A DNA stretch of 64,000 bases, taken from assembly GCA_016214655.1 (NCBI GenBank), contig JACROC010000002.1:3801-67800 (forward strand), written 5' to 3'. Position numbers and translations under genes: made by a program. This document shows, one piece after another, positions 1 through 64,000 of this stretch. Source of the stretch: Candidatus Harrisonbacteria bacterium. Its GTDB lineage: Bacteria > Patescibacteriota > Minisyncoccia > UBA6257 > 02-FULL-45-10c. The notes below the pieces were generated by a model. The model did no database searches, was not told where the DNA came from, and saw only the letters and a list, made by a program, of their open reading frames with translations. Within the stretch, counting starts at the first letter, position 1, and each line of letters opens with the position of its first letter.

Positions 1-1326
1 TTGATTGCTTTTATTTTTATAGTCTTTTTCGTAATTCAGATTATCTCCCCGGCAATTGAAAATTTTGTCACCACTGATGCAGAACGGGAGGCGGTAGTTT
101 TCATCAATCGTTTTTTCCAATCCCAGATCAAACCGGTATATCTGATACCGCCTATTCTTAGCGAAGCAGAGAAAGCATTTACAAATTTTTTCCAATTGAT
201 TCCGGTGCGCGGATTCGTTGCCGGAACAATCATAAGCCGCGACAGCCATACTATCTATACTACCGGGCCCAGCACGGCTATGTGGCAACAAGAATATTCA
301 GATGATCCCAGATTTACCGGAGCGCTGGCATTAAAATCCAGCGCGTTTTTCCAGCCACTCACCGCCGCAGAGCAAGAAGAATTAGGCCTACAAGAAGGGT
401 TTGTGATGTATATTCCAATCACCATTCAAGGAGAGAAAGAAGTTGCGGCGGTAGTTAAAACTATTTCCCGCACCGGATTTGTACGCGAGGCAATCCAAAA
501 TACCGAAACCCAAATACGCTACCGGATTATTTTAAGCGCTACGCTCCTCTACTTTATCCTGGCAATTATTGTTTGGGGCGCATCAAGAACCATTGTCCGG
601 CAAACTAAGGAGCTGAAAATTTACGCTGACCGCCTGACAAAAAGCTTGGAAAAAGAAAAGGAGATTACGGAACTGCAAAGCCAATTTATCACCGTTGCCT
701 CCCATCAGCTGAATACTCCCCTTTCTGCCATAGGCTGGGCAGTTGATCTGCTGCATGAATCCATGGATAACCTGGAAAATGCCCGAGAGAGTATTGAACA
801 AAGCTTCTACAATCTCCGGTCTATTGTCTTTGATTTACTAACCGTCTCAGAAATCGGATTTAAATATGAAAAAAAGAGCGGAGTTGAATTTGATATAGCG
901 GAGCTAACGAAAGAAATTATAACTGAGTTTGAAAGCCGCATAAAAGAAAAGAAGATTAAGCTGGAATTACAAACTCTTGATTCGTTAATTATCAACGCAG
1001 ACAAGCGGGCTATTAAAAAAGTTCTGCAGAATCTGATTGATAATGCAATAATCTACAGCCACGAAACCGGAAATATTAAAATAGAACTTACCCAAAATGA
1101 TTCCGGAATAAATTGGATAATCAGCGACACCGGCATCGGCATACCAGCCGAAGACCAGCCTTCAATTTTCGGAAAAATTTTCCGAGCCAAAAATGCCGTA
1201 GAGAAAAAGAATGTGGGCAGCGGACTCGGACTTTTTATCGCCAAAACTATCGTGGAAGGCCACGGCGGAAAAATAAATTTTACTTCCGAGCAAAATAAAG
1301 GAACAACTTTTAAAATTTCTTTATAA
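1..1326 (+). CDS. Sensor histidine kinase (5' end runs off window); HisKA + HATPase_c domains
   Basis: H-box ASHQLNTPLSAI, G2 box GSGLGLFIAKTIVEGHGGKI, N and G1 motifs; TM stretch near residue 180. Confidence 0.85.
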   Translation: MIAFIFIVFFVIQIISPAIENFVTTDAEREAVVFINRFFQSQIKPVYLIPPILSEAEKAFTNFFQLIPVRGFVAGTIISRDSHTIYTTGPSTAMWQQEYSDDPRFTGALALKSSAFFQPLTAAEQEELGLQEGFVMYIPITIQGEKEVAAVVKTISRTGFVREAIQNTETQIRYRIILSATLLYFILAIIVWGASRTIVRQTKELKIYADRLTKSLEKEKEITELQSQFITVASHQLNTPLSAIGWAVDLLHESMDNLENARESIEQSFYNLRSIVFDLLTVSEIGFKYEKKSGVEFDIAELTKEIITEFESRIKEKKIKLELQTLDSLIINADKRAIKKVLQNLIDNAIIYSHETGNIKIELTQNDSGINWIISDTGIGIPAEDQPSIFGKIFRAKNAVEKKNVGSGLGLFIAKTIVEGHGGKINFTSEQNKGTTFKISL

Positions 1327-1327
1327 A

Positions 1328-1352
1328 AAATCCCCAACTCAAAGGTTGGGGA
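1328..1352. terminator. Hairpin ccccaac-tcaaagg-ttgggg between convergent genes (bidirectional intrinsic terminator)
   Basis: Perfect 6-7 bp GC stem flanked by A-run upstream and T-rich downstream, directly after kinase stop. Confidence 0.5.
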
Positions 1353-1605
1353 GATTCGGCTGTTCAGCCGGCTTCACTCGTTTGTCAAAAATCACAGCCG
1401 CAGCCTTATCGCACATCATCTTAAATCGCTTCGGCGGTATATAATTATCAATCCGCTTTTCTGAGAGAAACATTCTATCATCCTTTCCGCGCATAAATAC
1501 CGCATCATGTAACAGCTCGCCGTTCTTTATATATTGAATCTGGACCCAGATAGCACGATTGCGGTCGTCCCGAAGCACCTCCACTACCTTTACGATCCGT
1601 TCCAT
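1339..1605 (-). CDS. Hypothetical small protein (88 aa)
   Basis: Intact ORF; TTGTCA-17-TATTAT promoter upstream on minus strand (about 1650-1680). No recognisable motif. Confidence 0.4.
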   Translation of the reverse strand: MERIVKVVEVLRDDRNRAIWVQIQYIKNGELLHDAVFMRGKDDRMFLSEKRIDNYIPPKRFKMMCDKAAAVIFDKRVKPAEQPNLPNL

Positions 1606-1663
1606 TAGCCACCCCTACCCTCAAAGATCAGAAAGCTTTCAATATAATAGCATAGATCTTACT

Positions 1664-1692
1664 ACTTGACAAGCATATAGATACATGCTATA
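1664..1692 (+). promoter_or_regulatory. Sigma70-type promoter TTGACA-17bp-TATATT
   Basis: ttgaca 1664-1669, exact 17-bp spacer, tatatt 1687-1692. The same palindromic cttgacaag also gives a divergent -35 for the minus-strand gene. Confidence 0.6.
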
Positions 1693-1698
1693 TTAATT

Positions 1699-2166
1699 TG
1701 GTACCTTGAAGTTCTACGCCCCCTTTCCTCCTGGAAGCTGCAAGCAACCAGGAGGCCGCCAGCCGACGCACATTAACCGACGTACATTGGGCCTCGACCA
1801 AGGGAGGGGTTGTGCGAAAACTCCGTATAGGGCCTCACGGTAAATGCCCGAGGAGGGAACGCTCAAAACTGGCATATAACATGCCTAACATCCGTTATTG
1901 TTACCGGATGGCATGAGCGCCGTGAGGCCCGATTTTCCTGAATTCGGAGAGCGAACTACTGGTCTTGCGGGACCAGTAATCCGCTCCCCGGATGCCTCCC
2001 GAGGGAGGGAGTCCGTCGCCCCAACGCGCGATGGGCTATAAAGTAGTATGGCTGACGCCGCAGGCGAATGGCGAGCAGTCATCGTAGAAAGAGCACCCCA
2101 GGCGCAGAATGCAATCTGCGCCTGGGCCCGATCTCACCGTAAAGGCCACCTGAAAAGGTGGCCTGT
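1699..2166 (+). ncRNA. Unassigned GC-rich structured transcript (about 465 nt), promoter to terminator, no ORF >=60 aa
   Basis: GC clearly above the genome background; many local hairpins; bounded by a strong promoter and tandem terminator hairpins. No tRNA-like ends, no tmRNA tag frame, no RNase P P4 or SRP domain IV motifs found by eye. Confidence 0.4.
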
Positions 2167-2175
2167 TATTTTTTT
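2097..2175 (+). terminator. Tandem hairpins ccccaggcgcag...ctgcgcctggg and ggccacctgaaaaggtggcc followed by TGTTATTTTTTT
   Basis: Second hairpin plus T7 run is a canonical rho-independent terminator. Confidence 0.65.
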
Positions 2176-2222
2176 ATAAAAAGGTTTAATCTTTAATCAG
2201 AAACTTCAAATAATAACGGCAA

Positions 2223-2537
2223 ATGAAAAATAAAAGATTTACTGCCTCCCTACCATGTCCGCAATGCCATACTATCACCTCGCGCATTTCCGATTCATTT
2301 ATAAAACACCTCATTACCAGCGGAAAACAAATTTCCGAAAGACATAAAATGCCGGCTTATATTGAATTAGACTGGCTTGGCTGTACCAAAGAAAATTGCC
2401 AAAATTATTTTCCAAAATACCGAAGCATCAGCCGCTGTCCGGTATGCAAACTGTGGTCGCTGAGATTTTCCCTAAATGCCGGCATCAGAAAATGGAACTG
2501 CAAAAATCGTGATTGCGAATGGTCATTTAGCTACTGA
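2223..2537 (+). pseudogene. Orphan transposase-type double zinc-ribbon fragment (IS1595/InsA-like N-terminal domain), no catalytic domain follows
   Basis: CPQC...CPVC...RKWNCKNRDCEWSFS matches the RYxCKxCxKTFS transposase Zn-ribbon signature. The ORF stops after 104 aa and is followed by a hairpin terminator. Confidence 0.4.
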
Positions 2538-2760
2538 TTCACACAAGCCGCTTATATAAAGGCGGTTTTTTTAATTTATGTAGATATGTAAGTTACATAT
2601 CCGGCGCTTTAACGAGTTAAAGCGCGCCGAATATAACAAATCATATGCATTTTATTTTGACCATGAGATAAAATAAACTATTTTCCTCACTACTACACCG
2701 CGGTGTGTACTATCACGCGAGATAACGCCATCCACGTAATTATCTATATAAAAACGCAAT

Positions 2761-2783
2761 CCCCCACATAATTTATGTGGGGG
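2761..2783 (-). terminator. cccccacataatttatgtggggg hairpin, T-run follows on minus strand (rnpB terminator)
   Basis: Perfect 7-bp G/C stem immediately 3' of the RNase P RNA on the minus strand. Confidence 0.55.
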
Positions 2784-2791
2784 ATTAACGT

Positions 2792-3137
2792 GGTAACTAA
2801 TAAGCCGGATTCTGTCTCTGACGCGAAGTCAGAACGATGACAATTTATCTTGACCTTACATTACTGCAAGATTCTTTGCGGCATTCCAAGCACATAACAA
2901 GTTATATGCTCGGCACAGCCTTGCACCCGGTAAGGATTTAGCCGTTTCATTCCCGCTTTCTTATCTCTATAGCGAGATTAAGCCAACTACGTTGAGATCG
3001 GGCTTTCCTGATCCTTTCGAATCAAGACGTTTCTGTTCGCACCTCTAGGTTGCCCATGATGGCGGTTAGCCATTACTTGTTACTAAGTGTCCGGACTTTC
3101 CTCTCCGGCTTTCGCCGAAGCTGTCATCTAAGTTACC
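2792..3137 (-). ncRNA. rnpB: RNase P RNA (bacterial type A-like, about 346 nt)
   Basis: Minus strand reads GGTAACTTAG...GAGAGGAAAGTCCGGACAC...AGACAGAATCCGGCTTATTAGTTACC. This gives both P4 strands (GGAAAGUCCGG and ACAGAAUCCGGCUUA), a P1 helix (GGUAACU/AGUUACC), P2 (GAUGACAG/UGUCAUC) and a P3 hairpin CUUCGGC-GAAA-GCCGGAG. Confidence 0.8.
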
Positions 3138-3143
3138 TATTAT

Positions 3144-3172
3144 AATATAACCCAACTTCCTTCATTTTGCAA
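3144..3172 (-). promoter_or_regulatory. Promoter TTGCAA-17-TATATT for rnpB
   Basis: Exact 17-bp spacer; -10 ends about 7 nt before the P1 5' end. Confidence 0.55.
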
Positions 3173-3212
3173 CCCCAGGTATATTTGCTATAGCAAATAT
3201 ACCTGGGGTTGA
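3173..3212. terminator. Perfect 18-bp-arm palindrome aaccccaggtatatttgc-TATA-gcaaatatacctggggtt
   Basis: Sits at the 3' end of the minus-strand RNase H gene and upstream of the rnpB promoter; acts as terminator or insulator. Confidence 0.55.
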
Positions 3213-3235
3213 ATAGATTCGAAACTGACTTACCG

Positions 3236-3850
3236 TCAATGAAATCCTAAATCCGCCGGATTAACATCTCCGGAAATGTATTGTATCTTGCCGCCAAAAC
3301 TCTCAAATTCTTTTCTTAATTGTGCTACTTCTTCAGCCAAAGCAATAGTTTTCTTCGGCAAAAATTTTCGGTTCAGAATGCCCTTAGACCAAAAATCTAT
3401 TACGAGCTTGCTGTCGCCGAAAACATTTTTTACCCCGCCCTTCAATGCAAACCCTAATGCGTATTTCGCCGCTAAAAGCTCGCCGTAGTTATTAGTAACT
3501 TTTCCTTTTATAAGATGCTTGCCGTGTTTATTGATAAATTTCTTTTCTAATACATCTTTTAATAAATCATTACCGGCGCTATCCGTTATGCTTATTTCAA
3601 CCCCTTCTCCCCGCCCAGTTCCGGCGTCAAAATAGATTCCAGGAAATAATTTAGCTTTTACCTTTAAGCTTTTAGCTTTTAGTTCATAATTCGCTCCTGA
3701 CACAAGCCACGCCGCAGCTGCTTCTCTACTTTTAAAAGCCCGGTACCTTGCATCTTTCCCCTTCACGATTTTTTCGCAATCGCTCCAGCTTTCACAAATT
3801 CCCTGCTTATCTTTAGAAAAAAAATAGGCGTAATATTTTTCTGCTCTCAC
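3236..3850 (-). CDS. rnhA: Ribonuclease H1 with N-terminal hybrid-binding (viroplasmin-like) domain
   Basis: N-terminus KYYAYFFSKDKQGICESWSDCEKIVKGKDARYRAFKSREAA matches the RNase H1 HBD; catalytic DxG...E...D pattern (IYFDAGTG, NNYGELLAAKYAL, GDSKLVID). Confidence 0.65.
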   Translation of the reverse strand: MRAEKYYAYFFSKDKQGICESWSDCEKIVKGKDARYRAFKSREAAAAWLVSGANYELKAKSLKVKAKLFPGIYFDAGTGRGEGVEISITDSAGNDLLKDVLEKKFINKHGKHLIKGKVTNNYGELLAAKYALGFALKGGVKNVFGDSKLVIDFWSKGILNRKFLPKKTIALAEEVAQLRKEFESFGGKIQYISGDVNPADLGFH

Positions 3851-3856
3851 GGTATT

Positions 3857-5035
3857 TTATTTTATTAGATTACTAAAATATTGCTCCATGGCCTTTTTAA
3901 ATTTTGATAGATTTCCTTTTTCAAGATAAAATCCCGCCGCCACCGGATGGCCTCCAAAGGAAACAAGAAGGTCTTTATAAAGACTCATCGCTTCTACCAC
4001 ATTAAGTCCCGACGGATATACAGCCCGGATATTGCCGCGAAAACCTTTCTTGAATTTCTTATATACAAAGATCGGAACTCGCAATTTTGAGCTCAATTTA
4101 TCGGCGGTCATACTTGAAGTACCAGACAACTTGGACCTATTCTCAAAAAAAACAACGCTTGGCTTATTTTCTTTTTTAAAAATCTCTGTACCGCCTATGA
4201 CATTATTTTTGATCGCCTCATTAAACTTCCGTAGATGATTCTTAATATCTTTTGCGAGCGCGGCGGCTTTCCTCGGATCTTTTGTAGTAAGAAGCTGAAA
4301 TAAATTATTATTCCGATTATCTCCATGAACAGCCGCCCTTAACACATAGTCATCTGACTCTCCCCAAAGCATCACTTTTTTATCAAGTTTTTTTGCCTTC
4401 GCTTCTTTTAGAAGCATGCGAACGCCTGGTCTCACCCGGCGATTTAAATAATCAACCCCCTTCTCCCAGTATTTTATATTACCCTCATCCGGCTCTATGC
4501 CATCCGCAGCCATCGCCATCGCAAATAAATCCAATGATAATTCTAATCTTTTCAAATCTAATCCTTGCATGCTGTAAAAAGATTCAAAAAATTTATAGGC
4601 AACTCCGGTTCCGCACCAATTTTTATAAGAAAAACGTTCACCTCTTTGTTTCGGATTTATAAGAATTGCCAGAAGTTTTCCAGGCTCACAGATATGATGA
4701 TCCAATAAAATGATGTCGAAGCCCATCTTTTTTGCCATAACTACCTGAGAAAAATCGCTGGAACCGAAGTCAACCCCTACAATTAAAGAAGCTTTTTTGC
4801 TTTTAAGCAGCCGCAGATGGAAAAGATTGAAACTCCGGTCATATTCTCTTTGATTCGGCAAAATAACCGTCAAATTATTTTTATCAAAATCGGCACCAAT
4901 CATAGCCTCATATATTAACGTCGCTCCTGGAATGCCGTCTGGATCATAATCGCCCCAAATGCCGATCTTCTCATTTTGTTTTTTAGCTAAAAGCAGCCGC
5001 TTAATAGCCTTATTGGTATTTTTGAAAGTTTCCAT
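3857..5035 (-). CDS. DHH/DHHA1 phosphoesterase (RecJ-core/NrnA-like exonuclease)
   Basis: DYDPDG, LLDHH, and GGHPVAAGF (DHHA1 GGGH motif). Confidence 0.75.
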   Translation of the reverse strand: METFKNTNKAIKRLLLAKKQNEKIGIWGDYDPDGIPGATLIYEAMIGADFDKNNLTVILPNQREYDRSFNLFHLRLLKSKKASLIVGVDFGSSDFSQVVMAKKMGFDIILLDHHICEPGKLLAILINPKQRGERFSYKNWCGTGVAYKFFESFYSMQGLDLKRLELSLDLFAMAMAADGIEPDEGNIKYWEKGVDYLNRRVRPGVRMLLKEAKAKKLDKKVMLWGESDDYVLRAAVHGDNRNNNLFQLLTTKDPRKAAALAKDIKNHLRKFNEAIKNNVIGGTEIFKKENKPSVVFFENRSKLSGTSSMTADKLSSKLRVPIFVYKKFKKGFRGNIRAVYPSGLNVVEAMSLYKDLLVSFGGHPVAAGFYLEKGNLSKFKKAMEQYFSNLIK

Positions 5036-5048
5036 AAAATTTATTTTT

Positions 5049-5229
5049 CTAAGGCTTTAATGCCCGGCAATTCTTTGCCGGCAAAAAAATCCAGCATCGC
5101 GCCCCCCACCTCGCTCCATTTCGTGGAGTCTTTGGAACCCAGCGGTTCCGACGCTGCGCTGCCTCCGCAACGAGAAAACTATCGTTTTCCCGACCCCTTT
5201 CCACGGCGGCGGAGCTGAATCTTAATAAA
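5049..5229 (-). pseudogene. Degenerate duplicate of the pgk 3' end
   Basis: The nucleotide sequence gctttaatgcccggcaattctttgccggcaaaaaaatccagcatcgc parallels the pgk C-terminus gcttttataccgggaagaactttgccagcaaggaaatctaacatcgc. The peptide ...GARCWIFLPAKNCRALKP parallels pgk ...GGAMLDFLAGKVLPGIKAL. Confidence 0.4.
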
Positions 5230-6261
5230 TTAATCATGATTTTCTAATGCTTTTATACCGGGAAGAACTTTGCCAGCAAGGAAATCTAACATCGCTCCGC
5301 CGCCGGTAGAAATAAAATTAATTTTTTTATCCAATTTTAATTTTTTCAAGAACATCACCGTTTCCCCTCCGCCGACAACCTTAAAAGCTTTTTTATTTTT
5401 AACTACCGCCTGCGCAACCGCCTTGGTGCCATGGCTGAATTTATTCTTATTAATATCCCCCACGGGGCCGTTCCAAATAATAGTTTGTGCCTTGGCAATT
5501 TCTTTTTGGAAAAAATTAGCAGTCTTCCGGCCAATATCTTTGATTTCTCCATCATCTTTTTTAAAATCAACCGGCAAAATTATTTTTGGCGATTTCAGTT
5601 GATCTAAAATTTCCGACGTCAAAGCCCCGCCAACTAAAAAAGACACGGTGCGATCCTTGAGATTATCAATGACCTGCATCTTATCCTCAATTTTCAGACC
5701 TCCGAGAATTACCGCCAATGGCTGCTTCGGGGCAGTCATCACCCGCGATAAATTTTTAATCTCCGACTCCAAGCCAAAACCGGCGTAACTTTTTATATAT
5801 TTAGTGATGGCTACCACTGATGCATTGGCCCGATGAGAAACCGCAAAGGCGTCGTTGACATAAATATTCCCGATTGAAGCCAAGTGCTCTGCTAAAATCT
5901 CATTATTGTCCGCTTCTTCCTCCAGAAAACGCAGATTTTCTAATAGAAATACCGCGCCCCGCGGCGAAGCATGGACCAATTCTCTGATTTCCAAGAACCG
6001 GAAGTGCGGAACAAAAGTTACAGTCTTCCCTAATGCCTTACGAAGAATTTTAGTAATCGGTTTCAAGCTTAACGATCGGTCAAATCCTTCCGGCCTGCCT
6101 TTATGGCTCAAAATAACTACGGCTTTACAATTTTTTGCCAAAAACTTAAGGGTCGGCAAACCAGCATCTAGCCGCCAGTTATCTTCAGTATTAAAGTCCA
6201 GCCGCAAAAGGCAAACTTTATTTTTTAGTTCTTGCGGCTTGAGTTGGCTTAGATACCCCAT
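5230..6261 (-). CDS. pgk: Phosphoglycerate kinase (likely start at the MGYLSQL Met; the ORF extends to 6315)
   Basis: RLDFN...LPTL, SHKGRPEG, C-terminal GGGAMLDF; typical PGK length from the second Met, which avoids overlap with the divergent gene. Confidence 0.85.
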   Translation of the reverse strand: MGYLSQLKPQELKNKVCLLRLDFNTEDNWRLDAGLPTLKFLAKNCKAVVILSHKGRPEGFDRSLSLKPITKILRKALGKTVTFVPHFRFLEIRELVHASPRGAVFLLENLRFLEEEADNNEILAEHLASIGNIYVNDAFAVSHRANASVVAITKYIKSYAGFGLESEIKNLSRVMTAPKQPLAVILGGLKIEDKMQVIDNLKDRTVSFLVGGALTSEILDQLKSPKIILPVDFKKDDGEIKDIGRKTANFFQKEIAKAQTIIWNGPVGDINKNKFSHGTKAVAQAVVKNKKAFKVVGGGETVMFLKKLKLDKKINFISTGGGAMLDFLAGKVLPGIKALENHD

Positions 6262-6299
6262 GAAATGATTATATCTAAAAAAGACGTTATAATAAAATC

Positions 6300-7607
6300 G
6301 TGGCCAATAATACAAAAAAGAAAATCGTAATCCTGGGGGCGGGCTTTGGCGGTATTAAAGCCGCTTTTTCGCTCTGTAAAAACCTGGATAAACTTCTCCT
6401 TAACGATAAATATGAATTAATTTTAGTGGATAAAAATTCTTACCACACTTACACCCCCACTCTATACGAAGCTTCAACCACCTCTAAAACCCTGGCTAAT
6501 CAAATTGACCTTAAATCTATCATTACCTTTGATCTAAAAAAGATTTTTAAAAATAAAAATATTTCCCTGCTTCAAGAAACAGTAAACAATGTTGATTTAA
6601 TCGAAGGCGACATCCATTTTGATTCAGGCAAAAAATTAAAATTTGATTACCTGGTGCTGGCACTCGGATCTGAGACTAATTTCTTCGGCATTCCGGGCTT
6701 AGAGGAAAATTCGCTGACGCTTAAAACTTTTACCGATGCCATTAAAATCCGGGATGCGGTGTGGAGTAAATACGAGGAAATGGTAAATGCCGGAAAGAAA
6801 GAACTGGAAATCGTAATTGGCGGAGGCGGGTCCACCGGCATAGAACTGGCCGGAGAAATAAAATCTTGGCTTTGCCAGCTGGAAGAAGAATTTAAAAAAT
6901 GCCCGGCCTCAGTGAAAATTATTGAAGGGATGCCGAATGTTCTTCCGGGATTCGATGAAAAAGTAGTGCATAAAGTCACCAAGCGGCTGAGAAAAATCGG
7001 CGTGGAACTTTTATTAAATGAATTAATTGAAAAAGTTGATCCGGGAAAAACTGTCCTCAAAAGCGGCAGGATAGTAAAATTTGACCTTCTCATATGGAGC
7101 GGAGGAGTAAAAGCGATTTCTTTAATGGGCGCATTGCCACTTAAAAGAGAGGCTAAAGGACGCGTGCGAGTATTGGAAGAAATGGAATGCCTGCCGCAAA
7201 GCGAAGATTTGAAACTCTACGGAAAAATTTATGGCCTTGGAGATGCGATCTGTTTTTACAATCCGGAAACCAATAAGCCCATCCCCCTGGTCGCCGAAGC
7301 GGCTATCGATAGCGCAAAAATCATAGCTCATAATATTATTGAGGATATTAAAATTACCGAAAGTCTAAACGAAAAAGCTGATTATAAAAAATTTACGCCG
7401 AAAAGATACACTTATGTTATTTCGGTAGGAGGAAAATACGCAGTGGCTAAAATTGGGCCGCTGATAATCTCCGGGTTTGCCGGATGGGTACTGAAAGGTT
7501 TAGTTGAACTCTATTATTTGCTTTTTAACGTCTTGCCGCCATTTCAGGCAATTAAAGTCTGGCTGAAAGGATTGAGAATTTTTGTACAGAACGACCGGCT
7601 TGGTTAG
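6300..7607 (+). CDS. Type II NADH dehydrogenase / FAD-dependent pyridine nucleotide-disulfide oxidoreductase
   Basis: KIVILGAGFGG Rossmann motif at N-terminus, second GGGSTG dinucleotide fold, C-terminal amphipathic membrane anchor. Confidence 0.7.
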   Translation: MANNTKKKIVILGAGFGGIKAAFSLCKNLDKLLLNDKYELILVDKNSYHTYTPTLYEASTTSKTLANQIDLKSIITFDLKKIFKNKNISLLQETVNNVDLIEGDIHFDSGKKLKFDYLVLALGSETNFFGIPGLEENSLTLKTFTDAIKIRDAVWSKYEEMVNAGKKELEIVIGGGGSTGIELAGEIKSWLCQLEEEFKKCPASVKIIEGMPNVLPGFDEKVVHKVTKRLRKIGVELLLNELIEKVDPGKTVLKSGRIVKFDLLIWSGGVKAISLMGALPLKREAKGRVRVLEEMECLPQSEDLKLYGKIYGLGDAICFYNPETNKPIPLVAEAAIDSAKIIAHNIIEDIKITESLNEKADYKKFTPKRYTYVISVGGKYAVAKIGPLIISGFAGWVLKGLVELYYLLFNVLPPFQAIKVWLKGLRIFVQNDRLG

Positions 7608-7608
7608 A

Positions 7609-7661
7609 ACCTATTTTTATAAAATAGGTTCTGATAAGAAAGACCCCCTTGCGGGGGTCAA
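7609..7661 (+). terminator. Two hairpins (aacctatttttataaaataggtt; gacccccttgcgggggtc) after the NDH-2 gene
   Basis: Perfect inverted repeats immediately after the stop codon. Confidence 0.5.
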
Positions 7662-7833
7662 TCAAAGATCGTTGTGTCTTTTATTAATAAGACAGAGATC
7701 TAACTGTCGGCAAAAGGATTGAAAAATTTTCCCTGCCTTCGCGAATTCCGAATCGCTCGGCTCGCTTACTCTTAATATAACAAATTGTGAAAATGGCACA
7801 AAGAGAATGGCTGTGGATAACTTGACGCTCGCC

Positions 7834-7970
7834 ATACCTATCTGCCTACCGGCACCGGCGTCGCTTCTTTCCAGCGAAGAAGCGCGCCTACGCCTCGCCA
7901 CGAAATTTTTTGCTTCGCAAAAAGCCAAGCATTTCGTGGCTCCGTAGTTGCCGCACGACAGATAGGTATG
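7834..7970. ncRNA. Copy A of a repeated, structured GC-rich element (candidate small RNA), closed by a 13-bp terminal stem gccatacctatctg/cagataggtatggc
   Basis: Core CTACCGGCACC...TTGCCGCACGA is shared with 16252-16392. The internal hairpins differ between copies by compensatory changes. Confidence 0.5.
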
Positions 7971-7989
7971 GCTCACTTATTTATAATAA

Positions 7990-8012
7990 AAAGCCCCGAG
8001 GGGGCTAAATTT
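7990..8012 (+). terminator. aagccccgagggggct hairpin followed by aaatttt
   Basis: GC stem plus T-rich tail. Confidence 0.45.
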
Positions 8013-8150
8013 TCTTGAAAGACAAATTAGCTTGTCAAACCGATTCCTTAACGCGTTAAAGCGTCGAATCAAAAATTTTTGACTTTTATAAGAAAGCCAT
8101 CTATTATTTTTCGTAGCTCTCCGAAAAAGCCGCCGTACGGAGGTCGAAAG

Positions 8151-8492
8151 ATGTGGACTATCGCTGAAACCTTAAACACGGTAAAAATTTCCGCAAAATG
8201 CGCAAGGGAGTTGTTTGAAGCCCAAGAAGATGGCGAGGAAATCTGGTACAGCCTGGAAAATGTAACCTACAAAGGAAAATTAACTTTCAATCCGGACCAT
8301 AATGAACATATGGATTTCTTGAGAAGAGATGATAAATATGTCAGCATCTTGCGAAGGCATAAAGTCAAAGGCGATATTTGCTTCGGCAGCCTGGATGGAG
8401 ACAATGCCGGAGAATTCTGGGGCTATCGCTTTGACGGCAAGGGTGGGATGAAAAGACTGACCGGCCGACTTGAATATCGGGAGAAAAAATAA
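8151..8492 (+). CDS. Hypothetical protein (ORF from 8079; likely start MWTIAETLN)
   Basis: Intact ORF, no motif recognised; forms a TAATG-overlapped pair with the next gene. Confidence 0.4.
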   Translation: MWTIAETLNTVKISAKCARELFEAQEDGEEIWYSLENVTYKGKLTFNPDHNEHMDFLRRDDKYVSILRRHKVKGDICFGSLDGDNAGEFWGYRFDGKGGMKRLTGRLEYREKK

Positions 8493-8779
8493 TGACGCTT
8501 GTAATCTACCTCCGTGATCTCACCAAAAATGAAGCAAAATTCCTGGTTGAAGTAAAAAAAGAGTCTGATGAAGAATATCTAGAAGATGAACAAATCTCTG
8601 AAATGTTTAAGGAATTCGTCACAAAATCCAAAGCTAAACTACCATTAAAATCCAAAAAGGTAGATATCTGGATTGGCATGTGGATAAATGAAAGCCAGCT
8701 CACTATAAAATTTCCGCCGGAATTCATGGCACTTGTCAGCCAAAACGGCTGGCCAGTAACTTTTGACCTGAATGATTAA
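8492..8779 (+). CDS. Hypothetical protein (95 aa)
   Basis: Stop/start overlap taATG with the upstream gene, suggesting an operon. Confidence 0.4.
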   Translation: MTLVIYLRDLTKNEAKFLVEVKKESDEEYLEDEQISEMFKEFVTKSKAKLPLKSKKVDIWIGMWINESQLTIKFPPEFMALVSQNGWPVTFDLND

Positions 8780-8807
8780 AAATCGCCTGTAAGGGCGAAT
8801 TTTTTAT

Positions 8808-9851
8808 TTATAGAAATCTTGCAGTAAAAAATAACGCTAACCCAAGCGCGGTAAAAACAGCGGAAACAATCCAAAAACGCATGGTAACTTTAGTTTCCGG
8901 CCAGCCGATAGCTTCAAAATGATGATGGATGGGGGTAGAAATAAAAACCTTTCTGCCAAGAAACTTTTTGCTGGTTAACTGAACTATGACCGAAAGAGAT
9001 TCCACAACTAAAATAATGGCGAAAAATGGCAGGAACAGCGTGGTATTGGTAAGCATGGAAATGACTCCCATGGTAATCCCCAGCGCCATAGACCCAGTGT
9101 CCCCCATAAAAAATCTCGCCGGATAAATGTTAAACCATAAAAACGCGAGCAGGGCGCCAACAGTGATTCCGCTAAAAGTTGCAAGATCATAACGATGAAG
9201 CGCAAAGGCCACTACTGTTAAGGCGCTAAAAGTAAAAAGCATAACCCCGCCCAACAGACCGTCCAAGCCATCGGTTTCATTAGCAGAAAAAGCGCTGGCA
9301 ATAATAATGAACATAAAAATTGGCACATACCATGCTCCAATCTCTATATTCCCAAAGAATGGCGCGTAAAGCACGCTCCAGTCCAGCCGATAATAAAACC
9401 AAAGCCCGCCGATGAGCGCGAGCAACGTATAGACAATCAGTTTTTGAGACATCCTCAATCCTCCGCCATTAGATCCAAGCCGAAAAACACCGAGAAGATC
9501 ATCAACGAGACCCAAAGCGGCCGCAACCAGCATGGCCGCAATCGGCAAGTAAGTTTCCGCGCGGTCGACAAAGTTCAGATAATTCCAAAAACCATCAAAC
9601 AACTTGCCCATTATTAAAAATAAAAGCGCTAAACCAAGTACAGTGGCCCAAATGACAATCCCGCCCATAGTCGGCGTATTCTCCTTGCCCTTGTGCAGTT
9701 CATAAAAAACCGGCGCCTGCTCTTTGCTCCGCAGCTGCTTATTAAAATTAAACTTATACAAAATTTTAACCACCACTGGGGTTAATGCCAGCGCAGCTAA
9801 AAATGATATTGTTGATAGCCCGAGTACACGAGCGGCTTGTAAAATTTCCAT
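8808..9851 (-). CDS. mraY: Phospho-N-acetylmuramoyl-pentapeptide transferase
   Basis: 10 TM helices, NETDGLDGL and MGDTGSMALG signature motifs. Confidence 0.85.
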   Translation of the reverse strand: MEILQAARVLGLSTISFLAALALTPVVVKILYKFNFNKQLRSKEQAPVFYELHKGKENTPTMGGIVIWATVLGLALLFLIMGKLFDGFWNYLNFVDRAETYLPIAAMLVAAALGLVDDLLGVFRLGSNGGGLRMSQKLIVYTLLALIGGLWFYYRLDWSVLYAPFFGNIEIGAWYVPIFMFIIIASAFSANETDGLDGLLGGVMLFTFSALTVVAFALHRYDLATFSGITVGALLAFLWFNIYPARFFMGDTGSMALGITMGVISMLTNTTLFLPFFAIILVVESLSVIVQLTSKKFLGRKVFISTPIHHHFEAIGWPETKVTMRFWIVSAVFTALGLALFFTARFL

Positions 9852-9852
9852 T

Positions 9853-10845
9853 CTAATTAAATTCGTATTCTTCCTTCACCCAATTATACAATATATCCGT
9901 CTGGCCGAACCGATCATCCGTCCCAAGAACGATAATCAAAATCCTGTGTCCCTGATAGTTAAAAAGCGAAATTAAATTGCCATTGGCTTCATTAGTAAAT
10001 CCGGTTTTCCCGCCGATGAAATCCGGCCGGGAAGATGCGAAACCGTTGATATTCAAAAGCTCTTTACTAATTCCTTTTGTTAATTCGCGCAAATCAACTT
10101 TTTGATTCGTGGTAATTTTAAATATTTCCGGATGATTTTTGTCTATATATTTCACCAGCTTCTCCAAATCCTCAATAGATCCTTGATTCAGATAAGAAAT
10201 TCCCGTCGGGTCTGCAAAAACAGTCTGGTCCATTCTCAACTCCACCGCTTTATCCCGCATTTTCTTTACGAAATTATCCAATCCATAAAATTCTCCGACC
10301 GCAGTAGCCGCATCATTACTGGAAACCACCAGCATCGCCTTCACTAAATCGCCCGCGCTGTATTGCTCGCCAACTTCCAAATTCCCGGAAATTCCTTCAG
10401 CCGCAATTGCCGATTCGGAAATTACAACGCGCTTTTCCAAACCAATATCTTCAGTCGCTATCACTGCGCTCATTAATTTAGTTAACGAGGCTAATGGCCA
10501 ACGGACATCAGCATTAGAACTATAAAAATCGGATCCGTAATCCAAATCTCTGACAGCAGCGGCTTTTACTTTTAATTCAGGGTCAGCTATGTTCCAATCC
10601 TTGCGATACGGAACTGTTTCTTTTATTGGTGCGTCTACTAAACTGCCGGATTGACCGATTGAACTAGGTTTGAGCAAAAAACTTTTAGTGTGAATAAATA
10701 CTGGCTGGACTTGTGCGGCAAGGCTGGTAGTTTTAATATTTTCCTGCAATGCTGTCTTTTCCAAGTCATTCCGGTCACCCCTTCCCCAAAAAGCCATGGC
10801 CACCATCAAAGCTACGAATAAAAATTTTAATTGGTCATCGTGCAT
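9853..10845 (-). CDS. Serine-type D-Ala-D-Ala carboxypeptidase (peptidase S11, PBP5-like)
   Basis: SLTK (SxxK), SSND (SxN), KTGFT (KTG) motifs; N-terminal signal/TM anchor. Confidence 0.8.
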   Translation of the reverse strand: MHDDQLKFLFVALMVAMAFWGRGDRNDLEKTALQENIKTTSLAAQVQPVFIHTKSFLLKPSSIGQSGSLVDAPIKETVPYRKDWNIADPELKVKAAAVRDLDYGSDFYSSNADVRWPLASLTKLMSAVIATEDIGLEKRVVISESAIAAEGISGNLEVGEQYSAGDLVKAMLVVSSNDAATAVGEFYGLDNFVKKMRDKAVELRMDQTVFADPTGISYLNQGSIEDLEKLVKYIDKNHPEIFKITTNQKVDLRELTKGISKELLNINGFASSRPDFIGGKTGFTNEANGNLISLFNYQGHRILIIVLGTDDRFGQTDILYNWVKEEYEFN

Positions 10846-10899
10846 AAGTGCGATACTAATATACTAATACATGCGAATGATACTAATCATGTAAATATT

Positions 10900-11541
10900 T
10901 TAACTATTAGTATTATTCGTATCATTAGTACCCATTTGTATATTTGTATCATTAATTTGCTGTTCAACCTGCTGCTTATCCTTTTGCTGAAGTTCCTGAT
11001 GCAAATTGATAACCAATTCCTTATATTTTGAATGATTTGGCAAATCTTCATTTTTGGACAAACCAAGATGCCGCAGCAATTCAAAGCTGACGCTGTATAA
11101 ATAGGCATTGGTCCGTTTAGGATCAACTCCTCTTTCTACTAAGCCGCGCATCAGCAATGCGCGCAAAGTAAAACTGGAATTAACCCCGCGGATATATTCA
11201 ATATCCGCCCTGGTAATCGGACCGGCATAAGAAATAATTGATAAAGTTTCCAGTGCCGCCGGAGTCAAAGCTTCGGTGAATTCCTGCTTGGTTATGTCTT
11301 CCAATAATTTGGAAAATTCCGGCTTAGTAACTAATTGCACCCTTCCTTTATCCTGCACCAATAACAAACCCCTTTCAGCGCGGCTCAATTCTTGTTCCAA
11401 TAATTGCAGACCCTCTTCCATCTCGGAATCTTTTAAAGCCAAAATTTTGGCTAATTTTTTAGTTTCAATCGGCTCGCCGTATATAAATAATAATGCCTCT
11501 ATTTTTGCCAACGATTTTAAGTTTTTCTCCAAGATTTCCAT
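10900..11541 (-). CDS. scpB: Segregation and condensation protein B
   Basis: IEALLFIYGEPIETKKLAKIL and tandem winged-helix pattern; sits downstream of scpA. C-terminal Asn/Thr-rich tail is encoded by ACTAATA-type repeats. Confidence 0.75.
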   Translation of the reverse strand: MEILEKNLKSLAKIEALLFIYGEPIETKKLAKILALKDSEMEEGLQLLEQELSRAERGLLLVQDKGRVQLVTKPEFSKLLEDITKQEFTEALTPAALETLSIISYAGPITRADIEYIRGVNSSFTLRALLMRGLVERGVDPKRTNAYLYSVSFELLRHLGLSKNEDLPNHSKYKELVINLHQELQQKDKQQVEQQINDTNIQMGTNDTNNTNS

Positions 11542-11585
11542 AAATCAAAGTTTATAATGTAAAGTTAAAAATGCAAAGTGGAAAA

Positions 11586-12329
11586 TTAAGGTATCTCTTG
11601 GACTGGCGGCGGCAAATTTTCTTCCTCGTGTTTCTTAATCAAAATATCAGAGAATTTTTCTTCTTGGTGGGCTTTAGCAATCCGGTCACGAATCAAATGC
11701 AAAATGGCTAAAAATAACAAAATAATTTCCAGTTTGGATTTCTCTTTAGATAAGTCCTTAAAACTGTGTTCGGTTCTTTCTTTCAGCCTCTCCAACAATT
11801 CCTTAACTTTCATTTCCACCGTCAGAATAACTTTTCTGACTGTCTGTTTTTCCGGAATCAGAGCCTTTAACTCCTGCATCAATTCCATCAACTCTGACTC
11901 CAACCGCTCAATGGTTAAATTTTCTGAAGGATAAAAGACTACCGGCAAATTCATAAACAACTCCCGGCCGTATAAAGACATTTTTTTATTCCATAAATTA
12001 TTAATTTCTAAACTGGCCTCTTCGAATTCTTTATAGATTTTAAGCCGCGCTTCCAAATCCCTGATATCAGTTTCTTCTTCCTCCGTGAGTTCCAAAGCCG
12101 GCAAAAGCGCCTTAGATTTTATCAAAAGCAACCGGGAAGCCACTACCACAAAATCCGCGAGTACACTCGGATGCCTGACTCCTTCTTCAAGATTTTTTAA
12201 ATAATCCAAAAAATCTCCGGTAACCTTAGCTAAACTGACCAAAGTGATGTCCAGCTGTTTAGCCTCAATAAGTTCCAATAGTTTTTCCAGCGGACCAGCA
12301 AACTTATCTAATTTAATTTCGTATTCCAT
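11586..12329 (-). CDS. scpA: Segregation and condensation protein A
   Basis: FAGPLEKLLELIEAKQLDITLVSLAKVT matches the ScpA N-terminal signature; length 247 aa. Confidence 0.8.
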   Translation of the reverse strand: MEYEIKLDKFAGPLEKLLELIEAKQLDITLVSLAKVTGDFLDYLKNLEEGVRHPSVLADFVVVASRLLLIKSKALLPALELTEEEETDIRDLEARLKIYKEFEEASLEINNLWNKKMSLYGRELFMNLPVVFYPSENLTIERLESELMELMQELKALIPEKQTVRKVILTVEMKVKELLERLKERTEHSFKDLSKEKSKLEIILLFLAILHLIRDRIAKAHQEEKFSDILIKKHEEENLPPPVQEIP

Positions 12330-12335
12330 AATTCA

Positions 12336-13565
12336 TTATTCTGGCAGAAGCGCGGCCTTAGTGTAATTATTTGCCGGATTCCACAACATCCAGCCAATAG
12401 GCGTACTGCTAGCCGCATCATAAGTTGCTTTAATCTGCGCGCGCACTTTTTCCGCGTCATAATTCGCCCCCAAATCAAAATCCTGCAGCCATGGACGAAG
12501 CTGCGGCTTCTTAACCAGATATTTTTCCGTGGAAGTGGAATTTTCCGCGTTAATTATATACTGCTTTAATCTCTCGCTGGCCACCAGTATAGAATTATGA
12601 ACAACCTCATATGGATGCGCCGCTGGATTCTGATAACCATCAAATCCGACATTGTAATGCGACGGGTAAACCATCGGTGCCACCGCATCAAAATAATTAT
12701 AAGCATCGTCAATATTCTGTCCTATGCCGACGTCGCCGTAATTAACCGTTACCAAACCGAATAAGTCCGCGGAAATTTTCGCCTCCGGCAAAGCTTTCCG
12801 CAAATATTTCCAAAAATCCCGGATAACGTGCCGCTTTAAAGTCACGCCATCCCAAAACGGAAACCTGGCGTCATTTAAATTGCCGTCAGACGGAAAACGG
12901 ATGTAATCAAAATTAATTTCGTCAAAACCACGCGCCAGCGCGTCTTTGGCAATTTCAATATTGTAATCCCACGCTTCTTTAGCAGCCGGATCAATCCACA
13001 TTATTCCTTTATAATCTTTCCATTGCTTGCCGGTAGAAGTACTGGTAACGGCTAAATCCGGACGATTTTTGGCCAGTATCGGGTCCTGAAAAACTGCTAA
13101 GCGGGCAATTGCATATATGCCTTCATCGTGGAGTTTTTTAATCAAAGCATTTGGACGCTGAATACGGATTTCCTCGGCGCCATATTTATTAATCAGTTCA
13201 ATATCAGTATCATAACTGACTTGGCCAGTGTAATCCTTGACATCTATTACTATCGCATTCAATTCGGTTTTTTTAAGAAGGTCCATCAAATAATTCATTT
13301 TTTTGACGCTGCCGGCAGACCAGCCAGTCGCATAAAGCGCTTTGATAACTTCCGGAGGATTTTCCAACGGCTTTTGCAGCGGCAAATCCGGATTGGCGGC
13401 AATAGCATCTTGCTTTGCCTTATTTTCTATTACCAATTTATTGGCTTCCATTTCATGAGTGACTTCGGAAATCTGCGCCAATTGGAAATCATTATGCGCC
13501 TTAAAAAATAAAAATAGGCCGCCGCCCGCCAAAAGAAAAATTAGAAATATTATGGTATTTCTCAC
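12336..13565 (-). CDS. Membrane-anchored putative glycoside-hydrolase-like protein (DUF4015/GHL-type TIM barrel)
   Basis: N-terminal TM; GFDEINFDYIRFPSDG and WIDPAAKEAWDYNIEIA resemble the DUF4015 family. Confidence 0.5.
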   Translation of the reverse strand: MRNTIIFLIFLLAGGGLFLFFKAHNDFQLAQISEVTHEMEANKLVIENKAKQDAIAANPDLPLQKPLENPPEVIKALYATGWSAGSVKKMNYLMDLLKKTELNAIVIDVKDYTGQVSYDTDIELINKYGAEEIRIQRPNALIKKLHDEGIYAIARLAVFQDPILAKNRPDLAVTSTSTGKQWKDYKGIMWIDPAAKEAWDYNIEIAKDALARGFDEINFDYIRFPSDGNLNDARFPFWDGVTLKRHVIRDFWKYLRKALPEAKISADLFGLVTVNYGDVGIGQNIDDAYNYFDAVAPMVYPSHYNVGFDGYQNPAAHPYEVVHNSILVASERLKQYIINAENSTSTEKYLVKKPQLRPWLQDFDLGANYDAEKVRAQIKATYDAASSTPIGWMLWNPANNYTKAALLPE

Positions 13566-13612
13566 CAGTTAATTTTAAGTTAAAACCCTGCTATTTTCAA
13601 TTAAATTTTGTG

Positions 13613-13648
13613 AATAGTTGACAAATTTTTATATAATCTGCTATTATA
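13613..13648 (+). promoter_or_regulatory. TTGACA-18-TATTAT promoter for the tRNA pair
   Basis: ttgaca at 13618-13623, AT-rich -10, about 40 nt before the first tRNA. Confidence 0.45.
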
Positions 13649-13686
13649 TAACCAATGTTCTTTGTTACCAAATCTGTGGTACTTGT

Positions 13687-13781
13687 GGGTCCATAGCTCA
13701 ATGGAGAGCGCTCCCTTGATACGGGAGAGGCACGGAATTGGATCCATCCGTGATATCCTGGTTCGAATCCAGGTGGACCCA
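13687..13781 (+). tRNA. tRNA-Ile(GAU)-like, 95 nt, with an atypical 29-nt variable arm forming a 6-bp hairpin
   Basis: GGGTCCA acceptor, D arm GCTC/GAGC, anticodon stem CTCCC/GGGAG with loop TTGATAC (GAT, A37), inserted CACGGA-ATTGGATCCA-TCCGTG hairpin, T arm CCTGG-TTCGAAT-CCAGG, discriminator A. No encoded CCA. Confidence 0.6.
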
Positions 13782-13810
13782 CTGGTACCATAGAAACCCG
13801 TAATGCGATT

Positions 13811-13882
13811 GGGTGTGTAACTCAGCGGCAGAGTGCCCGCCTTTTAAGCGGGAGATCATGGGTTCGATACCCACCGCACCCA
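13811..13882 (+). tRNA. tRNA-Lys(UUU)
   Basis: GGGTGTG/CGCACCC acceptor, anticodon loop CTTTTAA, T-loop TTCGATA, 72 nt. Confidence 0.85.
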
Positions 13883-13926
13883 ATGGCACTATGGATCAGT
13901 TTTGATGGGACCCAGTCCGGGTCCCG

Positions 13927-13962
13927 CCGCACCCCACATTGGAAGATGTGGGGTTTTATTTT
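13927..13962 (+). terminator. ccccacattggaagatgtgggg + TTTTATTTTTTAT
   Basis: Classic intrinsic terminator after the tRNAs. Confidence 0.6.
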
Positions 13963-14083
13963 TTATAAAAAGAATGAACGACAAAGCGCCAACGCGCCCG
14001 CCGAACGATCTCCCGCACCGCCCGGATAACAAGTTAAAATAAAATTTATGACCTCGCTTCGGGGTCTTTTTTATTCAAACAAA

Positions 14084-14108
14084 AAACCGCGCATCGCGCG
14101 GTTCTGAA
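14084..14108 (-). terminator. ccgcgcgatgcgcgg hairpin + T-run (minus strand)
   Basis: Directly 3' of the OMP gene. Confidence 0.55.
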
Positions 14109-14117
14109 AACCTAAAC

Positions 14118-14660
14118 TCAAAAATGATACTCCAGTCCCAGATTCGGCGACCAGAATCCCACCGGACCAGGACCATCCCACCTGCTCATCTCCACATTTA
14201 CATACATACTCTTAAACAAATTAAGTCCTATTCCAAAGCCCCACTTCCAGCATCCGCCAACAGTAGTGTTATCAGCATTTAAAACTGATAACCCATATCC
14301 GCCCTCAAAATAAAATCCCGGAACCAACCCGATTCGCATATTCGCAATGATATTATTCAAGGAAAAATTTACTTCAGGCGCAGTTCTGCTTCTCATTTTT
14401 CCTTTAAAATGAGTGTAATCAATACCGCTATCAAATACATTAACCAGCTTATCCTTGCGATCCTTCTCCCAATTATGAAACATAACCGATAATCCAACTC
14501 CGGAATTTGAAGAAAATGATCGTCTATCATCTGAGAAATTCGCATCGCCCTGCGCGCTCAATGACAGATAACCGAGCCTGGTGTCATCTTTCGCACTGGC
14601 ATAAATCGGCTGGGCACTCAAAACAGTCAAGGAGATCACCGCTAAAGAAATTTTTTTCAT
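14118..14660 (-). CDS. Outer-membrane-type beta-barrel protein (OmpW/OmpA-like small barrel), signal peptide; start at second Met with strong AAGGAGG
   Basis: MKKISLAVISLTVLSA...A signal; alternating hydrophobic strands; C-terminal ...GLEYHF terminal Phe typical of BAM substrates. Confidence 0.45.
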   Translation of the reverse strand: MKKISLAVISLTVLSAQPIYASAKDDTRLGYLSLSAQGDANFSDDRRSFSSNSGVGLSVMFHNWEKDRKDKLVNVFDSGIDYTHFKGKMRSRTAPEVNFSLNNIIANMRIGLVPGFYFEGGYGLSVLNADNTTVGGCWKWGFGIGLNLFKSMYVNVEMSRWDGPGPVGFWSPNLGLEYHF

Positions 14661-14802
14661 CCCCCCTCCTTTTTCGAGCAACGGTTTCTACAGCTGTGCC
14701 TGTAGTGTAAATATATTAACATATAAATTCCTCTTTGGCAAACCACTAGCCGCTAATCACTGGTCGCTGTATAATAAATCTAAATTTACTAGTCGCTAAA
14801 AT

Positions 14803-15906
14803 ATGCTTGCTATTTATCGCAAATATCGTCCGAAAACTTTTGAAGATTTACTGGGACAAGAACATATCGTGGAAATTCTCCGCAATGCCGCGCGGCAGGA
14901 TAAATTCGCCCACGCTTATCTTTTTTACGGTTCACGCGGATCCGGAAAAACCACCACCGCAAGACTGATCGCAAAATTAATAAACTGCGAAACCCGCCAG
15001 ACTGATAAAAAATTCAAAGAAACTGGGGAGCCATGCAACAAATGCCGGCCGTGCACGGAAATTGATGCCGGACACGCTTTGGATGTAATCGAAGTTGATG
15101 CGGCTTCCAACCGAGGCATTGATGAAATCCGTAATCTCCAAGAAGGCGTCCGCCTCTCACCTACTTCTTATAAAAGTAAAGTATTTATCATTGACGAAGT
15201 GCACATGCTCACCCGCGAAGCCTTTAACGCGCTTTTAAAAACTTTGGAGGAGCCGCCGGCGCATGTGATTTTCATTTTAGCCACTACCGAATACGAAAAG
15301 GTACCGGCGACAATTTCATCCCGCACCCAAAGATTCCATTTCCGGAAACTTGCGCTTAATGAAATTATTAAAAAGCTTTCCTTAATCATTAAGGCTGAAA
15401 AACTCAAAGTTGCTGATGATGCTTTAGAGCTTATAGCCGCCCTAGCCGAAGGAAGTTTACGAGATGCTGAGTCGCTGCTGGATCAGATCACCTCCCTTGA
15501 TCAGAGCGTGGAACTAAAAGATGTTGAACGAATCGCCGGAAAGATCGGCTACAAAAAAACTGCCCAACTTGCCGAATATCTACTTAAGAGCAGTCTGGAG
15601 GATTCGTTGAGCTATCTAAATGAAATTGATCAGGGCGGATATAACCTAGTCCAGCTCAACAAAGACCTCATCCATTATCTCCGCCGCGCTTTAACACTCA
15701 AGATGAGTCCGAAGATTGAAGAACTTTACCAAAAAGAACTCACTAAGGACGAGCTCGCGCATTTAAAAAATCACGCTCAACTTCTGCAAGAACAAAAACA
15801 TATTGCTTTATTGAAATCTCTGATCCGCGCTTATAGCGAAATGCGCTATTCGCCGTTTGCCATCGTACCGCTGGAAGTGGCAATTATAGAAAATCTTAAA
15901 CATTGA
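14803..15906 (+). CDS. dnaX: DNA polymerase III subunit gamma/tau (short gamma-type, 367 aa)
   Basis: GSRGSGKTTTARLIA Walker A, Zn module CNKCRPC, DAASNRGIDEIR, sensor-2 SRTQ. Confidence 0.9.
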   Translation: MLAIYRKYRPKTFEDLLGQEHIVEILRNAARQDKFAHAYLFYGSRGSGKTTTARLIAKLINCETRQTDKKFKETGEPCNKCRPCTEIDAGHALDVIEVDAASNRGIDEIRNLQEGVRLSPTSYKSKVFIIDEVHMLTREAFNALLKTLEEPPAHVIFILATTEYEKVPATISSRTQRFHFRKLALNEIIKKLSLIIKAEKLKVADDALELIAALAEGSLRDAESLLDQITSLDQSVELKDVERIAGKIGYKKTAQLAEYLLKSSLEDSLSYLNEIDQGGYNLVQLNKDLIHYLRRALTLKMSPKIEELYQKELTKDELAHLKNHAQLLQEQKHIALLKSLIRAYSEMRYSPFAIVPLEVAIIENLKH

Positions 15907-15963
15907 TTCATTGCTTTTAAAATATTATATTGCAAGCAGTACCCCAAAATAAGTATAACCACA

Positions 15964-16233
15964 GTGATACTGACCTGGATGCGAATCGCCGAGATTAACC
16001 CGAAAAAGATGGAAGCGCAAGTATTACGGCAAACGGAAATGCAGTATAACCAAGCTATTGAAGAACTACGTGCCGAAATCAAAAACGGCTACGAACCGAC
16101 ATTCTTCCAGAAAGACAGAATCAGCCTGCTAAAATACGATAAAGTAAAAAAAGACCTTTTTGCGTTTACCACTGAAGGCACTGAGGAAGAAATAAAATCG
16201 ATACAAAAAGCAATTTATCAAGCCCCAACATAA
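15964..16233 (+). CDS. Hypothetical protein (89 aa)
   Basis: ORF followed by hairpin terminator 16221-16245; not YbaB-like. Confidence 0.35.
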   Translation: MILTWMRIAEINPKKMEAQVLRQTEMQYNQAIEELRAEIKNGYEPTFFQKDRISLLKYDKVKKDLFAFTTEGTEEEIKSIQKAIYQAPT

Positions 16234-16246
16234 CGGGGCTTTTTTA
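16221..16246 (+). terminator. agcccc-aacataac-ggggct + TTTTTT
   Basis: Canonical intrinsic terminator. Confidence 0.55.
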
Positions 16247-16251
16247 TAATA

Positions 16252-16392
16252 CCCAAAACTATCTTCCTACCGGCACCAGAGTCCGCTCGCTCCAGCGACA
16301 AACGGCTCCTACGCCTCACCCCGAAAATTTTCGCTTTGCGAAAAACCAATCTTTTCGGGGTTCCGTAATTGCCGCACGAAAGATAATTTTGA
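16252..16392. ncRNA. Copy B of the repeated structured element (see 7834-7970), terminal stem caaaactatctt/aagataattttg
   Basis: Same core ends CTACCGGCACC / TTGCCGCACGA; three internal hairpins show compensatory substitutions relative to copy A. Confidence 0.5.
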
Positions 16393-16405
16393 GTATTATC
16401 GCACA

Positions 16406-17611
16406 TTACTTAGTTTCAATTTCTGTAATCTCAATCTTGATATTATTTTTCTTGAATTCCTCTAAGAGCTGGCCACGTATTTCATCGCTTAACGCTTCCG
16501 GCGGAAACACTCCGCCCTCTTTTATTTTCGGAATCGCCATGGCAAAAATCAACGCGCTTAAGCCGGCCGCATAAGAAACATAATTAGCGCCCGGATAAAC
16601 CTGGTTAATCGCCACCTGATCAGGAAATAAAATCATGGCTTTTTTAATAATTTTCTTTTTCTCACGTAAACCCTTCTCCTCAACCGCCGCCCAGAAATGG
16701 GCATTATGGAGCTGTTTGTATGCCACTAAATTTTTCAGATCCCGCAGCGCCGGCACATCCGGCCATACCTTGAGTAAAACTTCATATGGCGCAACCATCG
16801 CATCGCCGATTTTTACCTGGCGCTTTTTAAAAAGTCCCAGCTTAAAAAGCGTCCGCGCAAATTCCATTTCACTGCCGCCGGCCTTAAGATCCACATATTT
16901 TGTTTTGATATAAAGCGGCATAGTGCCGATGTCCTCCTGCGCGAGCAAATAGCACTTTTGGTTTAAAAAGGGTTCCGGAAAGTCATAAACTTCTTCCTCA
17001 GAAAAATTATTTTTAGGTAAAAATTTATCAAATTCCCAGACCAGCGGCTTATGCCAGACCTCGTCAAAAAAGATCGCCTTGGACCAGGCAGTAAACGGCA
17101 CATCCGAACTCACGTCCTCCAGCAATCTTATTTTTATATATTCAATCCTTTTTAATTGCAACGAGAGTTCTTTGGCAACCAAATTCGTCACCCCGGGAGA
17201 AGCCGAGGCATTGATCAAAGCTTTCAGATTTTTTTCCTGAAAATCTTTTTTATATTTTAATTGTTCAATCTTGCCGCCCTCCCATTCCGAAGCCAGATCC
17301 TGATAATTTACTCCGGCCTCCAGTGCAGCCTTCATCAGGCCATCATTAAATCCGGGCAAGGATGCATTGATCAATAAATCAAAGCCCCTAGCTGCGGCTA
17401 CGACCGTCGGAGAATCCTTAGCATTTAATGTCTTAAAAGTAATTTTAGGGCTGGGAATAAGAAATTTCCTGGCCTTGGCCTGATCAATATCGCCTATAAT
17501 AACCTGCTCAACTTCTGCCTTATCGGAGAGTAATTTAGCAATTATTGACCCGGCCGCCCCTGCCCCTATGATTAGAACTTTCATTACCTTAAGAATAGCC
17601 CGATGCGGCAA
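16406..17611 (-). CDS. Saccharopine dehydrogenase-family NAD(P)-binding oxidoreductase (carboxynorspermidine-dehydrogenase-like)
   Basis: VLIIGAGAAGS Rossmann N-terminus, about 400 aa two-domain architecture. Confidence 0.5.
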   Translation of the reverse strand: MPHRAILKVMKVLIIGAGAAGSIIAKLLSDKAEVEQVIIGDIDQAKARKFLIPSPKITFKTLNAKDSPTVVAAARGFDLLINASLPGFNDGLMKAALEAGVNYQDLASEWEGGKIEQLKYKKDFQEKNLKALINASASPGVTNLVAKELSLQLKRIEYIKIRLLEDVSSDVPFTAWSKAIFFDEVWHKPLVWEFDKFLPKNNFSEEEVYDFPEPFLNQKCYLLAQEDIGTMPLYIKTKYVDLKAGGSEMEFARTLFKLGLFKKRQVKIGDAMVAPYEVLLKVWPDVPALRDLKNLVAYKQLHNAHFWAAVEEKGLREKKKIIKKAMILFPDQVAINQVYPGANYVSYAAGLSALIFAMAIPKIKEGGVFPPEALSDEIRGQLLEEFKKNNIKIEITEIETK

Positions 17612-17612
17612 C

Positions 17613-17641
17613 TAGCGCACTATTGACTTTTTTATGTAAAT
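17613..17641 (+). promoter_or_regulatory. TTGACT-17-TATATT promoter
   Basis: ttgact 17613-17618, exact 17-bp spacer, tatatt 17636-17641. Confidence 0.55.
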
Positions 17642-17647
17642 ACGATA

Positions 17648-18160
17648 TATTATTTTTATTACCAGAACTGGTAATAGAATGTTCTTTAAGGAGGCGGAGA
17701 GACAACATGAAAGATCTGGGATGGGCGAACAACTGACACCGACAGCCGCCGGAAGTCAAGCGTTGCAGGAAACTTGGCCATAGGCGCAAAGACGTGGATG
17801 TCGGGCCGCCTAATCGCGGCATCGAGCACGTGGTCACCTGCCGTGTATGCAAATACGTATACCGCTACGATTCGAGCGATTAACAGAATCGTGCTCAACT
17901 AACTAAACCGAACAAAGAGCGCAAAGGAGGTGCGAGTGGCCATACGCAATGTCATCGATGCCAAACTGGCGTCTATGAGCAATGACGATATCCGCACAAC
18001 CTGGGAAGCCCTTTAGCAAGGATGGGACAGTGGCTTCTGGAACGCGGAGCATCGCATCACCATGGACTACTGGGCGCAGGCTGTGTACTCGGAGAAATCC
18101 GTACGCAACCTCTAGCCAAAAGGGCGTCCCGAATAAAATCGGGACGCCCTTAACTTTTTT
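17648..18160 (+). ncRNA. Unassigned GC-rich transcription unit (about 510 nt) containing only micro-ORFs (9-42 aa, several with strong SD)
   Basis: Bounded by promoter and a strong terminator. Examples: AAGGAGG-N9-ATG MKDLGWANN*, AAAGGAGGTGCGA-GTG (M)AIRNVIDAKLASMSNDDIRTTWEAL*. Confidence 0.35.
18119..18160 (+). terminator. gggcgtcccg-aataaaat-cgggacgccc + TTAACTTTTTT
   Basis: 10-bp GC stem and T-run. Confidence 0.65.
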
Positions 18161-18195
18161 GTAAAAAATACTATTTTCAATTATAATTTAACACT

Positions 18196-19986
18196 ATGCA
18201 AAAGGTAAGGAACATCGCTATAATAGCCCACGTTGATCATGGAAAATCTACTTTAGTGGACACCATGCTTAAACAATCAGATACTGATTTAGGCAAGGTT
18301 GGCGAACAAGACCAAATAATGGATTTTAACGAGCTTGAAAGAGAACGCGGTATTACGATTTTCTCAAAAAATGCCGCGGTAAAATACGGCGATACTAAAA
18401 TAAATATTATTGATACTCCGGGACACGCAGACTTCGGCGGCGAAGTTGAACGAGTTTTAAACATGGCTGACGGCGCACTGCTTTTAGTTGATGCCCAGGA
18501 AGGCCCGATGCCGCAGACTCGTTTCGTTCTCAAAAAAGCCCTTTCCATGGGCCATAAAATCATCGTAGTTATAAATAAAATTGATAAGAAAAACGCACGG
18601 GTAAATTATGCTTTGGATAAAGTCATAGATCTTTTTATTGAACTTGGCGCCAATGATGAACAAATAAACTTCCCCATCGTCTATGCCGCCTCCAAACTCG
18701 GCAAGGCCGGCCTTACGCCGGAACTGGAAAAAATGACTGACATCAAACCGGTTTTTGAGACTGTTCTGAAACATGTACCGGAACCAAAAGTAAATGCCAA
18801 CGGCCCGCTCCAGCTGATGGTAACTTCCATTGCTTATGATAATTATAAAGGCAGAATCGGCATCGGCCGGATACACCAAGGGAAAATAAAAAACGGCGAC
18901 GCCATATCCCACATTAACCGCGAAGGCAAAATCACCAAAGGAAAATTAAGCGGGTTAATGACCTTTTTAGGATTAGCCAGAATGGAAGCTAAAGAACTGG
19001 AAGCCGGCGACATCGCCGCAGTTGCGGGGATAGAAAATATTAATATCGGCGACACTATCGCGGACGCCGAAAATCCCATAGCGCTTCCGCCGATTCAAAT
19101 TGAAAAACCGACTGTCAAAATGATTTTCAGCGTCAACAACTCCCCTTTTGCCGGACAGGAAGGAGAATATTGCACTTCCCGCAATCTTAAAGAGCGGCTG
19201 GAAAAAGAATTGGATAACGATGTGGCTCTGCGGGTTGAAGCCGGGAAATCACCGGACGAATTTATCGTCAGCGGCCGCGGCGAACTTCATCTTGGAATTT
19301 TAATTGAAACCATGCGCAGGCAAGGTTATGAACTCCAAGTCTCCAAACCGGAAGTTATTATGAAAGAAGAAAATGGCAAAACCATGGAACCGGCGGAAGA
19401 CGTCTGGGTAGAAGCGCCGGAACAATATTCCGGCACGGTCATAGAAAAAATGAGCCGCCGGAAAGGCGAGATGAAAAATATGAACGTGGAAAACGGCATC
19501 GCTTATTTCCACTTCTTCATCCCCACCCGCGGACTGATCGGATTCAGAAATGAATTTTTAATTGATACCAAGGGCAATGGCATTATCAATACTCTTTTCG
19601 CCGGCTATCATCCGAAATGGGAAGATATCCAGACCAATCCCCACGGATCGCTGATCGCCCATGAAACCGGCACCAGCACTGCATTCGGACTTTTAAATGC
19701 GCAGGAACGGGGAGAAATGTTTATCGGCCCAGGCACGAAACTATATGAAGGCCAGGTAGTCGGCCAGAATGCCAAAGCCGAAGATCTGACTCTGAATGTC
19801 TGCAAACAAAAACAGCTTACCAATTTCCGCGCTAAAACCGATGCGGTTACTGACGATTTAATTCCTCCGCGGCTTATGTCATTAGAACAATGCCTGGAAT
19901 ATCTCGGCGACGATGAGCTTCTGGAAGTAACGCCGACCAGTCTCCGGCTCAGAAAACGTATTCTTAAAAACGCTCTTCGTAAATAA
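18196..19986 (+). CDS. typA: Translational GTPase TypA/BipA
   Basis: AHVDHGKST, DTPGHADF, NKIDK, 596 aa. Confidence 0.95.
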   Translation: MQKVRNIAIIAHVDHGKSTLVDTMLKQSDTDLGKVGEQDQIMDFNELERERGITIFSKNAAVKYGDTKINIIDTPGHADFGGEVERVLNMADGALLLVDAQEGPMPQTRFVLKKALSMGHKIIVVINKIDKKNARVNYALDKVIDLFIELGANDEQINFPIVYAASKLGKAGLTPELEKMTDIKPVFETVLKHVPEPKVNANGPLQLMVTSIAYDNYKGRIGIGRIHQGKIKNGDAISHINREGKITKGKLSGLMTFLGLARMEAKELEAGDIAAVAGIENINIGDTIADAENPIALPPIQIEKPTVKMIFSVNNSPFAGQEGEYCTSRNLKERLEKELDNDVALRVEAGKSPDEFIVSGRGELHLGILIETMRRQGYELQVSKPEVIMKEENGKTMEPAEDVWVEAPEQYSGTVIEKMSRRKGEMKNMNVENGIAYFHFFIPTRGLIGFRNEFLIDTKGNGIINTLFAGYHPKWEDIQTNPHGSLIAHETGTSTAFGLLNAQERGEMFIGPGTKLYEGQVVGQNAKAEDLTLNVCKQKQLTNFRAKTDAVTDDLIPPRLMSLEQCLEYLGDDELLEVTPTSLRLRKRILKNALRK

Positions 19987-20004
19987 AGAGCCTATTCTAT
20001 ATAT

Positions 20005-21270
20005 ATGCCCACATCTTCAAATGGTTTTTCTAAACTGGGAATCGCACCGGCGATCTTAGAAATACTTTATAAACTTAAATTCGAACAGCCGACGCCTATC
20101 CAAGAACAAGCAATCCCGGTTGCACTGGAAGGAAAAGATTTAGTCGGAATCGCGCAAACCGGTACAGGAAAGACCCTGGCATTCGGCATTCCGATGATCC
20201 AGCGGATTCTGCAAAGCAAAGGCATTGGCCTCATAGTTTTGCCAACCCGCGAATTAGCGCTGCAAGTCAGAGATTCGCTGAATCTCATCGGCAGCGGCTT
20301 CGGCGTGAAAACCGCACTGCTTATCGGCGGCGCGCCAATGTGGCGCCAAATCGCAGAAATCCGCCGGCAGCCGAATATTGTTATCGGAACTCCTGGCCGC
20401 ATCATTGACCATTTGGATCAGCGAACGCTGGTTCTTTCCGGCGTAAAAATACTGGTGCTGGATGAAGCAGATCGCATGCTGGATATGGGTTTTGCCCCGC
20501 AGCTTAAGCGCATTCTGCAGCACGTTCCAACTGAACGCCAGACATTATTATTTTCAGCCACCATGCCTCCGGCAATCATGCAGATTGCGCGCGGATTTAT
20601 GAAACTGCCGATACAAATTGAAATCGTACCGCCTGGAACAGCCGCAACCAACGTCACCCATGAAGTATTTGTGGTACCCAGAGAACAAAAACCGGCGCTG
20701 CTGCATAAACTTCTTCACGATTACCGCGGTTCAGTTTTAATATTTATACGCACTAAATTTGGCGCTAAAAAAGTTGCCTTCAACGTAAGAAGCGCCGGCC
20801 ATACGTCAGCCGAACTTCATTCAAATCGTTCACTTAGCCAGCGAAGAGAAGCGCTTGAAGGTTTTAAAAATGGCCGCTATCGGGTTCTAGCCGCGACCGA
20901 TATTGCCGCGCGGGGAATAGATGTAACCGGAATTGAACTTGTTATCAACTACGACCTGCCGATGCAAGCCGAAGACTATGTGCATCGAATCGGCAGAACC
21001 GGCAGAGCCGGCGCGAGCGGACACGCAATTTCATTTGCCACCCCGGACCAGCGCGGCGATTTAAGGATCATTGAAAAGTTATTGAGAAAAACTTTGCCGC
21101 TTACCAAATTGCCGGAATCTTTGCCGACGCCTCCCCCGCCTCGTGCGCAGATGTATCCGGGACGACCGCAGCCTCCGCGCTCCGAAAGATCATTCTCCGA
21201 AAACCGCAGGCGCAGAAACTTCAACGCACATCACCAGCGCGAGGGCTTCCGCCGTCGCCGGCATTATTAA
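20005..21270 (+). CDS. DEAD-box ATP-dependent RNA helicase with basic RG-rich C-terminal tail
   Basis: AQTGTGKT, PTRELA, DEAD, SAT, HRIGRTGRAG motifs. Confidence 0.9.
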   Translation: MPTSSNGFSKLGIAPAILEILYKLKFEQPTPIQEQAIPVALEGKDLVGIAQTGTGKTLAFGIPMIQRILQSKGIGLIVLPTRELALQVRDSLNLIGSGFGVKTALLIGGAPMWRQIAEIRRQPNIVIGTPGRIIDHLDQRTLVLSGVKILVLDEADRMLDMGFAPQLKRILQHVPTERQTLLFSATMPPAIMQIARGFMKLPIQIEIVPPGTAATNVTHEVFVVPREQKPALLHKLLHDYRGSVLIFIRTKFGAKKVAFNVRSAGHTSAELHSNRSLSQRREALEGFKNGRYRVLAATDIAARGIDVTGIELVINYDLPMQAEDYVHRIGRTGRAGASGHAISFATPDQRGDLRIIEKLLRKTLPLTKLPESLPTPPPPRAQMYPGRPQPPRSERSFSENRRRRNFNAHHQREGFRRRRHY

Positions 21271-21302
21271 AAAATATCCGCCAGCCAGCGGATATTTTTT
21301 TA
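21271..21302. terminator. Bidirectional terminator aaaaatatccgc-cagcca-gcggatattttttt
   Basis: Between convergent helicase and ABC-F genes. Confidence 0.6.
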
Positions 21303-22817
21303 TAGCTGTTCCAAGTCCAAAGTTTTATCAATCTTGATCTGTTTTACGAATTCCAGGACGTGGCTGACCAGAATCATCGCGCCCTGATATTTATCCAAAG
21401 CCGCGGCAATAACCGGAATATGGCGGAAATTAATATGATTCGTCGGCTCATCCAAAATAAGCAATCCCGGCTTTTGAATAACTAACCGGGCAAAAGCGAC
21501 CAGTCCTTTCTGTCCCTCCGACAAACTGCCGACTTTCGCGCGCAATAATTGTTCGTCCAGCAAAAATCCGGCGGCAATAGCACGAAGTTTCTCATACGTC
21601 ATATTCTGGTTAGCTCCGACGCTTCGGTCGGAGTCCCGACCCGCAAGCGTCGGAAAATCATTCATCACCGATACCAGAGAATCCCAGACCGTGTCTTCAA
21701 AATTAAGCGTAGAAAAATCTTGCCGATAATATCCAATCCTGACCCCTTTTGTAATATGTTCTCCCTTGGCATGTCCGGTAGCCAGCTTTTCAAGCAATGT
21801 AGTTTTGCCGATGCCATTCGGACCGGCCAAAAGCAAATGCTCGCCTTTTTTTAAAATCACTTCAACTTTTTTATTTATTTTCAGCTCAAGTAATTGCCCG
21901 CTGATATCTTCCTGGCACGGAATGAAGAAATTCCGGATGGCCTTATCTTCCTGGCGCACCTCCACAACTTCCTCTTCCAGCTCCTCTATTTTTTCCCGCA
22001 TCTTGCGGGCAACATCCCGCATGTGTCCGCCTTTTTGGGCAAAAAAGCTGGCTTGTTCTTTTCGATTCGCAATATCTTTTTCCAGGCGGACATTTTTCAT
22101 GCGCTCGCGCTCCAGCCGGGCTTTAATCTCCGCAACCACGTCAAAATAATTTCCGGCATACTGCTCAACCTTTTTGGTAAAAATATCCAGATACAAGACT
22201 CCCTGCGTAAATGCATTAAGGAAATCGGCATCGTGAGAAATCACGATGCAAGTTTTTTTATAATCAATAAGAAATTGAGTCAGGTGGGCAATGCCCTGTT
22301 TATCCAAATTATTAGTCGGCTCATCCAGAAGCAATAAATCCGGATCCTGGATAAGCGCCGATGCCAGCAACAATCTTGCCTGCTGGCCTCCGGAAAAAGT
22401 CTTGATAACTTTTTTATGGTCAGCCTTCAAATTCACAACTTCCAAAACTTTATCAATGCGCGGATCAATATCATATATTTTTTTATTAAAGCATTTTTCA
22501 AAAAATTCTCTTACCGTTAACTGCATTTGGTCGCGCGGAATTACCTGCCGGGCAGTAGCAATCGTAAGCCCGCCCGCAACGCTCACCGATCCGGATTCCA
22601 CCTTAAACTCGTCAACCTGCCCCGCCTGGGCAATCAGCTGAAAAATCGTGCTTTTACCGGCTCCATTTTGCCCCATCAGAGCAATCTTAGATCCCCGGCG
22701 AACGGAAAAATCCGCCTCATTAAGAATAGGCTTATTGTGCCCGTAATCAAAAGAGGCCTTATTAAATCTGACAATTACCTCGTCGTTTAGCATGCATAAT
22801 AGAATACAACATTTCAC
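21300..22817 (-). CDS. ABC-F family ATPase (two fused ABC domains, no TMD; ribosome-associated translation factor type)
   Basis: Two Walker A motifs (GQNGAGKST, GPNGIGKTT), two LSGGQ signatures, linker between domains. Confidence 0.85.
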   Translation of the reverse strand: MKCCILLCMLNDEVIVRFNKASFDYGHNKPILNEADFSVRRGSKIALMGQNGAGKSTIFQLIAQAGQVDEFKVESGSVSVAGGLTIATARQVIPRDQMQLTVREFFEKCFNKKIYDIDPRIDKVLEVVNLKADHKKVIKTFSGGQQARLLLASALIQDPDLLLLDEPTNNLDKQGIAHLTQFLIDYKKTCIVISHDADFLNAFTQGVLYLDIFTKKVEQYAGNYFDVVAEIKARLERERMKNVRLEKDIANRKEQASFFAQKGGHMRDVARKMREKIEELEEEVVEVRQEDKAIRNFFIPCQEDISGQLLELKINKKVEVILKKGEHLLLAGPNGIGKTTLLEKLATGHAKGEHITKGVRIGYYRQDFSTLNFEDTVWDSLVSVMNDFPTLAGRDSDRSVGANQNMTYEKLRAIAAGFLLDEQLLRAKVGSLSEGQKGLVAFARLVIQKPGLLILDEPTNHINFRHIPVIAAALDKYQGAMILVSHVLEFVKQIKIDKTLDLEQL

Positions 22818-22933
22818 CAGAATTTTCCAGCCAACACGTCAAATATACTTCCAATTACCCAATTGGATATTTCTAATAAAAATAATATAGTATATAATAT
22901 TATTAACAGTCGTTAAAATTATTTTTTTAAATT

Positions 22934-24130
22934 ATGAAAGGTAAAATTAGTTTCAGTTTAACACAGTCGGTTTCTTTATTACTCGCCTTATTATTAATAG
23001 CTGGTTTAGCTTTGGCGTATCATCAAGCAACCGCTCAAGAAGGCGGCCGGAAAATTGTTACTTGGCAGACCGGCCTAAATCAAGCTGCTAAAGATCAATT
23101 ACTTGCCAAGTATGGCGCAATTAAATTAAAAGACTTGTCGTCGGTCAATGGCTCTGCGGTTTGGCTTCCAAGTAAAGCTTCAGAAAAAGCTCTAGGACGC
23201 CAATCCGGAGTAACAAAAGTAGAAGAAGACGCCTTGGTATCCGCTCTCGGAAAACCGGCGCCGGCTCTCCAACCATCTCAAGTACTGCCTTGGGGCGTAG
23301 ATAGAGTTGAAGCTGATTTGGTCTGGCTCTCTGGCAATACCGGAGATCCGGTCCGAGTAGCCGTAGTTGACACCGGCATATCCAAAGACCATCCAGACTT
23401 GAAAGAAAATATAAAAGGCGGCTATAACACAATTAACCCGACGAGGAGCTGGGACGATGATAATGGCCACGGCTCTCATGTCGCCGGAATTGTCGCGGCA
23501 CTTAATAATTCGATTGGTGCCGTAGGCGTGGGGCCAGCAGTTGATCTTTTGGCAGTAAAAGTATTAAGAAAAGATGGTTCTGGGTTTACTTCAGATGTAA
23601 TTGAAGGCATTGATTGGGCGGTTCAAAACGGAGCACAAGTTATCAATTTAAGCCTCGGTTCAACCTCAGATATCCAAGCAATGCACGATGCCGTGAAAGC
23701 CGCGCATGATGCCGGCACAGTTGTGGTAGCTGCGGCTGGCAATAATGGCGGCGCGGTGATTTATCCGGCAGCTTATCCGGAAGTATTGGCGGTTTCGGCA
23801 ACTGACCAAAACAATCTGCTCGCCAGCTGGTCCAGCCGAGGCCCGGAAGTTGATCTATCGGCGCCTGGAGTGAGTATTTACTCTACTTATCTAGGCACTG
23901 GCTATGCAACGCTTTCCGGCACTTCCATGGCTACTCCGCATGTAACTGGCGCAGCAGCACTGGTCTTAAATACACCAGTTGGAACTTATGATACCAACAA
24001 TAACGGCAAATGGGATCCGACTGAAGTTCAGCAGAAACTCCAGGATCGTGCCACCGATTTAGGCGATCCCGGATTTGATAATCTCTACGGCTGGGGCTTA
24101 CTAAATGCCTGGAATGCCACTCAGCCATAA
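22934..24130 (+). CDS. Secreted subtilisin-like serine protease (peptidase S8)
   Basis: Catalytic triad contexts DTGIS, HGSHVAGI, GTSMATPHVTG; N-terminal signal/TM. Confidence 0.9.
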   Translation: MKGKISFSLTQSVSLLLALLLIAGLALAYHQATAQEGGRKIVTWQTGLNQAAKDQLLAKYGAIKLKDLSSVNGSAVWLPSKASEKALGRQSGVTKVEEDALVSALGKPAPALQPSQVLPWGVDRVEADLVWLSGNTGDPVRVAVVDTGISKDHPDLKENIKGGYNTINPTRSWDDDNGHGSHVAGIVAALNNSIGAVGVGPAVDLLAVKVLRKDGSGFTSDVIEGIDWAVQNGAQVINLSLGSTSDIQAMHDAVKAAHDAGTVVVAAAGNNGGAVIYPAAYPEVLAVSATDQNNLLASWSSRGPEVDLSAPGVSIYSTYLGTGYATLSGTSMATPHVTGAAALVLNTPVGTYDTNNNGKWDPTEVQQKLQDRATDLGDPGFDNLYGWGLLNAWNATQP

Positions 24131-24150
24131 AATAAATTGGCCAATTAATC

Positions 24151-24185
24151 AAAAAATCTTCGCTCTGAAATGAAGATTTTTGCGC
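24151..24185 (+). terminator. aaaatcttc-gctctgaaat-gaagatttt + T
   Basis: Hairpin after subtilisin stop. Confidence 0.45.
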
Positions 24186-24225
24186 TAATAGTATTCCTAG
24201 CATTCTAAGTATTCTTAGTCTTCCT

Positions 24226-24265
24226 ATACTAATACTAATTATTACCGCCATGGCGGTAATAATTA
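24226..24265. promoter_or_regulatory. Perfect 16-bp-arm palindrome actaattattaccgcc-ATGG-cggtaataattagt (candidate operator)
   Basis: Immediately 3' of the PaaX-like gene; shares the half-site ACTAAnTATT...GC.ATGG with a second palindrome at 24852-24889. Confidence 0.5.
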
Positions 24266-24276
24266 GTATATAGAAA

Positions 24277-24846
24277 TTAAAATAACTTTTTAAAAATTTC
24301 CTTCAGGTAAAGTTGATTATCTAGATCTTGAACTATTAGTTGTCTAACATATTTTCTAACGCCATAGAATTCAACCAAAAAATCAATTTCGTTTTTGCAC
24401 TCATGCGGATGTATAAATACACTCTTTTGATACTGATAAAAACCTAATCTTTTAAGGTGAAAACGTAGTGCCTCTCTTACTTTCTTTTTAGATGTCGGAA
24501 TATCGAACAACACCATCCGCCATAACTTATCCCAGCGAGCCAGTTTCTTAATTTGGATATTTTCTAATTTATAATCTAATACTCTTTGTTTCCCCTTATC
24601 TAATAAAATTATCTTTACGGAACCATCGGGATTTTCTTTCAGATCGACCATTTTATTTCTATAAAGACTATCGATCGCCTCTCGTAAAACATCATTATTT
24701 ATCCTTTCCCATTCGCTGCTAATAGCACGCAAAGTTTTATACCGTTGCCTAAGACTACCTGCTAAACCCAAAGAAATACCGCCAACCAATAATATCAATA
24801 ATTTCCTTTGTATTGCTCCTAACTTTCGCATTAACAAATTATACAC
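24277..24846 (-). CDS. PaaX-like regulator / Cas2-fold C-terminal domain protein (189 aa), N-terminal membrane or wH segment
   Basis: WDKLWRMVLFDIPTSKKKVREALRFHLKRLGFYQYQKSVF matches the PaaX_C/Cas2-like fold signature; no CRISPR array nearby. Confidence 0.4.
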   Translation of the reverse strand: MYNLLMRKLGAIQRKLLILLVGGISLGLAGSLRQRYKTLRAISSEWERINNDVLREAIDSLYRNKMVDLKENPDGSVKIILLDKGKQRVLDYKLENIQIKKLARWDKLWRMVLFDIPTSKKKVREALRFHLKRLGFYQYQKSVFIHPHECKNEIDFLVEFYGVRKYVRQLIVQDLDNQLYLKEIFKKLF

Positions 24847-24851
24847 TAACT

Positions 24852-24889
24852 ATTCTTGCTATGGCAAGAATAGTTAGTGTATTGTTTTT
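24852..24889. promoter_or_regulatory. Perfect 17-bp-arm palindrome acactaactattcttgc-TATG-gcaagaatagttagtgt in the promoter region of the PaaX-like gene
   Basis: Starts 6 bp upstream of the start codon; related half-site to 24226-24265. Confidence 0.5.
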
Positions 24890-24925
24890 TAAAGATAAAA
24901 AGTGATAAAATTATTAAGTGAAATT

Positions 24926-24996
24926 TTGCCGGGTCGTCTAACGGTAGGACAGCAGCCTTTGGAGCTGTTTATCGGGGTTCGAGTCCCTGCCCGGCA
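24926..24996 (+). tRNA. tRNA-Gln(UUG)
   Basis: U1-A72 acceptor (TGCCGGG/CCCGGCA), G73 discriminator, anticodon loop CTTTGGA, T-loop TTCGAGT, 71 nt. Confidence 0.75.
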
Positions 24997-25178
24997 GCAC
25001 CAGTCAGCGCAGTATCGAGGGACCGATTCCCGTACAAATTTTGAAGTTTTTTCGAATCCAGAGAGGGTCACCCATCCGGGACAGCGAACTAATAAGCAAA
25101 TTATTCTATAATAAAGAGATGAAAAAGCGAGTATAGTATTTTGAATATAAATTAAAAGCTGGCGGAAGTCGAAATATC

Positions 25179-25733
25179 ATGAAAAATAATAAAATGGAAA
25201 TAAAATTGAAAATAAAGCCCCGGACTGCCCTTAAAAACACCTGTGGACCCACCTCCCTGAGAATGGTTCTGTCTTATTACGGAATCGACGCAAAGGAAAA
25301 AGAAATCATAAAAGCCGTCGGCGGCTTGAAAAAATTCGGCATTCGGACGATTAAGCTCGCCCAATACGCCAAGAAGCTGGGTTTCAAATGCGAATGCCTT
25401 TCTTATGAGAAAAAATTGTCGCGCGGCTTTGCCAAAATCAAAAAGCCGGATGTTAATGACATTCTAAAATTCCTGAAAAGAGGCGTGCCGGTAATCATCG
25501 CCGTGAATCAATATCTGCTTTACGGAAAAGGCAAAGACAAGAAAATGGGGCATTTTATAGTCATCACCGGCTATAAAAAAGATTGTTTCTGGTATAACGA
25601 TCCTTGGGACGGCAAGCTCCATAAAATTAATTTGGAAGATTTGAAATTGGCTTGGTACAACAATATTCTGGATTCCAGCGCATATCTGCTGGCAATTTGG
25701 CCTAAATATGGATATCAAATACAAAAAAATTAA
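25179..25733 (+). CDS. Peptidase C39-like (papain-fold cysteine peptidase) domain protein
   Basis: LKNTCGPTSLRMVLSYYG (Cys nucleophile context) and GHFIVITGY (His). Confidence 0.65.
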   Translation: MKNNKMEIKLKIKPRTALKNTCGPTSLRMVLSYYGIDAKEKEIIKAVGGLKKFGIRTIKLAQYAKKLGFKCECLSYEKKLSRGFAKIKKPDVNDILKFLKRGVPVIIAVNQYLLYGKGKDKKMGHFIVITGYKKDCFWYNDPWDGKLHKINLEDLKLAWYNNILDSSAYLLAIWPKYGYQIQKN

Positions 25734-25768
25734 GCCTGATAATTCCCCGATTTAAAAATGTAAGATTT

Positions 25769-26278
25769 TTATTTTACATCCCCCTTTTTAATCTCTTTTT
25801 CAAAAAGAACTTTTACAGCCTGTTCCGGGTCAACCCGATAGGAAGTATGACCTTCAAAGAAATCGTGTTCCTTAAGCAAATGGGCGATAAGTCCTGGACC
25901 ACTGAAAGATTCCCCCGTTTTTCGATTGGTGATTATAAAATCTAAATTGCTAAAATCTGCATACGAGCCATCAAATGGGCAGTTCTGCATCCCTCGCCAA
26001 CTGGTCCAGCTTATTTCAAAATCATCAACAACAGCCGGTACTTTATGGCCTTGCTCTTGCATAGCCCGCTTTAATAATTCGGCAATCTTTTCCCCTATTT
26101 CTTTAGATTTTATCTCCAGTTGTTCGCAAACTTTTCGGTCGGCAACGATAACATCTTTTAACTTCTCCCCTTCAGCTAAAAATCCTCCTATGGACGATTT
26201 TTTAGGATAAAATTTGCTTTCATCTACCCCCTCCCAAGGCTCTTTATGTTCAAATGGTTTTTCTTTATTCATATTCAT
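25769..26278 (-). CDS. Hypothetical protein (169 aa)
   Basis: Intact ORF, acidic, no motif recognised. Confidence 0.4.
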   Translation of the reverse strand: MNMNKEKPFEHKEPWEGVDESKFYPKKSSIGGFLAEGEKLKDVIVADRKVCEQLEIKSKEIGEKIAELLKRAMQEQGHKVPAVVDDFEISWTSWRGMQNCPFDGSYADFSNLDFIITNRKTGESFSGPGLIAHLLKEHDFFEGHTSYRVDPEQAVKVLFEKEIKKGDVK

Positions 26279-26280
26279 TG

Positions 26281-26751
26281 TTATTTAATAAATCCCCCAT
26301 GATAAAAAGCTCGATAAACAACTTTATCTTTAAATAGGATTTCTTCTTTGCCAGTAAATTTATCTAATTTACCTTCGGCGGTATTAATATATTGATAATC
26401 TCCTTCTTCGAAAAATTTCGGCCCCCTCACGGGTATAATATCATCATACTCCTGCGTTAAAGATTTTTTGAGGAAATCATAAACCTGGTCTGCGGCAAAA
26501 CCGTCGTCGAGAATAAAGCCAAGGTAATTTGCTCCCCAAATTGGTTTTTCATCTTTATAAACTACTTCTTCGCCAATATAATCCCTCACTCCAAAATAAG
26601 TATCGTGATAGATCAGATTACCTTTTTTATATTCAAGATCTTTTGAACTAATACGAGTAGGGCTGACTTTCTTGCCTCCTGCAGCGTATCCATGCTTATT
26701 GGCTTCATCAAGAAAACCAGCCAGTTCTCGTAAATCAATTGGTCGATTCAT
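26281..26751 (-). CDS. Hypothetical protein (156 aa)
   Basis: Intact ORF adjacent to previous (2-bp gap). Confidence 0.4.
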   Translation of the reverse strand: MNRPIDLRELAGFLDEANKHGYAAGGKKVSPTRISSKDLEYKKGNLIYHDTYFGVRDYIGEEVVYKDEKPIWGANYLGFILDDGFAADQVYDFLKKSLTQEYDDIIPVRGPKFFEEGDYQYINTAEGKLDKFTGKEEILFKDKVVYRAFYHGGFIK

Positions 26752-26803
26752 ATAAATTATTTTAACACAAATAAAAAATCGCCCTTGTTGAAGCGATCAT
26801 TTT

Positions 26804-27268
26804 TTACATTTCTCTCCAATTAAACTTTTCCACAACATCGCCCCGAGAACAAAAATGAACTTCTCCCCTAATCTTTTTGCCCTGTAATATCAGCGGGAGC
26901 CATTCTTTATCCGCAGCCCACATACTGCCGTAGGGAATATTATCAATATTATACCACCGTGGTTTCATTTCTTCCGATTCTTGGGCTTCCCCATTCCACC
27001 CTTTTACCAAAAAAATATGAACTTGCTGGTTCCATTCAGAATTTTCTTTGAAATAAAAAGAGATGTCACCGACTTTTTGGAGATTATCTTCTTTGCTTTG
27101 TATCCCCGCTTCTTCTTGCAACTCTCTGATAGCTGCGGTTTCCAATCCCTCTCCCTCCCCGACTTTTCCGCCAAAACCATTCCATTTGCCCGCTCCAAAT
27201 CCCCGCTTCTTCATGGCAAGTAATATTTGGTTGTCCGCAAGTAAAAGGCAAAGCGTGACTTTTCTCAT
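26804..27268 (-). CDS. NUDIX hydrolase
   Basis: Nudix box GGKVGEGEGLETAAIRELQEEAGI (GX5EX7REUXEEXGU). Confidence 0.85.
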   Translation of the reverse strand: MRKVTLCLLLADNQILLAMKKRGFGAGKWNGFGGKVGEGEGLETAAIRELQEEAGIQSKEDNLQKVGDISFYFKENSEWNQQVHIFLVKGWNGEAQESEEMKPRWYNIDNIPYGSMWAADKEWLPLILQGKKIRGEVHFCSRGDVVEKFNWREM

Positions 27269-27280
27269 AATTAAAAACAG

Positions 27281-27907
27281 CTAAATCACCTTATTGTCCA
27301 TCAAAAAAATTCTGACTCTCTCGTAAATCTTTTGGTGCCCTTTTGTGTTAGGATGAACGCCGTCATCCAAATCCTTATTTTCCAAAATACCGAATAGATC
27401 CAGGAAAAGCACTTTTTGTTCGACGCAAACTTTTTTCATTATTTCGTTATACTTTTTGATGTTCTTATTGGTGTAATAAATATCGCGCCATGGCACGGGT
27501 TTTGTCTTTGCTTCATCGACATTTTTGAAGCCGATAAATATGATTCTATCGGTCATCTTTTTAGCCCTTCGGATAATTTCTTCAAGATTCTCCTTAAATT
27601 TATCCGGGGGAACTTGATAATTATCCTCCGTATGTTCACCGGCCGCATCATTGCCGCCGGTCTGAAAAACAAGGATATCGGCTTCCCTTATTTTGGCTTC
27701 ATTTTCAAACCGAGCAAGAATGGTCTCGGAGGTTCCGCCCGAGATGCTTAAGTTATAAAGTTCGGCGTCCTGGTCTTTCTCGGCCAAAAACAGCCAAAGA
27801 CGGTTAACCCAGCCACCCTTTTCCAAATCCCAAGCGCCCCAAGCAGTGCTGTCGCCGAAAACACAAATAGTTGCCATTAGAACTATTCTATCAAAAGAGT
27901 AGCTCAT
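27281..27907 (-). CDS. SGNH/GDSL-family hydrolase
   Basis: Block I VFGDSTAWG, block III GGNDA, block V DGVHP. Confidence 0.8.
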   Translation of the reverse strand: MSYSFDRIVLMATICVFGDSTAWGAWDLEKGGWVNRLWLFLAEKDQDAELYNLSISGGTSETILARFENEAKIREADILVFQTGGNDAAGEHTEDNYQVPPDKFKENLEEIIRRAKKMTDRIIFIGFKNVDEAKTKPVPWRDIYYTNKNIKKYNEIMKKVCVEQKVLFLDLFGILENKDLDDGVHPNTKGHQKIYERVRIFLMDNKVI

Positions 27908-27948
27908 CCCGCCACTCGCTATATTTATAAAAACAAAAAGTCCGATTA

Positions 27949-28272
27949 TTAATCGGACATGGATGGCAATACTTTCACGCCATTGACTCTTACTCCTTGA
28001 GTCGTGGAAAGCACCAGATCATCGTTATTCACTGAAAGAACCGAAGAATAGCCAATCCTGATTCCACCCCGCAGCGGTGTCCCGTCTTCAGCGATAATAC
28101 CAACCACTGAGGCGAAAGTTTCACGGGTAATATGTCTGCCATTGCTATTCACGCGAACCTTATTCCATTTGGGAGAAATAACCTTCATCGTATAAAGCGT
28201 ATTGCGAGTCTGCACTTCAACAACATCGCCGATCTTGAGATCACTTATAAGAATCCAGTCTGGCTTTTTCAT
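27949..28272 (-). CDS. Hypothetical small protein (107 aa), first unit of the cassette island
   Basis: Driven by a T1 cassette promoter. Confidence 0.45.
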   Translation of the reverse strand: MKKPDWILISDLKIGDVVEVQTRNTLYTMKVISPKWNKVRVNSNGRHITRETFASVVGIIAEDGTPLRGGIRIGYSSVLSVNNDDLVLSTTQGVRVNGVKVLPSMSD

Positions 28273-28314
28273 CTTTTATGTCTCCACTGTTTTAATTTTC
28301 AACGAACTAGAAAG

Positions 28315-28360
28315 TGACTCTATATTATTTCAAAATCTGTGTTTTGTCAAAAGAAAAAAC
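28315..28360 (-). promoter_or_regulatory. T1 cassette: TTGACA-17-TAATAT + conserved 5' UTR (AGTTCGTTGAAAAT) + GGAG
   Basis: tgtcaa 28345-28350, atatta 28322-28327 on plus strand; near-identical to five other copies. Confidence 0.6.
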
Positions 28361-28385
28361 AAGCAATGAATGCCTGTTTAATGTA

Positions 28386-28688
28386 TTATCGTAATTTTTT
28401 TCTTTCTGACTCTTCCAATTGTTTTATAATCTCTTTCGTATCTTTTGTGTACTGATTAGATTTAACTTTCTTGCCATATATTACTTCATAAACAAACCTT
28501 ATGGTTCTTTTGAAGAGTTTAGCGGATACAGCATTGGCGGAAAGCAAAGATACTGCATATTTAACTTCTTGCCTTCCTTCCCTATTTACCCCCTTTAACA
28601 CTTTCATTACGGGCAACATTTCCGGATAAACTTTTATAGTTAATCCCTTTCTTACTGAGAAAACTACTTTATTCATATTCCCCTTCAT
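28386..28688 (-). CDS. Hypothetical protein (100 aa)
   Basis: Intact ORF, basic. Confidence 0.4.
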   Translation of the reverse strand: MKGNMNKVVFSVRKGLTIKVYPEMLPVMKVLKGVNREGRQEVKYAVSLLSANAVSAKLFKRTIRFVYEVIYGKKVKSNQYTKDTKEIIKQLEESERKKLR

Positions 28689-28760
28689 CCCTTATCTGAT
28701 TATTTAAAAGCTAATATAGATATTAATTAAGATAAATTGATTAGTCAAATAAAAAACCGC

Positions 28761-29234
28761 TCAATGTAGAGCGGTGGATACAGTAATTTTTCCATATATC
28801 GGTATTCCCATATACGTTCTGAGTAAGGGTAAATCAATCCCGCGTCCTTGTACGTCTACCTCATTTCCTAACCAATTACGAATAAAATTATATTTTAATG
28901 CTATAGACTCGCCAATATGAAGTTCTGGAGATTCAGGAAGCGATACATACCATCCCCATACTAACTCTTCACCTCTATCGTATTTCGATACTTCAATATA
29001 ATAGACCTCCTTGTTCTTTGGAAACATGTCCAAATCAAAACCATATAAATCTCTATCAAGTTTCCGCGCTTTTTTTAATACACCATTCATTGTGTAGGTC
29101 TTTTTTTCGTTATACGATCCAAGAGTGTGAAAAAAGTATGATAAATCGTCAAATACGGGAGTAAAAACAGAACCCCAAAAGATGGCAAATACTAGGAGAA
29201 AAATCATCGGTGGTTCATTAACCGTTTTTTTCAT
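28761..29234 (-). CDS. Hypothetical N-terminally anchored membrane protein (157 aa)
   Basis: N-terminal TM helix; overlaps upstream gene by 17 nt. Confidence 0.4.
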   Translation of the reverse strand: MKKTVNEPPMIFLLVFAIFWGSVFTPVFDDLSYFFHTLGSYNEKKTYTMNGVLKKARKLDRDLYGFDLDMFPKNKEVYYIEVSKYDRGEELVWGWYVSLPESPELHIGESIALKYNFIRNWLGNEVDVQGRGIDLPLLRTYMGIPIYGKITVSTALH

Positions 29235-29592
29235 TGTTGGCTCCTACGACTTCAAGCATTGCCCTACACGTCTTACACTGCTCCACATGGAGCATTCGGA
29301 TATCGGAAAGATTCGGCCACTGCTTGAGTTCTTTAAGAGTAAGGCAATCTTTGATAAAAGCCAGCTCCAATGCCTTGTCTTCTAATTTCCCCTTAAATTC
29401 TTCGGTCGTCATTCCGATTCCCATAGCGACTCTTTTCAAGGCAGCCTCGAACTCATCTTCTTGATTACCGGTCTTTTTTGAACCAAGATCAAAATAGTTG
29501 ATGATGTCTCTCCTTATGGTTGGCGAAGCTAACATCAAAAATAACACAATGCCTACGAGTGTCAGACTAACGATAATCAGATAATTTTCCAT
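29218..29592 (-). CDS. Hypothetical membrane protein (124 aa)
   Basis: N-terminal TM; T1 cassette promoter. Confidence 0.4.
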   Translation of the reverse strand: MENYLIIVSLTLVGIVLFLMLASPTIRRDIINYFDLGSKKTGNQEDEFEAALKRVAMGIGMTTEEFKGKLEDKALELAFIKDCLTLKELKQWPNLSDIRMLHVEQCKTCRAMLEVVGANNEKNG

Positions 29593-29635
29593 CTTTCCTC
29601 CTATCTTCAGTTTTAAACGAACTGGGTATTGATGA

Positions 29636-29670
29636 ATATATTACTTCAAAATCTATGTTTTGTCAACAAC
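29636..29670 (-). promoter_or_regulatory. T1 cassette promoter + UTR CAGTTCGTTTAAAACTGAAG + GGAGG
   Basis: tgtcaa 29661-29666, atatta 29638-29643, exact 17-bp spacer. Confidence 0.6.
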
Positions 29671-29705
29671 CCGTAATGGTTCAATAGCTTGGAATACCCC
29701 AAACT

Positions 29706-30593
29706 ATGTATATGACATATTCAAATGACCCCCACTTGCCTCGGGTTAGAATGGAGGCAGTTCGTTTAGTTCGCTCCGGTTTGAGCACGGTAAAGGTCGC
29801 AAGGCATATGGGATATTCTCAAAGCGCTATTGTGAAATGGGTAGCCAAAGCTCCTACTGATGGTCGAATGATCATTCCTACTCAGTCATCTCGTTTCTGG
29901 ACACATCCGCATTCTTTGTCTGCTGAATTAGTGGAAACTATTTTGTCTTATCGACGAGAAAGAAATCAATGCGCGGAGATTCTGCATTATCGTTTGGCTA
30001 CAGATGGTTACCGAGTCAGCCTCTCCTCAGTAAAAAGAACTTTGCAAAGAAATCAGATGACTCGTTTCTCTAAATGAAAAAAGTGGCATCAATATCCGCC
30101 TCGTCCTCTGGCAGAAAAACCAGGGATTCTGGTTCAAATTGACACGATTCACGACGGCCAGGTTGGGGAGCAGCTATACATCTATACTCTGCTGGATGTC
30201 TGCTCCCGTTGGGCCTATGCCCTGCCTTCTTTGTGGATCAATACTCATCGCAGTTTGCAATTTGTGGAAAGGGCGAAGGAATTAGCTCCTTTTCCTTTCC
30301 AAACTTTCCAATCAGATCATGGCAGTGAATTTTCCAAATGGTTTACCAAAAGAATCGGGGAACGAAACATGGCCCATCGCCATTCCCGAGTCCGGCAGCC
30401 GAATGACAATGCTCACTTGGAAAGATTCAATCGGATCATTCAGGAGGAATGCATTTCCCGGATTCCCGGGTCATTATCTGTCTGGAAAAAAGAAATACTG
30501 GAATATCTCCGGTATTACAATGAGGAAAGGCCGCATATGGGGTTGGCTATGAAAACCCCGATCGATATTATTAAAACTATTCCAAGCTATTGA
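29706..30593 (+). mobile_element. IS481-family (rve/DDE) transposase interrupted by a single in-frame TGA at 30075-30077, likely a pseudogene
   Basis: N-terminal HTH; the same frame continues after TGA through ILVQIDTIHDG...SDHGSEF...NAHLERFN (DDE) to ...ERPHMGLAMKTP. No other frame change. Confidence 0.6.
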
Positions 30594-30737
30594 TTAGAAA
30601 ACGCAACCCCGGACTAAAGCCCGGGGCTTGTGGCTACGAGATGTCAAAATAAAAACCGCAAAGATTATCTACGACCCCACCGAACATTGTTAAAAGTAAA
30701 GTTATAAAAATATAAACGTCAAATTTGGTTCAAAAAA

Positions 30738-30765
30738 AGACGGCGGTGAAGCCGTCGAAATTGTG
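30738..30765 (-). terminator. gacggcttcaccgccgtc + T7 (minus strand)
   Basis: Ends a GC-rich roughly 125-nt minus-strand segment that has no ORF. Confidence 0.45.
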
Positions 30766-30858
30766 CCAATGGGTACTTTGCGATCCGCTGCGTTGAGGAT
30801 TTAGCTTCCACGCTAGGTTTGGCATCCCCCGAGCCAACTACCCTACGCCGTAATCCCC

Positions 30859-30893
30859 ACTGGTATAATGTAATATAACATACTGGTATAATT
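30859..30893 (+). promoter_or_regulatory. Two tandem extended -10 boxes TGGTATAAT
   Basis: Extended -10 boxes at 30862-30870 and 30884-30892, upstream of a 19-codon micro-ORF and the T2/T3-like sequence. Confidence 0.4.
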
Positions 30894-30907
30894 TATCAAG
30901 TAAATCT

Positions 30908-30947
30908 GTGTGCCATCGTGTGGGATGTTAGAACTTTGTTTGAGAGG
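30908..30947. repeat. T2-family element (degenerate copy)
   Basis: GTGCCATCGTGTGGGATG-TTAGAAC-TTTGTTTGAG. Confidence 0.4.
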
Positions 30948-31018
30948 AAGAATGATGCGGGTATCTATGTTCTCGTTTTCTGCCACACCCGTGATTCGCC
31001 ATATTTTATAAAAGAAAA

Positions 31019-31046
31019 AACCACCTAATGACGGTGGTTTGCAAAT
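31019..31046. terminator. aaaaaaccacc-taatgac-ggtggttt (bidirectional)
   Basis: 3' of lipoprotein gene 31075-31833. Confidence 0.5.
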
Positions 31047-31074
31047 TATATTTTATCTTTAAAGAACTTTTCCA

Positions 31075-31833
31075 CTACTTGCGAACAACGGCGAAACGAG
31101 TGCCTTTGGGCAAACCCCTAAAGAAATAACCAAAACCCACAAATCGCTTCTCGCCGCCAATACTGCCAAGATATAAATTTTCCCACTTTCTGGCATCAAT
31201 GTTATACCGGCCGCCATCTAAAGTAACAATCTCGCTCTTTTGCTGCTCATCAGGATACGCGACCCCAAACGCAAGAAGTTCTGCGGCGTTAGCAAAGCCA
31301 AAACCCAACTTTCCCAGCTCATCCTTAATTTCATCATCTTTCACATAATCTCTTACTGGGAAATTGTCCTTCGGCTGAGAACCCCAAAATTTCCTTGTCA
31401 CCCATTCATTGGGTTCTAATTCCCTAAAAATTTCTTCTTTTGAGTATCTCTTAAAAAAATCTCCGATTGTGGCAATATGAACTTCAATTCTTTTTTTACC
31501 CTTATTTCCAGCTTGTGCGCAGGCAGACTTAAAATTATTCCCTAAAGCATTATAACCACCCAAAAGATCCTCATCATCCGGAGGCAACTGCATATATTTT
31601 CCAACAACAGCAATTACTCTCCTGAAAGACTGGCTACAGTTGACTTCAATCGGAAAACCCTCGCTGATATCAACTCTTACAAATTCTTTCTTTTCTTGAA
31701 TCTCGGTTGAAGTTTTCAGCCCACATCCCGCTTGCGATATGGAAAAAGATAAACTGACAATGATCAGGGTTGGTAATCCCAAAAACCATTTGTTTCGATT
31801 AGTCGCCATCTGTTTCCTCCTTTCAAGGAACAT
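31075..31833 (-). CDS. Secreted lipoprotein-like protein, paralog of 36562-37515
   Basis: Signal peptide + SQAGC lipobox-like; shared C-terminal block AELLxFGxxYxD...RFxxVR with the 317-aa protein. Confidence 0.5.
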   Translation of the reverse strand: MFLERRKQMATNRNKWFLGLPTLIIVSLSFSISQAGCGLKTSTEIQEKKEFVRVDISEGFPIEVNCSQSFRRVIAVVGKYMQLPPDDEDLLGGYNALGNNFKSACAQAGNKGKKRIEVHIATIGDFFKRYSKEEIFRELEPNEWVTRKFWGSQPKDNFPVRDYVKDDEIKDELGKLGFGFANAAELLAFGVAYPDEQQKSEIVTLDGGRYNIDARKWENLYLGSIGGEKRFVGFGYFFRGLPKGTRFAVVRK

Positions 31834-31882
31834 TAACTACTGATAAATATATTAGCAGAAAATAAAAGTAAAGTCAAATAAA

Positions 31883-31924
31883 GTTGGGTCGGCAACTGAA
31901 TCAGATTAGAACTTGTTTAGTGGG
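31883..31924. repeat. T2 element directly upstream of TTGACT -35
   Basis: GGGTCGGCAACTGAATCAGA-TTAGAAC-TTGTTTAGTGGG. Confidence 0.55.
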
Positions 31925-31958
31925 ATTATGAAAAAGGCCCCACTTTTATGAGGCAAAT

Positions 31959-32264
31959 TTATTTATGAAATAAGAAGTAAACAACCCACATCGGTGTAAA
32001 AAATAATACTAACCAAAGTAAAAATGGTGCTATCTCTCTGTTTTTGTGTTTCATCATCTCATAAATATTAAGGCCAATATAGATCATGGTGGGAATGCAT
32101 ATAAGCCACAAAGGGGCAAAGTATCCTATCACGGGGCCAACTAATAAAGCCGAAAGAAGGAGTGCTATTAAAGGCCGATCTTGCTTTGAAGTCATTATTC
32201 CTCTCAAGGCTAGTAAGTTTTTGAAGGTGCCTAATAATATTAGTAGATTTCGCCGGAAGTTCAA
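31959..32264 (-). CDS. Small membrane protein (101 aa, 2-3 TM)
   Basis: Hydrophobic helices; T2 element upstream. Confidence 0.4.
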   Translation of the reverse strand: MNFRRNLLILLGTFKNLLALRGIMTSKQDRPLIALLLSALLVGPVIGYFAPLWLICIPTMIYIGLNIYEMMKHKNREIAPFLLWLVLFFTPMWVVYFLFHK

Positions 32265-32368
32265 GCGGTGATATATAGCAAACTCTTTGAAAAAGATTTG
32301 GAATTAAAAAAGTTAATGCGGAGAAAGCCGATAGAGAATGTGGCTCCAATTACAATAAAGAGTAGGCT

Positions 32369-32402
32369 GGGTCGGCAACTGGATCAAGTTAGAACCTGAT
32401 GG
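32369..32402. repeat. T2 element
   Basis: GGGTCGGCAACTGGATCAAG-TTAGAAC-CTGATGG. Confidence 0.55.
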
Positions 32403-32449
32403 ACAAAAATTATTGGGTAGGCTATATTATGAACTAGCAACTTTACCAA

Positions 32450-32842
32450 TTGAAATGGGTAATGATAGATAAAGTAGCGTTATGCGGAACGGGCGGCTTT
32501 TGTACCTCTATTCTACTAGGAGTTCTGTGGGGCATAGCAATATGGCCCATTAACATTTTTTGGCTGATTATGACTATGCTTGTTTTCGCTATCGGATTGG
32601 CTTTATTGATAGCAGCAACTAATCTGGCTTATCACAATGGATTTAAGCACAATCAACCCTATGCAACGATTGTTGCAATGATTCTCAAGGAATATATCAA
32701 TTTACTCAATATACACGGCGAATATTCAAAAGAAGAGAAAGAATTCCGAGATAGATTCCAAAAGAATCCGGAACTACTGAACCTATTAGACACTGCTAAA
32801 ATGACAAAAACTGTTTACTCAACAGCCCTACAAGACCCTTAA
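32450..32842 (+). CDS. Membrane protein (130 aa); only plus-strand gene of the island
   Basis: 3 TM helices. Confidence 0.4.
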   Translation: MKWVMIDKVALCGTGGFCTSILLGVLWGIAIWPINIFWLIMTMLVFAIGLALLIAATNLAYHNGFKHNQPYATIVAMILKEYINLLNIHGEYSKEEKEFRDRFQKNPELLNLLDTAKMTKTVYSTALQDP

Positions 32843-32870
32843 TAACGGGGTCTCTTTTTATTAAAACTAG

Positions 32871-32906
32871 GTGCCGTCGTGTAGGATATTAGAACCAGGA
32901 TAAACA
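32871..32906. repeat. T2-family element (degenerate)
   Basis: GTGCCGTCGTGTAGGATA-TTAGAAC-CAGGATAAACAC. Confidence 0.4.
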
Positions 32907-32963
32907 CAAATTGAGTTACCCCACCCCCAAATACACTATTTTGAAAAGAAAAACCGTTCAAGA

Positions 32964-33512
32964 TTAACGGTCATTCTCCTTAGAACGTATTTCGCTTGCG
33001 AATTTTTGTATAAATGCCTCATCGGCTTCCCTATATTCGTTGCTATCCTTTCCATAAAGTTTCTCGGCCTGCCTCCTGGCTTCGATATATATATTAAGCT
33101 TCTTTTTAAGAGATTCTGCACGTTCTTTGTCTCGTTGAATCCATAGTTGCATTGCCTCTTTATATTCTTTACTGTCTTCTCCTAATGCCTGAGCGGCTAT
33201 CATCGCCGCATCAGGATAATTGCGAGCTTCCATTGCCTGTTTATACATTTCTTTACCAAATTGCTTGCCTTGCTCTTCCGAAACCAATTCAACGTTTTCT
33301 AGTTCATATTTAAGTTCGACTGCTAAATAGTAATTACCGTGATTAGCAAGGTCTGTAATAACCTCCTCAGCCCATCTTTGAATCTCTGTAGCGGATATTC
33401 CTAACTCCACACCTTTGCGAATCGTAAAAGAGGGGCGGCCCATTTTTTTAATTTGTTCCCAAGATTGTTCCTTTGGCTTATCTTCTTTGTTAAACCTCTT
33501 ATCGGGATTCAT
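32964..33512 (-). CDS. Hypothetical cytoplasmic protein (182 aa), Lys/Glu-rich helical
   Basis: Intact ORF. Confidence 0.4.
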   Translation of the reverse strand: MNPDKRFNKEDKPKEQSWEQIKKMGRPSFTIRKGVELGISATEIQRWAEEVITDLANHGNYYLAVELKYELENVELVSEEQGKQFGKEMYKQAMEARNYPDAAMIAAQALGEDSKEYKEAMQLWIQRDKERAESLKKKLNIYIEARRQAEKLYGKDSNEYREADEAFIQKFASEIRSKENDR

Positions 33513-33583
33513 AAATACACATTATCATAAATAAACTTGTTATACACGTTCTTTTATTTGCTCCTTTCTAGTAGGGAAAATTA

Positions 33584-33612
33584 GAACCTATTTTGTGAGT
33601 GTTGGGGCGTTA
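33584..33612. repeat. T2-family element (short copy)
   Basis: GGGAAAA-TTAGAAC-CTATTTTGTGAGTG. Confidence 0.4.
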
Positions 33613-33616
33613 CCCC

Positions 33617-33696
33617 ACCCCGTGATTCACTATATTTCTTAAAAAGAAAAAGCCCCGAATGGGATTAAACCATTTTGAGGCTTCGGGGAAAATCAA
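33617..33696. repeat. T3 element: CACCCCGTGATTCACTATATTTCTTAAAAAGAAAAAG + hairpin with conserved loop
   Basis: Stem ccccgaa/ttcgggg enclosing loop TGGGATTAAACCATTTTGAGGC (inner AATGG/CCATT stem). Confidence 0.5.
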
Positions 33697-33922
33697 TTTC
33701 CCCGTATCATCTTGCTTATTCTACTTCGGGATAACCACCTCTTTAGGTAAATCTTTGCGCAATGCCTTGTTCCACTTTTCGGCACTGGCCTCATCCGGAA
33801 CAATAACAGTGGCTTTCCTATAAAAGTTCCCGGAACCTTCTTTCAATCTATACTTCGAATTCACCTCTACGTACACCAATTTTTCTCCTGAAGGAACGAC
33901 TTGTACAAAAACCTTCCTGGTA

Positions 33923-34177
33923 TTATTTACACCAATACAAGGAGGTGTCTCTTCCCCCTAAAATATCCAATTCTAAATACCAAGTACTAGGCAATCTATC
34001 ATATCTACTATATCGCATATCTGCATATCGTAATACCCTTGCCGACTGAACCACGAATTTCGTTTTCTTCTCAACCCCATAAGAATCACAGTTAATGAGC
34101 CCGCCGCACAAGACAAAACCGAAACATAGCATCAGGGATTTCATCTTCTTCACCCTTTCTCCTTCAATTTTCAACAA
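33923..34177 (-). CDS. Hypothetical signal-peptide protein (84 aa); may continue by frameshift into a 52-codon frame down to about 33715
   Basis: Lipoprotein-like N-terminus; downstream frame encodes LVYVEVNSKYRLKEGSGNFYRKATVIVPDEASAEKWNKALRKDLPKEVVIPK directly after the stop. Confidence 0.35.
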   Translation of the reverse strand: MLKIEGERVKKMKSLMLCFGFVLCGGLINCDSYGVEKKTKFVVQSARVLRYADMRYSRYDRLPSTWYLELDILGGRDTSLYWCK

Positions 34178-34199
34178 ACTAAATTCTAGTGTATATATT

Positions 34200-34245
34200 A
34201 CTTCAAAATTTATGTTTTGTCAAAAGAAAAAACCGCCTCAGCTTA
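34200..34245 (-). promoter_or_regulatory. T1 cassette promoter + UTR
   Basis: tgtcaa 34234-34239, atatta 34211-34216; preceded by terminator ccgcctcagcttacgctttggcgg (34249-34272). Confidence 0.6.
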
Positions 34246-34274
34246 CGCTTTGGCGGATACAAAATGAAATACGA

Positions 34275-35789
34275 TTAATCAGTAAATTTAATCTGTTTAT
34301 GCTGGGAGAGACAAAGGTAAAGCGCAACTGCAACGCAATCGGCTAGAAAACCCCTGCCGACTTTTTCATCATGCAGACAACAAGCGCGCTGATATGCCTC
34401 CGCAACTTTATTGCCCAAGCCACTCAAATGAGAGTCGATGATGGCTTTGTAAATACATTTAACAGTGGGAAAGCCCTGCACGAACTCGCTATTGTGAGCA
34501 ATACTCGTAGGCTTTCCGGCTGAAACAGCTAAATCTTCCTCGTAATACCGGAGAACATTCGTGGCTTTAGGATGTTTTGCAATTTTGCGATCGGTATAAT
34601 TAGAAAGGACATGAACCAACTGTTTCATTTCCACTAGTCTATCAACATCCTCACGCGTGGTTGCTCTAAGGACAGCAACCGCTTTCTGAAGGATGTCTTC
34701 CGTTTTCATTGTGCTTGATAAATCAAAAAGGTGTTGGCTTGCCACGACAGGAATCAGAAGTTCAATAATACCGTGATTGATTCTGCCCCCTCCCCGGTTG
34801 CGCAGACTTTCCTTCTGGGCCCGGAGAGCAAAATGGTATATCGGCGGCTGCCCATCTACACTATGCTGACGCACACTTCGTGCCAAATCTTCAAATGCCT
34901 CGCCGATGTTGATACCCCCTATTACAAAATACTCAAGTTTCAAATGCCGACTCACATTTCGATGTCTGGTAGTGCAACCGGTTTTATCCGATAGCGGCTC
35001 AAGTGCGCAAGCAAGCATTACTTGCCGGCCAGTTTCGCGAGGAGTTCTTACATCTTTCTGATTCTCCCATGCAATTTTGTAAAGAACATCCAGGTGACGC
35101 TCATCTTGTTGCTCATCCTCCTCCATAAAAATATCTGCATCGTATAAATCCTCAATCAGACGCCGCAGATCCGGGTTCAGCACAAGCATTTTTTCTTTTA
35201 TCTGAGCCGCGCTAAGCTTTGCTCCGCCAAACTTATCATTCGCCCGATGCAAAGCATCGTAACAATCAGCAAGCGCCAACATCCGACCATAAAAAGTAAT
35301 TAAAGCCTCCGTGGCTCGGGAAAAAGAATGAGACTTCTTCGGAAGTTTACTCGGATAACCATTAACTTGAAATCGGTGATGCCACAATATAACTTCTGCG
35401 GTAAAATCGAAAGTTCCCCTAAGGAGTCGATAACTGTCCATAACATGGGCTTTCATAACCCTAGTATCCTTAGCTGTCCATCCGCTCGTTTTTTCCAAAG
35501 TTGAAATGGGAGCCTGAGTTTTACCAATATCATGGAATACGCCAGCATACACAAGCGCTTTAACATCAAGATTCATAAACTTAGCTATTAACTCAAGCAG
35601 TAATGCAACACGAAGGCTGTGCTGGTAATGAAGGTGGGTTACAGAATTCTTGTTTCGAAGTGGAGCGAGCAACGATCTTACCTTTCTACGCTCATCACTA
35701 CTCACCTTCAAATCGCTTAAAATCTCGTCAAATCTTTTCTCGAGCCAGGTAGTATAAGCCGCATCGTTCTCTACGTGTATTTTGTCCAT
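34275..35789 (-). CDS. HD-GYP-type phosphohydrolase domain protein with uncharacterised 250-aa C-terminal extension
   Basis: GVFHDIGK (HD motif) and ILWHHRFQVNGYPS (HHExxDGxGYP-like). Confidence 0.55.
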   Translation of the reverse strand: MDKIHVENDAAYTTWLEKRFDEILSDLKVSSDERRKVRSLLAPLRNKNSVTHLHYQHSLRVALLLELIAKFMNLDVKALVYAGVFHDIGKTQAPISTLEKTSGWTAKDTRVMKAHVMDSYRLLRGTFDFTAEVILWHHRFQVNGYPSKLPKKSHSFSRATEALITFYGRMLALADCYDALHRANDKFGGAKLSAAQIKEKMLVLNPDLRRLIEDLYDADIFMEEDEQQDERHLDVLYKIAWENQKDVRTPRETGRQVMLACALEPLSDKTGCTTRHRNVSRHLKLEYFVIGGINIGEAFEDLARSVRQHSVDGQPPIYHFALRAQKESLRNRGGGRINHGIIELLIPVVASQHLFDLSSTMKTEDILQKAVAVLRATTREDVDRLVEMKQLVHVLSNYTDRKIAKHPKATNVLRYYEEDLAVSAGKPTSIAHNSEFVQGFPTVKCIYKAIIDSHLSGLGNKVAEAYQRACCLHDEKVGRGFLADCVAVALYLCLSQHKQIKFTD

Positions 35790-35815
35790 CTATATCTCCT
35801 TTTAAAAAGATCCAG

Positions 35816-35850
35816 TGTTATATTAACACTAAATTTGAAGGGTGTCAAAA
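35816..35850 (-). promoter_or_regulatory. T1-variant cassette promoter TTGACA-17-TAATAT
   Basis: tgtcaa 35843-35848, atatta 35820-35825; terminator ccgccaaataagcgg upstream. Confidence 0.55.
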
Positions 35851-35872
35851 GAAAAAACCGCTTATTTGGCGG

Positions 35873-36433
35873 TTAATGTTCTGATTCATTATTCTTATCT
35901 TCTAGACGCTGCCGATCCCTTTGATCATATTCTTGAGCAAGTTTTTGGGCTTTTGCTTTAAAATCCTCGCCCTCCTCAAGATCAACGATATAAGATCGTA
36001 TAGGTAAATCGCCAAGACAGCCAGTATCTCTTAGAAGACTATCGCTCTTTCTCCACCCAAAACTACTTATAAGATTCACACCGACTATCCCCTCGGTCTC
36101 ATAAAGACCCCTTATCTGCATATCAATAAATTCTTTCTCTAACTTCGAATCTTCAACTCTCCTCGAATCTATACGGCGCAATCGTTCTTCTTGGGCACCT
36201 CTGTCAATGTTTAGAAAAATAAGGACGCGCTCAGGATTATCAGTTGGTTGCTTTGGATACGCATAATCAGGAAACCCATATTGATAATCAGGTATCACAA
36301 AAATAACGGCATCAAGAACAAATGGGAATTTTCTTAATTTCTTTTCAAGTCGATCAAGATTAATCTGTATAGTGGGTCGTATATATGCAACATCTATTTC
36401 TTCAGTCGTCTTCCCATGAAGATTGTATACCAT
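35873..36433 (-). CDS. Hypothetical protein with nucleoside/nucleotide-kinase-like LID region but no full Walker A
   Basis: HGKTT near N-terminus; VLIFLNIDRGAQEERLRRIDSRRVEDSKLE resembles dNK/NMP-kinase LID. Confidence 0.3.
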   Translation of the reverse strand: MVYNLHGKTTEEIDVAYIRPTIQINLDRLEKKLRKFPFVLDAVIFVIPDYQYGFPDYAYPKQPTDNPERVLIFLNIDRGAQEERLRRIDSRRVEDSKLEKEFIDMQIRGLYETEGIVGVNLISSFGWRKSDSLLRDTGCLGDLPIRSYIVDLEEGEDFKAKAQKLAQEYDQRDRQRLEDKNNESEH

Positions 36434-36561
36434 CTATTTAAACCTTCTTATCCTAAATTACTAAACATATATTATTAAAAAGATATCTTTTTGTCAAAAA
36501 ACTGCTGACAAATAGAAATGCCCACACAGTAAACCGTGTGGGCATTTTTCCAGATGTCCCG

Positions 36562-37515
36562 TTACTTACGAAGGCCGACGAGACGACCTGCGGGGCCGCC
36601 CCAGGACTCAATTTCAAGCCAGAAAAAAGACAAGTTCCACTGGTCCCCGTCCCAGTAGAGATACGCGACACGCTGGCCACCATACCAGTCCTGCCAGACC
36701 GTTCCTGGAAAGATAAGATAATACTTGCCTTGCCATTCTTTGGGAATGAGATCTTGATGCTCCAGCAGATATTCGGCATGACGCTGGCTAAGATGAGCAT
36801 TGAGCTCCTTGGCTCTCTGCTTCATCACATCGCCCCTCACATAGGACTCGTTAGGCTTGAGGAACTCTACGATATCAGGAACAAACTGCTTACCATCGAA
36901 TGAGGTATCCTCAAGGAGCGTCCAGCCAGATTTAGTTTTATCATAATCGTACTTGTAGGACTCGCGCACAGCCAGGAACCGACAGCCCTCGTGCCACCTA
37001 CAGTCAAAACAGTTAAATTCCATGTAGCGCCCGCCAGAGCCCATCAAAAGATACGGCACTTTGTAATGATTGCGACGGGCATTCGGATCCAGCCAGACCG
37101 AACCCAGTGCGACTACCGAAACGACTGGCGGAAACTGATTCCAAATGTCAGAGTATTTCGCCCCAAAAACTAAAAGTTCGCGAAGCTCGGCGGGACGATA
37201 GCCCATCTTATCCAATTCTTTGAGCGCTTCCTCAGAGGTCAATACCCCGTTGAAATGCACTAGTCCAAGAACAAGATCAACCTCACCCTTCCGAATGGTT
37301 GGGAAGTTTTTGGTGGTGAAGTTATAATTTTGCCCGTCATACTTTCCCATGGCCACCATGGATTCCACCGAAAGATCATAGTTGACCGAAATTGGGAAAG
37401 TTTCCACTTGATTTTCAACTTGAATCTCCTCAGTGTCATTCGGCTCTTTACAAAAGACCAATGGAGAAAATAAAACAGTCGCCCCAAAAGAAAACATCAG
37501 GACAAGCTTTTTCAT
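36562..37515 (-). CDS. Secreted protein (317 aa), paralog of 31075-31833
   Basis: Signal peptide; shared C-terminal block ending GCRFLAVRE. Confidence 0.5.
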   Translation of the reverse strand: MKKLVLMFSFGATVLFSPLVFCKEPNDTEEIQVENQVETFPISVNYDLSVESMVAMGKYDGQNYNFTTKNFPTIRKGEVDLVLGLVHFNGVLTSEEALKELDKMGYRPAELRELLVFGAKYSDIWNQFPPVVSVVALGSVWLDPNARRNHYKVPYLLMGSGGRYMEFNCFDCRWHEGCRFLAVRESYKYDYDKTKSGWTLLEDTSFDGKQFVPDIVEFLKPNESYVRGDVMKQRAKELNAHLSQRHAEYLLEHQDLIPKEWQGKYYLIFPGTVWQDWYGGQRVAYLYWDGDQWNLSFFWLEIESWGGPAGRLVGLRK

Positions 37516-37557
37516 TGTTCCTCCTCTCTTCTTCAGTTTTAAACGAACTGTAAAGTG

Positions 37558-37592
37558 CTTATATATTACTTTAAAATTTATGTTTTGTCAAA
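37558..37592 (-). promoter_or_regulatory. T1 cassette promoter + UTR ACAGTTCGTTTAAAACTGAAG + GGAGG
   Basis: tgtcaa 37585-37590, atatta 37562-37567. Confidence 0.6.
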
Positions 37593-37676
37593 AAAATAAT
37601 CCAAATCGACGACCGGATCAAATTAAAATATATTTAGTGAGTAATAAAAAAGCCCAAAAATAATTTAGGGCGTATA

Positions 37677-37928
37677 TTACCAATTTACTCCTTTTTTAAG
37701 CACGCGATAGAACAGGGCGCCTAGAATCCCAAATAAAACGGGAACAATAAAAAATGCTGGGATGAATAACGGCGAAAAAACATGTGCATCACTTGTTATG
37801 ACCGGTGCTACGATGGAACCTATTAAGATAAGCGATGTAATAGCGATATTTCTACCCCTACATTGCACTTTATATCCCACAAGCACACCTAAACACAGAA
37901 GAAAAACCAACAAAAGCAACCAACCCAT
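37677..37928 (-). CDS. Small membrane protein (83 aa, 2 TM)
   Basis: Hydrophobic. Confidence 0.4.
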   Translation of the reverse strand: MGWLLLLVFLLCLGVLVGYKVQCRGRNIAITSLILIGSIVAPVITSDAHVFSPLFIPAFFIVPVLFGILGALFYRVLKKGVNW

Positions 37929-38034
37929 TACATACCCCCAATAGGATTAAAGAATGCTGTTTATATAGTATCACGCAAAAAAAATCTGTCAATGCAAATA
38001 AAAACCGCCTTTGTGGGGCGGGTTTATTTAAGTT

Positions 38035-38202
38035 TCTTCAAAACCCATTTCTTTCCGTTTTTATCAGTTAAAATAACTTCGTCCGGCCATTCCGAATACG
38101 GCCTTGAATAAGCTTCAGCCAATACATCAGCATTCAATCGCACTAATTCTTTGAGATCTTCCCGGAGTGCATCCATGACATCCCTTCTCATTTTAAAGAA
38201 CT
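38035..38202 (-). CDS. Small ORF (56 aa) with terminator aaacccgccccacaaaggcggttttt
   Basis: ATG with upstream AGGGAT; MRRDVMDALREDLKEL...; not in the >=60-aa ORF track. Confidence 0.3.
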
Positions 38203-38336
38203 ATTTAAATAGTTTATAATTTTAAAATTAAATAAGTCAAATAAAAAATATAAAACCCTACATTTACGTAGGGTCATTATCAGATTTATTTTCTGAATTA
38301 TCGCCGGTCGACGGTAAATTGGAGGGTGTCTCATTT

Positions 38337-38813
38337 TTATTTATCATTGTCCTTTTTCTTTCTGACTTTTTCTAGAATATCCGAACGAACATAAACATAT
38401 TTATCCCGTGGCAGGAACCAAGGTATTAAGGCACGGAGTAATTTATTTCTAGGAGCAGAAGCCGCTAAAACGCCATTTTTTTGAAAACTGACTACAACGC
38501 TTTCATTATTTACTTCAATTGAACCGATGAGATTATCCCCTAATACTGCTAAGAAAAAAGGGTTGTCCACGATGCTTACATAATTTTCACCTGCTACCCT
38601 AACCTTCATAGTCATACTACTGGTATATACATTTAAAACCGTTCCTTGTAGTAAAGCACCGCCATTACCAATGGCACTAACCCAGACAGTAACGGTAGAC
38701 TTATGGACCAACTTATTTAAATTGTTTAAATCGTCCAATTCTTTTGCAAAAATATTGGAAGAACAAAATAAAAATAGTCCGATGACCATAACCATCTTTT
38801 TCTTCATTTCCAA
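38337..38813 (-). CDS. Secreted hypothetical protein (158 aa)
   Basis: Signal peptide MVMVIGLFLFCSSNIFA. Confidence 0.4.
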   Translation of the reverse strand: MEMKKKMVMVIGLFLFCSSNIFAKELDDLNNLNKLVHKSTVTVWVSAIGNGGALLQGTVLNVYTSSMTMKVRVAGENYVSIVDNPFFLAVLGDNLIGSIEVNNESVVVSFQKNGVLAASAPRNKLLRALIPWFLPRDKYVYVRSDILEKVRKKKDNDK

Positions 38814-38887
38814 CCTCCTTTTTCAATGAGCATTCTCTGCTTTTCAGCAGTGTTGATATATTAACATAAAATTTTTATAAATCAAAT

Positions 38888-38927
38888 CTGGATCGGCAAC
38901 TGGAGCGGGTTAGAACCTGTTTGGTGA
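38888..38927. repeat. T2 element
   Basis: TGGATCGGCAACTGGAGCGGG-TTAGAAC-CTGTTTGGTG. Confidence 0.55.
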
Positions 38928-38970
38928 GGTTATAAAAAAAACCGCTGGGCGAACCAAGCGGCTGTTTTTA

Positions 38971-39153
38971 TCAAACAAGTGCAACTTGAAATTGATTTTT
39001 ATCGTCTGTATAACCTCGAATTTCAGCAACTTGCTTCGCACTACCATCTCTAGATGTTGAACAAAGATTGCAAGTTCCCATACGAATTTTATTGGGAGGC
39101 ACTTCTATACCCACTTTCTTTAAGCATCCAACACAATAAGTATGTATACTCAT
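38971..39153 (-). CDS. Small zinc-ribbon protein (60 aa)
   Basis: CVGC...CNLC four-Cys arrangement. Confidence 0.4.
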   Translation of the reverse strand: MSIHTYCVGCLKKVGIEVPPNKIRMGTCNLCSTSRDGSAKQVAEIRGYTDDKNQFQVALV

Positions 39154-39220
39154 TCCTTTTCTCGCTAATAATGTTCTGTAACTATATTATTCTCTAATCA
39201 AAAATAAATCAAATAAATTT

Positions 39221-39258
39221 AGGTCAGCAACTGGATCGAGTCGGAACCTGTTTAGTTG
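39221..39258. repeat. T2 element
   Basis: AGGTCAGCAACTGGATCGAG-TCGGAAC-CTGTTTAGTTG. Confidence 0.5.
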
Positions 39259-39288
39259 AGTCATAAAAGAAAAAAGTCATTCGCGCGA

Positions 39289-39780
39289 CTATTGATTCTC
39301 TCTGACTTGATTATTATCTTTGAAGTCTTGATACAAACCCGAAGATTTATCCTCATTAAACCAATAATTTTTTTCATTAGGATTGATTGAAATAAGGCTA
39401 CGAACTAATTGGTCTTTGGTGCAACAGAGTGAGGTTCGTTTGCCGTATCGAAATCTGTACGTTTTCTGCCAAAGTTTTGCCGTCTCTGTCACGGGCTCTT
39501 CAACTATGACTGGTCCCCAAAAATGGAGTCCTAATCTGCAAAGAAATTTTATTTCCTTATCGTCTGTATTTAAACCACCAGATTCTAGCAAATGGCTTCG
39601 TGCCTCATCCATGAAAACAATAGTGAAAATGGTGAGCAAATACATCAAAAGCCAAAAAATTAAGATTCCCTTCAATCCCCAGACTAAAACGATAAACGCC
39701 ACCAGAAGCCAGTCTTGTAAACCAGCTGGTCTCGTGGAAAGTATTAATTTAACTAACTTCATTTCCCATCTCCTTTTCAA
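39289..39780 (-). CDS. Membrane protein (163 aa)
   Basis: 2 TM helices near N-terminus. Confidence 0.4.
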   Translation of the reverse strand: MKRRWEMKLVKLILSTRPAGLQDWLLVAFIVLVWGLKGILIFWLLMYLLTIFTIVFMDEARSHLLESGGLNTDDKEIKFLCRLGLHFWGPVIVEEPVTETAKLWQKTYRFRYGKRTSLCCTKDQLVRSLISINPNEKNYWFNEDKSSGLYQDFKDNNQVRENQ

Positions 39781-39834
39781 CGAGCGTTAGGTGCTGATAA
39801 ATATATTACTAAGAAATAAGAATAAAATCAAACC

Positions 39835-39873
39835 TGGGTCGTCTAGTGAACAATGTTAGAACTTGTTTGATGA
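39835..39873. repeat. T2 element (variant)
   Basis: TGGGTCGTCTAGTGAACAATG-TTAGAAC-TTGTTTGATG. Confidence 0.5.
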
Positions 39874-39920
39874 TTTGAAAAATAAAAACCGTTGAGCAAA
39901 TCAACGGTTCCTGAATTCTA

Positions 39921-40343
39921 TTATTCAATTACCTGCGTCATTCCCTTTCCCGTCTTTCCGTGATCCCAACCGGCGCCTTCAACATTCTTTTCCGAATGGA
40001 GGTGAATTTCTAGGGAAATCACCCGCCAACGCGCATTAATGCCATTGTCCCGCATCACAACATGCGACCACATCTTCTCCTCCCCTGAAACATCTTTGAA
40101 AAGATGTACACAATCGGAATAATCATTACATCGATATGCTTCCATTTTTAGTTCTTTAGAGTCATTTTTCTCAGTAATCAAAGTCCAATTATACCGGTCA
40201 TGCATCAATACGCGAACGATATTCTCAACTTTCTCCTCCGAAATTCTCGAGATCCTTTTCATTTCTTGCCGCGTCACTGTATAAATAGTAGATAAACACA
40301 AGGCAATACACATCAAAACTAAAACCCTATAAAGATTTTTCAT
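39921..40343 (-). CDS. Secreted hypothetical protein (140 aa)
   Basis: Signal peptide. Confidence 0.4.
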   Translation of the reverse strand: MKNLYRVLVLMCIALCLSTIYTVTRQEMKRISRISEEKVENIVRVLMHDRYNWTLITEKNDSKELKMEAYRCNDYSDCVHLFKDVSGEEKMWSHVVMRDNGINARWRVISLEIHLHSEKNVEGAGWDHGKTGKGMTQVIE

Positions 40344-40460
40344 CGCCCCTCCTTTGCTTCCCCTTATTTAGTACTATTTAAAAATTACCACAATATATTT
40401 ATTCTGTCAATTAAACGTACCGGCGAGTTCAATAAGTAAGTGCACCATTTGGTAAAAAAG

Positions 40461-40754
40461 TTATTTCTTACTGACATCGATTATCTCCTCCCAAAACATG
40501 GTGGCGCTATTCGTAGGATCACCTTCACCATTAATACCGCAAAGTTCCACACCCCCTTCGCTGATGCCGCGCACTACCAATTGCTGAATTACTTCAATGC
40601 TTCCATTTCCCTTTCGCCTGGTAACTTCTACCATACCTTTTTCAAGAGATTCTTCCGACAAGAAAATCTCCAAGGATGCTTGAAAAATTAGGCGAAGGCG
40701 CTCACGTTTTTCTTGATCAGATTCTTTTTGGGGACCGCGTTCAAATTGACTCAT
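40461..40754 (-). CDS. Hypothetical protein (97 aa)
   Basis: Intact ORF. Confidence 0.35.
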   Translation of the reverse strand: MSQFERGPQKESDQEKRERLRLIFQASLEIFLSEESLEKGMVEVTRRKGNGSIEVIQQLVVRGISEGGVELCGINGEGDPTNSATMFWEEIIDVSKK

Positions 40755-40801
40755 TTATAAAATAGGGATCATTATGATGAATAATATTAAAACTTCTTTA
40801 A

Positions 40802-41695
40802 TCAATCTCGAATTAACATCACCCCAACAATCATAATAGCAAAAAGCAGTGCTTTTTTGGCAATTGCCCAACCATCAATTTCCTCTCTAAATACACCCGG
40901 CAGATTTTTTGATAAAAACCTGGCATAAAATACCAGAAAAAATGGCGTGAGCATCGAAATGCTCTTCGCCATACTTACTGAAGCAAGCGCAATCGCGTAA
41001 CTTTCGGAAACAAAGGCAATAAAGGTGAATGTTTCCTCAGCCGCAAAAACCGGAAACATTTGCCTGAAAATGTTGACGTTAGCTATAATGTCACTTCTTG
41101 TGCGTTGTGGAATTAAGAAAAGCAAAGCCAGCAAAAGCGCCGTTCCCCCTTCCCCAACAAGCACAGTACCCAAATTCACTCCTTGTCCAAAAAGATATTT
41201 GATCAACACCCCCTCAAATGAAAGAATAAAAGCCGCCAATCCAATATACCAGAAAGCCTTGCTGAATCGAAAATCTTCTTTCCAACCTCTTAAACTCAAA
41301 AGCGTGCTGCTCAATATAAGCAATCCGATACCAACATATTGAAACAAAGTCAGAACTTCACCGACAATAAAAAAGGCCAAGATGGGAATGAAAATTCTCC
41401 CCAACGAGAAAAAGGAAATGGCAATAGAAGTGTCATCGCTTTGCAGTCCTTTATAGTAAGGATAAAGATATATAATATTAATGAAGCCCAAAAGAAATAA
41501 AATCGGGAAAACAGCCGCCGACGGCATGACTGGCTTAAAAAAAATAAAAACTAATGGGAGAAACAAAAGATTAAATAAAGAAGTGTAAAATGCGAGAGTG
41601 GTTGGATTTTTAAATTTTTGATTAACTAAAAAATTATCTAAAACGTTGGACAGGGCATAAAAAGCCGGCGCTAAAAATGCAATCAACAGCCACAT
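40802..41695 (-). CDS. EamA/DMT-superfamily transporter (10 TM)
   Basis: Two 5-TM repeats, 297 aa. Confidence 0.6.
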   Translation of the reverse strand: MWLLIAFLAPAFYALSNVLDNFLVNQKFKNPTTLAFYTSLFNLLFLPLVFIFFKPVMPSAAVFPILFLLGFINIIYLYPYYKGLQSDDTSIAISFFSLGRIFIPILAFFIVGEVLTLFQYVGIGLLILSSTLLSLRGWKEDFRFSKAFWYIGLAAFILSFEGVLIKYLFGQGVNLGTVLVGEGGTALLLALLFLIPQRTRSDIIANVNIFRQMFPVFAAEETFTFIAFVSESYAIALASVSMAKSISMLTPFFLVFYARFLSKNLPGVFREEIDGWAIAKKALLFAIMIVGVMLIRD

Positions 41696-41736
41696 AAGAA
41701 AATTATAACACGGTAAGAAGCAATTTTATTTACCCC

Positions 41737-41813
41737 GCCCCAAAACTCACCGTATTTTGAAAAAGAAAAAGCCCCAGATGGGATAAAACCATATAGGGCT
41801 TTTGAAGTTGCTT
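41737..41813. repeat. T3 element with conserved hairpin loop
   Basis: ...GAAAAAGAAAAAGCCCCAGATGGGATAAAACCATATAGGGCTTTTG. Confidence 0.5.
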
Positions 41814-42177
41814 CTTTCTCCATTGCTTCAAAAAAGTTGATTATGCTTCCCTAGCATAAAACCTGCGACATCTTTGTATTCATTCCATTGTTTTCTGACC
41901 TTACTCTTTAAAATAGCGGGTATGGTAATTGGCCAATAAACTACGAACATCACAGCTGTTAAAGCAGTTTCCATTCTCATACCCCCTCTTCCTTTTGAGT
42001 TTATACTTCAGAGTACTGCGTATATAATATATTAAAATAATCCTTTTGTTAAAAAAAGAGCCCCGGTACTATAAAAGCTACTGGGGGAGGTGCCTGCTAC
42101 CCCCGCTCTCGAACAGGAACCTCAATATATTAATATCATATCGTTGTTAATAAAGTCAATTAAAAAAACCGCCCTTA

Positions 42178-42456
42178 TTAAGTGATTTCACGCAACATAT
42201 CAACTAAAACAGGGTCTTCTATATATCTCCAAAATCTGGGCAAAGGAGCGTAATAGGTTCGATTCCATTCGTCTCCAGAACAGGAGCATGGCAAAAATGG
42301 ATAAACGGTAATCAGTTGTTTCGTTTGAAATCCTTTGAGTAAAGGAAGCAGCTCTTCCGGCTTTAATCGGGTGCGAGCTTCCAATTCGAGAGAACTCTGG
42401 ATCCCGCCTTCTTTTAAAGCGTGAATCAGCCTGTCCACGGCCATTTTCTTTTCCAT
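42178..42456 (-). CDS. Hypothetical protein (92 aa)
   Basis: T1 cassette promoter. Confidence 0.4.
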   Translation of the reverse strand: MEKKMAVDRLIHALKEGGIQSSLELEARTRLKPEELLPLLKGFQTKQLITVYPFLPCSCSGDEWNRTYYAPLPRFWRYIEDPVLVDMLREIT

Positions 42457-42496
42457 TCTCCTTCCTTTTTCAGTTTTAAACGAACTTAAAAGTGCT

Positions 42497-42530
42497 TCTA
42501 TCTTATTTCAAGATTTACTATCTGTCAAAA
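42497..42530 (-). promoter_or_regulatory. T1 cassette promoter TTGACA-17-TAAGAT + UTR AAGTTCGTTTAAAACTGAAA
   Basis: tgtcaa 42523-42528; terminator ccgctaaagcgtaagctgaagcgg upstream (42536-42560). Confidence 0.6.
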
Positions 42531-42571
42531 GAAAAACCGCTTCAGCTTACGCTTTAGCGGTTCTATTTAAT

Positions 42572-42916
42572 TCAAAACACTACGGTCCGCACCACTTCCG
42601 AATATCCGATCATTCCTTGATTTGAACCATGAGGATTCAATAAAACCCACTCGAGATATTTCTTATAAGCCTCCTCACGACTTATTTTTCCGAGAACAAC
42701 CACATTCATTTGCTTTGAACCGCTACAATTAAAAATGATGCGATAATCATCTACCTTTTCCCACTTGACGTCCCCGCGCGTTCCATGAACTTCAGATAAG
42801 TCAGTTGTACTAGAGCTGGGATAAAATTTACTCATAAACCGCCTCTTTAACTCTGGGTTCGCGTTTATTTCATCCAGGAATTTTTTAATTCTCTTATCAT
42901 AAAGTCTCACAATCAA
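42572..42916 (-). CDS. RelE/ParE-family toxin-like protein (114 aa), no adjacent antitoxin
   Basis: N-terminal KKFLDEINANPELKRRFMSKF and C-terminal GDVKWEKVDDYRIIFNCSGSKQMNVVVLGKISREEAY fit the RelE/ParE pattern. Confidence 0.4.
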   Translation of the reverse strand: MIVRLYDKRIKKFLDEINANPELKRRFMSKFYPSSSTTDLSEVHGTRGDVKWEKVDDYRIIFNCSGSKQMNVVVLGKISREEAYKKYLEWVLLNPHGSNQGMIGYSEVVRTVVF

Positions 42917-43008
42917 CTCCTATTTATTTGTAAACTGTCTTGATAAAGTGTATTTCAAAAGCGCTCTATAGTCAACTTTCATATTCTAGAGGATACTAAA
43001 GTCAAATT

Positions 43009-43047
43009 TGGGTCACCTAGTGAATAATACAAGAACCTATTTAATCG
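43009..43047. repeat. T2 element (variant)
   Basis: TGGGTCACCTAGTGAATAATAC-AAGAAC-CTATTTAATCG. Confidence 0.45.
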
Positions 43048-43086
43048 AATTGTAAAAGAAAAAAGCGCGATTCATCGCACTTTTAG

Positions 43087-43353
43087 TTACCTCACCACAT
43101 CCCGAACTGCGGCAACAGACTCAAGTTCATTCTCGAAGAAACACCCCCCTTTCAATCCTTGCTCGTCTTGAAAAGCCACTGCATAAATAAATTCGCCGCT
43201 ATGGTCACCTCGCGCTACATTCATAACATAACCAACTCTGCCGAATAATTGCCGGCGCTCCCTGCTGAAGAAAAACTTATAAAGAAAACTGACATTGCGA
43301 ACTCGAACTTCATCAAGTACCTCAAAACGCGCTGTTTTCTGCTGTCCCATCAC
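43087..43353 (-). CDS. Hypothetical protein (88 aa)
   Basis: Intact ORF. Confidence 0.35.
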   Translation of the reverse strand: MMGQQKTARFEVLDEVRVRNVSFLYKFFFSRERRQLFGRVGYVMNVARGDHSGEFIYAVAFQDEQGLKGGCFFENELESVAAVRDVVR

Positions 43354-43416
43354 TACTCCTTATAGAAATATGCTATTCACTATATTACTAAGAATAAAAA
43401 ATAAGTCAATTGTTTT

Positions 43417-43450
43417 TCGAGTGAATAAATAGGTCTAGAACCCGCTTCAT
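43417..43450. repeat. T2 element (degenerate)
   Basis: TCGAGTGAATAAATAGGTC-TAGAAC-CCGCTTCAT. Confidence 0.4.
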
Positions 43451-43485
43451 AAATACATAAAAAAGCGATATTAAATATAGCCCTA

Positions 43486-43821
43486 TCAATCTCCAAATTT
43501 TACCAACTTGTCACCCCCTGAAAGAACATAGTCGGTTGTCACTACAAGAATCTCTCCTATAAAAATCTGAGACTTGCCATCTTCTGCACTTAACACAGAC
43601 ATTCCCGCCTTTCTTTTCAAGATATTCACCGGATTGCTTTCGTTTGGACCTATCGAAAATACGGTAATCGTATCATGTTTAGAAATACGGAGCCCCTTTG
43701 AATTCATAAAATTCCTGAGGCAGGTTATATTATCCCCGTCTATATATGTAACCGTAAAACACTTTCTTTTGTGCTCTAAAGTAATAACATTTGTCTTATG
43801 AGAATTCTTTTTAATACTCAA
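43486..43821 (-). CDS. Hypothetical protein (111 aa)
   Basis: Intact ORF. Confidence 0.35.
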   Translation of the reverse strand: MSIKKNSHKTNVITLEHKRKCFTVTYIDGDNITCLRNFMNSKGLRISKHDTITVFSIGPNESNPVNILKRKAGMSVLSAEDGKSQIFIGEILVVTTDYVLSGGDKLVKFGD

Positions 43822-43992
43822 GAACTCACTCCTTATATATCAATTAACTAAGAAAAGACTAGCAAATCTGGTATGGTTTGTCTAACGGAAAATGTTACAA
43901 CTGAAATAATGAAAACGTAATTTATTGATTTATTAAAGATTTTTTATTAGAATATGGTCAGAATAAAACCTACCTTAAAAAAGGAATACAAT

Positions 43993-44124
43993 GAAAATGA
44001 ACTGGGTGGCATTTACTGTTGTCTTCTTTGCCTTTCTTGCGGCCACCGGCAATGTACTTTCTGGATTGTTATGGGGTGTGGCTCTCGGATTACTATTTGC
44101 CAATACAAAAAGCAAATAACATTG
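43993..44124 (+). CDS. Small membrane protein (43 aa)
   Basis: AAAAAGGAATACA-ATG; MKMNWVAFTVVFFAFLAATGNVLSGLLWGVALGLLFANTKSK; terminator ccgctcatatcttgagcgg + T8. Confidence 0.4.
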
Positions 44125-44167
44125 TCCCAATCTCTCCGCTCATATCTTGAGCGGATTTTTTATTTTT

Positions 44168-44240
44168 ACACCGCCTCGCTACTCGCTATATTTCTTAAAA
44201 AAAGCCCCGAATGGGATTGAACCATTTAGGGGGCTTTGGG
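44168..44240. repeat. T3 element
   Basis: CACCGCCTCGCTACTCGCTATATTTCTTAAAAAAAGCCCCGAATGGGATTGAACCATTTAGGGGGCT. Confidence 0.5.
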
Positions 44241-44585
44241 ATCAACTGCCAGATCTTCAGGCAACGATACGAAAATTTAGCCAAGTCGGCGGCTTACCGT
44301 TCCATAATTCATCAGCGGTCAGCGACGGAAGAGAAAGCTCTTGAAATTCGTCTTCTCCGCTCTTTTTGGAAAAATACTGGATGACTGCCCCCGTCCCATC
44401 AATTCTTTATTTTTTTAGAATGAACTTCCTTCCTATATCCGATAACCACTGCCGTGGATTCTAATATACTCGAGGATGATATTACATTCGTCCCAAATCT
44501 TTTACCGCGAATTTACATCCGGCAATTTCTTCAAAAATCTTATCTTAAAAATAAATTAAGTGGTAAATCTGGTATAATATAATAA

Positions 44586-44750
44586 ATGAGCAGAAAATCA
44601 CTTATCTGGATTAGTATGCTTTTGGGCTCAACAATCGGGGGCTTCGTCCCGATACTCTGGGGCGGAGATGCACTCTCCTTTTCCTCGATACTTCTAAGCG
44701 GCATCGGAGGGATTCTTGGCATCTGGTTCGGTTTTAAATTTGGAGAATAA
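44586..44750 (+). CDS. Small membrane protein (54 aa), leaderless-like (TGGTATAAT 7 nt before ATG)
   Basis: MSRKSLIWISMLLGSTIGGFVPILWGGDALSFSSILLSGIGGILGIWFGFKFGE; extended -10 at 44566-44574. Confidence 0.4.
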   Translation: MSRKSLIWISMLLGSTIGGFVPILWGGDALSFSSILLSGIGGILGIWFGFKFGE

Positions 44751-44761
44751 AAAATAAATCA

Positions 44762-45040
44762 ATGATTAAAATCGTCGGTAATGACATTTTTAAAAACGGA
44801 CAGAAAATCGGCTGGGTACAAAGCGATGATATTTACGATTCCAGCGGCAGAAAATTGGGGTATTACTCAGGCAATGATATTTATAACCGTAGCGGCACCA
44901 AAATCGCCTACGTTGAAGGCGGCAGTATAAAGAGGGAAAATGGCTCTACGATCAGCGTTGAGCAAAATCGGCTGCGTATTACCGGTGGAAATTATTCTGA
45001 TATCTGCAGAGCTGCCATTCGTTTACTTTTTGGAGATTAA
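44762..45040 (+). CDS. Hypothetical protein with two roughly 16-aa internal repeats (DIYDSSGRKLGYYSGN / DIYNRSGTKIAYVEGG)
   Basis: Intact ORF immediately upstream of greA. Confidence 0.4.
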   Translation: MIKIVGNDIFKNGQKIGWVQSDDIYDSSGRKLGYYSGNDIYNRSGTKIAYVEGGSIKRENGSTISVEQNRLRITGGNYSDICRAAIRLLFGD

Positions 45041-45043
45041 ATC

Positions 45044-45553
45044 ATGCAATTCCCCAAACGAAGATTATCCGATGCTCTTAAAATACGAGATGACGGACCA
45101 ATATACCTTACGCCAGAAGGCATTAAACGCTTAAAGGAAAAACTTATTCGCCTTAAGCAAGAACTTCCCGATCTCATAGCCGAAGCAAAACGGACAGCCG
45201 CGTATGGCGACCGTTCGGATAATGCAGAATATAAAGAGGCGAAATCAATTCTCCGCCGAACGCACCGGCAAATTCTCGGCACCGAAGATCAGCTTAAGCG
45301 CGCGATAGAAATCACTCTGGGCCGCAATGCCACCGGAACAATCAAGCTTGGTTCCACCGTTATACTGGAATCAAAAGAGAGGGTGCGCAAGACATTTCAA
45401 ATCGTCGGCCCTTACGAAACTAACCCCGAAAGAGGGCGCATCTCGCACCAGTCTCCGCTTGGCGCCGCACTTATTGATCACACAAAAGGAGAGAAGATAA
45501 CAATACAAACAATGAATGGCCCCAAAGAATTTCTGGTCATTGAAGTTCACTAA
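45044..45553 (+). CDS. greA: Transcription elongation factor GreA
   Basis: N-terminal coiled coil with conserved acidic tip context (GDRSDNAEY), C-terminal FKBP-like domain. Confidence 0.85.
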   Translation: MQFPKRRLSDALKIRDDGPIYLTPEGIKRLKEKLIRLKQELPDLIAEAKRTAAYGDRSDNAEYKEAKSILRRTHRQILGTEDQLKRAIEITLGRNATGTIKLGSTVILESKERVRKTFQIVGPYETNPERGRISHQSPLGAALIDHTKGEKITIQTMNGPKEFLVIEVH

Positions 45554-45571
45554 TATGATATAATTAACAAC

Positions 45572-46057
45572 GTGATCCCGCATGGTCCAAAAGATACTTT
45601 TAATCACTTAACTGGCCGTAAAGGTTTTGATTATAATCAAATCACAGATGAGATTTTTATTGGCACCAATATGTGTTGCCAATTCGGTTTCTCTAAAGAA
45701 CTCCTATTGAAAGGAGTACGCGCCGATATCAGCCTTGAACAAGATCGTACAGATGCGCCCGATGGCGTGGATTATTTTTTGTGGCTTCCAACAGAAAATG
45801 GTAAAGCTCCAAATCCTAAAAATCTTGAAATCGGAGTTAAATTTTTGGATTTTTTAATTAACAATAAGATAAAAACTTTTATTCACTGCAAGAACGGCCA
45901 TGGGCGCGCGCCCACTCTTTTCGCTGCTTATTTAATTAGCCGCAGCATGAACGTTCAAGATGCGGTTAAATTAATCACATCTAAACGGCCGACAATCCAC
46001 CTAACTGATTTACAAATGCAAGCGCTTAATGAATATAAAACAGGCGTAACCAATTAA
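45572..46057 (+). CDS. Dual-specificity (Tyr/Ser-Thr) protein phosphatase
   Basis: HCKNGHGRAPT CX5R active-site loop. Confidence 0.8.
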   Translation: MIPHGPKDTFNHLTGRKGFDYNQITDEIFIGTNMCCQFGFSKELLLKGVRADISLEQDRTDAPDGVDYFLWLPTENGKAPNPKNLEIGVKFLDFLINNKIKTFIHCKNGHGRAPTLFAAYLISRSMNVQDAVKLITSKRPTIHLTDLQMQALNEYKTGVTN

Positions 46058-46081
46058 TTGCGGCGGCATCTGAAAAATTTA

Positions 46082-46534
46082 TTAATTCAAAATCGGGGGT
46101 AGTGGCCTGATTTGTACAGACTGCGCAGTGATGCTCCCATCAGAATTTACCGTTCCATTTATAGAAACATTTTCACCGATTTTAAGATCACTCAGAACGC
46201 CATTAATAAACTTCCCAACTTCGGTCACATCAGAATAAAAAACAATCTTTGAGCCGCCATCGCGAAGTTTAACGGTTATGCTCTTGTCGTCTTTGGAAAT
46301 AATTTCACCGCTTGCAAATCCGCCACTTTGTCCAAGCCTTCCTCCTCTAGACCCCCCGCTTCCACCAATTTCTTGAAACCGTTGCTGGCGTTCCTCTGAC
46401 GAAAGATTCTGAAAGTCTACGCGTGAAAATTGTCCGCGCAAACTTTTACTTTCCACATACTTCATCCCTCCATAAAACGCTCCGCCCCCGACCACCACAG
46501 CAACCGCTATGATAATTAAAATTAATTTATTCAT
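46082..46534 (-). CDS. Secreted Gly/Ser-rich hypothetical protein, last gene of efflux operon
   Basis: N-terminal TM/signal. Confidence 0.4.
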   Translation of the reverse strand: MNKLILIIIAVAVVVGGGAFYGGMKYVESKSLRGQFSRVDFQNLSSEERQQRFQEIGGSGGSRGGRLGQSGGFASGEIISKDDKSITVKLRDGGSKIVFYSDVTEVGKFINGVLSDLKIGENVSINGTVNSDGSITAQSVQIRPLPPILN

Positions 46535-47753
46535 ATCGTAATGCTTCGATTGGATTTAATGACGCAGCCCGGCGCGCAGGATAATAACCGAAAATAATTC
46601 CGATAGCGGCAGATACGCCGAATGCCAAGGCGATTGATGACAATGATACTTGTGTGGCAATTCCCGCAAATTGCGTGACGGCCAATGAAATAATCCAGCC
46701 CAGCAGTATCCCCATGAGACCTCCGAAAAATGTCAGCATTACCGCTTCGCTTAAGAACTGCAAACTGATGTCCTTTCTTTTTGCGCCGATGGCTTTGCGA
46801 AGCCCGATCTCGCGCGTTCGCTCAGTAACAGTGGTCAACATCATATTCATAATGCCGATGCCGCCCACAATGAGCGAGATGCCGGCAATGGAAGCAAGGA
46901 GAATAGTCATGGTATTAGTTACGGCGGAAGCGGTTTGCACGATGTCTTGCTGATTTAATACTTGAAAGTCGGCGAACTGGGGATTTGGGATGTTATGCCT
47001 TTGAAGTAAAAGATCGGTAATTTGCTGTTGAATGGTTGCCATGGTATCTGGACTTTCTGCCTGCACGCTGATGGTTGTCACATAATTATCGCCGGCAAGA
47101 AACCGCTGGGCAGTTGATAGAGGAATAAAAATCATATCGTCTTGATTAGTGAATCCAGATCCGCCCTTTGATTTGGTAATGCCGATAATCTTAAAATCTA
47201 CGCGGTTGATGCGAATGGTTTGGCCGATTGGAGTTGAATTTTCGCCAAATAGGTCATTTCGGGTGGTGGAACCCAGCACTGCCACTTTCGATAAGCTCCG
47301 CACATTTTGTTCAGAGATGAATGATCCGGCATCGATTTGAACATTCCGCACTTGCAGATAAGAAGCGACGGTGCCGACAACTTGTGTGTTGGTATTTTTG
47401 CCTTTTGTGGTAATTTGGTATCTTCGCGATATTTCAGGAGCCACGGCTTGCGCAAGCGTAATTTCTTTCTGAATGGCGTCGGCATCTTCTTGTTTAAGCG
47501 TTTGAGCTGATCCACGGCCGGCGCTTACCGGGCCCGCTCCAGCTCCTCTTTGAGCTCCGGGCATAACCAGCACCAAGTTTGAACCGATGGATTGGATGCT
47601 TGCCTGAATTGAACCAGATACGCCCTGTCCGATGGATATCATGGCGATGACTGATCCAATGCCGATAACAATACCAAGAATCGTGAGGCCTGACCTCGCT
47701 TTATTAGCCAAAAGGGCGGTGTATGTTTCGTAAAAAATGTCTTTTGATTTCAT
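46527..47753 (-). CDS. MacB/FtsX-type ABC transporter permease with periplasmic domain
   Basis: N-terminal TM, large periplasmic MacB_PCD-like region, C-terminal FtsX 3-TM bundle. Confidence 0.85.
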   Translation of the reverse strand: MKSKDIFYETYTALLANKARSGLTILGIVIGIGSVIAMISIGQGVSGSIQASIQSIGSNLVLVMPGAQRGAGAGPVSAGRGSAQTLKQEDADAIQKEITLAQAVAPEISRRYQITTKGKNTNTQVVGTVASYLQVRNVQIDAGSFISEQNVRSLSKVAVLGSTTRNDLFGENSTPIGQTIRINRVDFKIIGITKSKGGSGFTNQDDMIFIPLSTAQRFLAGDNYVTTISVQAESPDTMATIQQQITDLLLQRHNIPNPQFADFQVLNQQDIVQTASAVTNTMTILLASIAGISLIVGGIGIMNMMLTTVTERTREIGLRKAIGAKRKDISLQFLSEAVMLTFFGGLMGILLGWIISLAVTQFAGIATQVSLSSIALAFGVSAAIGIIFGYYPARRAASLNPIEALRYE

Positions 47754-48466
47754 TGATGCGCGTTGTGATTGGCAAGTCTGCGGTTTTTTACTTTACTGTC
47801 ATCCAAGATGCTTCCGTCACGAATATTGATGATACGCTCGGCGTGTTCCGCAACGTACTGCTCGTGCGTAATCAACACTATAGTGCGACCTTGTTCTTGG
47901 TGAAGCCGTTGAAAAGTATCCAGAACAATCTCTCCTGTTTTAGTGTCAAGATTGCCGGTCGGTTCATCGGCAAGCACTAGCGTCGGGTTGTTTACGAGCG
48001 CGCGGGCAATGGCCACTCTTTGCATCATTCCTCCGGAAAGCTGATTAGAATAATGATTCCAGAATTTATCCGGGAATGCGGAGGCAGTAAGAGCTTCTTC
48101 GGCATGCTTTTTTCGTTCCTCTTCTGATACGCCCGCATAAATCAGCGGAAGCATGACGTTTCGCAACACGCTGGTTCTCGGCAAAAGATTGAAGGACTGA
48201 AACACAAAACCAATTTTTTTCATCCGGATATCCGCCAGCTCATCATCCGCCAAAGTTGATACGTCTTTTCCGTCTAAAAAATAAGTTCCGCTGGTCGGCG
48301 TATCCAAAGCTCCAAGAATATGCATCAAAGTTGATTTACCGGAACCGGACGGACCCATAATCGCAACGAATTCGCCGTCTTTAATGACAAACGAAACGTC
48401 TTTCAACGCTTGTGTTTCTACATCGCTGGTCTTATATATTTTGCTGATATGTTTGCATTCAATCAT
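47750..48466 (-). CDS. ABC transporter ATP-binding protein (MacB/LolD-type)
   Basis: [34 protein letters not shown]. Confidence 0.9.
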
Positions 48467-48493
48467 TATCTTAAAAAAATTTTGGCGGGTGAA

Positions 48494-50233
48494 TTAACGA
48501 CGCGGCCCTCCGCCACCGCCTCCACCACCACCTCCTCCGCCGGTGATGCCCGGGATTCGCAAACTCGTATTCTGCTGAGTTTGGCTCTGTGAAGCAGTTT
48601 GCGTGATTGTTTGCGTCACGACTTGATCACCTTCATTGAGGCCGCTTGTGACTTCGGTCATCGTATCATTGGAAAGTCCCGTTTGAATGATTTGGCGTTT
48701 CGGCGTTTCGGTTTCGCTGGTAGATATTTCCACGTACGCCGTATCGCCCTGTTGTTTTACTGCAGAATTTGGAACGAGAAGCGCGTTTTGTTTGACATCG
48801 GTGATGATCGCAGCGGATACGCTCATACCCGGTTTAACCCGCTCATCCTGCGTGTCAAAACTGATTTTGACGCCGTAAGTAACCACTCCTTGGGTGACCG
48901 CTCCGACAGATTCTATTTCCACTACCTCTCCCGTGAAGGAAAGACTCTCGATCGCATCAAAGGTAAGTGTAACTTTCTGGCCGACTTTAACTTTCACAAT
49001 ATCTACTTCGTTTAATGAAATTTCCGCAATCTTTTGCTTAGTGATAAGAGTTGCGAGTGTCGAACCGCTAGAAACCGCATCTGTCTTCTTTGCATTTACT
49101 TTAGCAATGATACCTGAAAAAGGGGCGCGAATTACATAATCGGCAAGTTTCTCCTTTAAATCACTGAGGGCAACCCCTTTCTTTTTAATGCTATTTTGAG
49201 CGATTTGAAGATCAATAGGATTTATTCCGGTTGGATTATTTATCTCTAAAATACGAATATCCCTTTCTGTATTGAGAATCGCTCCCTTGGTGTCTGCCAA
49301 AGACTGCTTCTGCGCCAAAATAGAACTCAAATTGTTATTTACCGTGCTAAGGTAATTTTTGAGATTGGTTCGTAGCGTTGCTATCGATGGATTGAGATTT
49401 CGGTTTTTTTTCTCAGCGATATCTATAATCGTATCTAAAAGATTGGTCTCGCTTTTTGCCGCTTGGGCAATAGCTTTAGTGGTGTTAAGCGTCTCCTGCA
49501 AAAGTTCTTCCAAAAAAGATTCCTCGGAATAACGGGAAATAGCTTTAAAGTTAAGAAAATTCTTATCATACGCTTCTCGTGCGATTCCGTAGTCCTTATC
49601 TGCAATATCAGCAAAGGCCGTAACTAAATCCCTGTCTTCTTTATCAAACAAACTTTTATAGACGTCTATATTCCACTGCGACGTACGTGGTTCTAAATCC
49701 TTGCCAAATAAAATATTTTGAACTCCTGTTATTATGGAAGGGAGGTCAAGAAAAGCGTTAGAGACTGTATTGAATGTATCCTCGTATTCTTTTTCCAAGC
49801 TATCTTTTAATTTTTGAAGCGACTCAAGCTTGCGCTCGTAATCAATAGGGGCTTGGGCAATATCTTTATCAAGCTTTAATTTAGTTTCTTCAAGGTCTAG
49901 CTCCGCGTCAGCAACTGCCTTTTTAGCAGTGGTATCGTCAAGACTAAATAATGCTTGGCCTTGCGAAACTTCCTGGCCAACTTTTGCGCCTATCCAAATT
50001 ACATCTCCGGACACTTTTGGTTTAAGGTCCACCTGATTGGAAGCGGAAACCTGGCCGCTTCCGGAGATGGAAACAATAAGCGTGCCTTTTTGAACCTGCG
50101 CGGATACATAGCGAGTGGCAAAGCTTGTGCCAAAAAAATATTTATATCCGAAATAGCCACTGACAATAAACGCAACGGCAACCGCGCCAAATAAAATTTT
50201 TCTCTCCAAAACTTTTTTGATTAAATTTGCCAT
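48494..50233 (-). CDS. HlyD/MacA-type periplasmic adaptor with C-terminal poly-Gly (G13) tail; start at MANLIKK
   Basis: N-terminal TM, long coiled coil, beta-barrel/lipoyl-like regions; ...GITGGGGGGGGGGGGPRR C-terminus. Confidence 0.7.
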   Translation of the reverse strand: MANLIKKVLERKILFGAVAVAFIVSGYFGYKYFFGTSFATRYVSAQVQKGTLIVSISGSGQVSASNQVDLKPKVSGDVIWIGAKVGQEVSQGQALFSLDDTTAKKAVADAELDLEETKLKLDKDIAQAPIDYERKLESLQKLKDSLEKEYEDTFNTVSNAFLDLPSIITGVQNILFGKDLEPRTSQWNIDVYKSLFDKEDRDLVTAFADIADKDYGIAREAYDKNFLNFKAISRYSEESFLEELLQETLNTTKAIAQAAKSETNLLDTIIDIAEKKNRNLNPSIATLRTNLKNYLSTVNNNLSSILAQKQSLADTKGAILNTERDIRILEINNPTGINPIDLQIAQNSIKKKGVALSDLKEKLADYVIRAPFSGIIAKVNAKKTDAVSSGSTLATLITKQKIAEISLNEVDIVKVKVGQKVTLTFDAIESLSFTGEVVEIESVGAVTQGVVTYGVKISFDTQDERVKPGMSVSAAIITDVKQNALLVPNSAVKQQGDTAYVEISTSETETPKRQIIQTGLSNDTMTEVTSGLNEGDQVVTQTITQTASQSQTQQNTSLRIPGITGGGGGGGGGGGGPRR

Positions 50234-50240
50234 AATGTGT

Positions 50241-50696
50241 CTATCGGAAAACCCGAATAAACTTTGCCTCGATTTGGCCTTGATCATTCGGGGAACCGAT
50301 GATGACCACTTGATCGTCAACTTTAAGGTCGCTTGCTTTTAATGATTCGCGGCGACTGTCGATTGTCGTTTTGTCAGAGACAAGAACTGTTTTTTCAACT
50401 TCGCCTTTTCCTTTGATGATAAGGGTCGAGCCGTCAATTCTGATGATTGACCCAAAAGTGCCGTGAGCATTTATATAATCACGATCTCCAAAGCTGCGCC
50501 TGAAATCTCCGAAAAATCCCCCTTTGGGTCCAGCAAAATTACGGTGATAATTTTCTCCCCACTTATAAGAGAAGCGCGCCTTTCTATACCCGGTGAATTC
50601 CCCCGCCTTAAATACCAAAATCATGACAATCAACGCGCCGATAGCGATAAGCACTATCTTAAATATTTTTGATTGAAAAAATTCGTTGAAATCCAT
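50241..50696 (-). CDS. Hypothetical N-terminally anchored periplasmic protein (151 aa)
   Basis: Single N-terminal TM. Confidence 0.4.
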   Translation of the reverse strand: MDFNEFFQSKIFKIVLIAIGALIVMILVFKAGEFTGYRKARFSYKWGENYHRNFAGPKGGFFGDFRRSFGDRDYINAHGTFGSIIRIDGSTLIIKGKGEVEKTVLVSDKTTIDSRRESLKASDLKVDDQVVIIGSPNDQGQIEAKFIRVFR

Positions 50697-50703
50697 AATT
50701 TTA

Positions 50704-51150
50704 TTAGCTATTAATTAATTGCGGCTGGTTAAAAACTATCTTTATCGCTTGAGCAAGGTGCTTGAGCGACCAGAGAAAAATCAGTGTGGTGGCAAGGAAT
50801 GTGATTATGCTTACTGCTGGCAGGGATTCAAGAATAGCCAGGCCAAAATCTTGCCAGTTGGCCATTACCGATCCTAAGTCAGAAAAGATTAAAGAGAGAA
50901 ATTGGGAGAAACCAGATTGCGCGAATTCTTGCTGGAAAGCGTTGATTGCCGGGATAAATGCTGTGGCAGATACAACGACAGCGATTGAAAAGAGGATAAG
51001 CCGCCTTTTGACAAAAAGGAGCTGTTCTTCCTCGCGAATACGGGCAATTATTTTATCAAAAAGTCCCTCCGGCGGCTCTGGCGGAGTAAAGTGCGTGAAT
51101 AATTTTTTGTAGTCCCTACGCATATATACTAATACGACAAAAGGATGCAT
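50704..51150 (-). CDS. Putative anti-sigma factor (membrane protein downstream of ECF sigma)
   Basis: Position and single/dual TM architecture; no sequence motif. Confidence 0.35.
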   Translation of the reverse strand: MHPFVVLVYMRRDYKKLFTHFTPPEPPEGLFDKIIARIREEEQLLFVKRRLILFSIAVVVSATAFIPAINAFQQEFAQSGFSQFLSLIFSDLGSVMANWQDFGLAILESLPAVSIITFLATTLIFLWSLKHLAQAIKIVFNQPQLINS

Positions 51151-51190
51151 TTTGGTGCATCCTTTAAAATTTCATTTTAGCGCATTACTT

Positions 51191-51745
51191 CTATTGAGCG
51201 AGATTTCTCAATATGATAACGGCTCTTCGGTACCTTGATTTTATAGTATTTAATGACTCTCCTAAAAATTCGGCAATTTCTTTAAAAGTAAAATTATCGT
51301 TGCAACGTAAAAACAATACTGTCCGGTATTGAAGCGATAATTTATTTATTGCGCCGGTAAACGCCAAAGAAAACTCCTGCTGTTCGAGAAGCTCTTGAGC
51401 AGAAGAAGCGGGATCGGCAAATGTTTCCAAAAGCGAATTTTCTCCTTTTTCATTTTCAAATGCCGAAAAGGAAATGGTTTTTTTCTTTTTAAGAAAATCT
51501 ATTGTTGTATTTTTAGCGATGGCGAAAATCCAGGTTTTAAAACTTTTTGATTGGTCAAACTTTTTAAGGCTACGCCACGCTTTCACAAAAACTTCCTGAG
51601 TGGTATCTTCAGCGTCTCGCTCATCACCGACGTACCTATACACAAAACCATAAATAGGCCTTAAGTATCTTTGTACCAGAACCTCGAATGCACCGGAATC
51701 GCCCCGAAGATAATCGATTATAAGCTGTTCATCTAACTGTTGCAT
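51191..51745 (-). CDS. ECF (group IV) sigma-70 factor; start at MQQLDEQL
   Basis: Region 2 (YLRPIYGFVYRYVGDERDAEDTTQEVFVKAW) and region 4 HTH (FTFKEIAEFLGESLNTIKSRYRRA). Confidence 0.8.
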   Translation of the reverse strand: MQQLDEQLIIDYLRGDSGAFEVLVQRYLRPIYGFVYRYVGDERDAEDTTQEVFVKAWRSLKKFDQSKSFKTWIFAIAKNTTIDFLKKKKTISFSAFENEKGENSLLETFADPASSAQELLEQQEFSLAFTGAINKLSLQYRTVLFLRCNDNFTFKEIAEFLGESLNTIKSRYRRAVIILRNLAQ

Positions 51746-51779
51746 ATAAATATTGTAGCAGTTAATATAAAATTTAACT

Positions 51780-52328
51780 ATGAACAAAAAAGAGATAATA
51801 GTCTTCGGGGGAGGATGTTTTTGGTGCACTGAAGCGATATTTTTAGAGCTAAAAGGAGTCACTTCTGTAATTCCCGGTTATACCGGCGGAACAACCGCGA
51901 ATCCAACCTATGACGAAGTTTCTACCGGAAAGACCGGCCACGTGGAAGTAATCAGAATAGAATACGACCCTAAAATAATCTCCGCAGAAAAACTCCTGGA
52001 GGTTTTCTTCATGAGCCACGACCCAACCACGCTTAACAAGCAAGGAGCTGATATCGGTTCCCAATACCGCTCAATTATTCTTTACACCAACGAAACACAA
52101 CTCCAAACAGCGAAATCATATATTAAAAACCTTGATGAAAGTAAAAAATATCCAAAACCAATCGTAACCGAATTAAAACAGCTCGAAAATTTCTACCCCG
52201 CCGAGGAATATCATCAAAAATTCTACGAAAAAAATCCGGAAATGCCCTACTCGCAAGCCATAATCGCGCCAAAGGTGGAAAAACTGCGCCAGCACTTTAA
52301 AGAATTGCTCAAGAAAAAATCCGCTTGA
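51780..52328 (+). CDS. msrA: Peptide methionine sulfoxide reductase A
   Basis: GGGCFWCTEA active-site motif. Confidence 0.9.
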   Translation: MNKKEIIVFGGGCFWCTEAIFLELKGVTSVIPGYTGGTTANPTYDEVSTGKTGHVEVIRIEYDPKIISAEKLLEVFFMSHDPTTLNKQGADIGSQYRSIILYTNETQLQTAKSYIKNLDESKKYPKPIVTELKQLENFYPAEEYHQKFYEKNPEMPYSQAIIAPKVEKLRQHFKELLKKKSA

Positions 52329-52340
52329 GCGGATTAAGAT
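52315..52340 (+). terminator. aaaaaatccgcttgagcggatt hairpin
   Basis: Overlaps msrA stop. Confidence 0.5.
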
Positions 52341-52578
52341 AAGAAATAATACAACGTGCCCGCTAAAATTATTGCTAGCGTGGTGGAAGTTTTAGGATAC
52401 TGCGGAACAATATGCAGTATGCTCGTAATGTAGCCGAATCCCAGTTCATACATTAGCGCGCCCCCTTACAGCCCCAACACCAGCCAAATCCCCGGCTTTA
52501 ATGCCGTTTTGCAAAAGACTTTGAATTGCTCTGCCAATCAACAGCTCTTCATTACGCGCCGGAATAACCGCTGCAATT
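52340..52578 (-). pseudogene. Remnant of a GT2-family glycosyltransferase (N-terminal 45 aa plus out-of-frame C-terminal TM segment)
   Basis: MKIAAVIPARNEELLIGRAIQSL... stops after 46 codons; a second frame encodes YELGFGYITSILHIVPQYPKTSTTLAIILAGTLYYFLS. Confidence 0.4.
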
Positions 52579-52658
52579 TTCATAGCAGCCTTCCATACTT
52601 TCAAAGAACTTAACTAGGTATTGAGCAAAAATAAGAAAAGTCAATAAAAAGTCCTTGG

Positions 52659-53381
52659 TCAAAACTCTTCGCGCGGCTTAGATTTTTTAATAATCTCAAA
52701 AGCCTCTTCGGCGGTATCAACTAAATAATAAAGCTTCAAATCTTCCGCATCGATAGTCTGGTAATCCTTAACCAGTTTTTCTTTCATCCACCTATCTAAC
52801 GTACCCCAAAAATCTTTGCCTACCAGCACTACCGGTATTTTTTCATAAATCTTTTTAGTCTGAATAAGAGTCAATATTTCAAATGCTTCGTCTAAAGTTC
52901 CGTAACCACCAGGGAAAAATACATATGCCTGGGCAGAATATGAAAGCATCACTTTTCTAGTGAAGAAATAATGGAAACCGATGGCTTTGCGGACAAAAGG
53001 ATTAATACGCTGCTCAAACGGGAGTTGTATGTTAAGACCGACAGAATCGCCCTTACCCTCCACTGCTCCGCGATTAGCCGCCTCCATAATGCCCGGACCG
53101 CCGCCAGTAATAATTCCAAAACCGGCTCGAGCCAGTATTCTTCCCAATTTCTGCGCCTCACGATACCAATGGTCATCTTGCGGAAGACGAGCAGATCCGA
53201 AAAAAGTCACGGTTTTTTTAAAATCAGTCACAAACTGAAAACCGTCTACAAATTCAGCCATTATTCTAAATACCCGCCAATGGAAAGAGTTGCGCCAATC
53301 TTTTCTGGGTTTTTCAATTTTAGGCAATTCCTTGGCTGGAACATTGAGTCCACTGGGATTTTTTTGAATCTTATCAGCCAT
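52659..53381 (-). CDS. LOG-family protein (Rossmann-fold nucleotide 5'-monophosphate nucleosidase)
   Basis: VTFFGSAR, GGGPGIMEAAN, PGGYGTLDE motifs. Confidence 0.85.
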   Translation of the reverse strand: MADKIQKNPSGLNVPAKELPKIEKPRKDWRNSFHWRVFRIMAEFVDGFQFVTDFKKTVTFFGSARLPQDDHWYREAQKLGRILARAGFGIITGGGPGIMEAANRGAVEGKGDSVGLNIQLPFEQRINPFVRKAIGFHYFFTRKVMLSYSAQAYVFFPGGYGTLDEAFEILTLIQTKKIYEKIPVVLVGKDFWGTLDRWMKEKLVKDYQTIDAEDLKLYYLVDTAEEAFEIIKKSKPREEF

Positions 53382-53597
53382 ATAAATTATTGTATCATAT
53401 TTTATCCTATCTAGCTATTTTCATAAAAATTTATTAAAATAGGAGAATAGGATCCAATTTATTATGAAACCCAGGTGGAAAAAAATCATAACTCACTTTA
53501 TGGTCTGGACCGTAATCATCGGCATGCTAGGCACCGGCTTATTAGCGCTATTTTAAAATTATCCAACAATAAAGGAAAATAGCCCGGCTGGGCTATT

Positions 53598-54506
53598 TTA
53601 TATTTTCAGATATCTTCTCACTGCAATGATACTGGAAACCGTCCCCAACACCACGCCAAATCCTAGCTGATAACCGGTCAATTTCAATAAATTACTGTAA
53701 AAATATCCGTTAATATTAACCTCGGGCATTAAAACTTTAACATAGGGAGCCGCAACCGATATCAGCGGAACCATCAAAAGCATGCTCAGAAATGCCGCTA
53801 AAATTCCGTAAAGCACACCCTGGATTATATAAGGCCCGCTAATAAATTTATTTGCGGCGCCGACCAGACGCATAACACCGATTTCATCGCGCGTGGAATA
53901 AATGGTAAGAATTATGGTATTTAAAGTCACAAAAACTGCAATAACAGATAAAATAACAGTGAGTGCTACTCCGCCTTTACCGGCAGTCTCGGCGATATTA
54001 GCCAAACGATTAATTATCAATTGATTCTGACTATAAGTGACCTGATCAACTAGATTATTCAGATTTTCATTATTCAGATAGGAAACAATAACCGGATAAT
54101 CGCGGGGATCTTTTGCTTTTATATTCAATGAGGCCGAAAGCGGGTTTTCACCCAAAACCTCCAGCGCTTGATTAATAGTTTGATCCTCTTTGTGGCGATC
54201 TTTGAAAGACTGCAAAGCCAAATCGCGCGAAATGTATTCAACATCTTTAACTTCGGATAAGCTGGCCAATGATCTTTGAACTTTCAAAATATCATCCTCA
54301 GAAACGTTAGTCTGGAAATAAACGCTAATATCAATTTTATCCCGCAAAATTGCTAACGCGCTATCGGCTAAAACATTGAAAATAATCAGATTCAAAAAAA
54401 CGAAAAGCACCAGGGTCATAACCGACAACGCTGGTATGGAAGACCAGCCATTCCTGAAAAATCCCTGGACACCGTATTTAATTATGCGATATAAAGTAGT
54501 TACCAA
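53598..54506 (-). CDS. ftsX: Cell-division ABC permease FtsX (TTG start)
   Basis: N-terminal TM, periplasmic loop, C-terminal 3-TM FtsX domain; follows ftsE. Confidence 0.85.
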   Translation of the reverse strand: MVTTLYRIIKYGVQGFFRNGWSSIPALSVMTLVLFVFLNLIIFNVLADSALAILRDKIDISVYFQTNVSEDDILKVQRSLASLSEVKDVEYISRDLALQSFKDRHKEDQTINQALEVLGENPLSASLNIKAKDPRDYPVIVSYLNNENLNNLVDQVTYSQNQLIINRLANIAETAGKGGVALTVILSVIAVFVTLNTIILTIYSTRDEIGVMRLVGAANKFISGPYIIQGVLYGILAAFLSMLLMVPLISVAAPYVKVLMPEVNINGYFYSNLLKLTGYQLGFGVVLGTVSSIIAVRRYLKI

Positions 54507-54584
<78 letters not shown>

Positions 54585-55268
54585 TTATGCAAGTACGTAC
54601 TTCCCATTTGCTTCATCTCTTATAATTCTACCATTATCCAGACTGATTACGCGCCGGTTAAGGCTATTAACTATTTCGCGATTATGGGTGACCAAAATAA
54701 CCGTGGTTCCAAGTTCATTAATTTTCAAAAGTAATTTTACGATGTCGCCGGCATGGATAGGATCCAGATTACCAGTTGGTTCATCAGCAACTACAACTGC
54801 CGGCCGATTAATCATCGCCCTAGCAATAGCCACTCGCTGCTTCTCACCACCGGATAACTCATGGGGGAAATTGCGGGCCCGATGAGCCAGCCCAACCATA
54901 TCCAAAACCTGCGGCACAAATTCATCAATTTCCGACTGCGGCCTTCCCTCCACCTCTAAAGCAAAGGCAATATTTTCCTGAGCGGTCTTGGTCGGCAATA
55001 ATCTGAAATCTTGAAACACTATGCCAATCTGCCTCCGCAAAGCTGGCATCTCCTGCGGCTTTAATTTATTTACTTCGTAAGGGCCGAAAAAAACCCGTCC
55101 TTTAGTTGGTTTTTCTTCACCAATAAGAAGCTTAATTATCGTTGACTTACCGGCGCCATTGCGTCCGACAATACAAATAAACTCTTTTGGTTGGATTGTA
55201 AGATTAACACCCTCCAGCGCCACCGAATGACTGTTATAAACCTTAGAGACATTTTGGAAGCTAATCAT
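54585..55268 (-). CDS. ftsE: Cell-division ATP-binding protein FtsE
   Basis: [35 protein letters not shown]. Confidence 0.9.
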   Translation of the reverse strand: MISFQNVSKVYNSHSVALEGVNLTIQPKEFICIVGRNGAGKSTIIKLLIGEEKPTKGRVFFGPYEVNKLKPQEMPALRRQIGIVFQDFRLLPTKTAQENIAFALEVEGRPQSEIDEFVPQVLDMVGLAHRARNFPHELSGGEKQRVAIARAMINRPAVVVADEPTGNLDPIHAGDIVKLLLKINELGTTVILVTHNREIVNSLNRRVISLDNGRIIRDEANGKYVLA

Positions 55269-55277
55269 AGAACAATA

Positions 55278-56000
55278 CTATTGTAGCTCTGCATTGATGA
55301 ACTTATCAAGATCTCCGGCTAAAACCTTATCCGGCTGATGGCTAACCATTTTAGTACGGTGATCTTTCACTTGTTGATAGGGATGGAGAACATAAGAACG
55401 GATTTGATTCCCCCATTCGGGTGTCACCTTCGTTCTTAATTTTGAAAGTTCCCTTTCTTGTTTTTCTTCCATTAATTTGAACAACTTCGCTTTCAGAAGT
55501 GAAAGTGCCTTTTCTTTGTTCTGAGATTGGGAACGCTCTACCTGGGAAGCAGCCGCCAAACCAGTCGGTAAATGAACTACCCTAACCGCAGTTTCTCGTT
55601 TATTGACATTTTGCCCGCCAGGACCGCTAGAGCGGGATAATTCAAATTTTAAATCTTCCGGAGGAATAGTTAAATTCTTCGCCTCCAATTCCGGTAATTC
55701 CGGCAAAACCTCCACCAGGGCAAAAGAAGTATGACGTAACTGCTTTGCGTCAAACGGAGAAATCCTGACTAGCCGATGCACGCCGACTTCTTTTTTTAAA
55801 CTACCATACGCATATTCCCCCCTTATGTCTATTGCCCGCTCATCGATCAGGCTTACCTTCCAGCCACGCTTCTGGGCATACTTTACATACATATTCAAAA
55901 GCATATTCGCCCAATTCTTTGCGTCTTCTCCGCCAACTCCAGGATGAATAGAAATATGCGCATGGCCCTTATCGTATTTTCCAGTTAATTGTTTAAACAT
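55278..56000 (-). CDS. prfB: Peptide chain release factor 2 lacking N-terminal domain 1 (240 aa), no programmed frameshift site
   Basis: SPF-type motif RHTSFA, GGQ (SSGPGGQNVNK). ORF begins at the equivalent of E. coli residue about 120; tRNA-Thr sits 8 nt upstream of the start. Confidence 0.8.
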   Translation of the reverse strand: MFKQLTGKYDKGHAHISIHPGVGGEDAKNWANMLLNMYVKYAQKRGWKVSLIDERAIDIRGEYAYGSLKKEVGVHRLVRISPFDAKQLRHTSFALVEVLPELPELEAKNLTIPPEDLKFELSRSSGPGGQNVNKRETAVRVVHLPTGLAAASQVERSQSQNKEKALSLLKAKLFKLMEEKQERELSKLRTKVTPEWGNQIRSYVLHPYQQVKDHRTKMVSHQPDKVLAGDLDKFINAELQ

Positions 56001-56007
56001 ATATTTG

Positions 56008-56078
56008 AGCCAAAGGCGGGAATCGAACCCACGTTTATCGCTTACGAAGCGACTGTTCTGCCACTGAACTACTTTGGC
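56008..56078 (-). tRNA. tRNA-Thr(CGU)
   Basis: GCCAAAG/CTTTGGC acceptor, anticodon loop TTCGTAA, T-loop TTCGATT, 71 nt. Confidence 0.8.
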
Positions 56079-56093
56079 ATTAAAACTAAAATA

Positions 56094-56792
56094 TTATATC
56101 AAATTACTCACTAAATATCCAACCCAATACGCGACTACCGCTGCTATCCCGCCGACAAACAACATTTCCAATCCGGACCAAAACCAATTTTTTCTGGTTA
56201 TAAAATGCCTGGCCGAGCCCACTAAAAATAAAGACACGGCCGTAAAAATCACCGAGGCATTGAGGGTCTGGGCTGGAGAAACCGGCAAAACTATAAACGG
56301 CAACAACGGCAGCGTACCCGCAAAGACAAAAGTCAAAAAAGTCATAGTTGCAGCTTTCCATTCTCCACCGACCGACGGCATACTCAGTTCCAATTCATAC
56401 CTCATCATGAAATCCACCCAAAAATTCTTGTTTTTGCTTATCAAATTCACTAACTGGCTGGTGTCAACGTCGGAAAATCCCTTATTTAAAAATACCTCAC
56501 GAACCTCCTCTTTTTCACTGTCCGGCAAATTCTCCACCTCATCAATTTCCCGTTTTTCTTCTTCTTTAAATAAGGAATGCTCAGAGGTAGTTCCCAAATA
56601 ATTACTGGCCGCCATCGAAAAACCGTCAGCTAATAAATTAGATATTCCCAAAATAATAATTACCGCTGGAGATAAATCAGCTCCGGCGGCGCCAGCCACG
56701 ACGGCAAAAGTGGTAATAATGCCGTCATTGGCTCCATAAACCATGTCCTTGATATACACACCCAGACCAGTTGAATGTTTTTCGGTTTGCAT
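56094..56792 (-). CDS. VIT1/CCC1-family Fe/Mn transporter
   Basis: ANDGIITTFAVVAG signature, N-terminal cytosolic + 5 TM. Confidence 0.8.
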   Translation of the reverse strand: MQTEKHSTGLGVYIKDMVYGANDGIITTFAVVAGAAGADLSPAVIIILGISNLLADGFSMAASNYLGTTSEHSLFKEEEKREIDEVENLPDSEKEEVREVFLNKGFSDVDTSQLVNLISKNKNFWVDFMMRYELELSMPSVGGEWKAATMTFLTFVFAGTLPLLPFIVLPVSPAQTLNASVIFTAVSLFLVGSARHFITRKNWFWSGLEMLFVGGIAAVVAYWVGYLVSNLI

Positions 56793-56809
56793 ATTGCGGA
56801 GCGAGTGAA

Positions 56810-56880
56810 GGGAATCGAACCCTCGTCTCGACCTTGGGAAGGTCGCATACTACCACTGTACTACGCTCGCAAAATTTAGC
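56810..56880 (-). tRNA. tRNA-Gly(CCC)
   Basis: GCGAGCG acceptor (one A-C mismatch), anticodon loop TTCCCAA, T-loop TTCGATT, discriminator U. Confidence 0.75.
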
Positions 56881-56922
56881 TCTAGATTCTTGTTATGGTA
56901 CGGGACCTGGAAAGATCGCATA

Positions 56923-57501
56923 CTATCGAAATTTTACAGAATTACCATCCCATTGTAAATCCGGAATTAAAATTGTAATACTCGCCTGGTCTCTCTTATT
57001 TTTAAGCCAGTTATCGAATTTTTCATTGGCTAATAACATTCTGCCCTCTAAAATTTCTTTATAAGCCTGAGGTAAAAGAATCCGCTCCCGGAATTCGAGA
57101 AGATTTAAGCCGTATAAGGCCTTGATTCCGGCCTCCAAATTGCTTTTATTTTCCAAAATTTTATCAATATTATTATCAGCTATTGCCTGAAATTCATTTG
57201 GAAATCGTTTATTTAATTCATTATACACAAGCAGATCGGAAATCAATTTATCCAAAACCGCTCTCCGGATTTCCCGGCGGGCTTCGGGTTTTTCCAATTC
57301 TTTCGGATCAGATCCGGATATGGAAGTCAAATTCTGCAAATACTTTTGAGCGGCGAATGAATTTTTATCCACTTCTTTTGCGGTAATAACCCTGAATCCC
57401 ACTACCGCGGCCGGATAATCGCCGTTTCGAACTAAAAAATAACTACTTAAACCCACGGCTATGAAAACTGTAAAAAGTATAAGGGAATTCTTAAAAGACA
57501 T
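56923..57501 (-). CDS. Periplasmic SurA-N/PpiD-N-like chaperone-domain protein
   Basis: N-terminal TM, helical domain resembling the SurA N-terminal region; no PPIase domain. Confidence 0.35.
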   Translation of the reverse strand: MSFKNSLILFTVFIAVGLSSYFLVRNGDYPAAVVGFRVITAKEVDKNSFAAQKYLQNLTSISGSDPKELEKPEARREIRRAVLDKLISDLLVYNELNKRFPNEFQAIADNNIDKILENKSNLEAGIKALYGLNLLEFRERILLPQAYKEILEGRMLLANEKFDNWLKNKRDQASITILIPDLQWDGNSVKFR

Positions 57502-57585
57502 ATATAGCGATACAAAACTACGAATGCATCCGAATCAACGAAGAAATTATTTGTAGATTCGCATAAATTTGTAGTTTCGCATCGG

Positions 57586-57861
57586 TCATTCCGCCTTCGG
57601 CGGCACGACAATAATCAGCTTTTCTCCGGGTTTCTTGTAATTGAACCGCCCGCGCAGCTCTTTTTCTAAATTCACCGGATTGGCAAAATATTCCAAATCG
57701 GCCTGAAACTGCAAACTCTCTCTGTTAAAATTATCAACTCTGGTATCTATTTTGGATAAAGTGTCTTCTAACTCCCGATTTTGAAGGAATAATTGATAAA
57801 GCTGCCACAATAAAGCCAGAACCACCAGCAGAAGAATTATAGTTAAAATTCGCCTAGCCAT
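57586..57861 (-). CDS. FtsB/DivIC-like septum formation initiator (TM + coiled coil)
   Basis: 91 aa, N-terminal TM then heptad-repeat region. Confidence 0.5.
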   Translation of the reverse strand: MARRILTIILLLVVLALLWQLYQLFLQNRELEDTLSKIDTRVDNFNRESLQFQADLEYFANPVNLEKELRGRFNYKKPGEKLIIVVPPKAE

Positions 57862-57873
57862 ACTTTAATGCTA

Positions 57874-59760
57874 TCACTTTTTAAGCAACTCCTTAAAGAT
57901 GCTGGCGGGAACGTCTATTTTAGATTTAGAAGCGAGCTCTTTAAGTTTTTCTTTACCGCGCTGCTGTTTTTTCCAGAGTTTCATCTTCCGAGTGCGATCG
58001 CCGCCGGTTTTCCCGAAATTTCCAAGTAATTTTTTCAGAGCCGGGATATTTTCTCTGGCCAAGATTCGTCCACCGGCAACCGCTTGAAGCGCCTGAGCAA
58101 ATTGCTGTTTCGGCAGCAAACTTTTCAGGCGTTCCACGGTTTTTCTGGCTTCTTTTTCCGCATCTTCTTTATGAATAATTCTAGTTAAACCACCAACTTC
58201 TTGCCCGGCGACCAAAACGCTGAGTTTAACCACCTCGGTTTTTTCGTAATCGGAAATTCCATAACTCAAGGAGGCATAACCAGCAGAAATAGATTTTAAC
58301 TGATCATCAAAATCCCTAATTAATTCCGACAAGGGCAATACCCCGGTTATCAAAATAGTTCTGCCACCGAAATTCTGAGTTGATAAATCCTTTAATCTGA
58401 AGACTTCCTGCAGCTGTAATACCGAACCCAAATATCCCGACGGAGTTAAAATTTCTACCTTAGCGATCGGCTCCATCACCTCCAAATAATCGTCCGGGAA
58501 ATCTTTTGGATTATTGATAATCGCCCACTCTCCATTTCTCATCCTTACTTTATAAGATACAGAGGGAAAACTGTGAACCGTACGTATGTCAAACTCTTTT
58601 TCCAAACGTTCAGCGGTAATTTCAAAATGTAGCTTTCCTAAAAATCCGGTTTTAAAACCGCGCCCTAAAAACTCATTAAAATCCGGGTCAAATTTCAACG
58701 CCGAATCGTTAAGCTTCAATTTCCCAAAAGCTCTTTTTAAATCCTCATAATCATCGCTTTCTTCCGGATAAAAAGAAACAAACACGACTGGCTGCGGATC
58801 TTTATATCCTGGCAAAGCCAAATTTTGACCGACGACCAACGACTGACGACTGACGACCGTATCCCCAATTTTCAACAATTCCGGATCTTTTAAGCCGGTG
58901 GCTATATATCCAATTTGCCCGTTTTCCAGCTTCTGATCAACGCTTAGTTCCGGAGCAAAATGGCCAAGCTCTTTAACTTTAAAATTGGCTGCAGTCGCAA
59001 TCAAAGTTACATCTGAATCCTGGCCAACCAATCCATTAAAAACTCGAACCGCCGCGACAATTCCTTTATGTTCGTGATAAAAAGAATCGAATATGAGTGC
59101 GCGGAAAATTTGTTGCCCCCCTTCGCTAGCTTGGCGGCCTTGACCGCCAAAACCCGCTACAGCGGACGAAGGCGGCGGGATTTTCTCAATAACCGCCCCG
59201 AGAAGCTCCCCTACTCCCTGTCCGGTTTTTCCGGAAACTTTAAAAATTTCCGATTCCGGAACATCAAGTAATTCCGCAGTACTTTTAACAACCTCCGGCA
59301 ATAAAACGGGGTTCATATCGATTTTATTAACCGCGCCGATAATTTTAAGTCCGGCGCGCTTGGCAGAATTAAAATTCGCCAAAGTCTGGGCCTGTATTCC
59401 CTGGGTCGCGTCCACTAATAAAATCGCACCGTCCACCGCAGCCAAAGCACGAGAAACTTCATAAGAAAAATCAGTATGACCAGGGGTATCTATCAGATTC
59501 AGAATGTATTCTGAATCTGATAACAATTGACTTTTGACATTTAACATCTGACCCTTTGTTCCGGATGGTCGGTAGATCATCCGGACTGGCGCCATTTTAA
59601 TAGTAATTCCCCTTTCCCGCTCGGATTCCAGCTGATCCAAATACTGCTCTTTCATCCGACGCTTTTCTACCGTACCAGTAAGCTCCAGAAAGCGGTCGGC
59701 TAAAGTGGATTTGCCATGATCTACGTGAGCGATAATACAAAAGTTACGAATATTTTCCAT
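57874..59760 (-). CDS. lepA: Elongation factor 4 (LepA)
   Basis: AHVDHGKST, DTPGH, LepA-specific C-terminal domain; 628 aa. Confidence 0.95.
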   Translation of the reverse strand: MENIRNFCIIAHVDHGKSTLADRFLELTGTVEKRRMKEQYLDQLESERERGITIKMAPVRMIYRPSGTKGQMLNVKSQLLSDSEYILNLIDTPGHTDFSYEVSRALAAVDGAILLVDATQGIQAQTLANFNSAKRAGLKIIGAVNKIDMNPVLLPEVVKSTAELLDVPESEIFKVSGKTGQGVGELLGAVIEKIPPPSSAVAGFGGQGRQASEGGQQIFRALIFDSFYHEHKGIVAAVRVFNGLVGQDSDVTLIATAANFKVKELGHFAPELSVDQKLENGQIGYIATGLKDPELLKIGDTVVSRQSLVVGQNLALPGYKDPQPVVFVSFYPEESDDYEDLKRAFGKLKLNDSALKFDPDFNEFLGRGFKTGFLGKLHFEITAERLEKEFDIRTVHSFPSVSYKVRMRNGEWAIINNPKDFPDDYLEVMEPIAKVEILTPSGYLGSVLQLQEVFRLKDLSTQNFGGRTILITGVLPLSELIRDFDDQLKSISAGYASLSYGISDYEKTEVVKLSVLVAGQEVGGLTRIIHKEDAEKEARKTVERLKSLLPKQQFAQALQAVAGGRILARENIPALKKLLGNFGKTGGDRTRKMKLWKKQQRGKEKLKELASKSKIDVPASIFKELLKK

Positions 59761-59805
59761 CCGTAGATTTTAGCTTAAAAAAACAAAAGAAGGAAGGATT
59801 GGGGG

Positions 59806-60885
59806 TCAATTCAGTTTGCTTATAATTTCCAAAATCTTATTTTTAAATCTGGTTTTAGAAAATCTTTTCGCCGATTGCCGTATAACTTCCTCATCAAATG
59901 ATGACAATAAAAATTTCTTAACCGCCATCACCACATCTTCCACTGTCTGATGATGAAAAAATATTCCGGTCATTCCGTCTTGAACGATCTCCTTAGCTCC
60001 GCCCCGCGAATAAGCAATAACCGGGGTTCCGCAAGCCTGAGCTTCCGCCGCCACCAAGCCAAAATCCTCTTCTTGCGGGAAAATCAATGCCTCTGCTCCA
60101 TTGTATAAATTTTTAAGCTCTTCCTCCTTCACAAATGGCAAAAAATTAATCTTGGAAGATTTGGCCAATTGTTTTAAATTCTCCAGCTCCGGACCGCCGC
60201 CAACTACTAAAAGCGGGAGATTTAATCGGATAAACGCCTGGATGATCAGATCAAATCTCTTGTATGCCAGCATCCGGCCGACTGCCAGAAAATATCCGCT
60301 TTTCTTAATGGTTTTATCTCGATAAAAAATCTTCAAATCAACCGGCGGATACAACACCCCGGATTCCCGGCCATAATAATCCTTAATTTTCTTAGCAATG
60401 TATTCGGAGTTGGCAAGAAGAACTTTCGGCCTTTGGCCGGCGCTTTTGTCCCAGGAGCGTAAATACCAAAAAATCGGAGCGGATAAAAATTTGGCAATCG
60501 GTCCCCAGTTAAAATATCTTTGATGTTCCCAGGCGTAACGAAGCGGAGTATGGCAATAATTAATATGAATTGTATGGCCATTATATCGGATTCCCTTGCC
60601 GTAACCGGCGCTAGAAGATAAAACCACATCGTACTGATCGCGAAGATTTATCCTGGATGCAGCCAGCGGCATAAGCGGAATAAAAGCGCGGTGATTATTG
60701 ACCACGGCTTTATTATCCAAAAAACTGGTGCCCTTAACCCGGCCCTCAAACCGGTTCAAGGTTTTTTCGCGATCATAAAAAAGTGTATAAATAGGCGCTT
60801 CTGGAAAAATTTCCGCAAAAGTCTCCAACACCCGCTCGGCTCCGCCATATTGATTTAAATAATCGTGGACTAAAGCAATTCGCAT
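59806..60885 (-). CDS. GT4-family glycosyltransferase
   Basis: EX7E motif EDFGLVAAEAQACGTPVIA. Confidence 0.85.
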   Translation of the reverse strand: MRIALVHDYLNQYGGAERVLETFAEIFPEAPIYTLFYDREKTLNRFEGRVKGTSFLDNKAVVNNHRAFIPLMPLAASRINLRDQYDVVLSSSAGYGKGIRYNGHTIHINYCHTPLRYAWEHQRYFNWGPIAKFLSAPIFWYLRSWDKSAGQRPKVLLANSEYIAKKIKDYYGRESGVLYPPVDLKIFYRDKTIKKSGYFLAVGRMLAYKRFDLIIQAFIRLNLPLLVVGGGPELENLKQLAKSSKINFLPFVKEEELKNLYNGAEALIFPQEEDFGLVAAEAQACGTPVIAYSRGGAKEIVQDGMTGIFFHHQTVEDVVMAVKKFLLSSFDEEVIRQSAKRFSKTRFKNKILEIISKLN

Positions 60886-60918
60886 AAATATTGAATCATG
60901 AATTATGAATAATGAATT

Positions 60919-61545
60919 ATGGGTTCTATAATAAATGTAATGTCATATCAAAGTATAAAGCGAATCATAGATATTTTGGGAGCGATTTTGGGGATAACTT
61001 TTTTAATCCCGCTATATCCCCTCATCGCCATCGCCATCAAATTAGATTCCAAGGGCCCGGTTTTAATAAAACTCGATAGGGTTAGCAAGGGCAAGATAAT
61101 TAAAGTTTATAAGTTTCGCTCTATGCGTCCGGGAACTCATCAAATGAAATATAAAGAACTGGCCCGATTAAATGAACGTAAAGACGGCCCATTTTTCAAA
61201 ATTAAAAACGACCCGCGGCTGACGCGGATTGGCAAATTATTAAGAAAATTCCGGCTGGACGAATTTCCCCAATTAATCAATGTACTTAAAGGAGAACTAT
61301 CCTTAGTCGGCCCGCGCCCGCATGAACCGGAAGAAGTTATCCATTACCCGGAACAATATCGCGACCTGACCCTGGCTAAAACCGGAGTTACCGGACTTTC
61401 ACAAGTCGGCGGAGCATCCAGCCTGTCTTTTTTAAAAGAACTGGAACTGGACAACCACTATATTAAAAATCAAACCGTCTGGCTGGATCTTAAAATCCTC
61501 TTAAAAACAATCGCCATCCTCTTCACCGACCCGACTGGGGTATAA
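60919..61545 (+). CDS. Polyprenyl-phosphate sugar phosphotransferase (bacterial sugar transferase, WbaP C-terminal-type)
   Basis: GEMSLVGPRP-type motif (ELSLVGPRPHEPEEV), single N-terminal TM. Confidence 0.85.
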   Translation: MGSIINVMSYQSIKRIIDILGAILGITFLIPLYPLIAIAIKLDSKGPVLIKLDRVSKGKIIKVYKFRSMRPGTHQMKYKELARLNERKDGPFFKIKNDPRLTRIGKLLRKFRLDEFPQLINVLKGELSLVGPRPHEPEEVIHYPEQYRDLTLAKTGVTGLSQVGGASSLSFLKELELDNHYIKNQTVWLDLKILLKTIAILFTDPTGV

Positions 61546-61551
61546 TTAATT

Positions 61552-62535
61552 ATGATGACAGAAAAACGAAAATACAGAAAAACTAAAAAACTTTTCTTAG
61601 GTTTTTCTGTTTTTTTGTTTTTAAGTTTTTTTGTTTATAACCCAGCTAATGCTGCCACCTTTGATTCAAATTTACTCCCCGGAATCACCAATACTTTTGA
61701 CTTAGGCCTATCTTCTACTAGATGGCAAGATTTATATTTGTCCAGAAATATACTAATAGGGGGAAGCTTATTAACTGGAAATTTAGCCACCGATCCCGCC
61801 GGTTCAAACGGCATGATTTATTACAGCACCGCCTCCTCTACTTTGCGGGCTTATCAAAGCGGAAAATGGAATGACTTAGGCAGATGGAATTTTTCAGCTT
61901 CAACTAACAGCATTTACAACAATAATGCCGGCAACGTCGGCATCGGCACTTCTAATCCGTCGCAAAAATTAGAAGTAAACGGCACTGTCCAGACAACCGG
62001 ATTCAGATTAACCACCGGCGCTCAAAACGGTTACATACTCACTTCCGATGGCAGCGGCTTTGGCACCTGGCAAGAACCCGAGGGGCAAGATATATATTGG
62101 ATATCATCCGGCGACAACATCTACAGCGTTAATAGCGGAAATATCGGGGTCGGGACCTCATCCCCGCAGCAAAAACTTCATGTTTATAATGGAACGCTCT
62201 TAATTGACACCACGCCATCTATGGGCGCCGATATAGACAGCGCTGATATCGGAAACATTGAATCAAATTCAGTCACCACCGCCAACCTGACGCTTGGCAA
62301 TAATCTGTATGTGCGGAATTCTTTTAATGTCGGCTCTGGCGGAATCAGCTCAGCCGGTGAAATCAGCGCCGCCAGTTATTTAAAAATCGGGAGAATACTC
62401 ACCAGTCCGCCGATAAATTTTGATTGTGATGAAGAAGTTGAAAGGGGGCGGATGGCGGTAGATAAAAGCAATTTCCGGCTCTACATTTGCAACGGCGCCG
62501 GAAGGAAATGGGATTACATACAGCTTAACGATTAA
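61552..62535 (+). CDS. Secreted repeat protein sharing tail-fibre-like N-x-GN-I/V-GIGT-x-SP motif domains with the downstream pilin
   Basis: Signal peptide; repeats NNAGNVGIGTSNPSQKLEVNGT / NSGNIGVGTSSPQQKLHVYNGT. Confidence 0.5.
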   Translation: MMTEKRKYRKTKKLFLGFSVFLFLSFFVYNPANAATFDSNLLPGITNTFDLGLSSTRWQDLYLSRNILIGGSLLTGNLATDPAGSNGMIYYSTASSTLRAYQSGKWNDLGRWNFSASTNSIYNNNAGNVGIGTSNPSQKLEVNGTVQTTGFRLTTGAQNGYILTSDGSGFGTWQEPEGQDIYWISSGDNIYSVNSGNIGVGTSSPQQKLHVYNGTLLIDTTPSMGADIDSADIGNIESNSVTTANLTLGNNLYVRNSFNVGSGGISSAGEISAASYLKIGRILTSPPINFDCDEEVERGRMAVDKSNFRLYICNGAGRKWDYIQLND

Positions 62536-62537
62536 CA

Positions 62538-64000
62538 ATGGCTACAAAGAAACAAAGAAACAGAGAAACAAAGAAACAAGCTCCATGCGATGGTTTTACT
62601 CTCGCGGAAATTTTAATTTACACCGCCATCATGGCAATTGTCGGTACTCTTTTCACTGGAATCTTAATAACCGTTACCAAAATCCAAAATCGCCAGTCAA
62701 CGTCTGCAGAAGTGGAACAACAAACCAATCTGGTTCTTCAAAATATTCAAAGGTATGTCCGGGAATCTAGTTTGATCGATATCGCTACCGGAACACCGGC
62801 AACAACTCTGATTTTAAGATTGGAAGATCCGGCCAGAGATCCGGTAAATATTTATCTGGCTAATAACCAAATTTTTGTGCGCGAGGCAGCGAATAGTCCA
62901 TCTGCCCTGACTACGGATAAAATCAAAGTGGACAGACTAATCTTCATAAAAACAGTTACCTATCCCGGACGCGATTCCCTGCAGGTCGATCTAGTTATCA
63001 GTTTCAACAGCCAAAATCCGGAAGAACAATTCACTAAAACTTCCAATACCAATATAAGCCGCTCCGGAACCGCCATCTTTAACACCGACATTAACCCAAC
63101 TGCGGATAATGCCTTTAGTCTCGGTTCGTCTTTAAACAAATGGAAGAATTTATACCTGTCCGGAAATCTTTCCCAAACCAGCGGCACCATAACTTTCGGC
63201 AATTTAACCGATGATCCGTCCGGAGCCAACGGAACTATTTATTACAATAGCGATCTCCAAACCTTCCGTGCTTACCAAAATGATTCTTGGAAAGATCTCG
63301 GACAATGGACTTATTCATCAACCGACGCTTCGATTCATAATTCCAACAATGGGAATATCGGAATTGGCACTGCTTCTCCGAATGACCAATTGGATGTTAA
63401 CGGCATAATTAAATTAACTGGATTTAAAATGCCAACAGGAGCGCAATCAAATTTCGTCCTAACTTCCAATGCCAGCGGCCTCGGATCTTGGCTACCAAGC
63501 GTCGGGGAGGGCAATTGGGAATTATCAGGAAATAACATTTATAACAAAAACAGCGGAGGTGTCGGCATAAACACCAATAACCCGACTGGCAAACTGGAAA
63601 TCAAAAATGGCACGCTTTTAGTTGACGGTCCGGCTAATCCGATTTTAGCGGGAAGCTATAATGCGCCGGGCAATACCCGTGGAATTTATGTTTCCGGGAA
63701 ATATGCTTTCCTCGCTAGCAGCGGGTTACGAATAATTGATGTGTCCAACCCAGCTAATCCAACGCAAGTCAGCAGCGTAGAAACTGATGGGTCCAAAGGA
63801 GTTTTTGTGGCCGGTAAATATGCTTATGTCGGTACGGCCGAAAATGGCCTAGCGATTATAGATATTTCCAACATAAATAATCCAACCATAGTCGGAACAT
63901 ATAATTCTCCTGGCGATGGAAGACAGGTGTACGTCTCCGGCAAATATGCTTATTTAGCTGATGCCGGGTCCGGACTGCAAATTATTGATATTTCCAATCC
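62538..64000 (+). CDS. Type IV pilin-like protein with class III signal (G|FTLAEIL), tail-fibre-like and LVIVD-type repeats; 3' end beyond window
   Basis: MATKKQRNRETKKQAPCDG-FTLAEILIYTAIMAIVGTLF prepilin motif with E+5; open frame to window end. Absent from the ORF track, probably because it has no stop in the window. Confidence 0.7.
   Translation, partial: MATKKQRNRETKKQAPCDGFTLAEILIYTAIMAIVGTLFTGILITVTKIQNRQSTSAEVEQQTNLVLQNIQRYVRESSLIDIATGTPATTLILRLEDPARDPVNIYLANNQIFVREAANSPSALTTDKIKVDRLIFIKTVTYPGRDSLQVDLVISFNSQNPEEQFTKTSNTNISRSGTAIFNTDINPTADNAFSLGSSLNKWKNLYLSGNLSQTSGTITFGNLTDDPSGANGTIYYNSDLQTFRAYQNDSWKDLGQWTYSSTDASIHNSNNGNIGIGTASPNDQLDVNGIIKLTGFKMPTGAQSNFVLTSNASGLGSWLPSVGEGNWELSGNNIYNKNSGGVGINTNNPTGKLEIKNGTLLVDGPANPILAGSYNAPGNTRGIYVSGKYAFLASSGLRIIDVSNPANPTQVSSVETDGSKGVFVAGKYAYVGTAENGLAIIDISNINNPTIVGTYNSPGDGRQVYVSGKYAYLADAGSGLQIIDISN

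Follow-up and report, generated by a model that had tools for sequence, protein, structure and literature searches.

A 64-kb window within a 137.6-kb contig of a Candidatus Harrisonbacteria (Patescibacteria/CPR) MAG contains a family of repeated intergenic modules, T1, whose five copies share the minus strand and fall within 28.3-42.5 kb of the window, to which all T1 counts refer. The repeat was confirmed, although the family has fewer members and varies more than first described. The best explanation, to which a probability of about 0.6 is assigned as a whole, is that the copies are insulated, self-contained expression cassettes, spread and kept similar by duplication and recombination in a hypervariable, ORFan-rich region of a CPR chromosome. 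Their architecture resembles that of the promoter-early stem-loops (PeSLs), the mobile regulatory cassettes of T4-type phages (Arbiol et al. 2010, PMC2839356; Comeau et al. 2014, PMC4122927), here in a cellular chromosome and with an added leader box.

The contig carries RNase P RNA, tRNAs, GreA and other chromosomal genes as chromosomal markers; the 16S gene is absent from the window. All T1 modules lie in one island:

27897..44260, minus strand: island with every T1, T2 and T3 module (GC, ORF and module mapping)

The island has a low GC content (36-42%) and lies inside the interval from tRNA-Gln (24927-24998) to GreA (45044-45553). Its ORFs are nearly all on the minus strand and mostly ORFans, many of them with N-terminal hydrophobic or lipoprotein-type leaders, and almost every one has an intrinsic terminator on one side and a near-consensus promoter on the other. 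A conserved HD gene and other chromosomal genes were found within and around the island. With at most one mismatch, TTGACA-N17-TAATAT has 10 of its 11 sites on the minus strand at 28.3-42.5 kb (0.61 expected), and sigma-70-like promoters are also used by the host outside the island. At least three families of repeated intergenic modules, T1 among them, are confined to the island; T2 and T3 (six copies each) occupy the same 16 kb and the same strand. No multi-copy intergenic families were found in the core flanks of the window or in four comparator CPR loci. The preliminary description of this DNA missed the T2/T3 context.

The T1 module is ~85-95 nt long and consists of a T-run, TTGACA, a conserved 17-bp spacer, TAATAT, a linker, a box, a Shine-Dalgarno (SD) sequence and the start codon. 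The 29-nt promoter TTGACAAAACATAAATTTTGAAGTAATAT occurs on the minus strand at 28322-28350, 29638-29666, 34195-34223 and 37563-37591 with 0-3 mismatches, where shuffles gave 0 expected. The composite TTGACA-N17-TAANAT-N12-16-AGTTYGTTKAAAAYTRAA matches exactly five sites, these four and 42469-42528, vs. 0 expected. The profile search returned the five copies with E<=1e-19 and the next match with 0.016. Pairwise identities of the whole modules are 58-73% over 97 alignment columns, in a block pattern of conserved spacer and box and a variable linker of 13-14 nt with a 1-nt indel. The preliminary description had listed six copies of an identical promoter. A multiple alignment of the six sites showed that five form a family, whereas the sixth (35820) is without the conserved spacer or box and fails the family profile (E=1.7). 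Nor is the promoter identical, since the copy at 42500 differs at 7 of 29 positions; its -10 is TAAGAT instead of the TAATAT of the other four. The spacer length is indeed 17 bp at all six sites, and the claim of conservation beyond sigma-70 needs is borne out by the module alignment. No further T1 copies were found in the 64-kb window or in the public collections scanned. The five copies and their parts are as follows:

28270..28385, minus strand: T1 copy 1 (nhmmer E=3.7e-21)
28345-28350 and 28322-28327, minus strand: copy 1 promoter, -35 TTGACA and -10 TAATAT
28291-28308, minus strand: copy 1 leader, box AGTTCGTTGAAAATTAAA, followed by SD GTGGAG and ATG at 28270-28272
28357-28379, minus strand: copy 1 terminator hairpin and T-run (-9.8 kcal/mol, z -5.9)
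27949-28272, minus strand: copy 1 downstream gene, 107-aa ORF
29590..29672, minus strand: T1 copy 2 (profile E=1.6e-20)
29661-29666 and 29638-29643, minus strand: copy 2 promoter, -35 and -10
29606-29623, minus strand: copy 2 leader, box AGTTCGTTTAAAACTGAA, followed by SD GGAGG and ATG at 29590-29592
29218-29592, minus strand: copy 2 downstream gene, 124-aa ORF, overlapping a 157-aa ORF at 28761-29234
34154..34262, minus strand: T1 copy 3 (profile E=1.2e-19)
34218-34223 and 34195-34200, minus strand: copy 3 promoter, -35 and -10
34163-34180, minus strand: copy 3 leader, box AGTTTGTTGAAAATTGAA, followed by SD GAAGGAG and the likely start GTG at 34154-34156
34233-34256, minus strand: copy 3 terminator CCGCCAAAGCGTAAGCTGAGGCGG and T-run (-14.4 kcal/mol, z -3.1)
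End at 33923, minus strand: copy 3 downstream gene, small lipoprotein-like ORF
37513..37603, minus strand: T1 copy 4 (profile E=7.4e-22)
37586-37591 and 37563-37568, minus strand: copy 4 promoter, -35 and -10, with an A/T-rich run
37532-37549, minus strand: copy 4 leader, box AGTTCGTTTAAAACTGAA, followed by SD GGAGG and ATG at 37513-37515
36562-37515, minus strand: copy 4 downstream gene, 317-aa secreted-type ORF
42454..42567, minus strand: T1 copy 5, with the most divergent promoter (profile E=5e-21)
42523-42528 and 42500-42505, minus strand: copy 5 promoter, -35 and -10 TAAGAT
42469-42486, minus strand: copy 5 leader, box AGTTCGTTTAAAACTGAA, followed by SD GGAAGGAG and ATG at 42454-42456
42537-42560, minus strand: copy 5 terminator CCGCTAAAGCGTAAGCTGAAGCGG and T-run (-16.7 kcal/mol, z -4.7)
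42178-42456, minus strand: copy 5 downstream gene, 92-aa ORF, the most upstream T1 gene
35787..35874, minus strand: non-member 'variant' site, terminator AACCGCCAAATAAGCGGTT and TTTTTTCTTT, with TTGACA-17-TAATAT at 35820-35848

The 35820 site was rejected as a T1 member, sharing only the T-run, -35 and -10 with the family and having an unrelated spacer and no box. It lies upstream of the conserved HD-domain gene (34275-35789), whose best homologue is 55% identical in amino acid sequence, and is, as read from its sequence, a generic terminator-promoter junction with an ordinary consensus promoter.

A terminator with its U-tract lies directly against the -35 at four of the six sites (28322, 34195, 35820 and 42500), and the hairpins there, at -7.2 to -16.7 kcal/mol and with z-scores between -3.1 and -5.9, are far more stable than those of shuffles. 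TTTTTTCTTT lies upstream of the -35 in three T1 copies; at 37563 an A/T-rich run is found instead, and the nearest terminator is at ~37652-37671, ~50 nt further upstream. Thus, the statement that a terminator immediately precedes each copy applies to the four abutting sites but neither to 37563 nor to 29638, where an IS-like element is found. The terminator ccgcNNagcttacgctttNgcgg does occur twice in nearly the same form, as had been noted, at 34223-34256 and 42527-42560; the two 34-nt stretches are 88% identical, and their stems differ by a compensatory change from CCGCC/GGCGG to CCGCT/AGCGG. Copy 2 has neither T-run nor terminator because the IS-like element, inserted just upstream of its -35, ends ~6 nt from that hexamer:

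29672..30602 (outer limits approximate), plus strand: degenerate IS-like element (terminal inverted repeats and ORF fragments)

The element has perfect 16-nt terminal inverted repeats (29681-29696 and 30578-30593) and two ORF fragments (HTH, 29706-30077; rve_3, 30231-30593), and is an insertion separate from T1. Without the element, a GC-rich hairpin at 30605-30628 would directly adjoin the copy 2 -35.

The T1 similarity is restricted to intergenic DNA (segments D1/D2/D6, 43-79 nt), and all-against-all blastp showed no paralogy among the downstream proteins. A segmental duplication including coding sequence, which the preliminary description had named as a competing cause and had itself discounted, is therefore not what the copies reflect. 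Its picture of a portable cartridge holds as far as a terminator-promoter-leader unit is repeated before unrelated ORFs, but the copies are not six, not identical and not always adjacent to a terminator. Most of these downstream proteins have no Pfam, NCBIfam or PHROG match, and the PHROG search gave no meaningful match (one marginal, E=0.0035, to a family of unknown function). Sequence comparisons indicate that T1 is not ancestral to its genes, because an orthologue of the 92-aa ORF on other groundwater CPR contigs (63% identical) has an ordinary TTGACA-17-TATACT promoter and no box, and homologues of the 317-aa ORF are located in core operons.

The 18-nt leader box AGTTYGTTKAAAAYTRAA, with at most two mismatches, was found only at the five T1 sites (0.32 expected). 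It ends 16-27 nt before the start codon of the five genes and lies 2-13 nt upstream of the SD. Shorter versions (CTCGTTGAAAAGGAG, CTCATTGAAAAAGGAGG and GTTCCTTGAAAGGAGG) precede the SD in three T2-type leaders. A box variant, AGTTCGTTGAAAATTGAA, identical to the T1 copies at 16-17 of 18 positions, is invariant in a ~110-nt promoter-leader (69-79% identity) of three other Patescibacteria genomes (L015, L023 and L026), where the leader adjoins a divergently transcribed TrmB-family winged-helix regulator gene. These flanking genes are only 33% identical, and the ORFs downstream of the leader differ between L023 and L026. The box looks functional because AGTTCGTTGAAAATTGAA is invariant in leaders with diverged TrmB genes and shorter versions stand before T2-type SDs. 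In genomes outside this leader family, box matches are about as frequent as expected by chance, two of them falling within long ORFs.

The preliminary description had read the leader as a conserved CAGTT-N7-AACTG hairpin, which as a functional RNA element would be, for example, a stabiliser, thermometer or riboregulator. Pairing potential is retained in 24 of 25 cells; two copies change G-C to G-U, and the closing pair has once changed on both sides. However, the dyad is a marginal, A/U-rich one of 4-5 bp worth 0 to -1.5 kcal/mol (-1.5, 0, -0.1 and 0 kcal/mol for the isolated stem in four sequence variants). Folded to minimum free energy, the five leaders do no better than shuffles (z +0.98 to -0.88) and mostly lack the stem; column shuffles equalled its pairing statistics in 304 of 500 cases and its covariation score in 215 of 500. 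The related leaders of L015, L023 and L026 retain the box sequence and not the stem. No Rfam family matches within 27500-44600 even at E<=1, and the T1 leaders are not a known Rfam-type cis-regulatory RNA (riboswitch, leader or thermometer). A functional RNA hairpin is thus highly improbable, and the box probably acts in another way, most likely in translation initiation on the mRNA, as an A/U-rich enhancer or standby site, or as a binding site for a common factor.

In the cassette reading, the intrinsic terminator of the upstream gene would insulate the unit, and its U-tract would double as the A/T-rich stretch before the -35. A near-consensus promoter for the housekeeping sigma factor (TTGACA, 17 bp, TAATAT) would follow, with transcription probably starting ~7 nt past the -10 and yielding an unstructured leader of ~45 nt with the A/U-rich box ahead of a strong SD. 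The copies are proposed to be alike because of descent from one ancestral module, which would have been duplicated before different genes; segments would later have been exchanged among copies by homologous recombination or gene conversion, and selection would have preserved the promoter and leader box. Each new or fast-evolving small gene, many of them for envelope or secreted proteins, would thereby gain strong independent expression. The direct repeats could also drive deletion and shuffling of the intervening genes, as PeSLs do in T4-type phages. From the sequence, we infer promoter activity and the start site, as well as spread by recombination and what the box does; terminator efficiency is predicted.

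Comparison of the segments showed a mosaic. In the terminator, 34195 groups with 42500 (88% identity); in the promoter, 34195, 29638 and 37563 group together; in the linker, 28322, 37563 and 42500; and in the box, 28322 with 34195. The linker and box groupings are mutually incompatible splits of the T1 alignment. These conflicts come from five short copies and roughly a dozen informative sites; they suggest a role for recombination, and parallel substitution under selection could give the same pattern. The block-wise conservation would be explained equally well by selection for regulator binding and by recombination. T1 might mark a regulon, in which the 17-bp spacer and/or the box (at ~+15 to +33) are DNA operators of one dedicated transcription factor that switches the five genes together, the similarity arising from binding selection and not from recombination. 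The conserved spacer and box on either side of a variable linker with its indel would agree with this, as would the dyad CAAAA-N6-TTTTG in the T1 spacer, the perfect 16-bp palindrome AAAAAGATATCTTTTT that fills the spacer of the neighbouring 36469 promoter, and the box-bearing leader beside a divergent TrmB-family regulator gene in the three other Patescibacteria. For the 92-aa product of the most upstream T1 gene, the structure model opens with three short helices; however, the model is unreliable (pLDDT 49.6) and the protein has no Pfam, NCBIfam or PDB match. No regulator was found, and a TrmB homologue is absent from the window. The spacer dyad, which is A/T-rich and short, has disappeared from the copy at 42500, and the DNA symmetry of the box is weakened because its AGTT/AACT dyad is AGTT/AATT in two copies. 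A regulon is possible but rather doubtful, and it is compatible with the cassette reading.

The near-consensus promoters, the ORFan-rich low-GC setting, the tRNA-Gln gene at the island edge, the IS remnant within the island and the phage origin of PeSLs themselves might instead point to the outward promoter end of a small MITE/IS-derived element scattered by transposition, or to the early promoters of an integrated or decayed phage. Such an origin is very unlikely. In the T1 alignments, the copies are flanked by neither terminal inverted repeats nor target duplications, on which ground a MITE/IS-borne mobile promoter was rejected. Copy edges fade upstream into unrelated terminators and downstream into the SD/ATG, and every copy is in a single orientation and locked to a gene start. 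Neither an integrase nor a phage hallmark gene nor a meaningful PHROG match was found, a DNA comparison with 50,697 phage records gave no match, the T1 pattern did not occur in IMG/VR, and the HD gene and other chromosomal genes lie in and around the island.

Among known systems, PeSLs combine a terminator stem-loop with a strong sigma-70-like promoter and an A/T-rich stretch before the -35, which T1 matches at the sequence level. PeSLs are ~100 bp conserved elements in many direct copies, comparable with five T1 copies over 85-97 nt; in both, ORFans in a hyperplastic region are flanked by modules of mosaic relationship that give each its own promoter and terminator. In contrast to PeSLs, T1 resides in a CPR bacterial chromosome without phage genes and not in a T4-like phage, and residence in such a phage as early promoters does not apply to its chromosomal setting without phage matches. 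T1 alone adds the conserved box beside the SD, and its stem-loops are ordinary non-conserved terminators, in contrast to the GGGG...CCCC motif of PeSLs. Experiments have shown that PeSL copies recombine and give rise to indels and mini-circles (PMC2839356, PMC4122927), whereas for T1 incompatible segment groupings suggest recombination.

The start-associated sequences (SAS/ESAS) of Cluster K mycobacteriophages (Pope et al. 2011, PMC3203893) are likewise short, asymmetric motifs in one orientation just upstream of many unrelated, in their case non-structural, genes. A translation-initiation or factor-binding role is suspected for both, and in neither does the substitution pattern support an RNA hairpin formed by the associated repeats. 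However, the 13-bp SAS motif is rich in GC, contains the SD and lies 3-7 bp from the start (PMC3203893), whereas the T1 box is A/U-rich, precedes the SD and invariably comes with a promoter; because of these differences in sequence and position the comparison is an analogy only. The T1 leader also resembles the T7 gene 10 leader (g10-L, NC_001604) in that a strong promoter is followed by a short, unstructured leader in which an A/U-rich box directly precedes a strong SD. The g10-L is an A/U-rich translational enhancer. It resembles T1 locally (GTTTAA..CT..AAGAAG..GGAG) and is identical to the box at 11 of 18 positions, which in A/T-rich DNA is no evidence of homology. Like the island, integron or CALIN arrays consist of co-oriented small, mostly unknown genes with repeats between them, in a variable part of the chromosome. 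Integron cassettes usually lack a promoter, whereas those of the island bring their own promoter and terminator. An integron array was rejected, the T1 alignment having no long attC-type imperfect inverted repeats; the island ORFs scanned include no integrase, the sole rve-type match being the IS remnant.

It is conceivable, though improbable, that T1, T2 and T3 together form an integrase-independent, PeSL-like cassette system in a CPR chromosome, with the 18-nt box as a Patescibacteria-wide cis-element, the latter suggested because AGTTCGTTGAAAATTGAA is invariant beside TrmB-family regulator genes in other lineages. If so, the repeated terminator-promoter-leader linkers would provide ready-made expression signals and at the same time act as homology patches, via which ORFan genes for envelope and secreted proteins would be inserted, deleted and shuffled in the variable island of an episymbiont, and the box would enhance translation or bind a conserved factor across Patescibacteria.

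The T1 modules, in which a terminator, a promoter and a leader are combined on the minus strand, constitute a real, non-random and well-delimited family of five similar, non-identical members, far beyond chance expectation. A 29-nt promoter string occurs on the minus strand in four copies with 0-3 mismatches (28322-28350, 29638-29666, 34195-34223 and 37563-37591; 0 expected from 100 shuffles). Searching the 64-kb window with the composite pattern TTGACA-N17-TAANAT-N12-16-AGTTYGTTKAAAAYTRAA, which leaves the spacer free and requires the leader box, recovered exactly five sites, namely the four promoter-string sites and 42469-42528. The 18-nt box with up to two mismatches is confined in the 64 kb to the same five T1 sites (0.32 expected). 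A profile HMM of the five copies, which reached from 12 nt ahead of the -35 to 55 nt past the -10, matched them with E values of 7e-22 to 1e-19, the next match having an E value of 0.016. The repeat family of the preliminary description is thus real; its six identical copies are reduced to five, as the variant site at 35820 has an E value of only 1.7, and the whole modules share 58-73% pairwise identity. The copy at 42500 has a TAAGAT -10 and differs at 7 of the 29 promoter positions.

Alignments of the copies showed that the module opens with a T-run, TTTTTTCTTT, followed by TTGACA, the conserved spacer AAACATAAATTTTGAAG and TAATAT plus an A. The leader continues through a variable linker of 13-14 nt into the box AGTTCGTT(T/G)AAAA(C/T)T(G/A)AA, which is separated by 2-13 nt from a GGAG-type Shine-Dalgarno (SD) sequence and the start codon. 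Repeat detection restricted the similarity to intergenic stretches of 43-79 nt, and an all-against-all blastp comparison of 36 ORFs of the island (the low-GC, ORFan-rich interval at 27.9-44.3 kb) revealed no mutual relationship among the genes downstream of T1. The single weak ORF pair, 31075 and 36562 (E = 5e-4), has T1 in front of just one of its members. As the preliminary description had maintained, a segmental duplication extending into coding sequence does not account for T1, because the downstream genes are unrelated. None of the T1-driven genes has a Pfam, NCBIfam or PHROG match:

27949-28272: gene of 107 aa
29218-29592, with 28761-29234: second T1-driven gene
~33923-34156: third T1-driven gene
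36562-37515: gene of 317 aa, locus tag HZB99_00390
42178-42456: gene of 92 aa

The terminators vary more in their placement. At 28322, 34195, 35820 and 42500 a hairpin with a U-tract leads directly into the -35 (-7.2 to -16.7 kcal/mol, z -3.1 to -5.9), and 34195 and 42500 have terminators of 88% identity, set apart by a compensatory stem pair. A terminator immediately before each copy, as described earlier, therefore holds for these sites but not for copy 37563, whose terminator lies ~50 nt upstream, nor for copy 29638, which has none and where the end of an IS-like element lies ~6 nt ahead of the -35:

29672-30602, plus strand: degenerate IS-like element with split HTH / rve_3 ORF fragments, inserted near the -35 of the second T1 copy

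The element has perfect 16-nt terminal inverted repeats (29681-29696 and 30578-30593), and its excision would bring a GC hairpin at 30605-30628 directly to the -35 of copy 29638. It parts this copy from its former upstream hairpin.

The leader had been described as a conserved hairpin with a CAGTT/AACTG stem, which the folding results do not support. The five T1 leaders are no better folded than dinucleotide shuffles (z = +0.98 to -0.88), the stem is missing from most minimum-free-energy structures, and its four variants folded alone give -1.5, 0, -0.1 and 0 kcal/mol. Although 96% of the stem cells are able to pair, with two G-C to G-U changes, 304 of 500 column shuffles equalled this percentage and 215 of 500 equalled the covariation score. 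Even with the threshold relaxed to E <= 1, Rfam matched nothing in 27.5-44.6 kb. The box is kept as sequence rather than structure. Shorter box-like strings, CTCGTTGAAAAGGAG, CTCATTGAAAAAGGAGG and GTTCCTTGAAAGGAGG, stand immediately 5' of the SD in three island leaders of the T2 type (a second repeated intergenic family). The A/U-rich sequence of the T7 gene 10 leader is an enhancer; the T1 box is alike at 11 of 18 positions, a functional analogy only. A looser parallel is found in the start-associated sequences (SAS) of Cluster K mycobacteriophages (PMC3203893).

The surrounding window contains the RNase P RNA and five tRNAs and is therefore part of a CPR chromosome. The interval at 27.9-44.3 kb has a lower GC content (36-42%) with ORFs nearly all on the minus strand, and its intergenic regions provide almost every gene with its own predicted terminator and near-consensus promoter. 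With up to one mismatch, TTGACA-N17-TAATAT occurs at 11 sites, 10 of which are on the minus strand within 28.3-42.5 kb (0.61 expected). Outside the island, too, sigma-70-like promoters precede core genes and tRNAs, so that no special sigma factor is needed. The HD-domain protein in the centre of the island (34275-35789) matches a protein of a Candidatus Harrisonbacteria MAG at 100% identity, and its next best homologue at 55%. Since other Parcubacteria have their homologues of this gene in different surroundings, near an S8 peptidase or GreA, the ORFans around it here appear to be lineage-specific. No comparable multi-copy families were found in the core flanks of the window or in four comparator CPR loci. 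The loci of the HD-gene and 317-aa ORF homologues, which are too distant for breakpoint analysis, have different core-type surroundings without repeat families, the 317-aa homologues being located in core operons. In the core part of the window, a 133-nt direct repeat is present in two copies 8.4 kb apart (7832-7964 and 16253-16385, 79% identical). A candidate small RNA lies within the island:

30733-30899, minus strand: promoter TTGATA-16-TATATT (30899-30872), a GC-rich ORF-less stretch of ~130 nt, and a 3' end formed by a terminator (30739-30756) and a T7 run; fold -47.1 kcal/mol, z -2.2, no Rfam match

Two further intergenic families share the same 16 kb and strand with T1:

31880-31918, 32363-32401, 38884-38922, 39215-39253, 39830-39868 and 43004-43042, minus strand: T2 copies, profile E values 2e-14 to 3e-11
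27897-27941, 30974-31021, 32911-32957, 33605-33652, 41724-41773 and 44161-44206, minus strand: six copies of T3

T2 is a conserved box of ~39-50 nt, AAACAGGTTCTAAC..G.TCCAGTTGCCGACCCAG.TTT, directly upstream of the -35 of six promoters. Its location between the terminator and the -35 indicates that it is probably untranscribed DNA, and it could be an activator or recombination site. Its likeness to the 5' part of tRNA-Gln, with the 10-mer GGGTCGTCTA common to both, is compatible with chance. Degenerate versions follow T3 at ~30905-30945, 32870-32905 and 33570-33598. T3 consists of a terminator T-run followed by AAATATAGTGAATCACGGGGTGGGGTAA, which includes a TATAGT -10-like hexamer lacking a good -35, and a G-rich tract; three copies have a large terminator hairpin, GCCCCGAA..AATGGTTTAATCCCATTCGGGGC, in common (33647-33689, 41766-41808 and 44199-44241).

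Comparisons of the individual T1 segments showed different groupings of the copies. The terminator segment of 34195 groups with that of 42500, and its promoter segment with those of 29638 and 37563. The linker GCACTTT unites 28322, 37563 and 42500, the box variant TTGAAAATT is common to 28322 and 34195, and an inserted C to 29638 and 34195. These splits are not all compatible with one tree. Such a pattern would be expected from module exchange or gene conversion; parallel change under selection could also give it, the informative sites numbering about a dozen.

Exact scans for the full T1 pattern found nothing in 185,579 GTDB species genomes, IMG/VR or the JGI metagenomes, collections from which the source genome and close relatives are absent; T1 is not a widespread mobile element. 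A relaxed scan (box, N2-14, GGAG) returned 35, 43 and 2 loci from the three collections, 80 single-hit loci in many phyla, none of which reaches as far as the promoter in the T1 profile. Most of these matches are at chance level, and two in CPR genomes fall within long ORFs. The sole informative group is a leader family of three loci, from a Patescibacteria UBA2193 genome (L015), a Moranbacteria MAG (L023) and a MAG labelled Bdellovibrionales (L026):

L015:4480-4589, L023:3672-3779 and L026:4082-4194: box-bearing leader of ~110 nt with promoter, 5' palindrome/hairpin, box and SD

The leaders are 69-79% identical, the box AGTTCGTTGAAAATTGAA is invariant, and no Rfam family matches them. Downstream of the leader, L015 and L023 have ORFs of 65% identity, whereas the ORFs of L023 and L026 are unrelated. 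The three loci are independent evidence for selection on the box in Patescibacteria, and for promoter-leader modules being able to precede different genes. The leader adjoins a divergent gene for a TrmB-family winged-helix regulator (33% identity, L023 vs. L026), and the whole is likely a regulator-operator-leader unit. The 5' palindrome, TTACGATGAA..TTCATC.GTAA, has compensatory changes in L015. In another Patescibacteria MAG (L035:7150-7290, locus minus strand), a TTGACA-16-TATAAT promoter is followed by the box AGTTCGTTGAAAATTAAA and a hairpin, TAAGGAGAG...CTCTCCTTA, that would sequester an SD-like sequence, with no ORF downstream; this element may be a small RNA or attenuator.

The best-supported reading is that T1 copies are insulated expression cassettes, each predicted to combine a terminator and a strong housekeeping promoter with a short unstructured leader, in which an A/U-rich box precedes a strong SD. 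Duplication would have placed them before unrelated, lineage-specific genes, and selection together with recombination would have preserved their similarity. The portable cartridge proposed earlier was broadly the right idea, with its count, the identity of its copies and its hairpin in error. The closest described system is the promoter-early stem-loops (PeSLs) of T4-type phages, composites of a stem-loop and a strong sigma-70 promoter with an A/T-rich stretch upstream, ~100 bp of which are conserved, that are concentrated in hyperplastic ORFan regions and whose recombination has been shown experimentally (PMC2839356, PMC4122927). T1 agrees with PeSLs in architecture and position but does not belong to a T4-type phage. 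It would therefore be PeSL-like in its working rather than a PeSL member, and its recombination is only what we infer. The hairpin and mobile-element readings are poorly supported. So is a prophage origin of the island: a megablast comparison with phage genomes found nothing, and PHROGs gave one marginal match to a family of unknown function (E = 0.0035).

The main rival is that T1 may mark a regulon whose operators lie in the spacer, the box or both, which is compatible with the cassette reading. The T1 spacers contain a weaker dyad, CAAAA-N6-TTTTG (AGAT-N5-ATCT in copy 42500), and in the promoter at 36469-36497 (minus strand, TTGACA-17-TAATAT), which precedes ORF 35873-36433, the spacer is AAAAAGATATCTTTTT, a perfect 16-bp palindrome. 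Such dyads could be operators; they also mark one PeSL subclass. Against a regulon, no regulator was identified. A TrmB homologue is absent from the window, and the 92-aa protein, considered as a candidate, has no PDB or Pfam match and no detectable family, its single-sequence AlphaFold model (pLDDT 49.6) being too poor for a fold search. A word-indexed search returned only the protein itself; a full HMMER search gave five matches at E <= 0.001, two of those at E <= 1e-10. Among its homologues, P0216 is a 63% identical orthologue adjoining an HU gene on four groundwater contigs. T1 is not ancestral to this gene, since P0216 has an ordinary promoter, TTGACA-17-TATACT, without the box. The 1767-aa P0217 has 11 stretches matching residues ~37-77 of the 92-aa protein, and this segment is therefore a repeat unit in a giant protein elsewhere.

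Our functional statements on T1 are predictions, and a PeSL-like arrangement in a CPR chromosome, with a leader motif common to other Patescibacteria, is of moderate novelty. If the modules are merely locally duplicated promoters, they would represent tidy, ordinary promoter paralogy in a genomic island. To our knowledge, almost nothing is known of the organisation of gene expression in CPR/Patescibacteria or of the turnover of their lineage-specific small surface proteins. If true, the cassette reading would supply an uncultured phylum with concrete promoters, terminators and leaders that can be tested, and a conserved leader motif usable to find co-expressed genes in other Patescibacteria, and would extend ORFan-shuffling regulatory cassettes, so far found only in T4-type phages, to a bacterial chromosome.

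Follow-up and report, generated by a model that had tools for sequence, protein, structure and literature searches.

T2, an oriented DNA element at gene junctions of a variable island in Candidatus Harrisonbacteria, as a candidate cassette junction

Introduction

In T4-type phages, PeSL cassettes combine a stem-loop terminator with a near-consensus sigma-70 promoter; they are found before unrelated ORFans in hyperplastic regions, and the insertions, deletions and replacements that separate close relatives break at these modules (Arbiol et al., 2010, PMC2839356; Comeau et al., 2014, PMC4122927). The loci of the element described here, T2, are likewise short composite intergenic modules (terminator, promoter) repeated before ORFans, with breaks at the modules. 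They differ in that their host is a bacterial chromosome of the candidate phyla radiation (CPR) and not a phage, in that an extra conserved block, which also occurs promoter-less, lies between the stem-loop and the promoter, and in that T2 is conserved across distant lineages.

T2 loci share with integrons an arrangement in which co-oriented short sites part single genes, mostly of unknown function and some of them reversed, and in which array length varies between close strains. Unlike integrons, T2 has neither an imperfect-palindrome hairpin nor the GTTRRRY/RYYYAAC pair and no IntI nearby; its cassettes bring their own promoters and terminators, and it is present at some junctions only. The pdif modules of Acinetobacter plasmids are flanked by XerC/XerD sites, dyads of 28 bp that alternate in orientation. 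T2 copies are also short conserved sites bounding discrete gene modules in varied contexts, but they are asymmetric and all direct, and the absence of dyad symmetry and hairpin sets them apart from lox, FRT, dif and attC as well.

REP/BIME elements with RAYT are comparable in being extragenic units of about 35-40 nt past gene ends, with sharp edges and subtypes; REPs, however, are palindromic and genome-wide, whereas T2 is non-palindromic and, in the sequence available, occurs in variable regions only. Finally, five to six T2 copies of the DNA analyzed lie at about -40 to -80 of a sigma-70-type promoter, as class I activator sites (e.g., CRP at -61.5) or UP elements do, although T2 has no fixed or phased position, is G+C-rich by the -35 and often has no promoter after it.

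Results and Discussion

T2 copies and the island that contains them

The DNA analyzed, here called the window, comprises 64,000 nucleotides of a Candidatus Harrisonbacteria chromosome (GCA_016214655.1, JACROC010000002.1:3801-67800) and lies in a 137.6-kb contig. T2 is an oriented, non-palindromic double-stranded DNA element of approximately 36-40 bp, with the gene-strand consensus YAAACARGTTCTAA-N5-TCCAGTTGCCGACCC: two blocks of constant overall length with a variable 5-nt stretch between them, a core RGTTCTAAY, and a G+C-rich promoter-proximal block, TCCAGTTGCCGACCC. The 17-mer GGGTCGGCAACTGGATC gave four matches with up to three mismatches, against 0.07 expected. Using an nhmmer profile made from window and metagenome copies, six copies were detected in the window (E 1e-9 to 3e-5), all on the same strand and confined to a 12-kb stretch of an ORFan island (Table 1), and the best score in the remaining 51 kb, outside 30.9-43.5 kb, was only E 0.24. 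The heptamer TTAGAAC occurs 13 times on the plus strand of the window, eight of them at 30.9-39.9 kb, and twice on the minus strand.

A first-pass annotation had listed ten copies, each abutting a TTGACT-type -35. Six of them are solid; the one at 33584 keeps the left half and the core only, the one at 43417 is degenerate, and those at 30908 and 32871 form a separate B-type pair (GTGCCRTCGTGTRGGATRTTAGAAC; 22/25 identical) that has TTAGAAC alone in common with T2 and is not detected by its profile. A -35 was indeed found at 31883 (8 nt), 38888 (4 nt), 39221 (8 nt), 39835 (4 nt), 43009 (4 nt) and the degenerate 43417, and not at 32369, 30908, 32871 or 33584; three of the abutting boxes are TTGATT instead of TTGACT.

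Table 1. T2 copies, related elements and their setting in the window.
Feature	Position	Strand	Details
Variable island with all copies	25000..44750	.	Begins past tRNA-Gln (24927-24998); lower G+C
B-type element	30910..30934	-	Between D5 element and broken IS
Promoter, sigma-70-type	31849..31877	-	TTGACT-17-TAATAT; serves lipoprotein gene 31075-31809
T2, subtype A	31885..31923	-	Gene strand CACTAAACAAGTTCTAATCTGATTCAGTTGCCGACCCAA; nhmmer E 1e-9; terminator 31954-31937 just upstream; promoter 31877-31849 8 nt downstream
T2, subtype A	32367..32403	-	Exact 17-mer; nhmmer E 3e-8; no adjoining co-oriented -35; co-oriented promoter TTGAAC-16-TAATAT ~130 nt off (identified by eye); plus-strand promoter 32400-32428 (TGGACA-17-TATATT) of reversed gene 32450-32842 abuts other edge
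B-type element	32871..32895	-	Between D5 element and reversed gene 32450-32842
T2, truncated	33569..33596	-	Left block and GGTTCTAA core only; nhmmer E 0.02-0.07; comes after D5 element
T2, subtype A	38889..38926	-	nhmmer E 4e-8; TTGATT-16-TAATAT from 38885, 4 nt downstream
T2, subtype A	39222..39258	-	Core TCGGAAC replacing TTAGAAC; nhmmer E 1.5e-7; promoter TTGATT-17-TAATAT from 39212
T2, subtype A'	39834..39872	-	Right block TTCACTAGACGACCC; nhmmer E 5e-7; terminator 39912-39884; promoter from 39831
T2, subtype A'	43009..43047	-	TTCACTAGGTGACCC; nhmmer E 3e-5; terminator 43084-43061; -35 TTGACT at 43005-43000, 4 nt downstream
T2, degenerate, A'-like	43421..43447	-	GGTTCTAGA...TTCACTCGA, ~4 extra bases; nhmmer E 2.8 (noise level); likeness to 39835/43009 subtype judged by eye; adjoins promoter 43409-43382

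The island, whose right edge (about 44750) was set by comparison with contig L029 of a relative, holds approximately 25 small, chiefly minus-strand genes; each has a promoter and a terminator of its own, and few have a family assignment. Of the 14 matches to TTGAYN-16/18-TAWTAT in the window, 12 are minus-strand matches that fall at 28.3-43.4 kb. The genes linked to T2 have no function in common. An att repeat derived from the adjacent tRNA-Gln, as in an integrated island, was discarded, since T2 does not resemble the 3' portion of this gene; a 10-nt match of the A' subtype to the 5' end of this tRNA (GGGTCGTCTA) is the sole link between them. No T2 was found in the core contigs of relatives (L011, L013 and L029) either. 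Within the window T2 is restricted to the island, and housekeeping genes, there and in those contigs, do not have the motif upstream.

T2 in other genomes

T2 was also found in a Saccharibacteria metagenome-assembled genome (L001), where a HicAB pair lies next to it, and in the metagenome contigs L003, L004, L005, L007 and L008. The neighboring genes are non-homologous, and none of the window island proteins recurs in these loci. Since most of the outside copies came from a pattern scan, the sample is biased; L015, which carries two copies, was retrieved through a protein homolog and not through the motif. L008 contains a second array, with six co-oriented copies (L008a to L008f) between small genes mostly without assignment. 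Subtypes are common to different genomes, and T2 is kept at about 85-95% identity among lineages with no detectable DNA similarity in core genes.

The settings of these copies are diverse: some have a -35 at 7-11 nt, and others come after a terminator hairpin, directly past a stop codon (L004 and L008a) or between convergent genes (L007, L008b and L015 copy 1). T2 typically sits a few bases past terminator T-runs. A terminator hairpin follows it in L008a and in L008c to L008e, and in the last three there is a terminator on either side. Reversed genes are flanked by T2 or its relatives both in the window (32369 with 32871) and at L008b.

T2 and the adjoining promoters

The distances from T2 to the -35 are 4, 4, 4, 7, 8, 8, 10, 10 and 11 nt, then about 30, 60 and 130 nt, and about half of all copies abut a -35. 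These data do not support the earlier proposal that T2, at -40 to -80, is a class I activator site or an UP-like element: the distance is neither fixed nor helically phased, a co-oriented promoter does not always come after T2 (the three copies before convergent genes, which are well conserved, as are the promoter-less ones directly past a stop codon, and the four L008 copies followed by terminators), and TCCAGTTGCCGACCC is G+C-rich, whereas an UP element is A/T-rich. More broadly, a regulator on T2 might activate, repress or insulate the adjoining sigma-70 promoter, and T2 would then accompany genes as a component of their control region. In line with this, five to six window copies and those of L001, L003, L004 and L008f have a TTGAYN -35 4-11 nt downstream; T2, promoter and gene stay together in the window and L015; and weak direct repeats (GCAAC, GGAAC and AGAAC), spaced about 10 nt apart, might accommodate tandem binding. 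We nevertheless regard an operator as unlikely, given the unphased spacing, the terminator hairpins between L008 copies and promoter, the strong copies with no promoter following (L007, L015 copy 1, L008b and 32369) and the lack of a shared function among the linked genes; a 36-nt asymmetric site conserved to this degree across such distant lineages would also be unusual for an operator. The closeness of the window copies to TTGAYT -35 boxes may instead arise because T2 borders promoter-bearing units on their 5' side and the intergenic spaces are only about 150 nt.

T2 might itself be a second promoter for the downstream gene, read by an alternative sigma factor or a foreign RNA polymerase (GGTTC as -35, a 17-nt spacer and CGAC as -10). 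Its two-block form with fixed length and a variable 5-nt stretch agrees with this, the GGTTC-N17-CGAC spacing is ECF-like, and an ECF-type sigma factor is encoded in the window at 51191-51745. However, the 17-nt "spacer" is itself strongly conserved, GGTTC differs from the AAC-type -35 of ECF promoters, and no T2-like sequence lies upstream of the sigma factor gene; terminators come 6-60 nt after the motif in L008, a convergent gene follows it in L007, L008b and L015 copy 1, and no match was obtained in the phage and plasmid collections, IMG/VR phage contigs included. This reading thus appears far-fetched.

Structure and transcription across T2

No dyad symmetry or hairpin was found in T2: RNAalifold on 17 copies yielded zero consensus pairs, and single-strand DNA folding of the six window copies gave z values of -0.45 to +1.2, a good fold (z -4.4) being obtained only for L008c and L008e, each with a 60-nt extension. 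A known RNA family was discarded, as the Rfam 15 covariance models gave no match at gathering score nor at E <= 5. A linear signal acting at the RNA level, in 3'-UTR or read-through transcripts (for processing, boxA-like antitermination or sRNA targeting, for example), would agree with the polarity of T2, which is that of array transcription, with its position between stop codon and next hairpin in L004, L008a and L008b, where it would therefore be in the 3' UTR, and with the two terminators that bracket it in L008c to L008e. Against it stand the lack of conserved secondary structure and of Rfam matches and the location of the window copies after terminator T-runs; moreover, the gene that precedes the 32369 and L008f/L003 copies is divergent, and sense transcription would therefore not be expected to reach them. 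We consider an RNA-level signal quite unlikely.

Breakpoints at T2 and units shared between loci

L003 and L008 share 92-94% identity along 1.3 kb, and their similarity stops exactly at the GGGTC end of T2 (L003:1328, corresponding to L008:7920). Past this point, L003, L023 and L024 carry an L004-like gene, and L008 carries five further cassettes. The same locus thus has one T2 copy in L003 and a six-copy array in L008; this breakpoint evidence comes from L003, L023 and L024 versus L008. Sharp edges were also seen elsewhere: the 34-nt core is identical in L008c and L008d and the DNA is unrelated on both flanks, the 39835 copy of the window and L015 copy 1 are identical at 21 of 22 positions of spacer and right block with unrelated flanks, and the motif is all that L005 and L007 have in common. 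In addition, the T2-promoter-lipoprotein-terminator unit of the window (31036-31923) recurs in L015 and L016 in another neighborhood, at 84% identity measured over promoter, gene and terminator (31036-31879). The T2-promoter-gene linkage conserved between the window and L015 would be predicted for a regulatory site as well.

These comparative data give indirect support to a recombination or att-like boundary, the alternative that the first-pass annotation had offered, and fit it in the synteny breaks at the edge, the single copy versus the six-copy array, and the identical copies with unrelated flanks. Observations that count against a cassette junction include the absence of dyad symmetry and hairpin, the failure to find a recombinase or recombination products (see below), the -35 boxes that about half of all copies abut, and the presence of T2 or a relative at only about 10 of about 24 island junctions. 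Nor does a single crossover point fit all cases: in L003/L008 the variable 5-nt spacer stays with the upstream flank, but it appears tied to the downstream gene in the window versus L015.

T2 could also be a self-propagating or domesticated short repeat, REP-like, that inserts past terminators and has no part in moving genes. Near-identical units of 34-40 nt with sharp edges and unrelated flanks, a favored site a few bases past terminator T-runs and subtypes common to several genomes would be expected of it. Still, T2 is non-palindromic, no RAYT-type or other transposase was found, and both the 51 kb that the window holds of core genome and the core contigs L011, L013 and L029 are free of it; a REP element proper was discarded for want of a palindromic stem and of genome-wide extragenic spread in the available sequence. 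Selfish spread alone would leave the edge-exact, strain-level gene replacement unexplained, and we judge this origin very unlikely.

Comparison with known recombination and mobile elements

Pfam scans, covering the listed island ORFs of at least 50-60 aa and 20 of the larger flanking ORFs, revealed no integrase, transposase or recombinase in the window other than a broken IS, and no IntI tyrosine recombinase among the ORFs covered; no recombinase was found among the scanned L001 and L008 proteins, and the sequences compared showed neither excision products nor circular junctions nor empty sites. The sole transposase remnant (29706-30593) adjoins a B-type element and not a T2 copy. An IS or transposon terminal inverted repeat, which the first-pass annotation had considered, was discarded, since all T2 copies are on the same strand, none is paired around a transposase, and the plasmid and phage collections gave no match. 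Integron attC was discarded as well: hairpin-forming imperfect inverted repeats are lacking, and T2 fits only GTT and AAC of the core boxes RYYYAAC and GTTRRRY, the G of its core not being conserved on the plus strand (ATTAGAAC in many copies). T2 loci do have in common with integrons a co-oriented site array with single gene cassettes (window and L008) whose content varies between strains (L003 vs. L008). With PeSL they share a terminator and strong sigma-70 promoter module repeated before ORFans in a hyperplastic region, and breakpoints of indels and replacements between close relatives at the module (L003, L023 and L024 vs. L008). In contrast to PeSL, the conserved T2 is not itself promoter or terminator: it lies between both and is also found without either.

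Proposed role of T2

We tentatively favor, at somewhat less than an even chance, the reading of T2 as a cassette-junction element where promoter-gene-terminator units would be gained, lost or exchanged, and from the comparison of loci we infer that recombination may occur at it. T2 would mark the borders of self-contained accessory-gene units (promoter, ORF and terminator) and would be recognized at the DNA level. Exchange at or between its copies would lead to insertion, deletion or replacement of the adjacent unit, and a one-copy locus could therefore become an array of co-oriented copies with unrelated genes between them. The agent could be a dedicated site-specific recombinase, or homologous exchange between the repeats, as in the PeSL cassettes of T4-type phages.

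A more specific proposal, speculative and in our view improbable, is that candidate-phyla-radiation bacteria have an undescribed, integron-like system of cassette integration that needs no hairpin and recognizes T2 as its site. A recombinase encoded elsewhere would capture and shuffle ready-to-express units (promoter, ORF and terminator) at an asymmetric site of 36-40 bp, and the subtypes (A, A', the L008 type and perhaps B) would represent different recombinase specificities.

The Island and Its Copies of T2

The window is a segment of the chromosome of an uncultured Candidatus Harrisonbacteria bacterium (Parcubacteria; candidate phyla radiation, CPR); it encodes an RNase P RNA and five tRNAs besides housekeeping genes of the ordinary kind, and the GreA encoded there is 100% identical to a protein of an NCBI MAG. 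A lower-G+C island extends from tRNA-Gln to about 44.75 kb and comprises some 25 small genes, of which nearly all lie on the minus strand and most gave no match to Pfam or PHROG. The closest relatives, identified via GreA (L011, L013, and L029; L-numbers designate loci from other genomes or metagenomes) lacked both the island and T2 in the island comparison. Elsewhere in the window, a block with genes for an ECF-type sigma factor (its true start being at about 51745), a dual-specificity phosphatase and a MacB/HlyD-like pump was missing from the closest relative, L029, where GreA is directly followed by MsrA. The tRNA-Arg(ACG) is 96 nt long, indicating an insertion or intron-like extra segment.

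T2 is an oriented motif of about 36-40 bp with a TTAGAAC core on the plus strand; on the gene (minus) strand it reads YAAACARGTTCTAA-N5-TCCAGTTGCCGACCC. The observation was confirmed in part: of the ten copies claimed in the first-pass annotation, a profile search recovered six as solid copies, all on a single strand. As regards the other four, 33584 proved to be a half copy, 43417 scored at noise level and by eye is a degenerate relative of the 39835/43009 subtype (A'), and 30908 and 32871 form a separate pair (B-type), identical to each other at 22/25 positions and having only TTAGAAC in common with T2. Within the window, the motif was restricted to the island: all profile copies lay at 30.9-43.5 kb, and outside this interval no T2 profile score was better than E 0.24. 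The 17-mer GGGTCGGCAACTGGATC had four window matches at ≤3 mismatches versus 0.07 expected, and TTAGAAC showed strong strand bias and clustering (13 occurrences on the plus strand versus 2 on the minus strand, 8/13 within 9 kb). T2 was found at only some of the junctions of the island. The B-type copies lie at gene-orientation flips, one beside a broken IS (an HTH ORF and an rve_3 integrase-core ORF, the middle missing) and the other beside the reversed gene 32450-32842. The A' subtype (39834-39872, also L015 copy 1) shares a 10-nt stretch, GGGTCGTCTA, with the 5' end of tRNA-Gln, which borders the island; this is probably due to chance.

Coordinates of T2 copies and associated features (window unless a locus is named)
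Feature	Position	Strand	Remarks
T2 profile copies, start (name in text)	31885 (31883), 32367 (32369), 38889 (38888), 39222 (39221), 39834 (39835), 43009		E 1e-9 to 3e-5
T2 half copy	33584		E 0.02-0.07
B-type pair	30910-30934, 32871-32895		first copy named 30908
D5 copies	30979-31014, 32916-32951, 33610-33645, 41730-41765, 44166-44201; L001 3920-3950
Two-step-hairpin terminator	33647-33689, 41766-41808, 44199-44241		three copies
Promoter hexamers of GTTCGTTKAAAACTGAAG...GGAG module	starts 28350, 29666, 34223, 37591, 42528	minus
T2-promoter-lipoprotein-terminator unit	31036-31923
Broken IS	29706-30593	plus	within minus-strand island
tRNA-Gln	24927-24998		island border
tRNA-Arg(ACG)	13687-13782
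Phosphatase, pump, sigma factor block	45550-51770
T2 copies with 60-nt extension	L008 5990-6105, 7400-7525
Extended -10 promoters	L008 3870-3900, 5930-5990, 6570-6620
Gene of leaderless appearance	L008 3296-3874
91-aa gene	L008 8050-8325
Phage contigs with 91-aa homolog	L018-L022, L025-L028, L032		up to ~45 kb, several shorter fragments
HicB-HicA pair	L001 3369-3921
Hairpin-split T2 copies	L015 7665-7725; L005 884-932

T2 and Neighboring Promoters and Terminators

Near-consensus promoters are abundant in the island: TTGAYN-N16-18-TAWTAT has 14 matches in the window, and 12 of them are on the minus strand at 28300-43410. The order on the gene strand is the terminator of the upstream gene, 7-10 nt, T2, 4 or 8 nt, a -35 (TTGACT or TTGATT), 16-17 nt, a -10 (TAATAT; TATGAA at 43009), the 5' UTR and the gene. 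The earlier claim that every copy abuts a -35 stood for the copies with this order (31883, 38888, 39221, 39835, 43009, and loosely 43417) and failed at 32369, whose co-oriented promoter is by eye about 130 nt off and whose opposite edge adjoins the plus-strand promoter of a reversed gene. Since the intergenic spaces of the window are about 150 nt long and fully packed, an element between terminator and promoter must touch both.

At other loci, T2 and an adjacent -35 were separated by 7, 10, 10, and 11 nt in L008f, L003, L004, and L001, versus 4 or 8 nt in the window. Within the L008 array no T2 was next to a -35; 6-60 nt after T2 comes a terminator hairpin whose T-run leads into an extended -10 promoter. 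T2 begins within a few bases of the preceding stop codon in L008a and L004, and lies between convergent genes in L008b, L015 copy 1, and L007. The main reading put forward initially, a class I activator site or UP-like element, was not supported: a class I site has a fixed, phased geometry, from which the T2-to-promoter arrangement differs, and UP elements are not G+C-rich, whereas the promoter-proximal block of T2 is. A regulator-binding role is possible for the promoter-adjacent copies; as an account of T2 in general, a regulatory protein site draws on this adjacency but is unlikely, the spacing to the -35 being neither fixed nor phased.

Other intergenic modules are repeated in the island: a D1/D4/D6 promoter-UTR family, a D5 family, and a D9 terminator family. 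Several island promoters are part of a common 80-90-nt module of promoter and 5' UTR (GTTCGTTKAAAACTGAAG...GGAG) that stands ahead of unrelated genes. D5, a second conserved intergenic element (AAATATAGTG-N10-GGGGTGGGGTAA on the gene strand), directly follows terminators, and three window copies and the copy in a Saccharibacteria MAG have a GTTCTAA core 13-45 nt downstream. The three-copy terminator has a conserved two-step hairpin and loop (GCCCC..ATGG-GATTAAA-CCAT..GGGGC), such loop conservation being unusual for a plain terminator. The promoters of L008 are of the extended -10 type (TGnTAnnnT) and directly follow a hairpin and T-run, and at least one L008 gene is leaderless by appearance.

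T2 Outside the Window

A scan of 185,579 species-representative genomes returned T2 once, in a Saccharibacteria-labelled MAG (L001), and a metagenome scan yielded seven true T2 loci (L003, L004=L009, L005, L007, L008, L010=L001) and two chance matches. L008 is a second array, with six co-oriented copies (L008a-f) between small, mostly unassigned minus-strand genes. A search for a co-occurring protein, suggested in the first-pass annotation, revealed no island protein common to the window and the other T2 loci, and the core genes shared by L004 and L008 were only about 68% identical, indicating that T2 is conserved across lineages and its neighbors are not. L015, retrieved only because it codes for an 80% homolog of the lipoprotein in the window, has two T2 copies and so confirmed the motif by a route independent of the pattern scan. 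The window lipoprotein itself gave no record in exact-sequence look-ups.

Small perfect hairpins split one T2 copy in L015 (21 nt, TCTCG-CCAAA-CGAGA context) and one in L005 (18 nt, TCGAG-TTGAG-CTCGA), at different motif positions. In the Saccharibacteria MAG, a D5 plus T2 junction is immediately preceded by a HicB-HicA toxin-antitoxin pair.

Proposed Exchange of Flanking DNA at T2

Comparison of L003 and L008 revealed 92-94% identity across 1.3 kb (SppA and a 91-aa gene), ending exactly at the GGGTC end of T2. Beyond this edge, L003, L023, and L024 have a gene resembling one in L004, and L008 has five more T2-separated cassettes. One chromosomal locus thus has a single T2 copy in some strains and an array in another. 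The T2 copies of L008c and L008d are identical, with unrelated DNA on either side; window copy 39835 and L015 copy 1 match at 21/22 positions of the spacer and right block, and L005 and L007 have the motif in common, both flanks being unrelated in each case. L015 and L016 also contain the T2-promoter-lipoprotein-terminator unit, 84% identical and placed between different neighbors on both sides. Reversed genes occur between co-oriented copies (32871/32369; L008b), showing that orientation belongs to the array and not to the neighboring gene. The 5-nt spacer goes with the upstream side in one comparison and with the downstream side in another, and the site has no symmetry.

The alternative of a recombination site or cassette boundary thus gained indirect support from the strain-level break at the T2 edge and the unrelated flanks. 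Counting against it are the spacer behavior, the lack of symmetry, and the presence of T2 at only some island junctions; moreover, no recombination product was seen, and Pfam scans of the island ORFs (50-60 aa and longer), of 20 of the larger flanking ORFs, and of L001 and L008 proteins found no recombinase apart from the broken IS. We tentatively favor T2 as a cassette-junction or recombination element, the best-supported reading, at which promoter-ORF-terminator units would be gained, lost, or swapped.

The 91-aa gene, which lies beside the first copy of T2 in the L008 array and is present also in L003, L023, and L024, shows 72-80% identity to a small gene that in phage contigs sits immediately before the large terminase gene; it is an orphan TerS-like gene in a chromosome. 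No T2 was found in the examined stretches of these contigs.

Other Identities Considered for T2

A phage attP or phage promoter was rejected, with 0 matches in two IMG/VR scans, none in INPHARED or PLSDB, and none in the TerS-homolog contig stretches. A structured RNA was rejected as well (no RNAalifold pairs; no Rfam match at the gathering score or with E relaxed to 5), and an RNA-level signal is improbable. Single-strand DNA folds of six window copies were no better than shuffles, so T2, which also lacks conserved pairing, is not attC-like. The only attC-like shape was observed in two L008 copies with the same 60-nt extension, whose single-stranded DNA forms an imperfect hairpin of 80 nt with AAGTTCTAAC and GTTAGAACTT at its closing ends (z -4.4). 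A tRNA-derived att site was discarded, since the 3' part of tRNA-Gln does not match T2, and so was an IS end, as no copy had an inverted partner; a REP-like selfish repeat is slightly less probable than an RNA-level signal. By eye, the GG/GC spacing is unsuitable for a sigma-54 promoter, and every frame either has stops or lacks conservation, so coding sequence was dismissed. An ECF-type promoter was also rejected: the GGTTC-N17-CGAC scan gave no other co-located sites, and nothing resembling T2 lies upstream of the window ECF sigma gene. That T2 is an alternative promoter of some kind seems very improbable.

Comparison With Known Systems and Significance

The nearest described analogue is the PeSL regulatory cassette of T4-type phages, a repeated terminator-promoter module that precedes ORFans and mediates modular shuffling by homologous exchange (PMC2839356; PMC4122927). 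Unlike PeSL, T2 is neither promoter nor stem-loop and is conserved, sharp-edged, in distant lineages, which implies that it is recognised in its own right by some factor. T2 arrays resemble integrons in architecture, but integrons are defined by an attC hairpin and the IntI integrase, both missing here. T2 would belong with mobile regulatory or cassette-boundary repeats. We found no published description of it, and the literature searched for integrons or cassette repeats in Patescibacteria/CPR offered nothing relevant and no comparable motif.

CPR bacteria are host-dependent and their genomes are tiny, and to our knowledge their gain and variation of accessory, surface-exposed, and unknown-function genes is poorly understood. 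As a junction element common to Harrisonbacteria-like, Saccharibacteria-labelled, and other uncultured lineages, T2 would offer a sequence handle for finding their variable gene arrays in metagenomic data, a testable path to the recognising enzyme or regulator, and a bacterial-chromosome counterpart of phage PeSL shuffling. A purely regulatory T2 would nevertheless delimit a regulon of ORFans that spans lineages.
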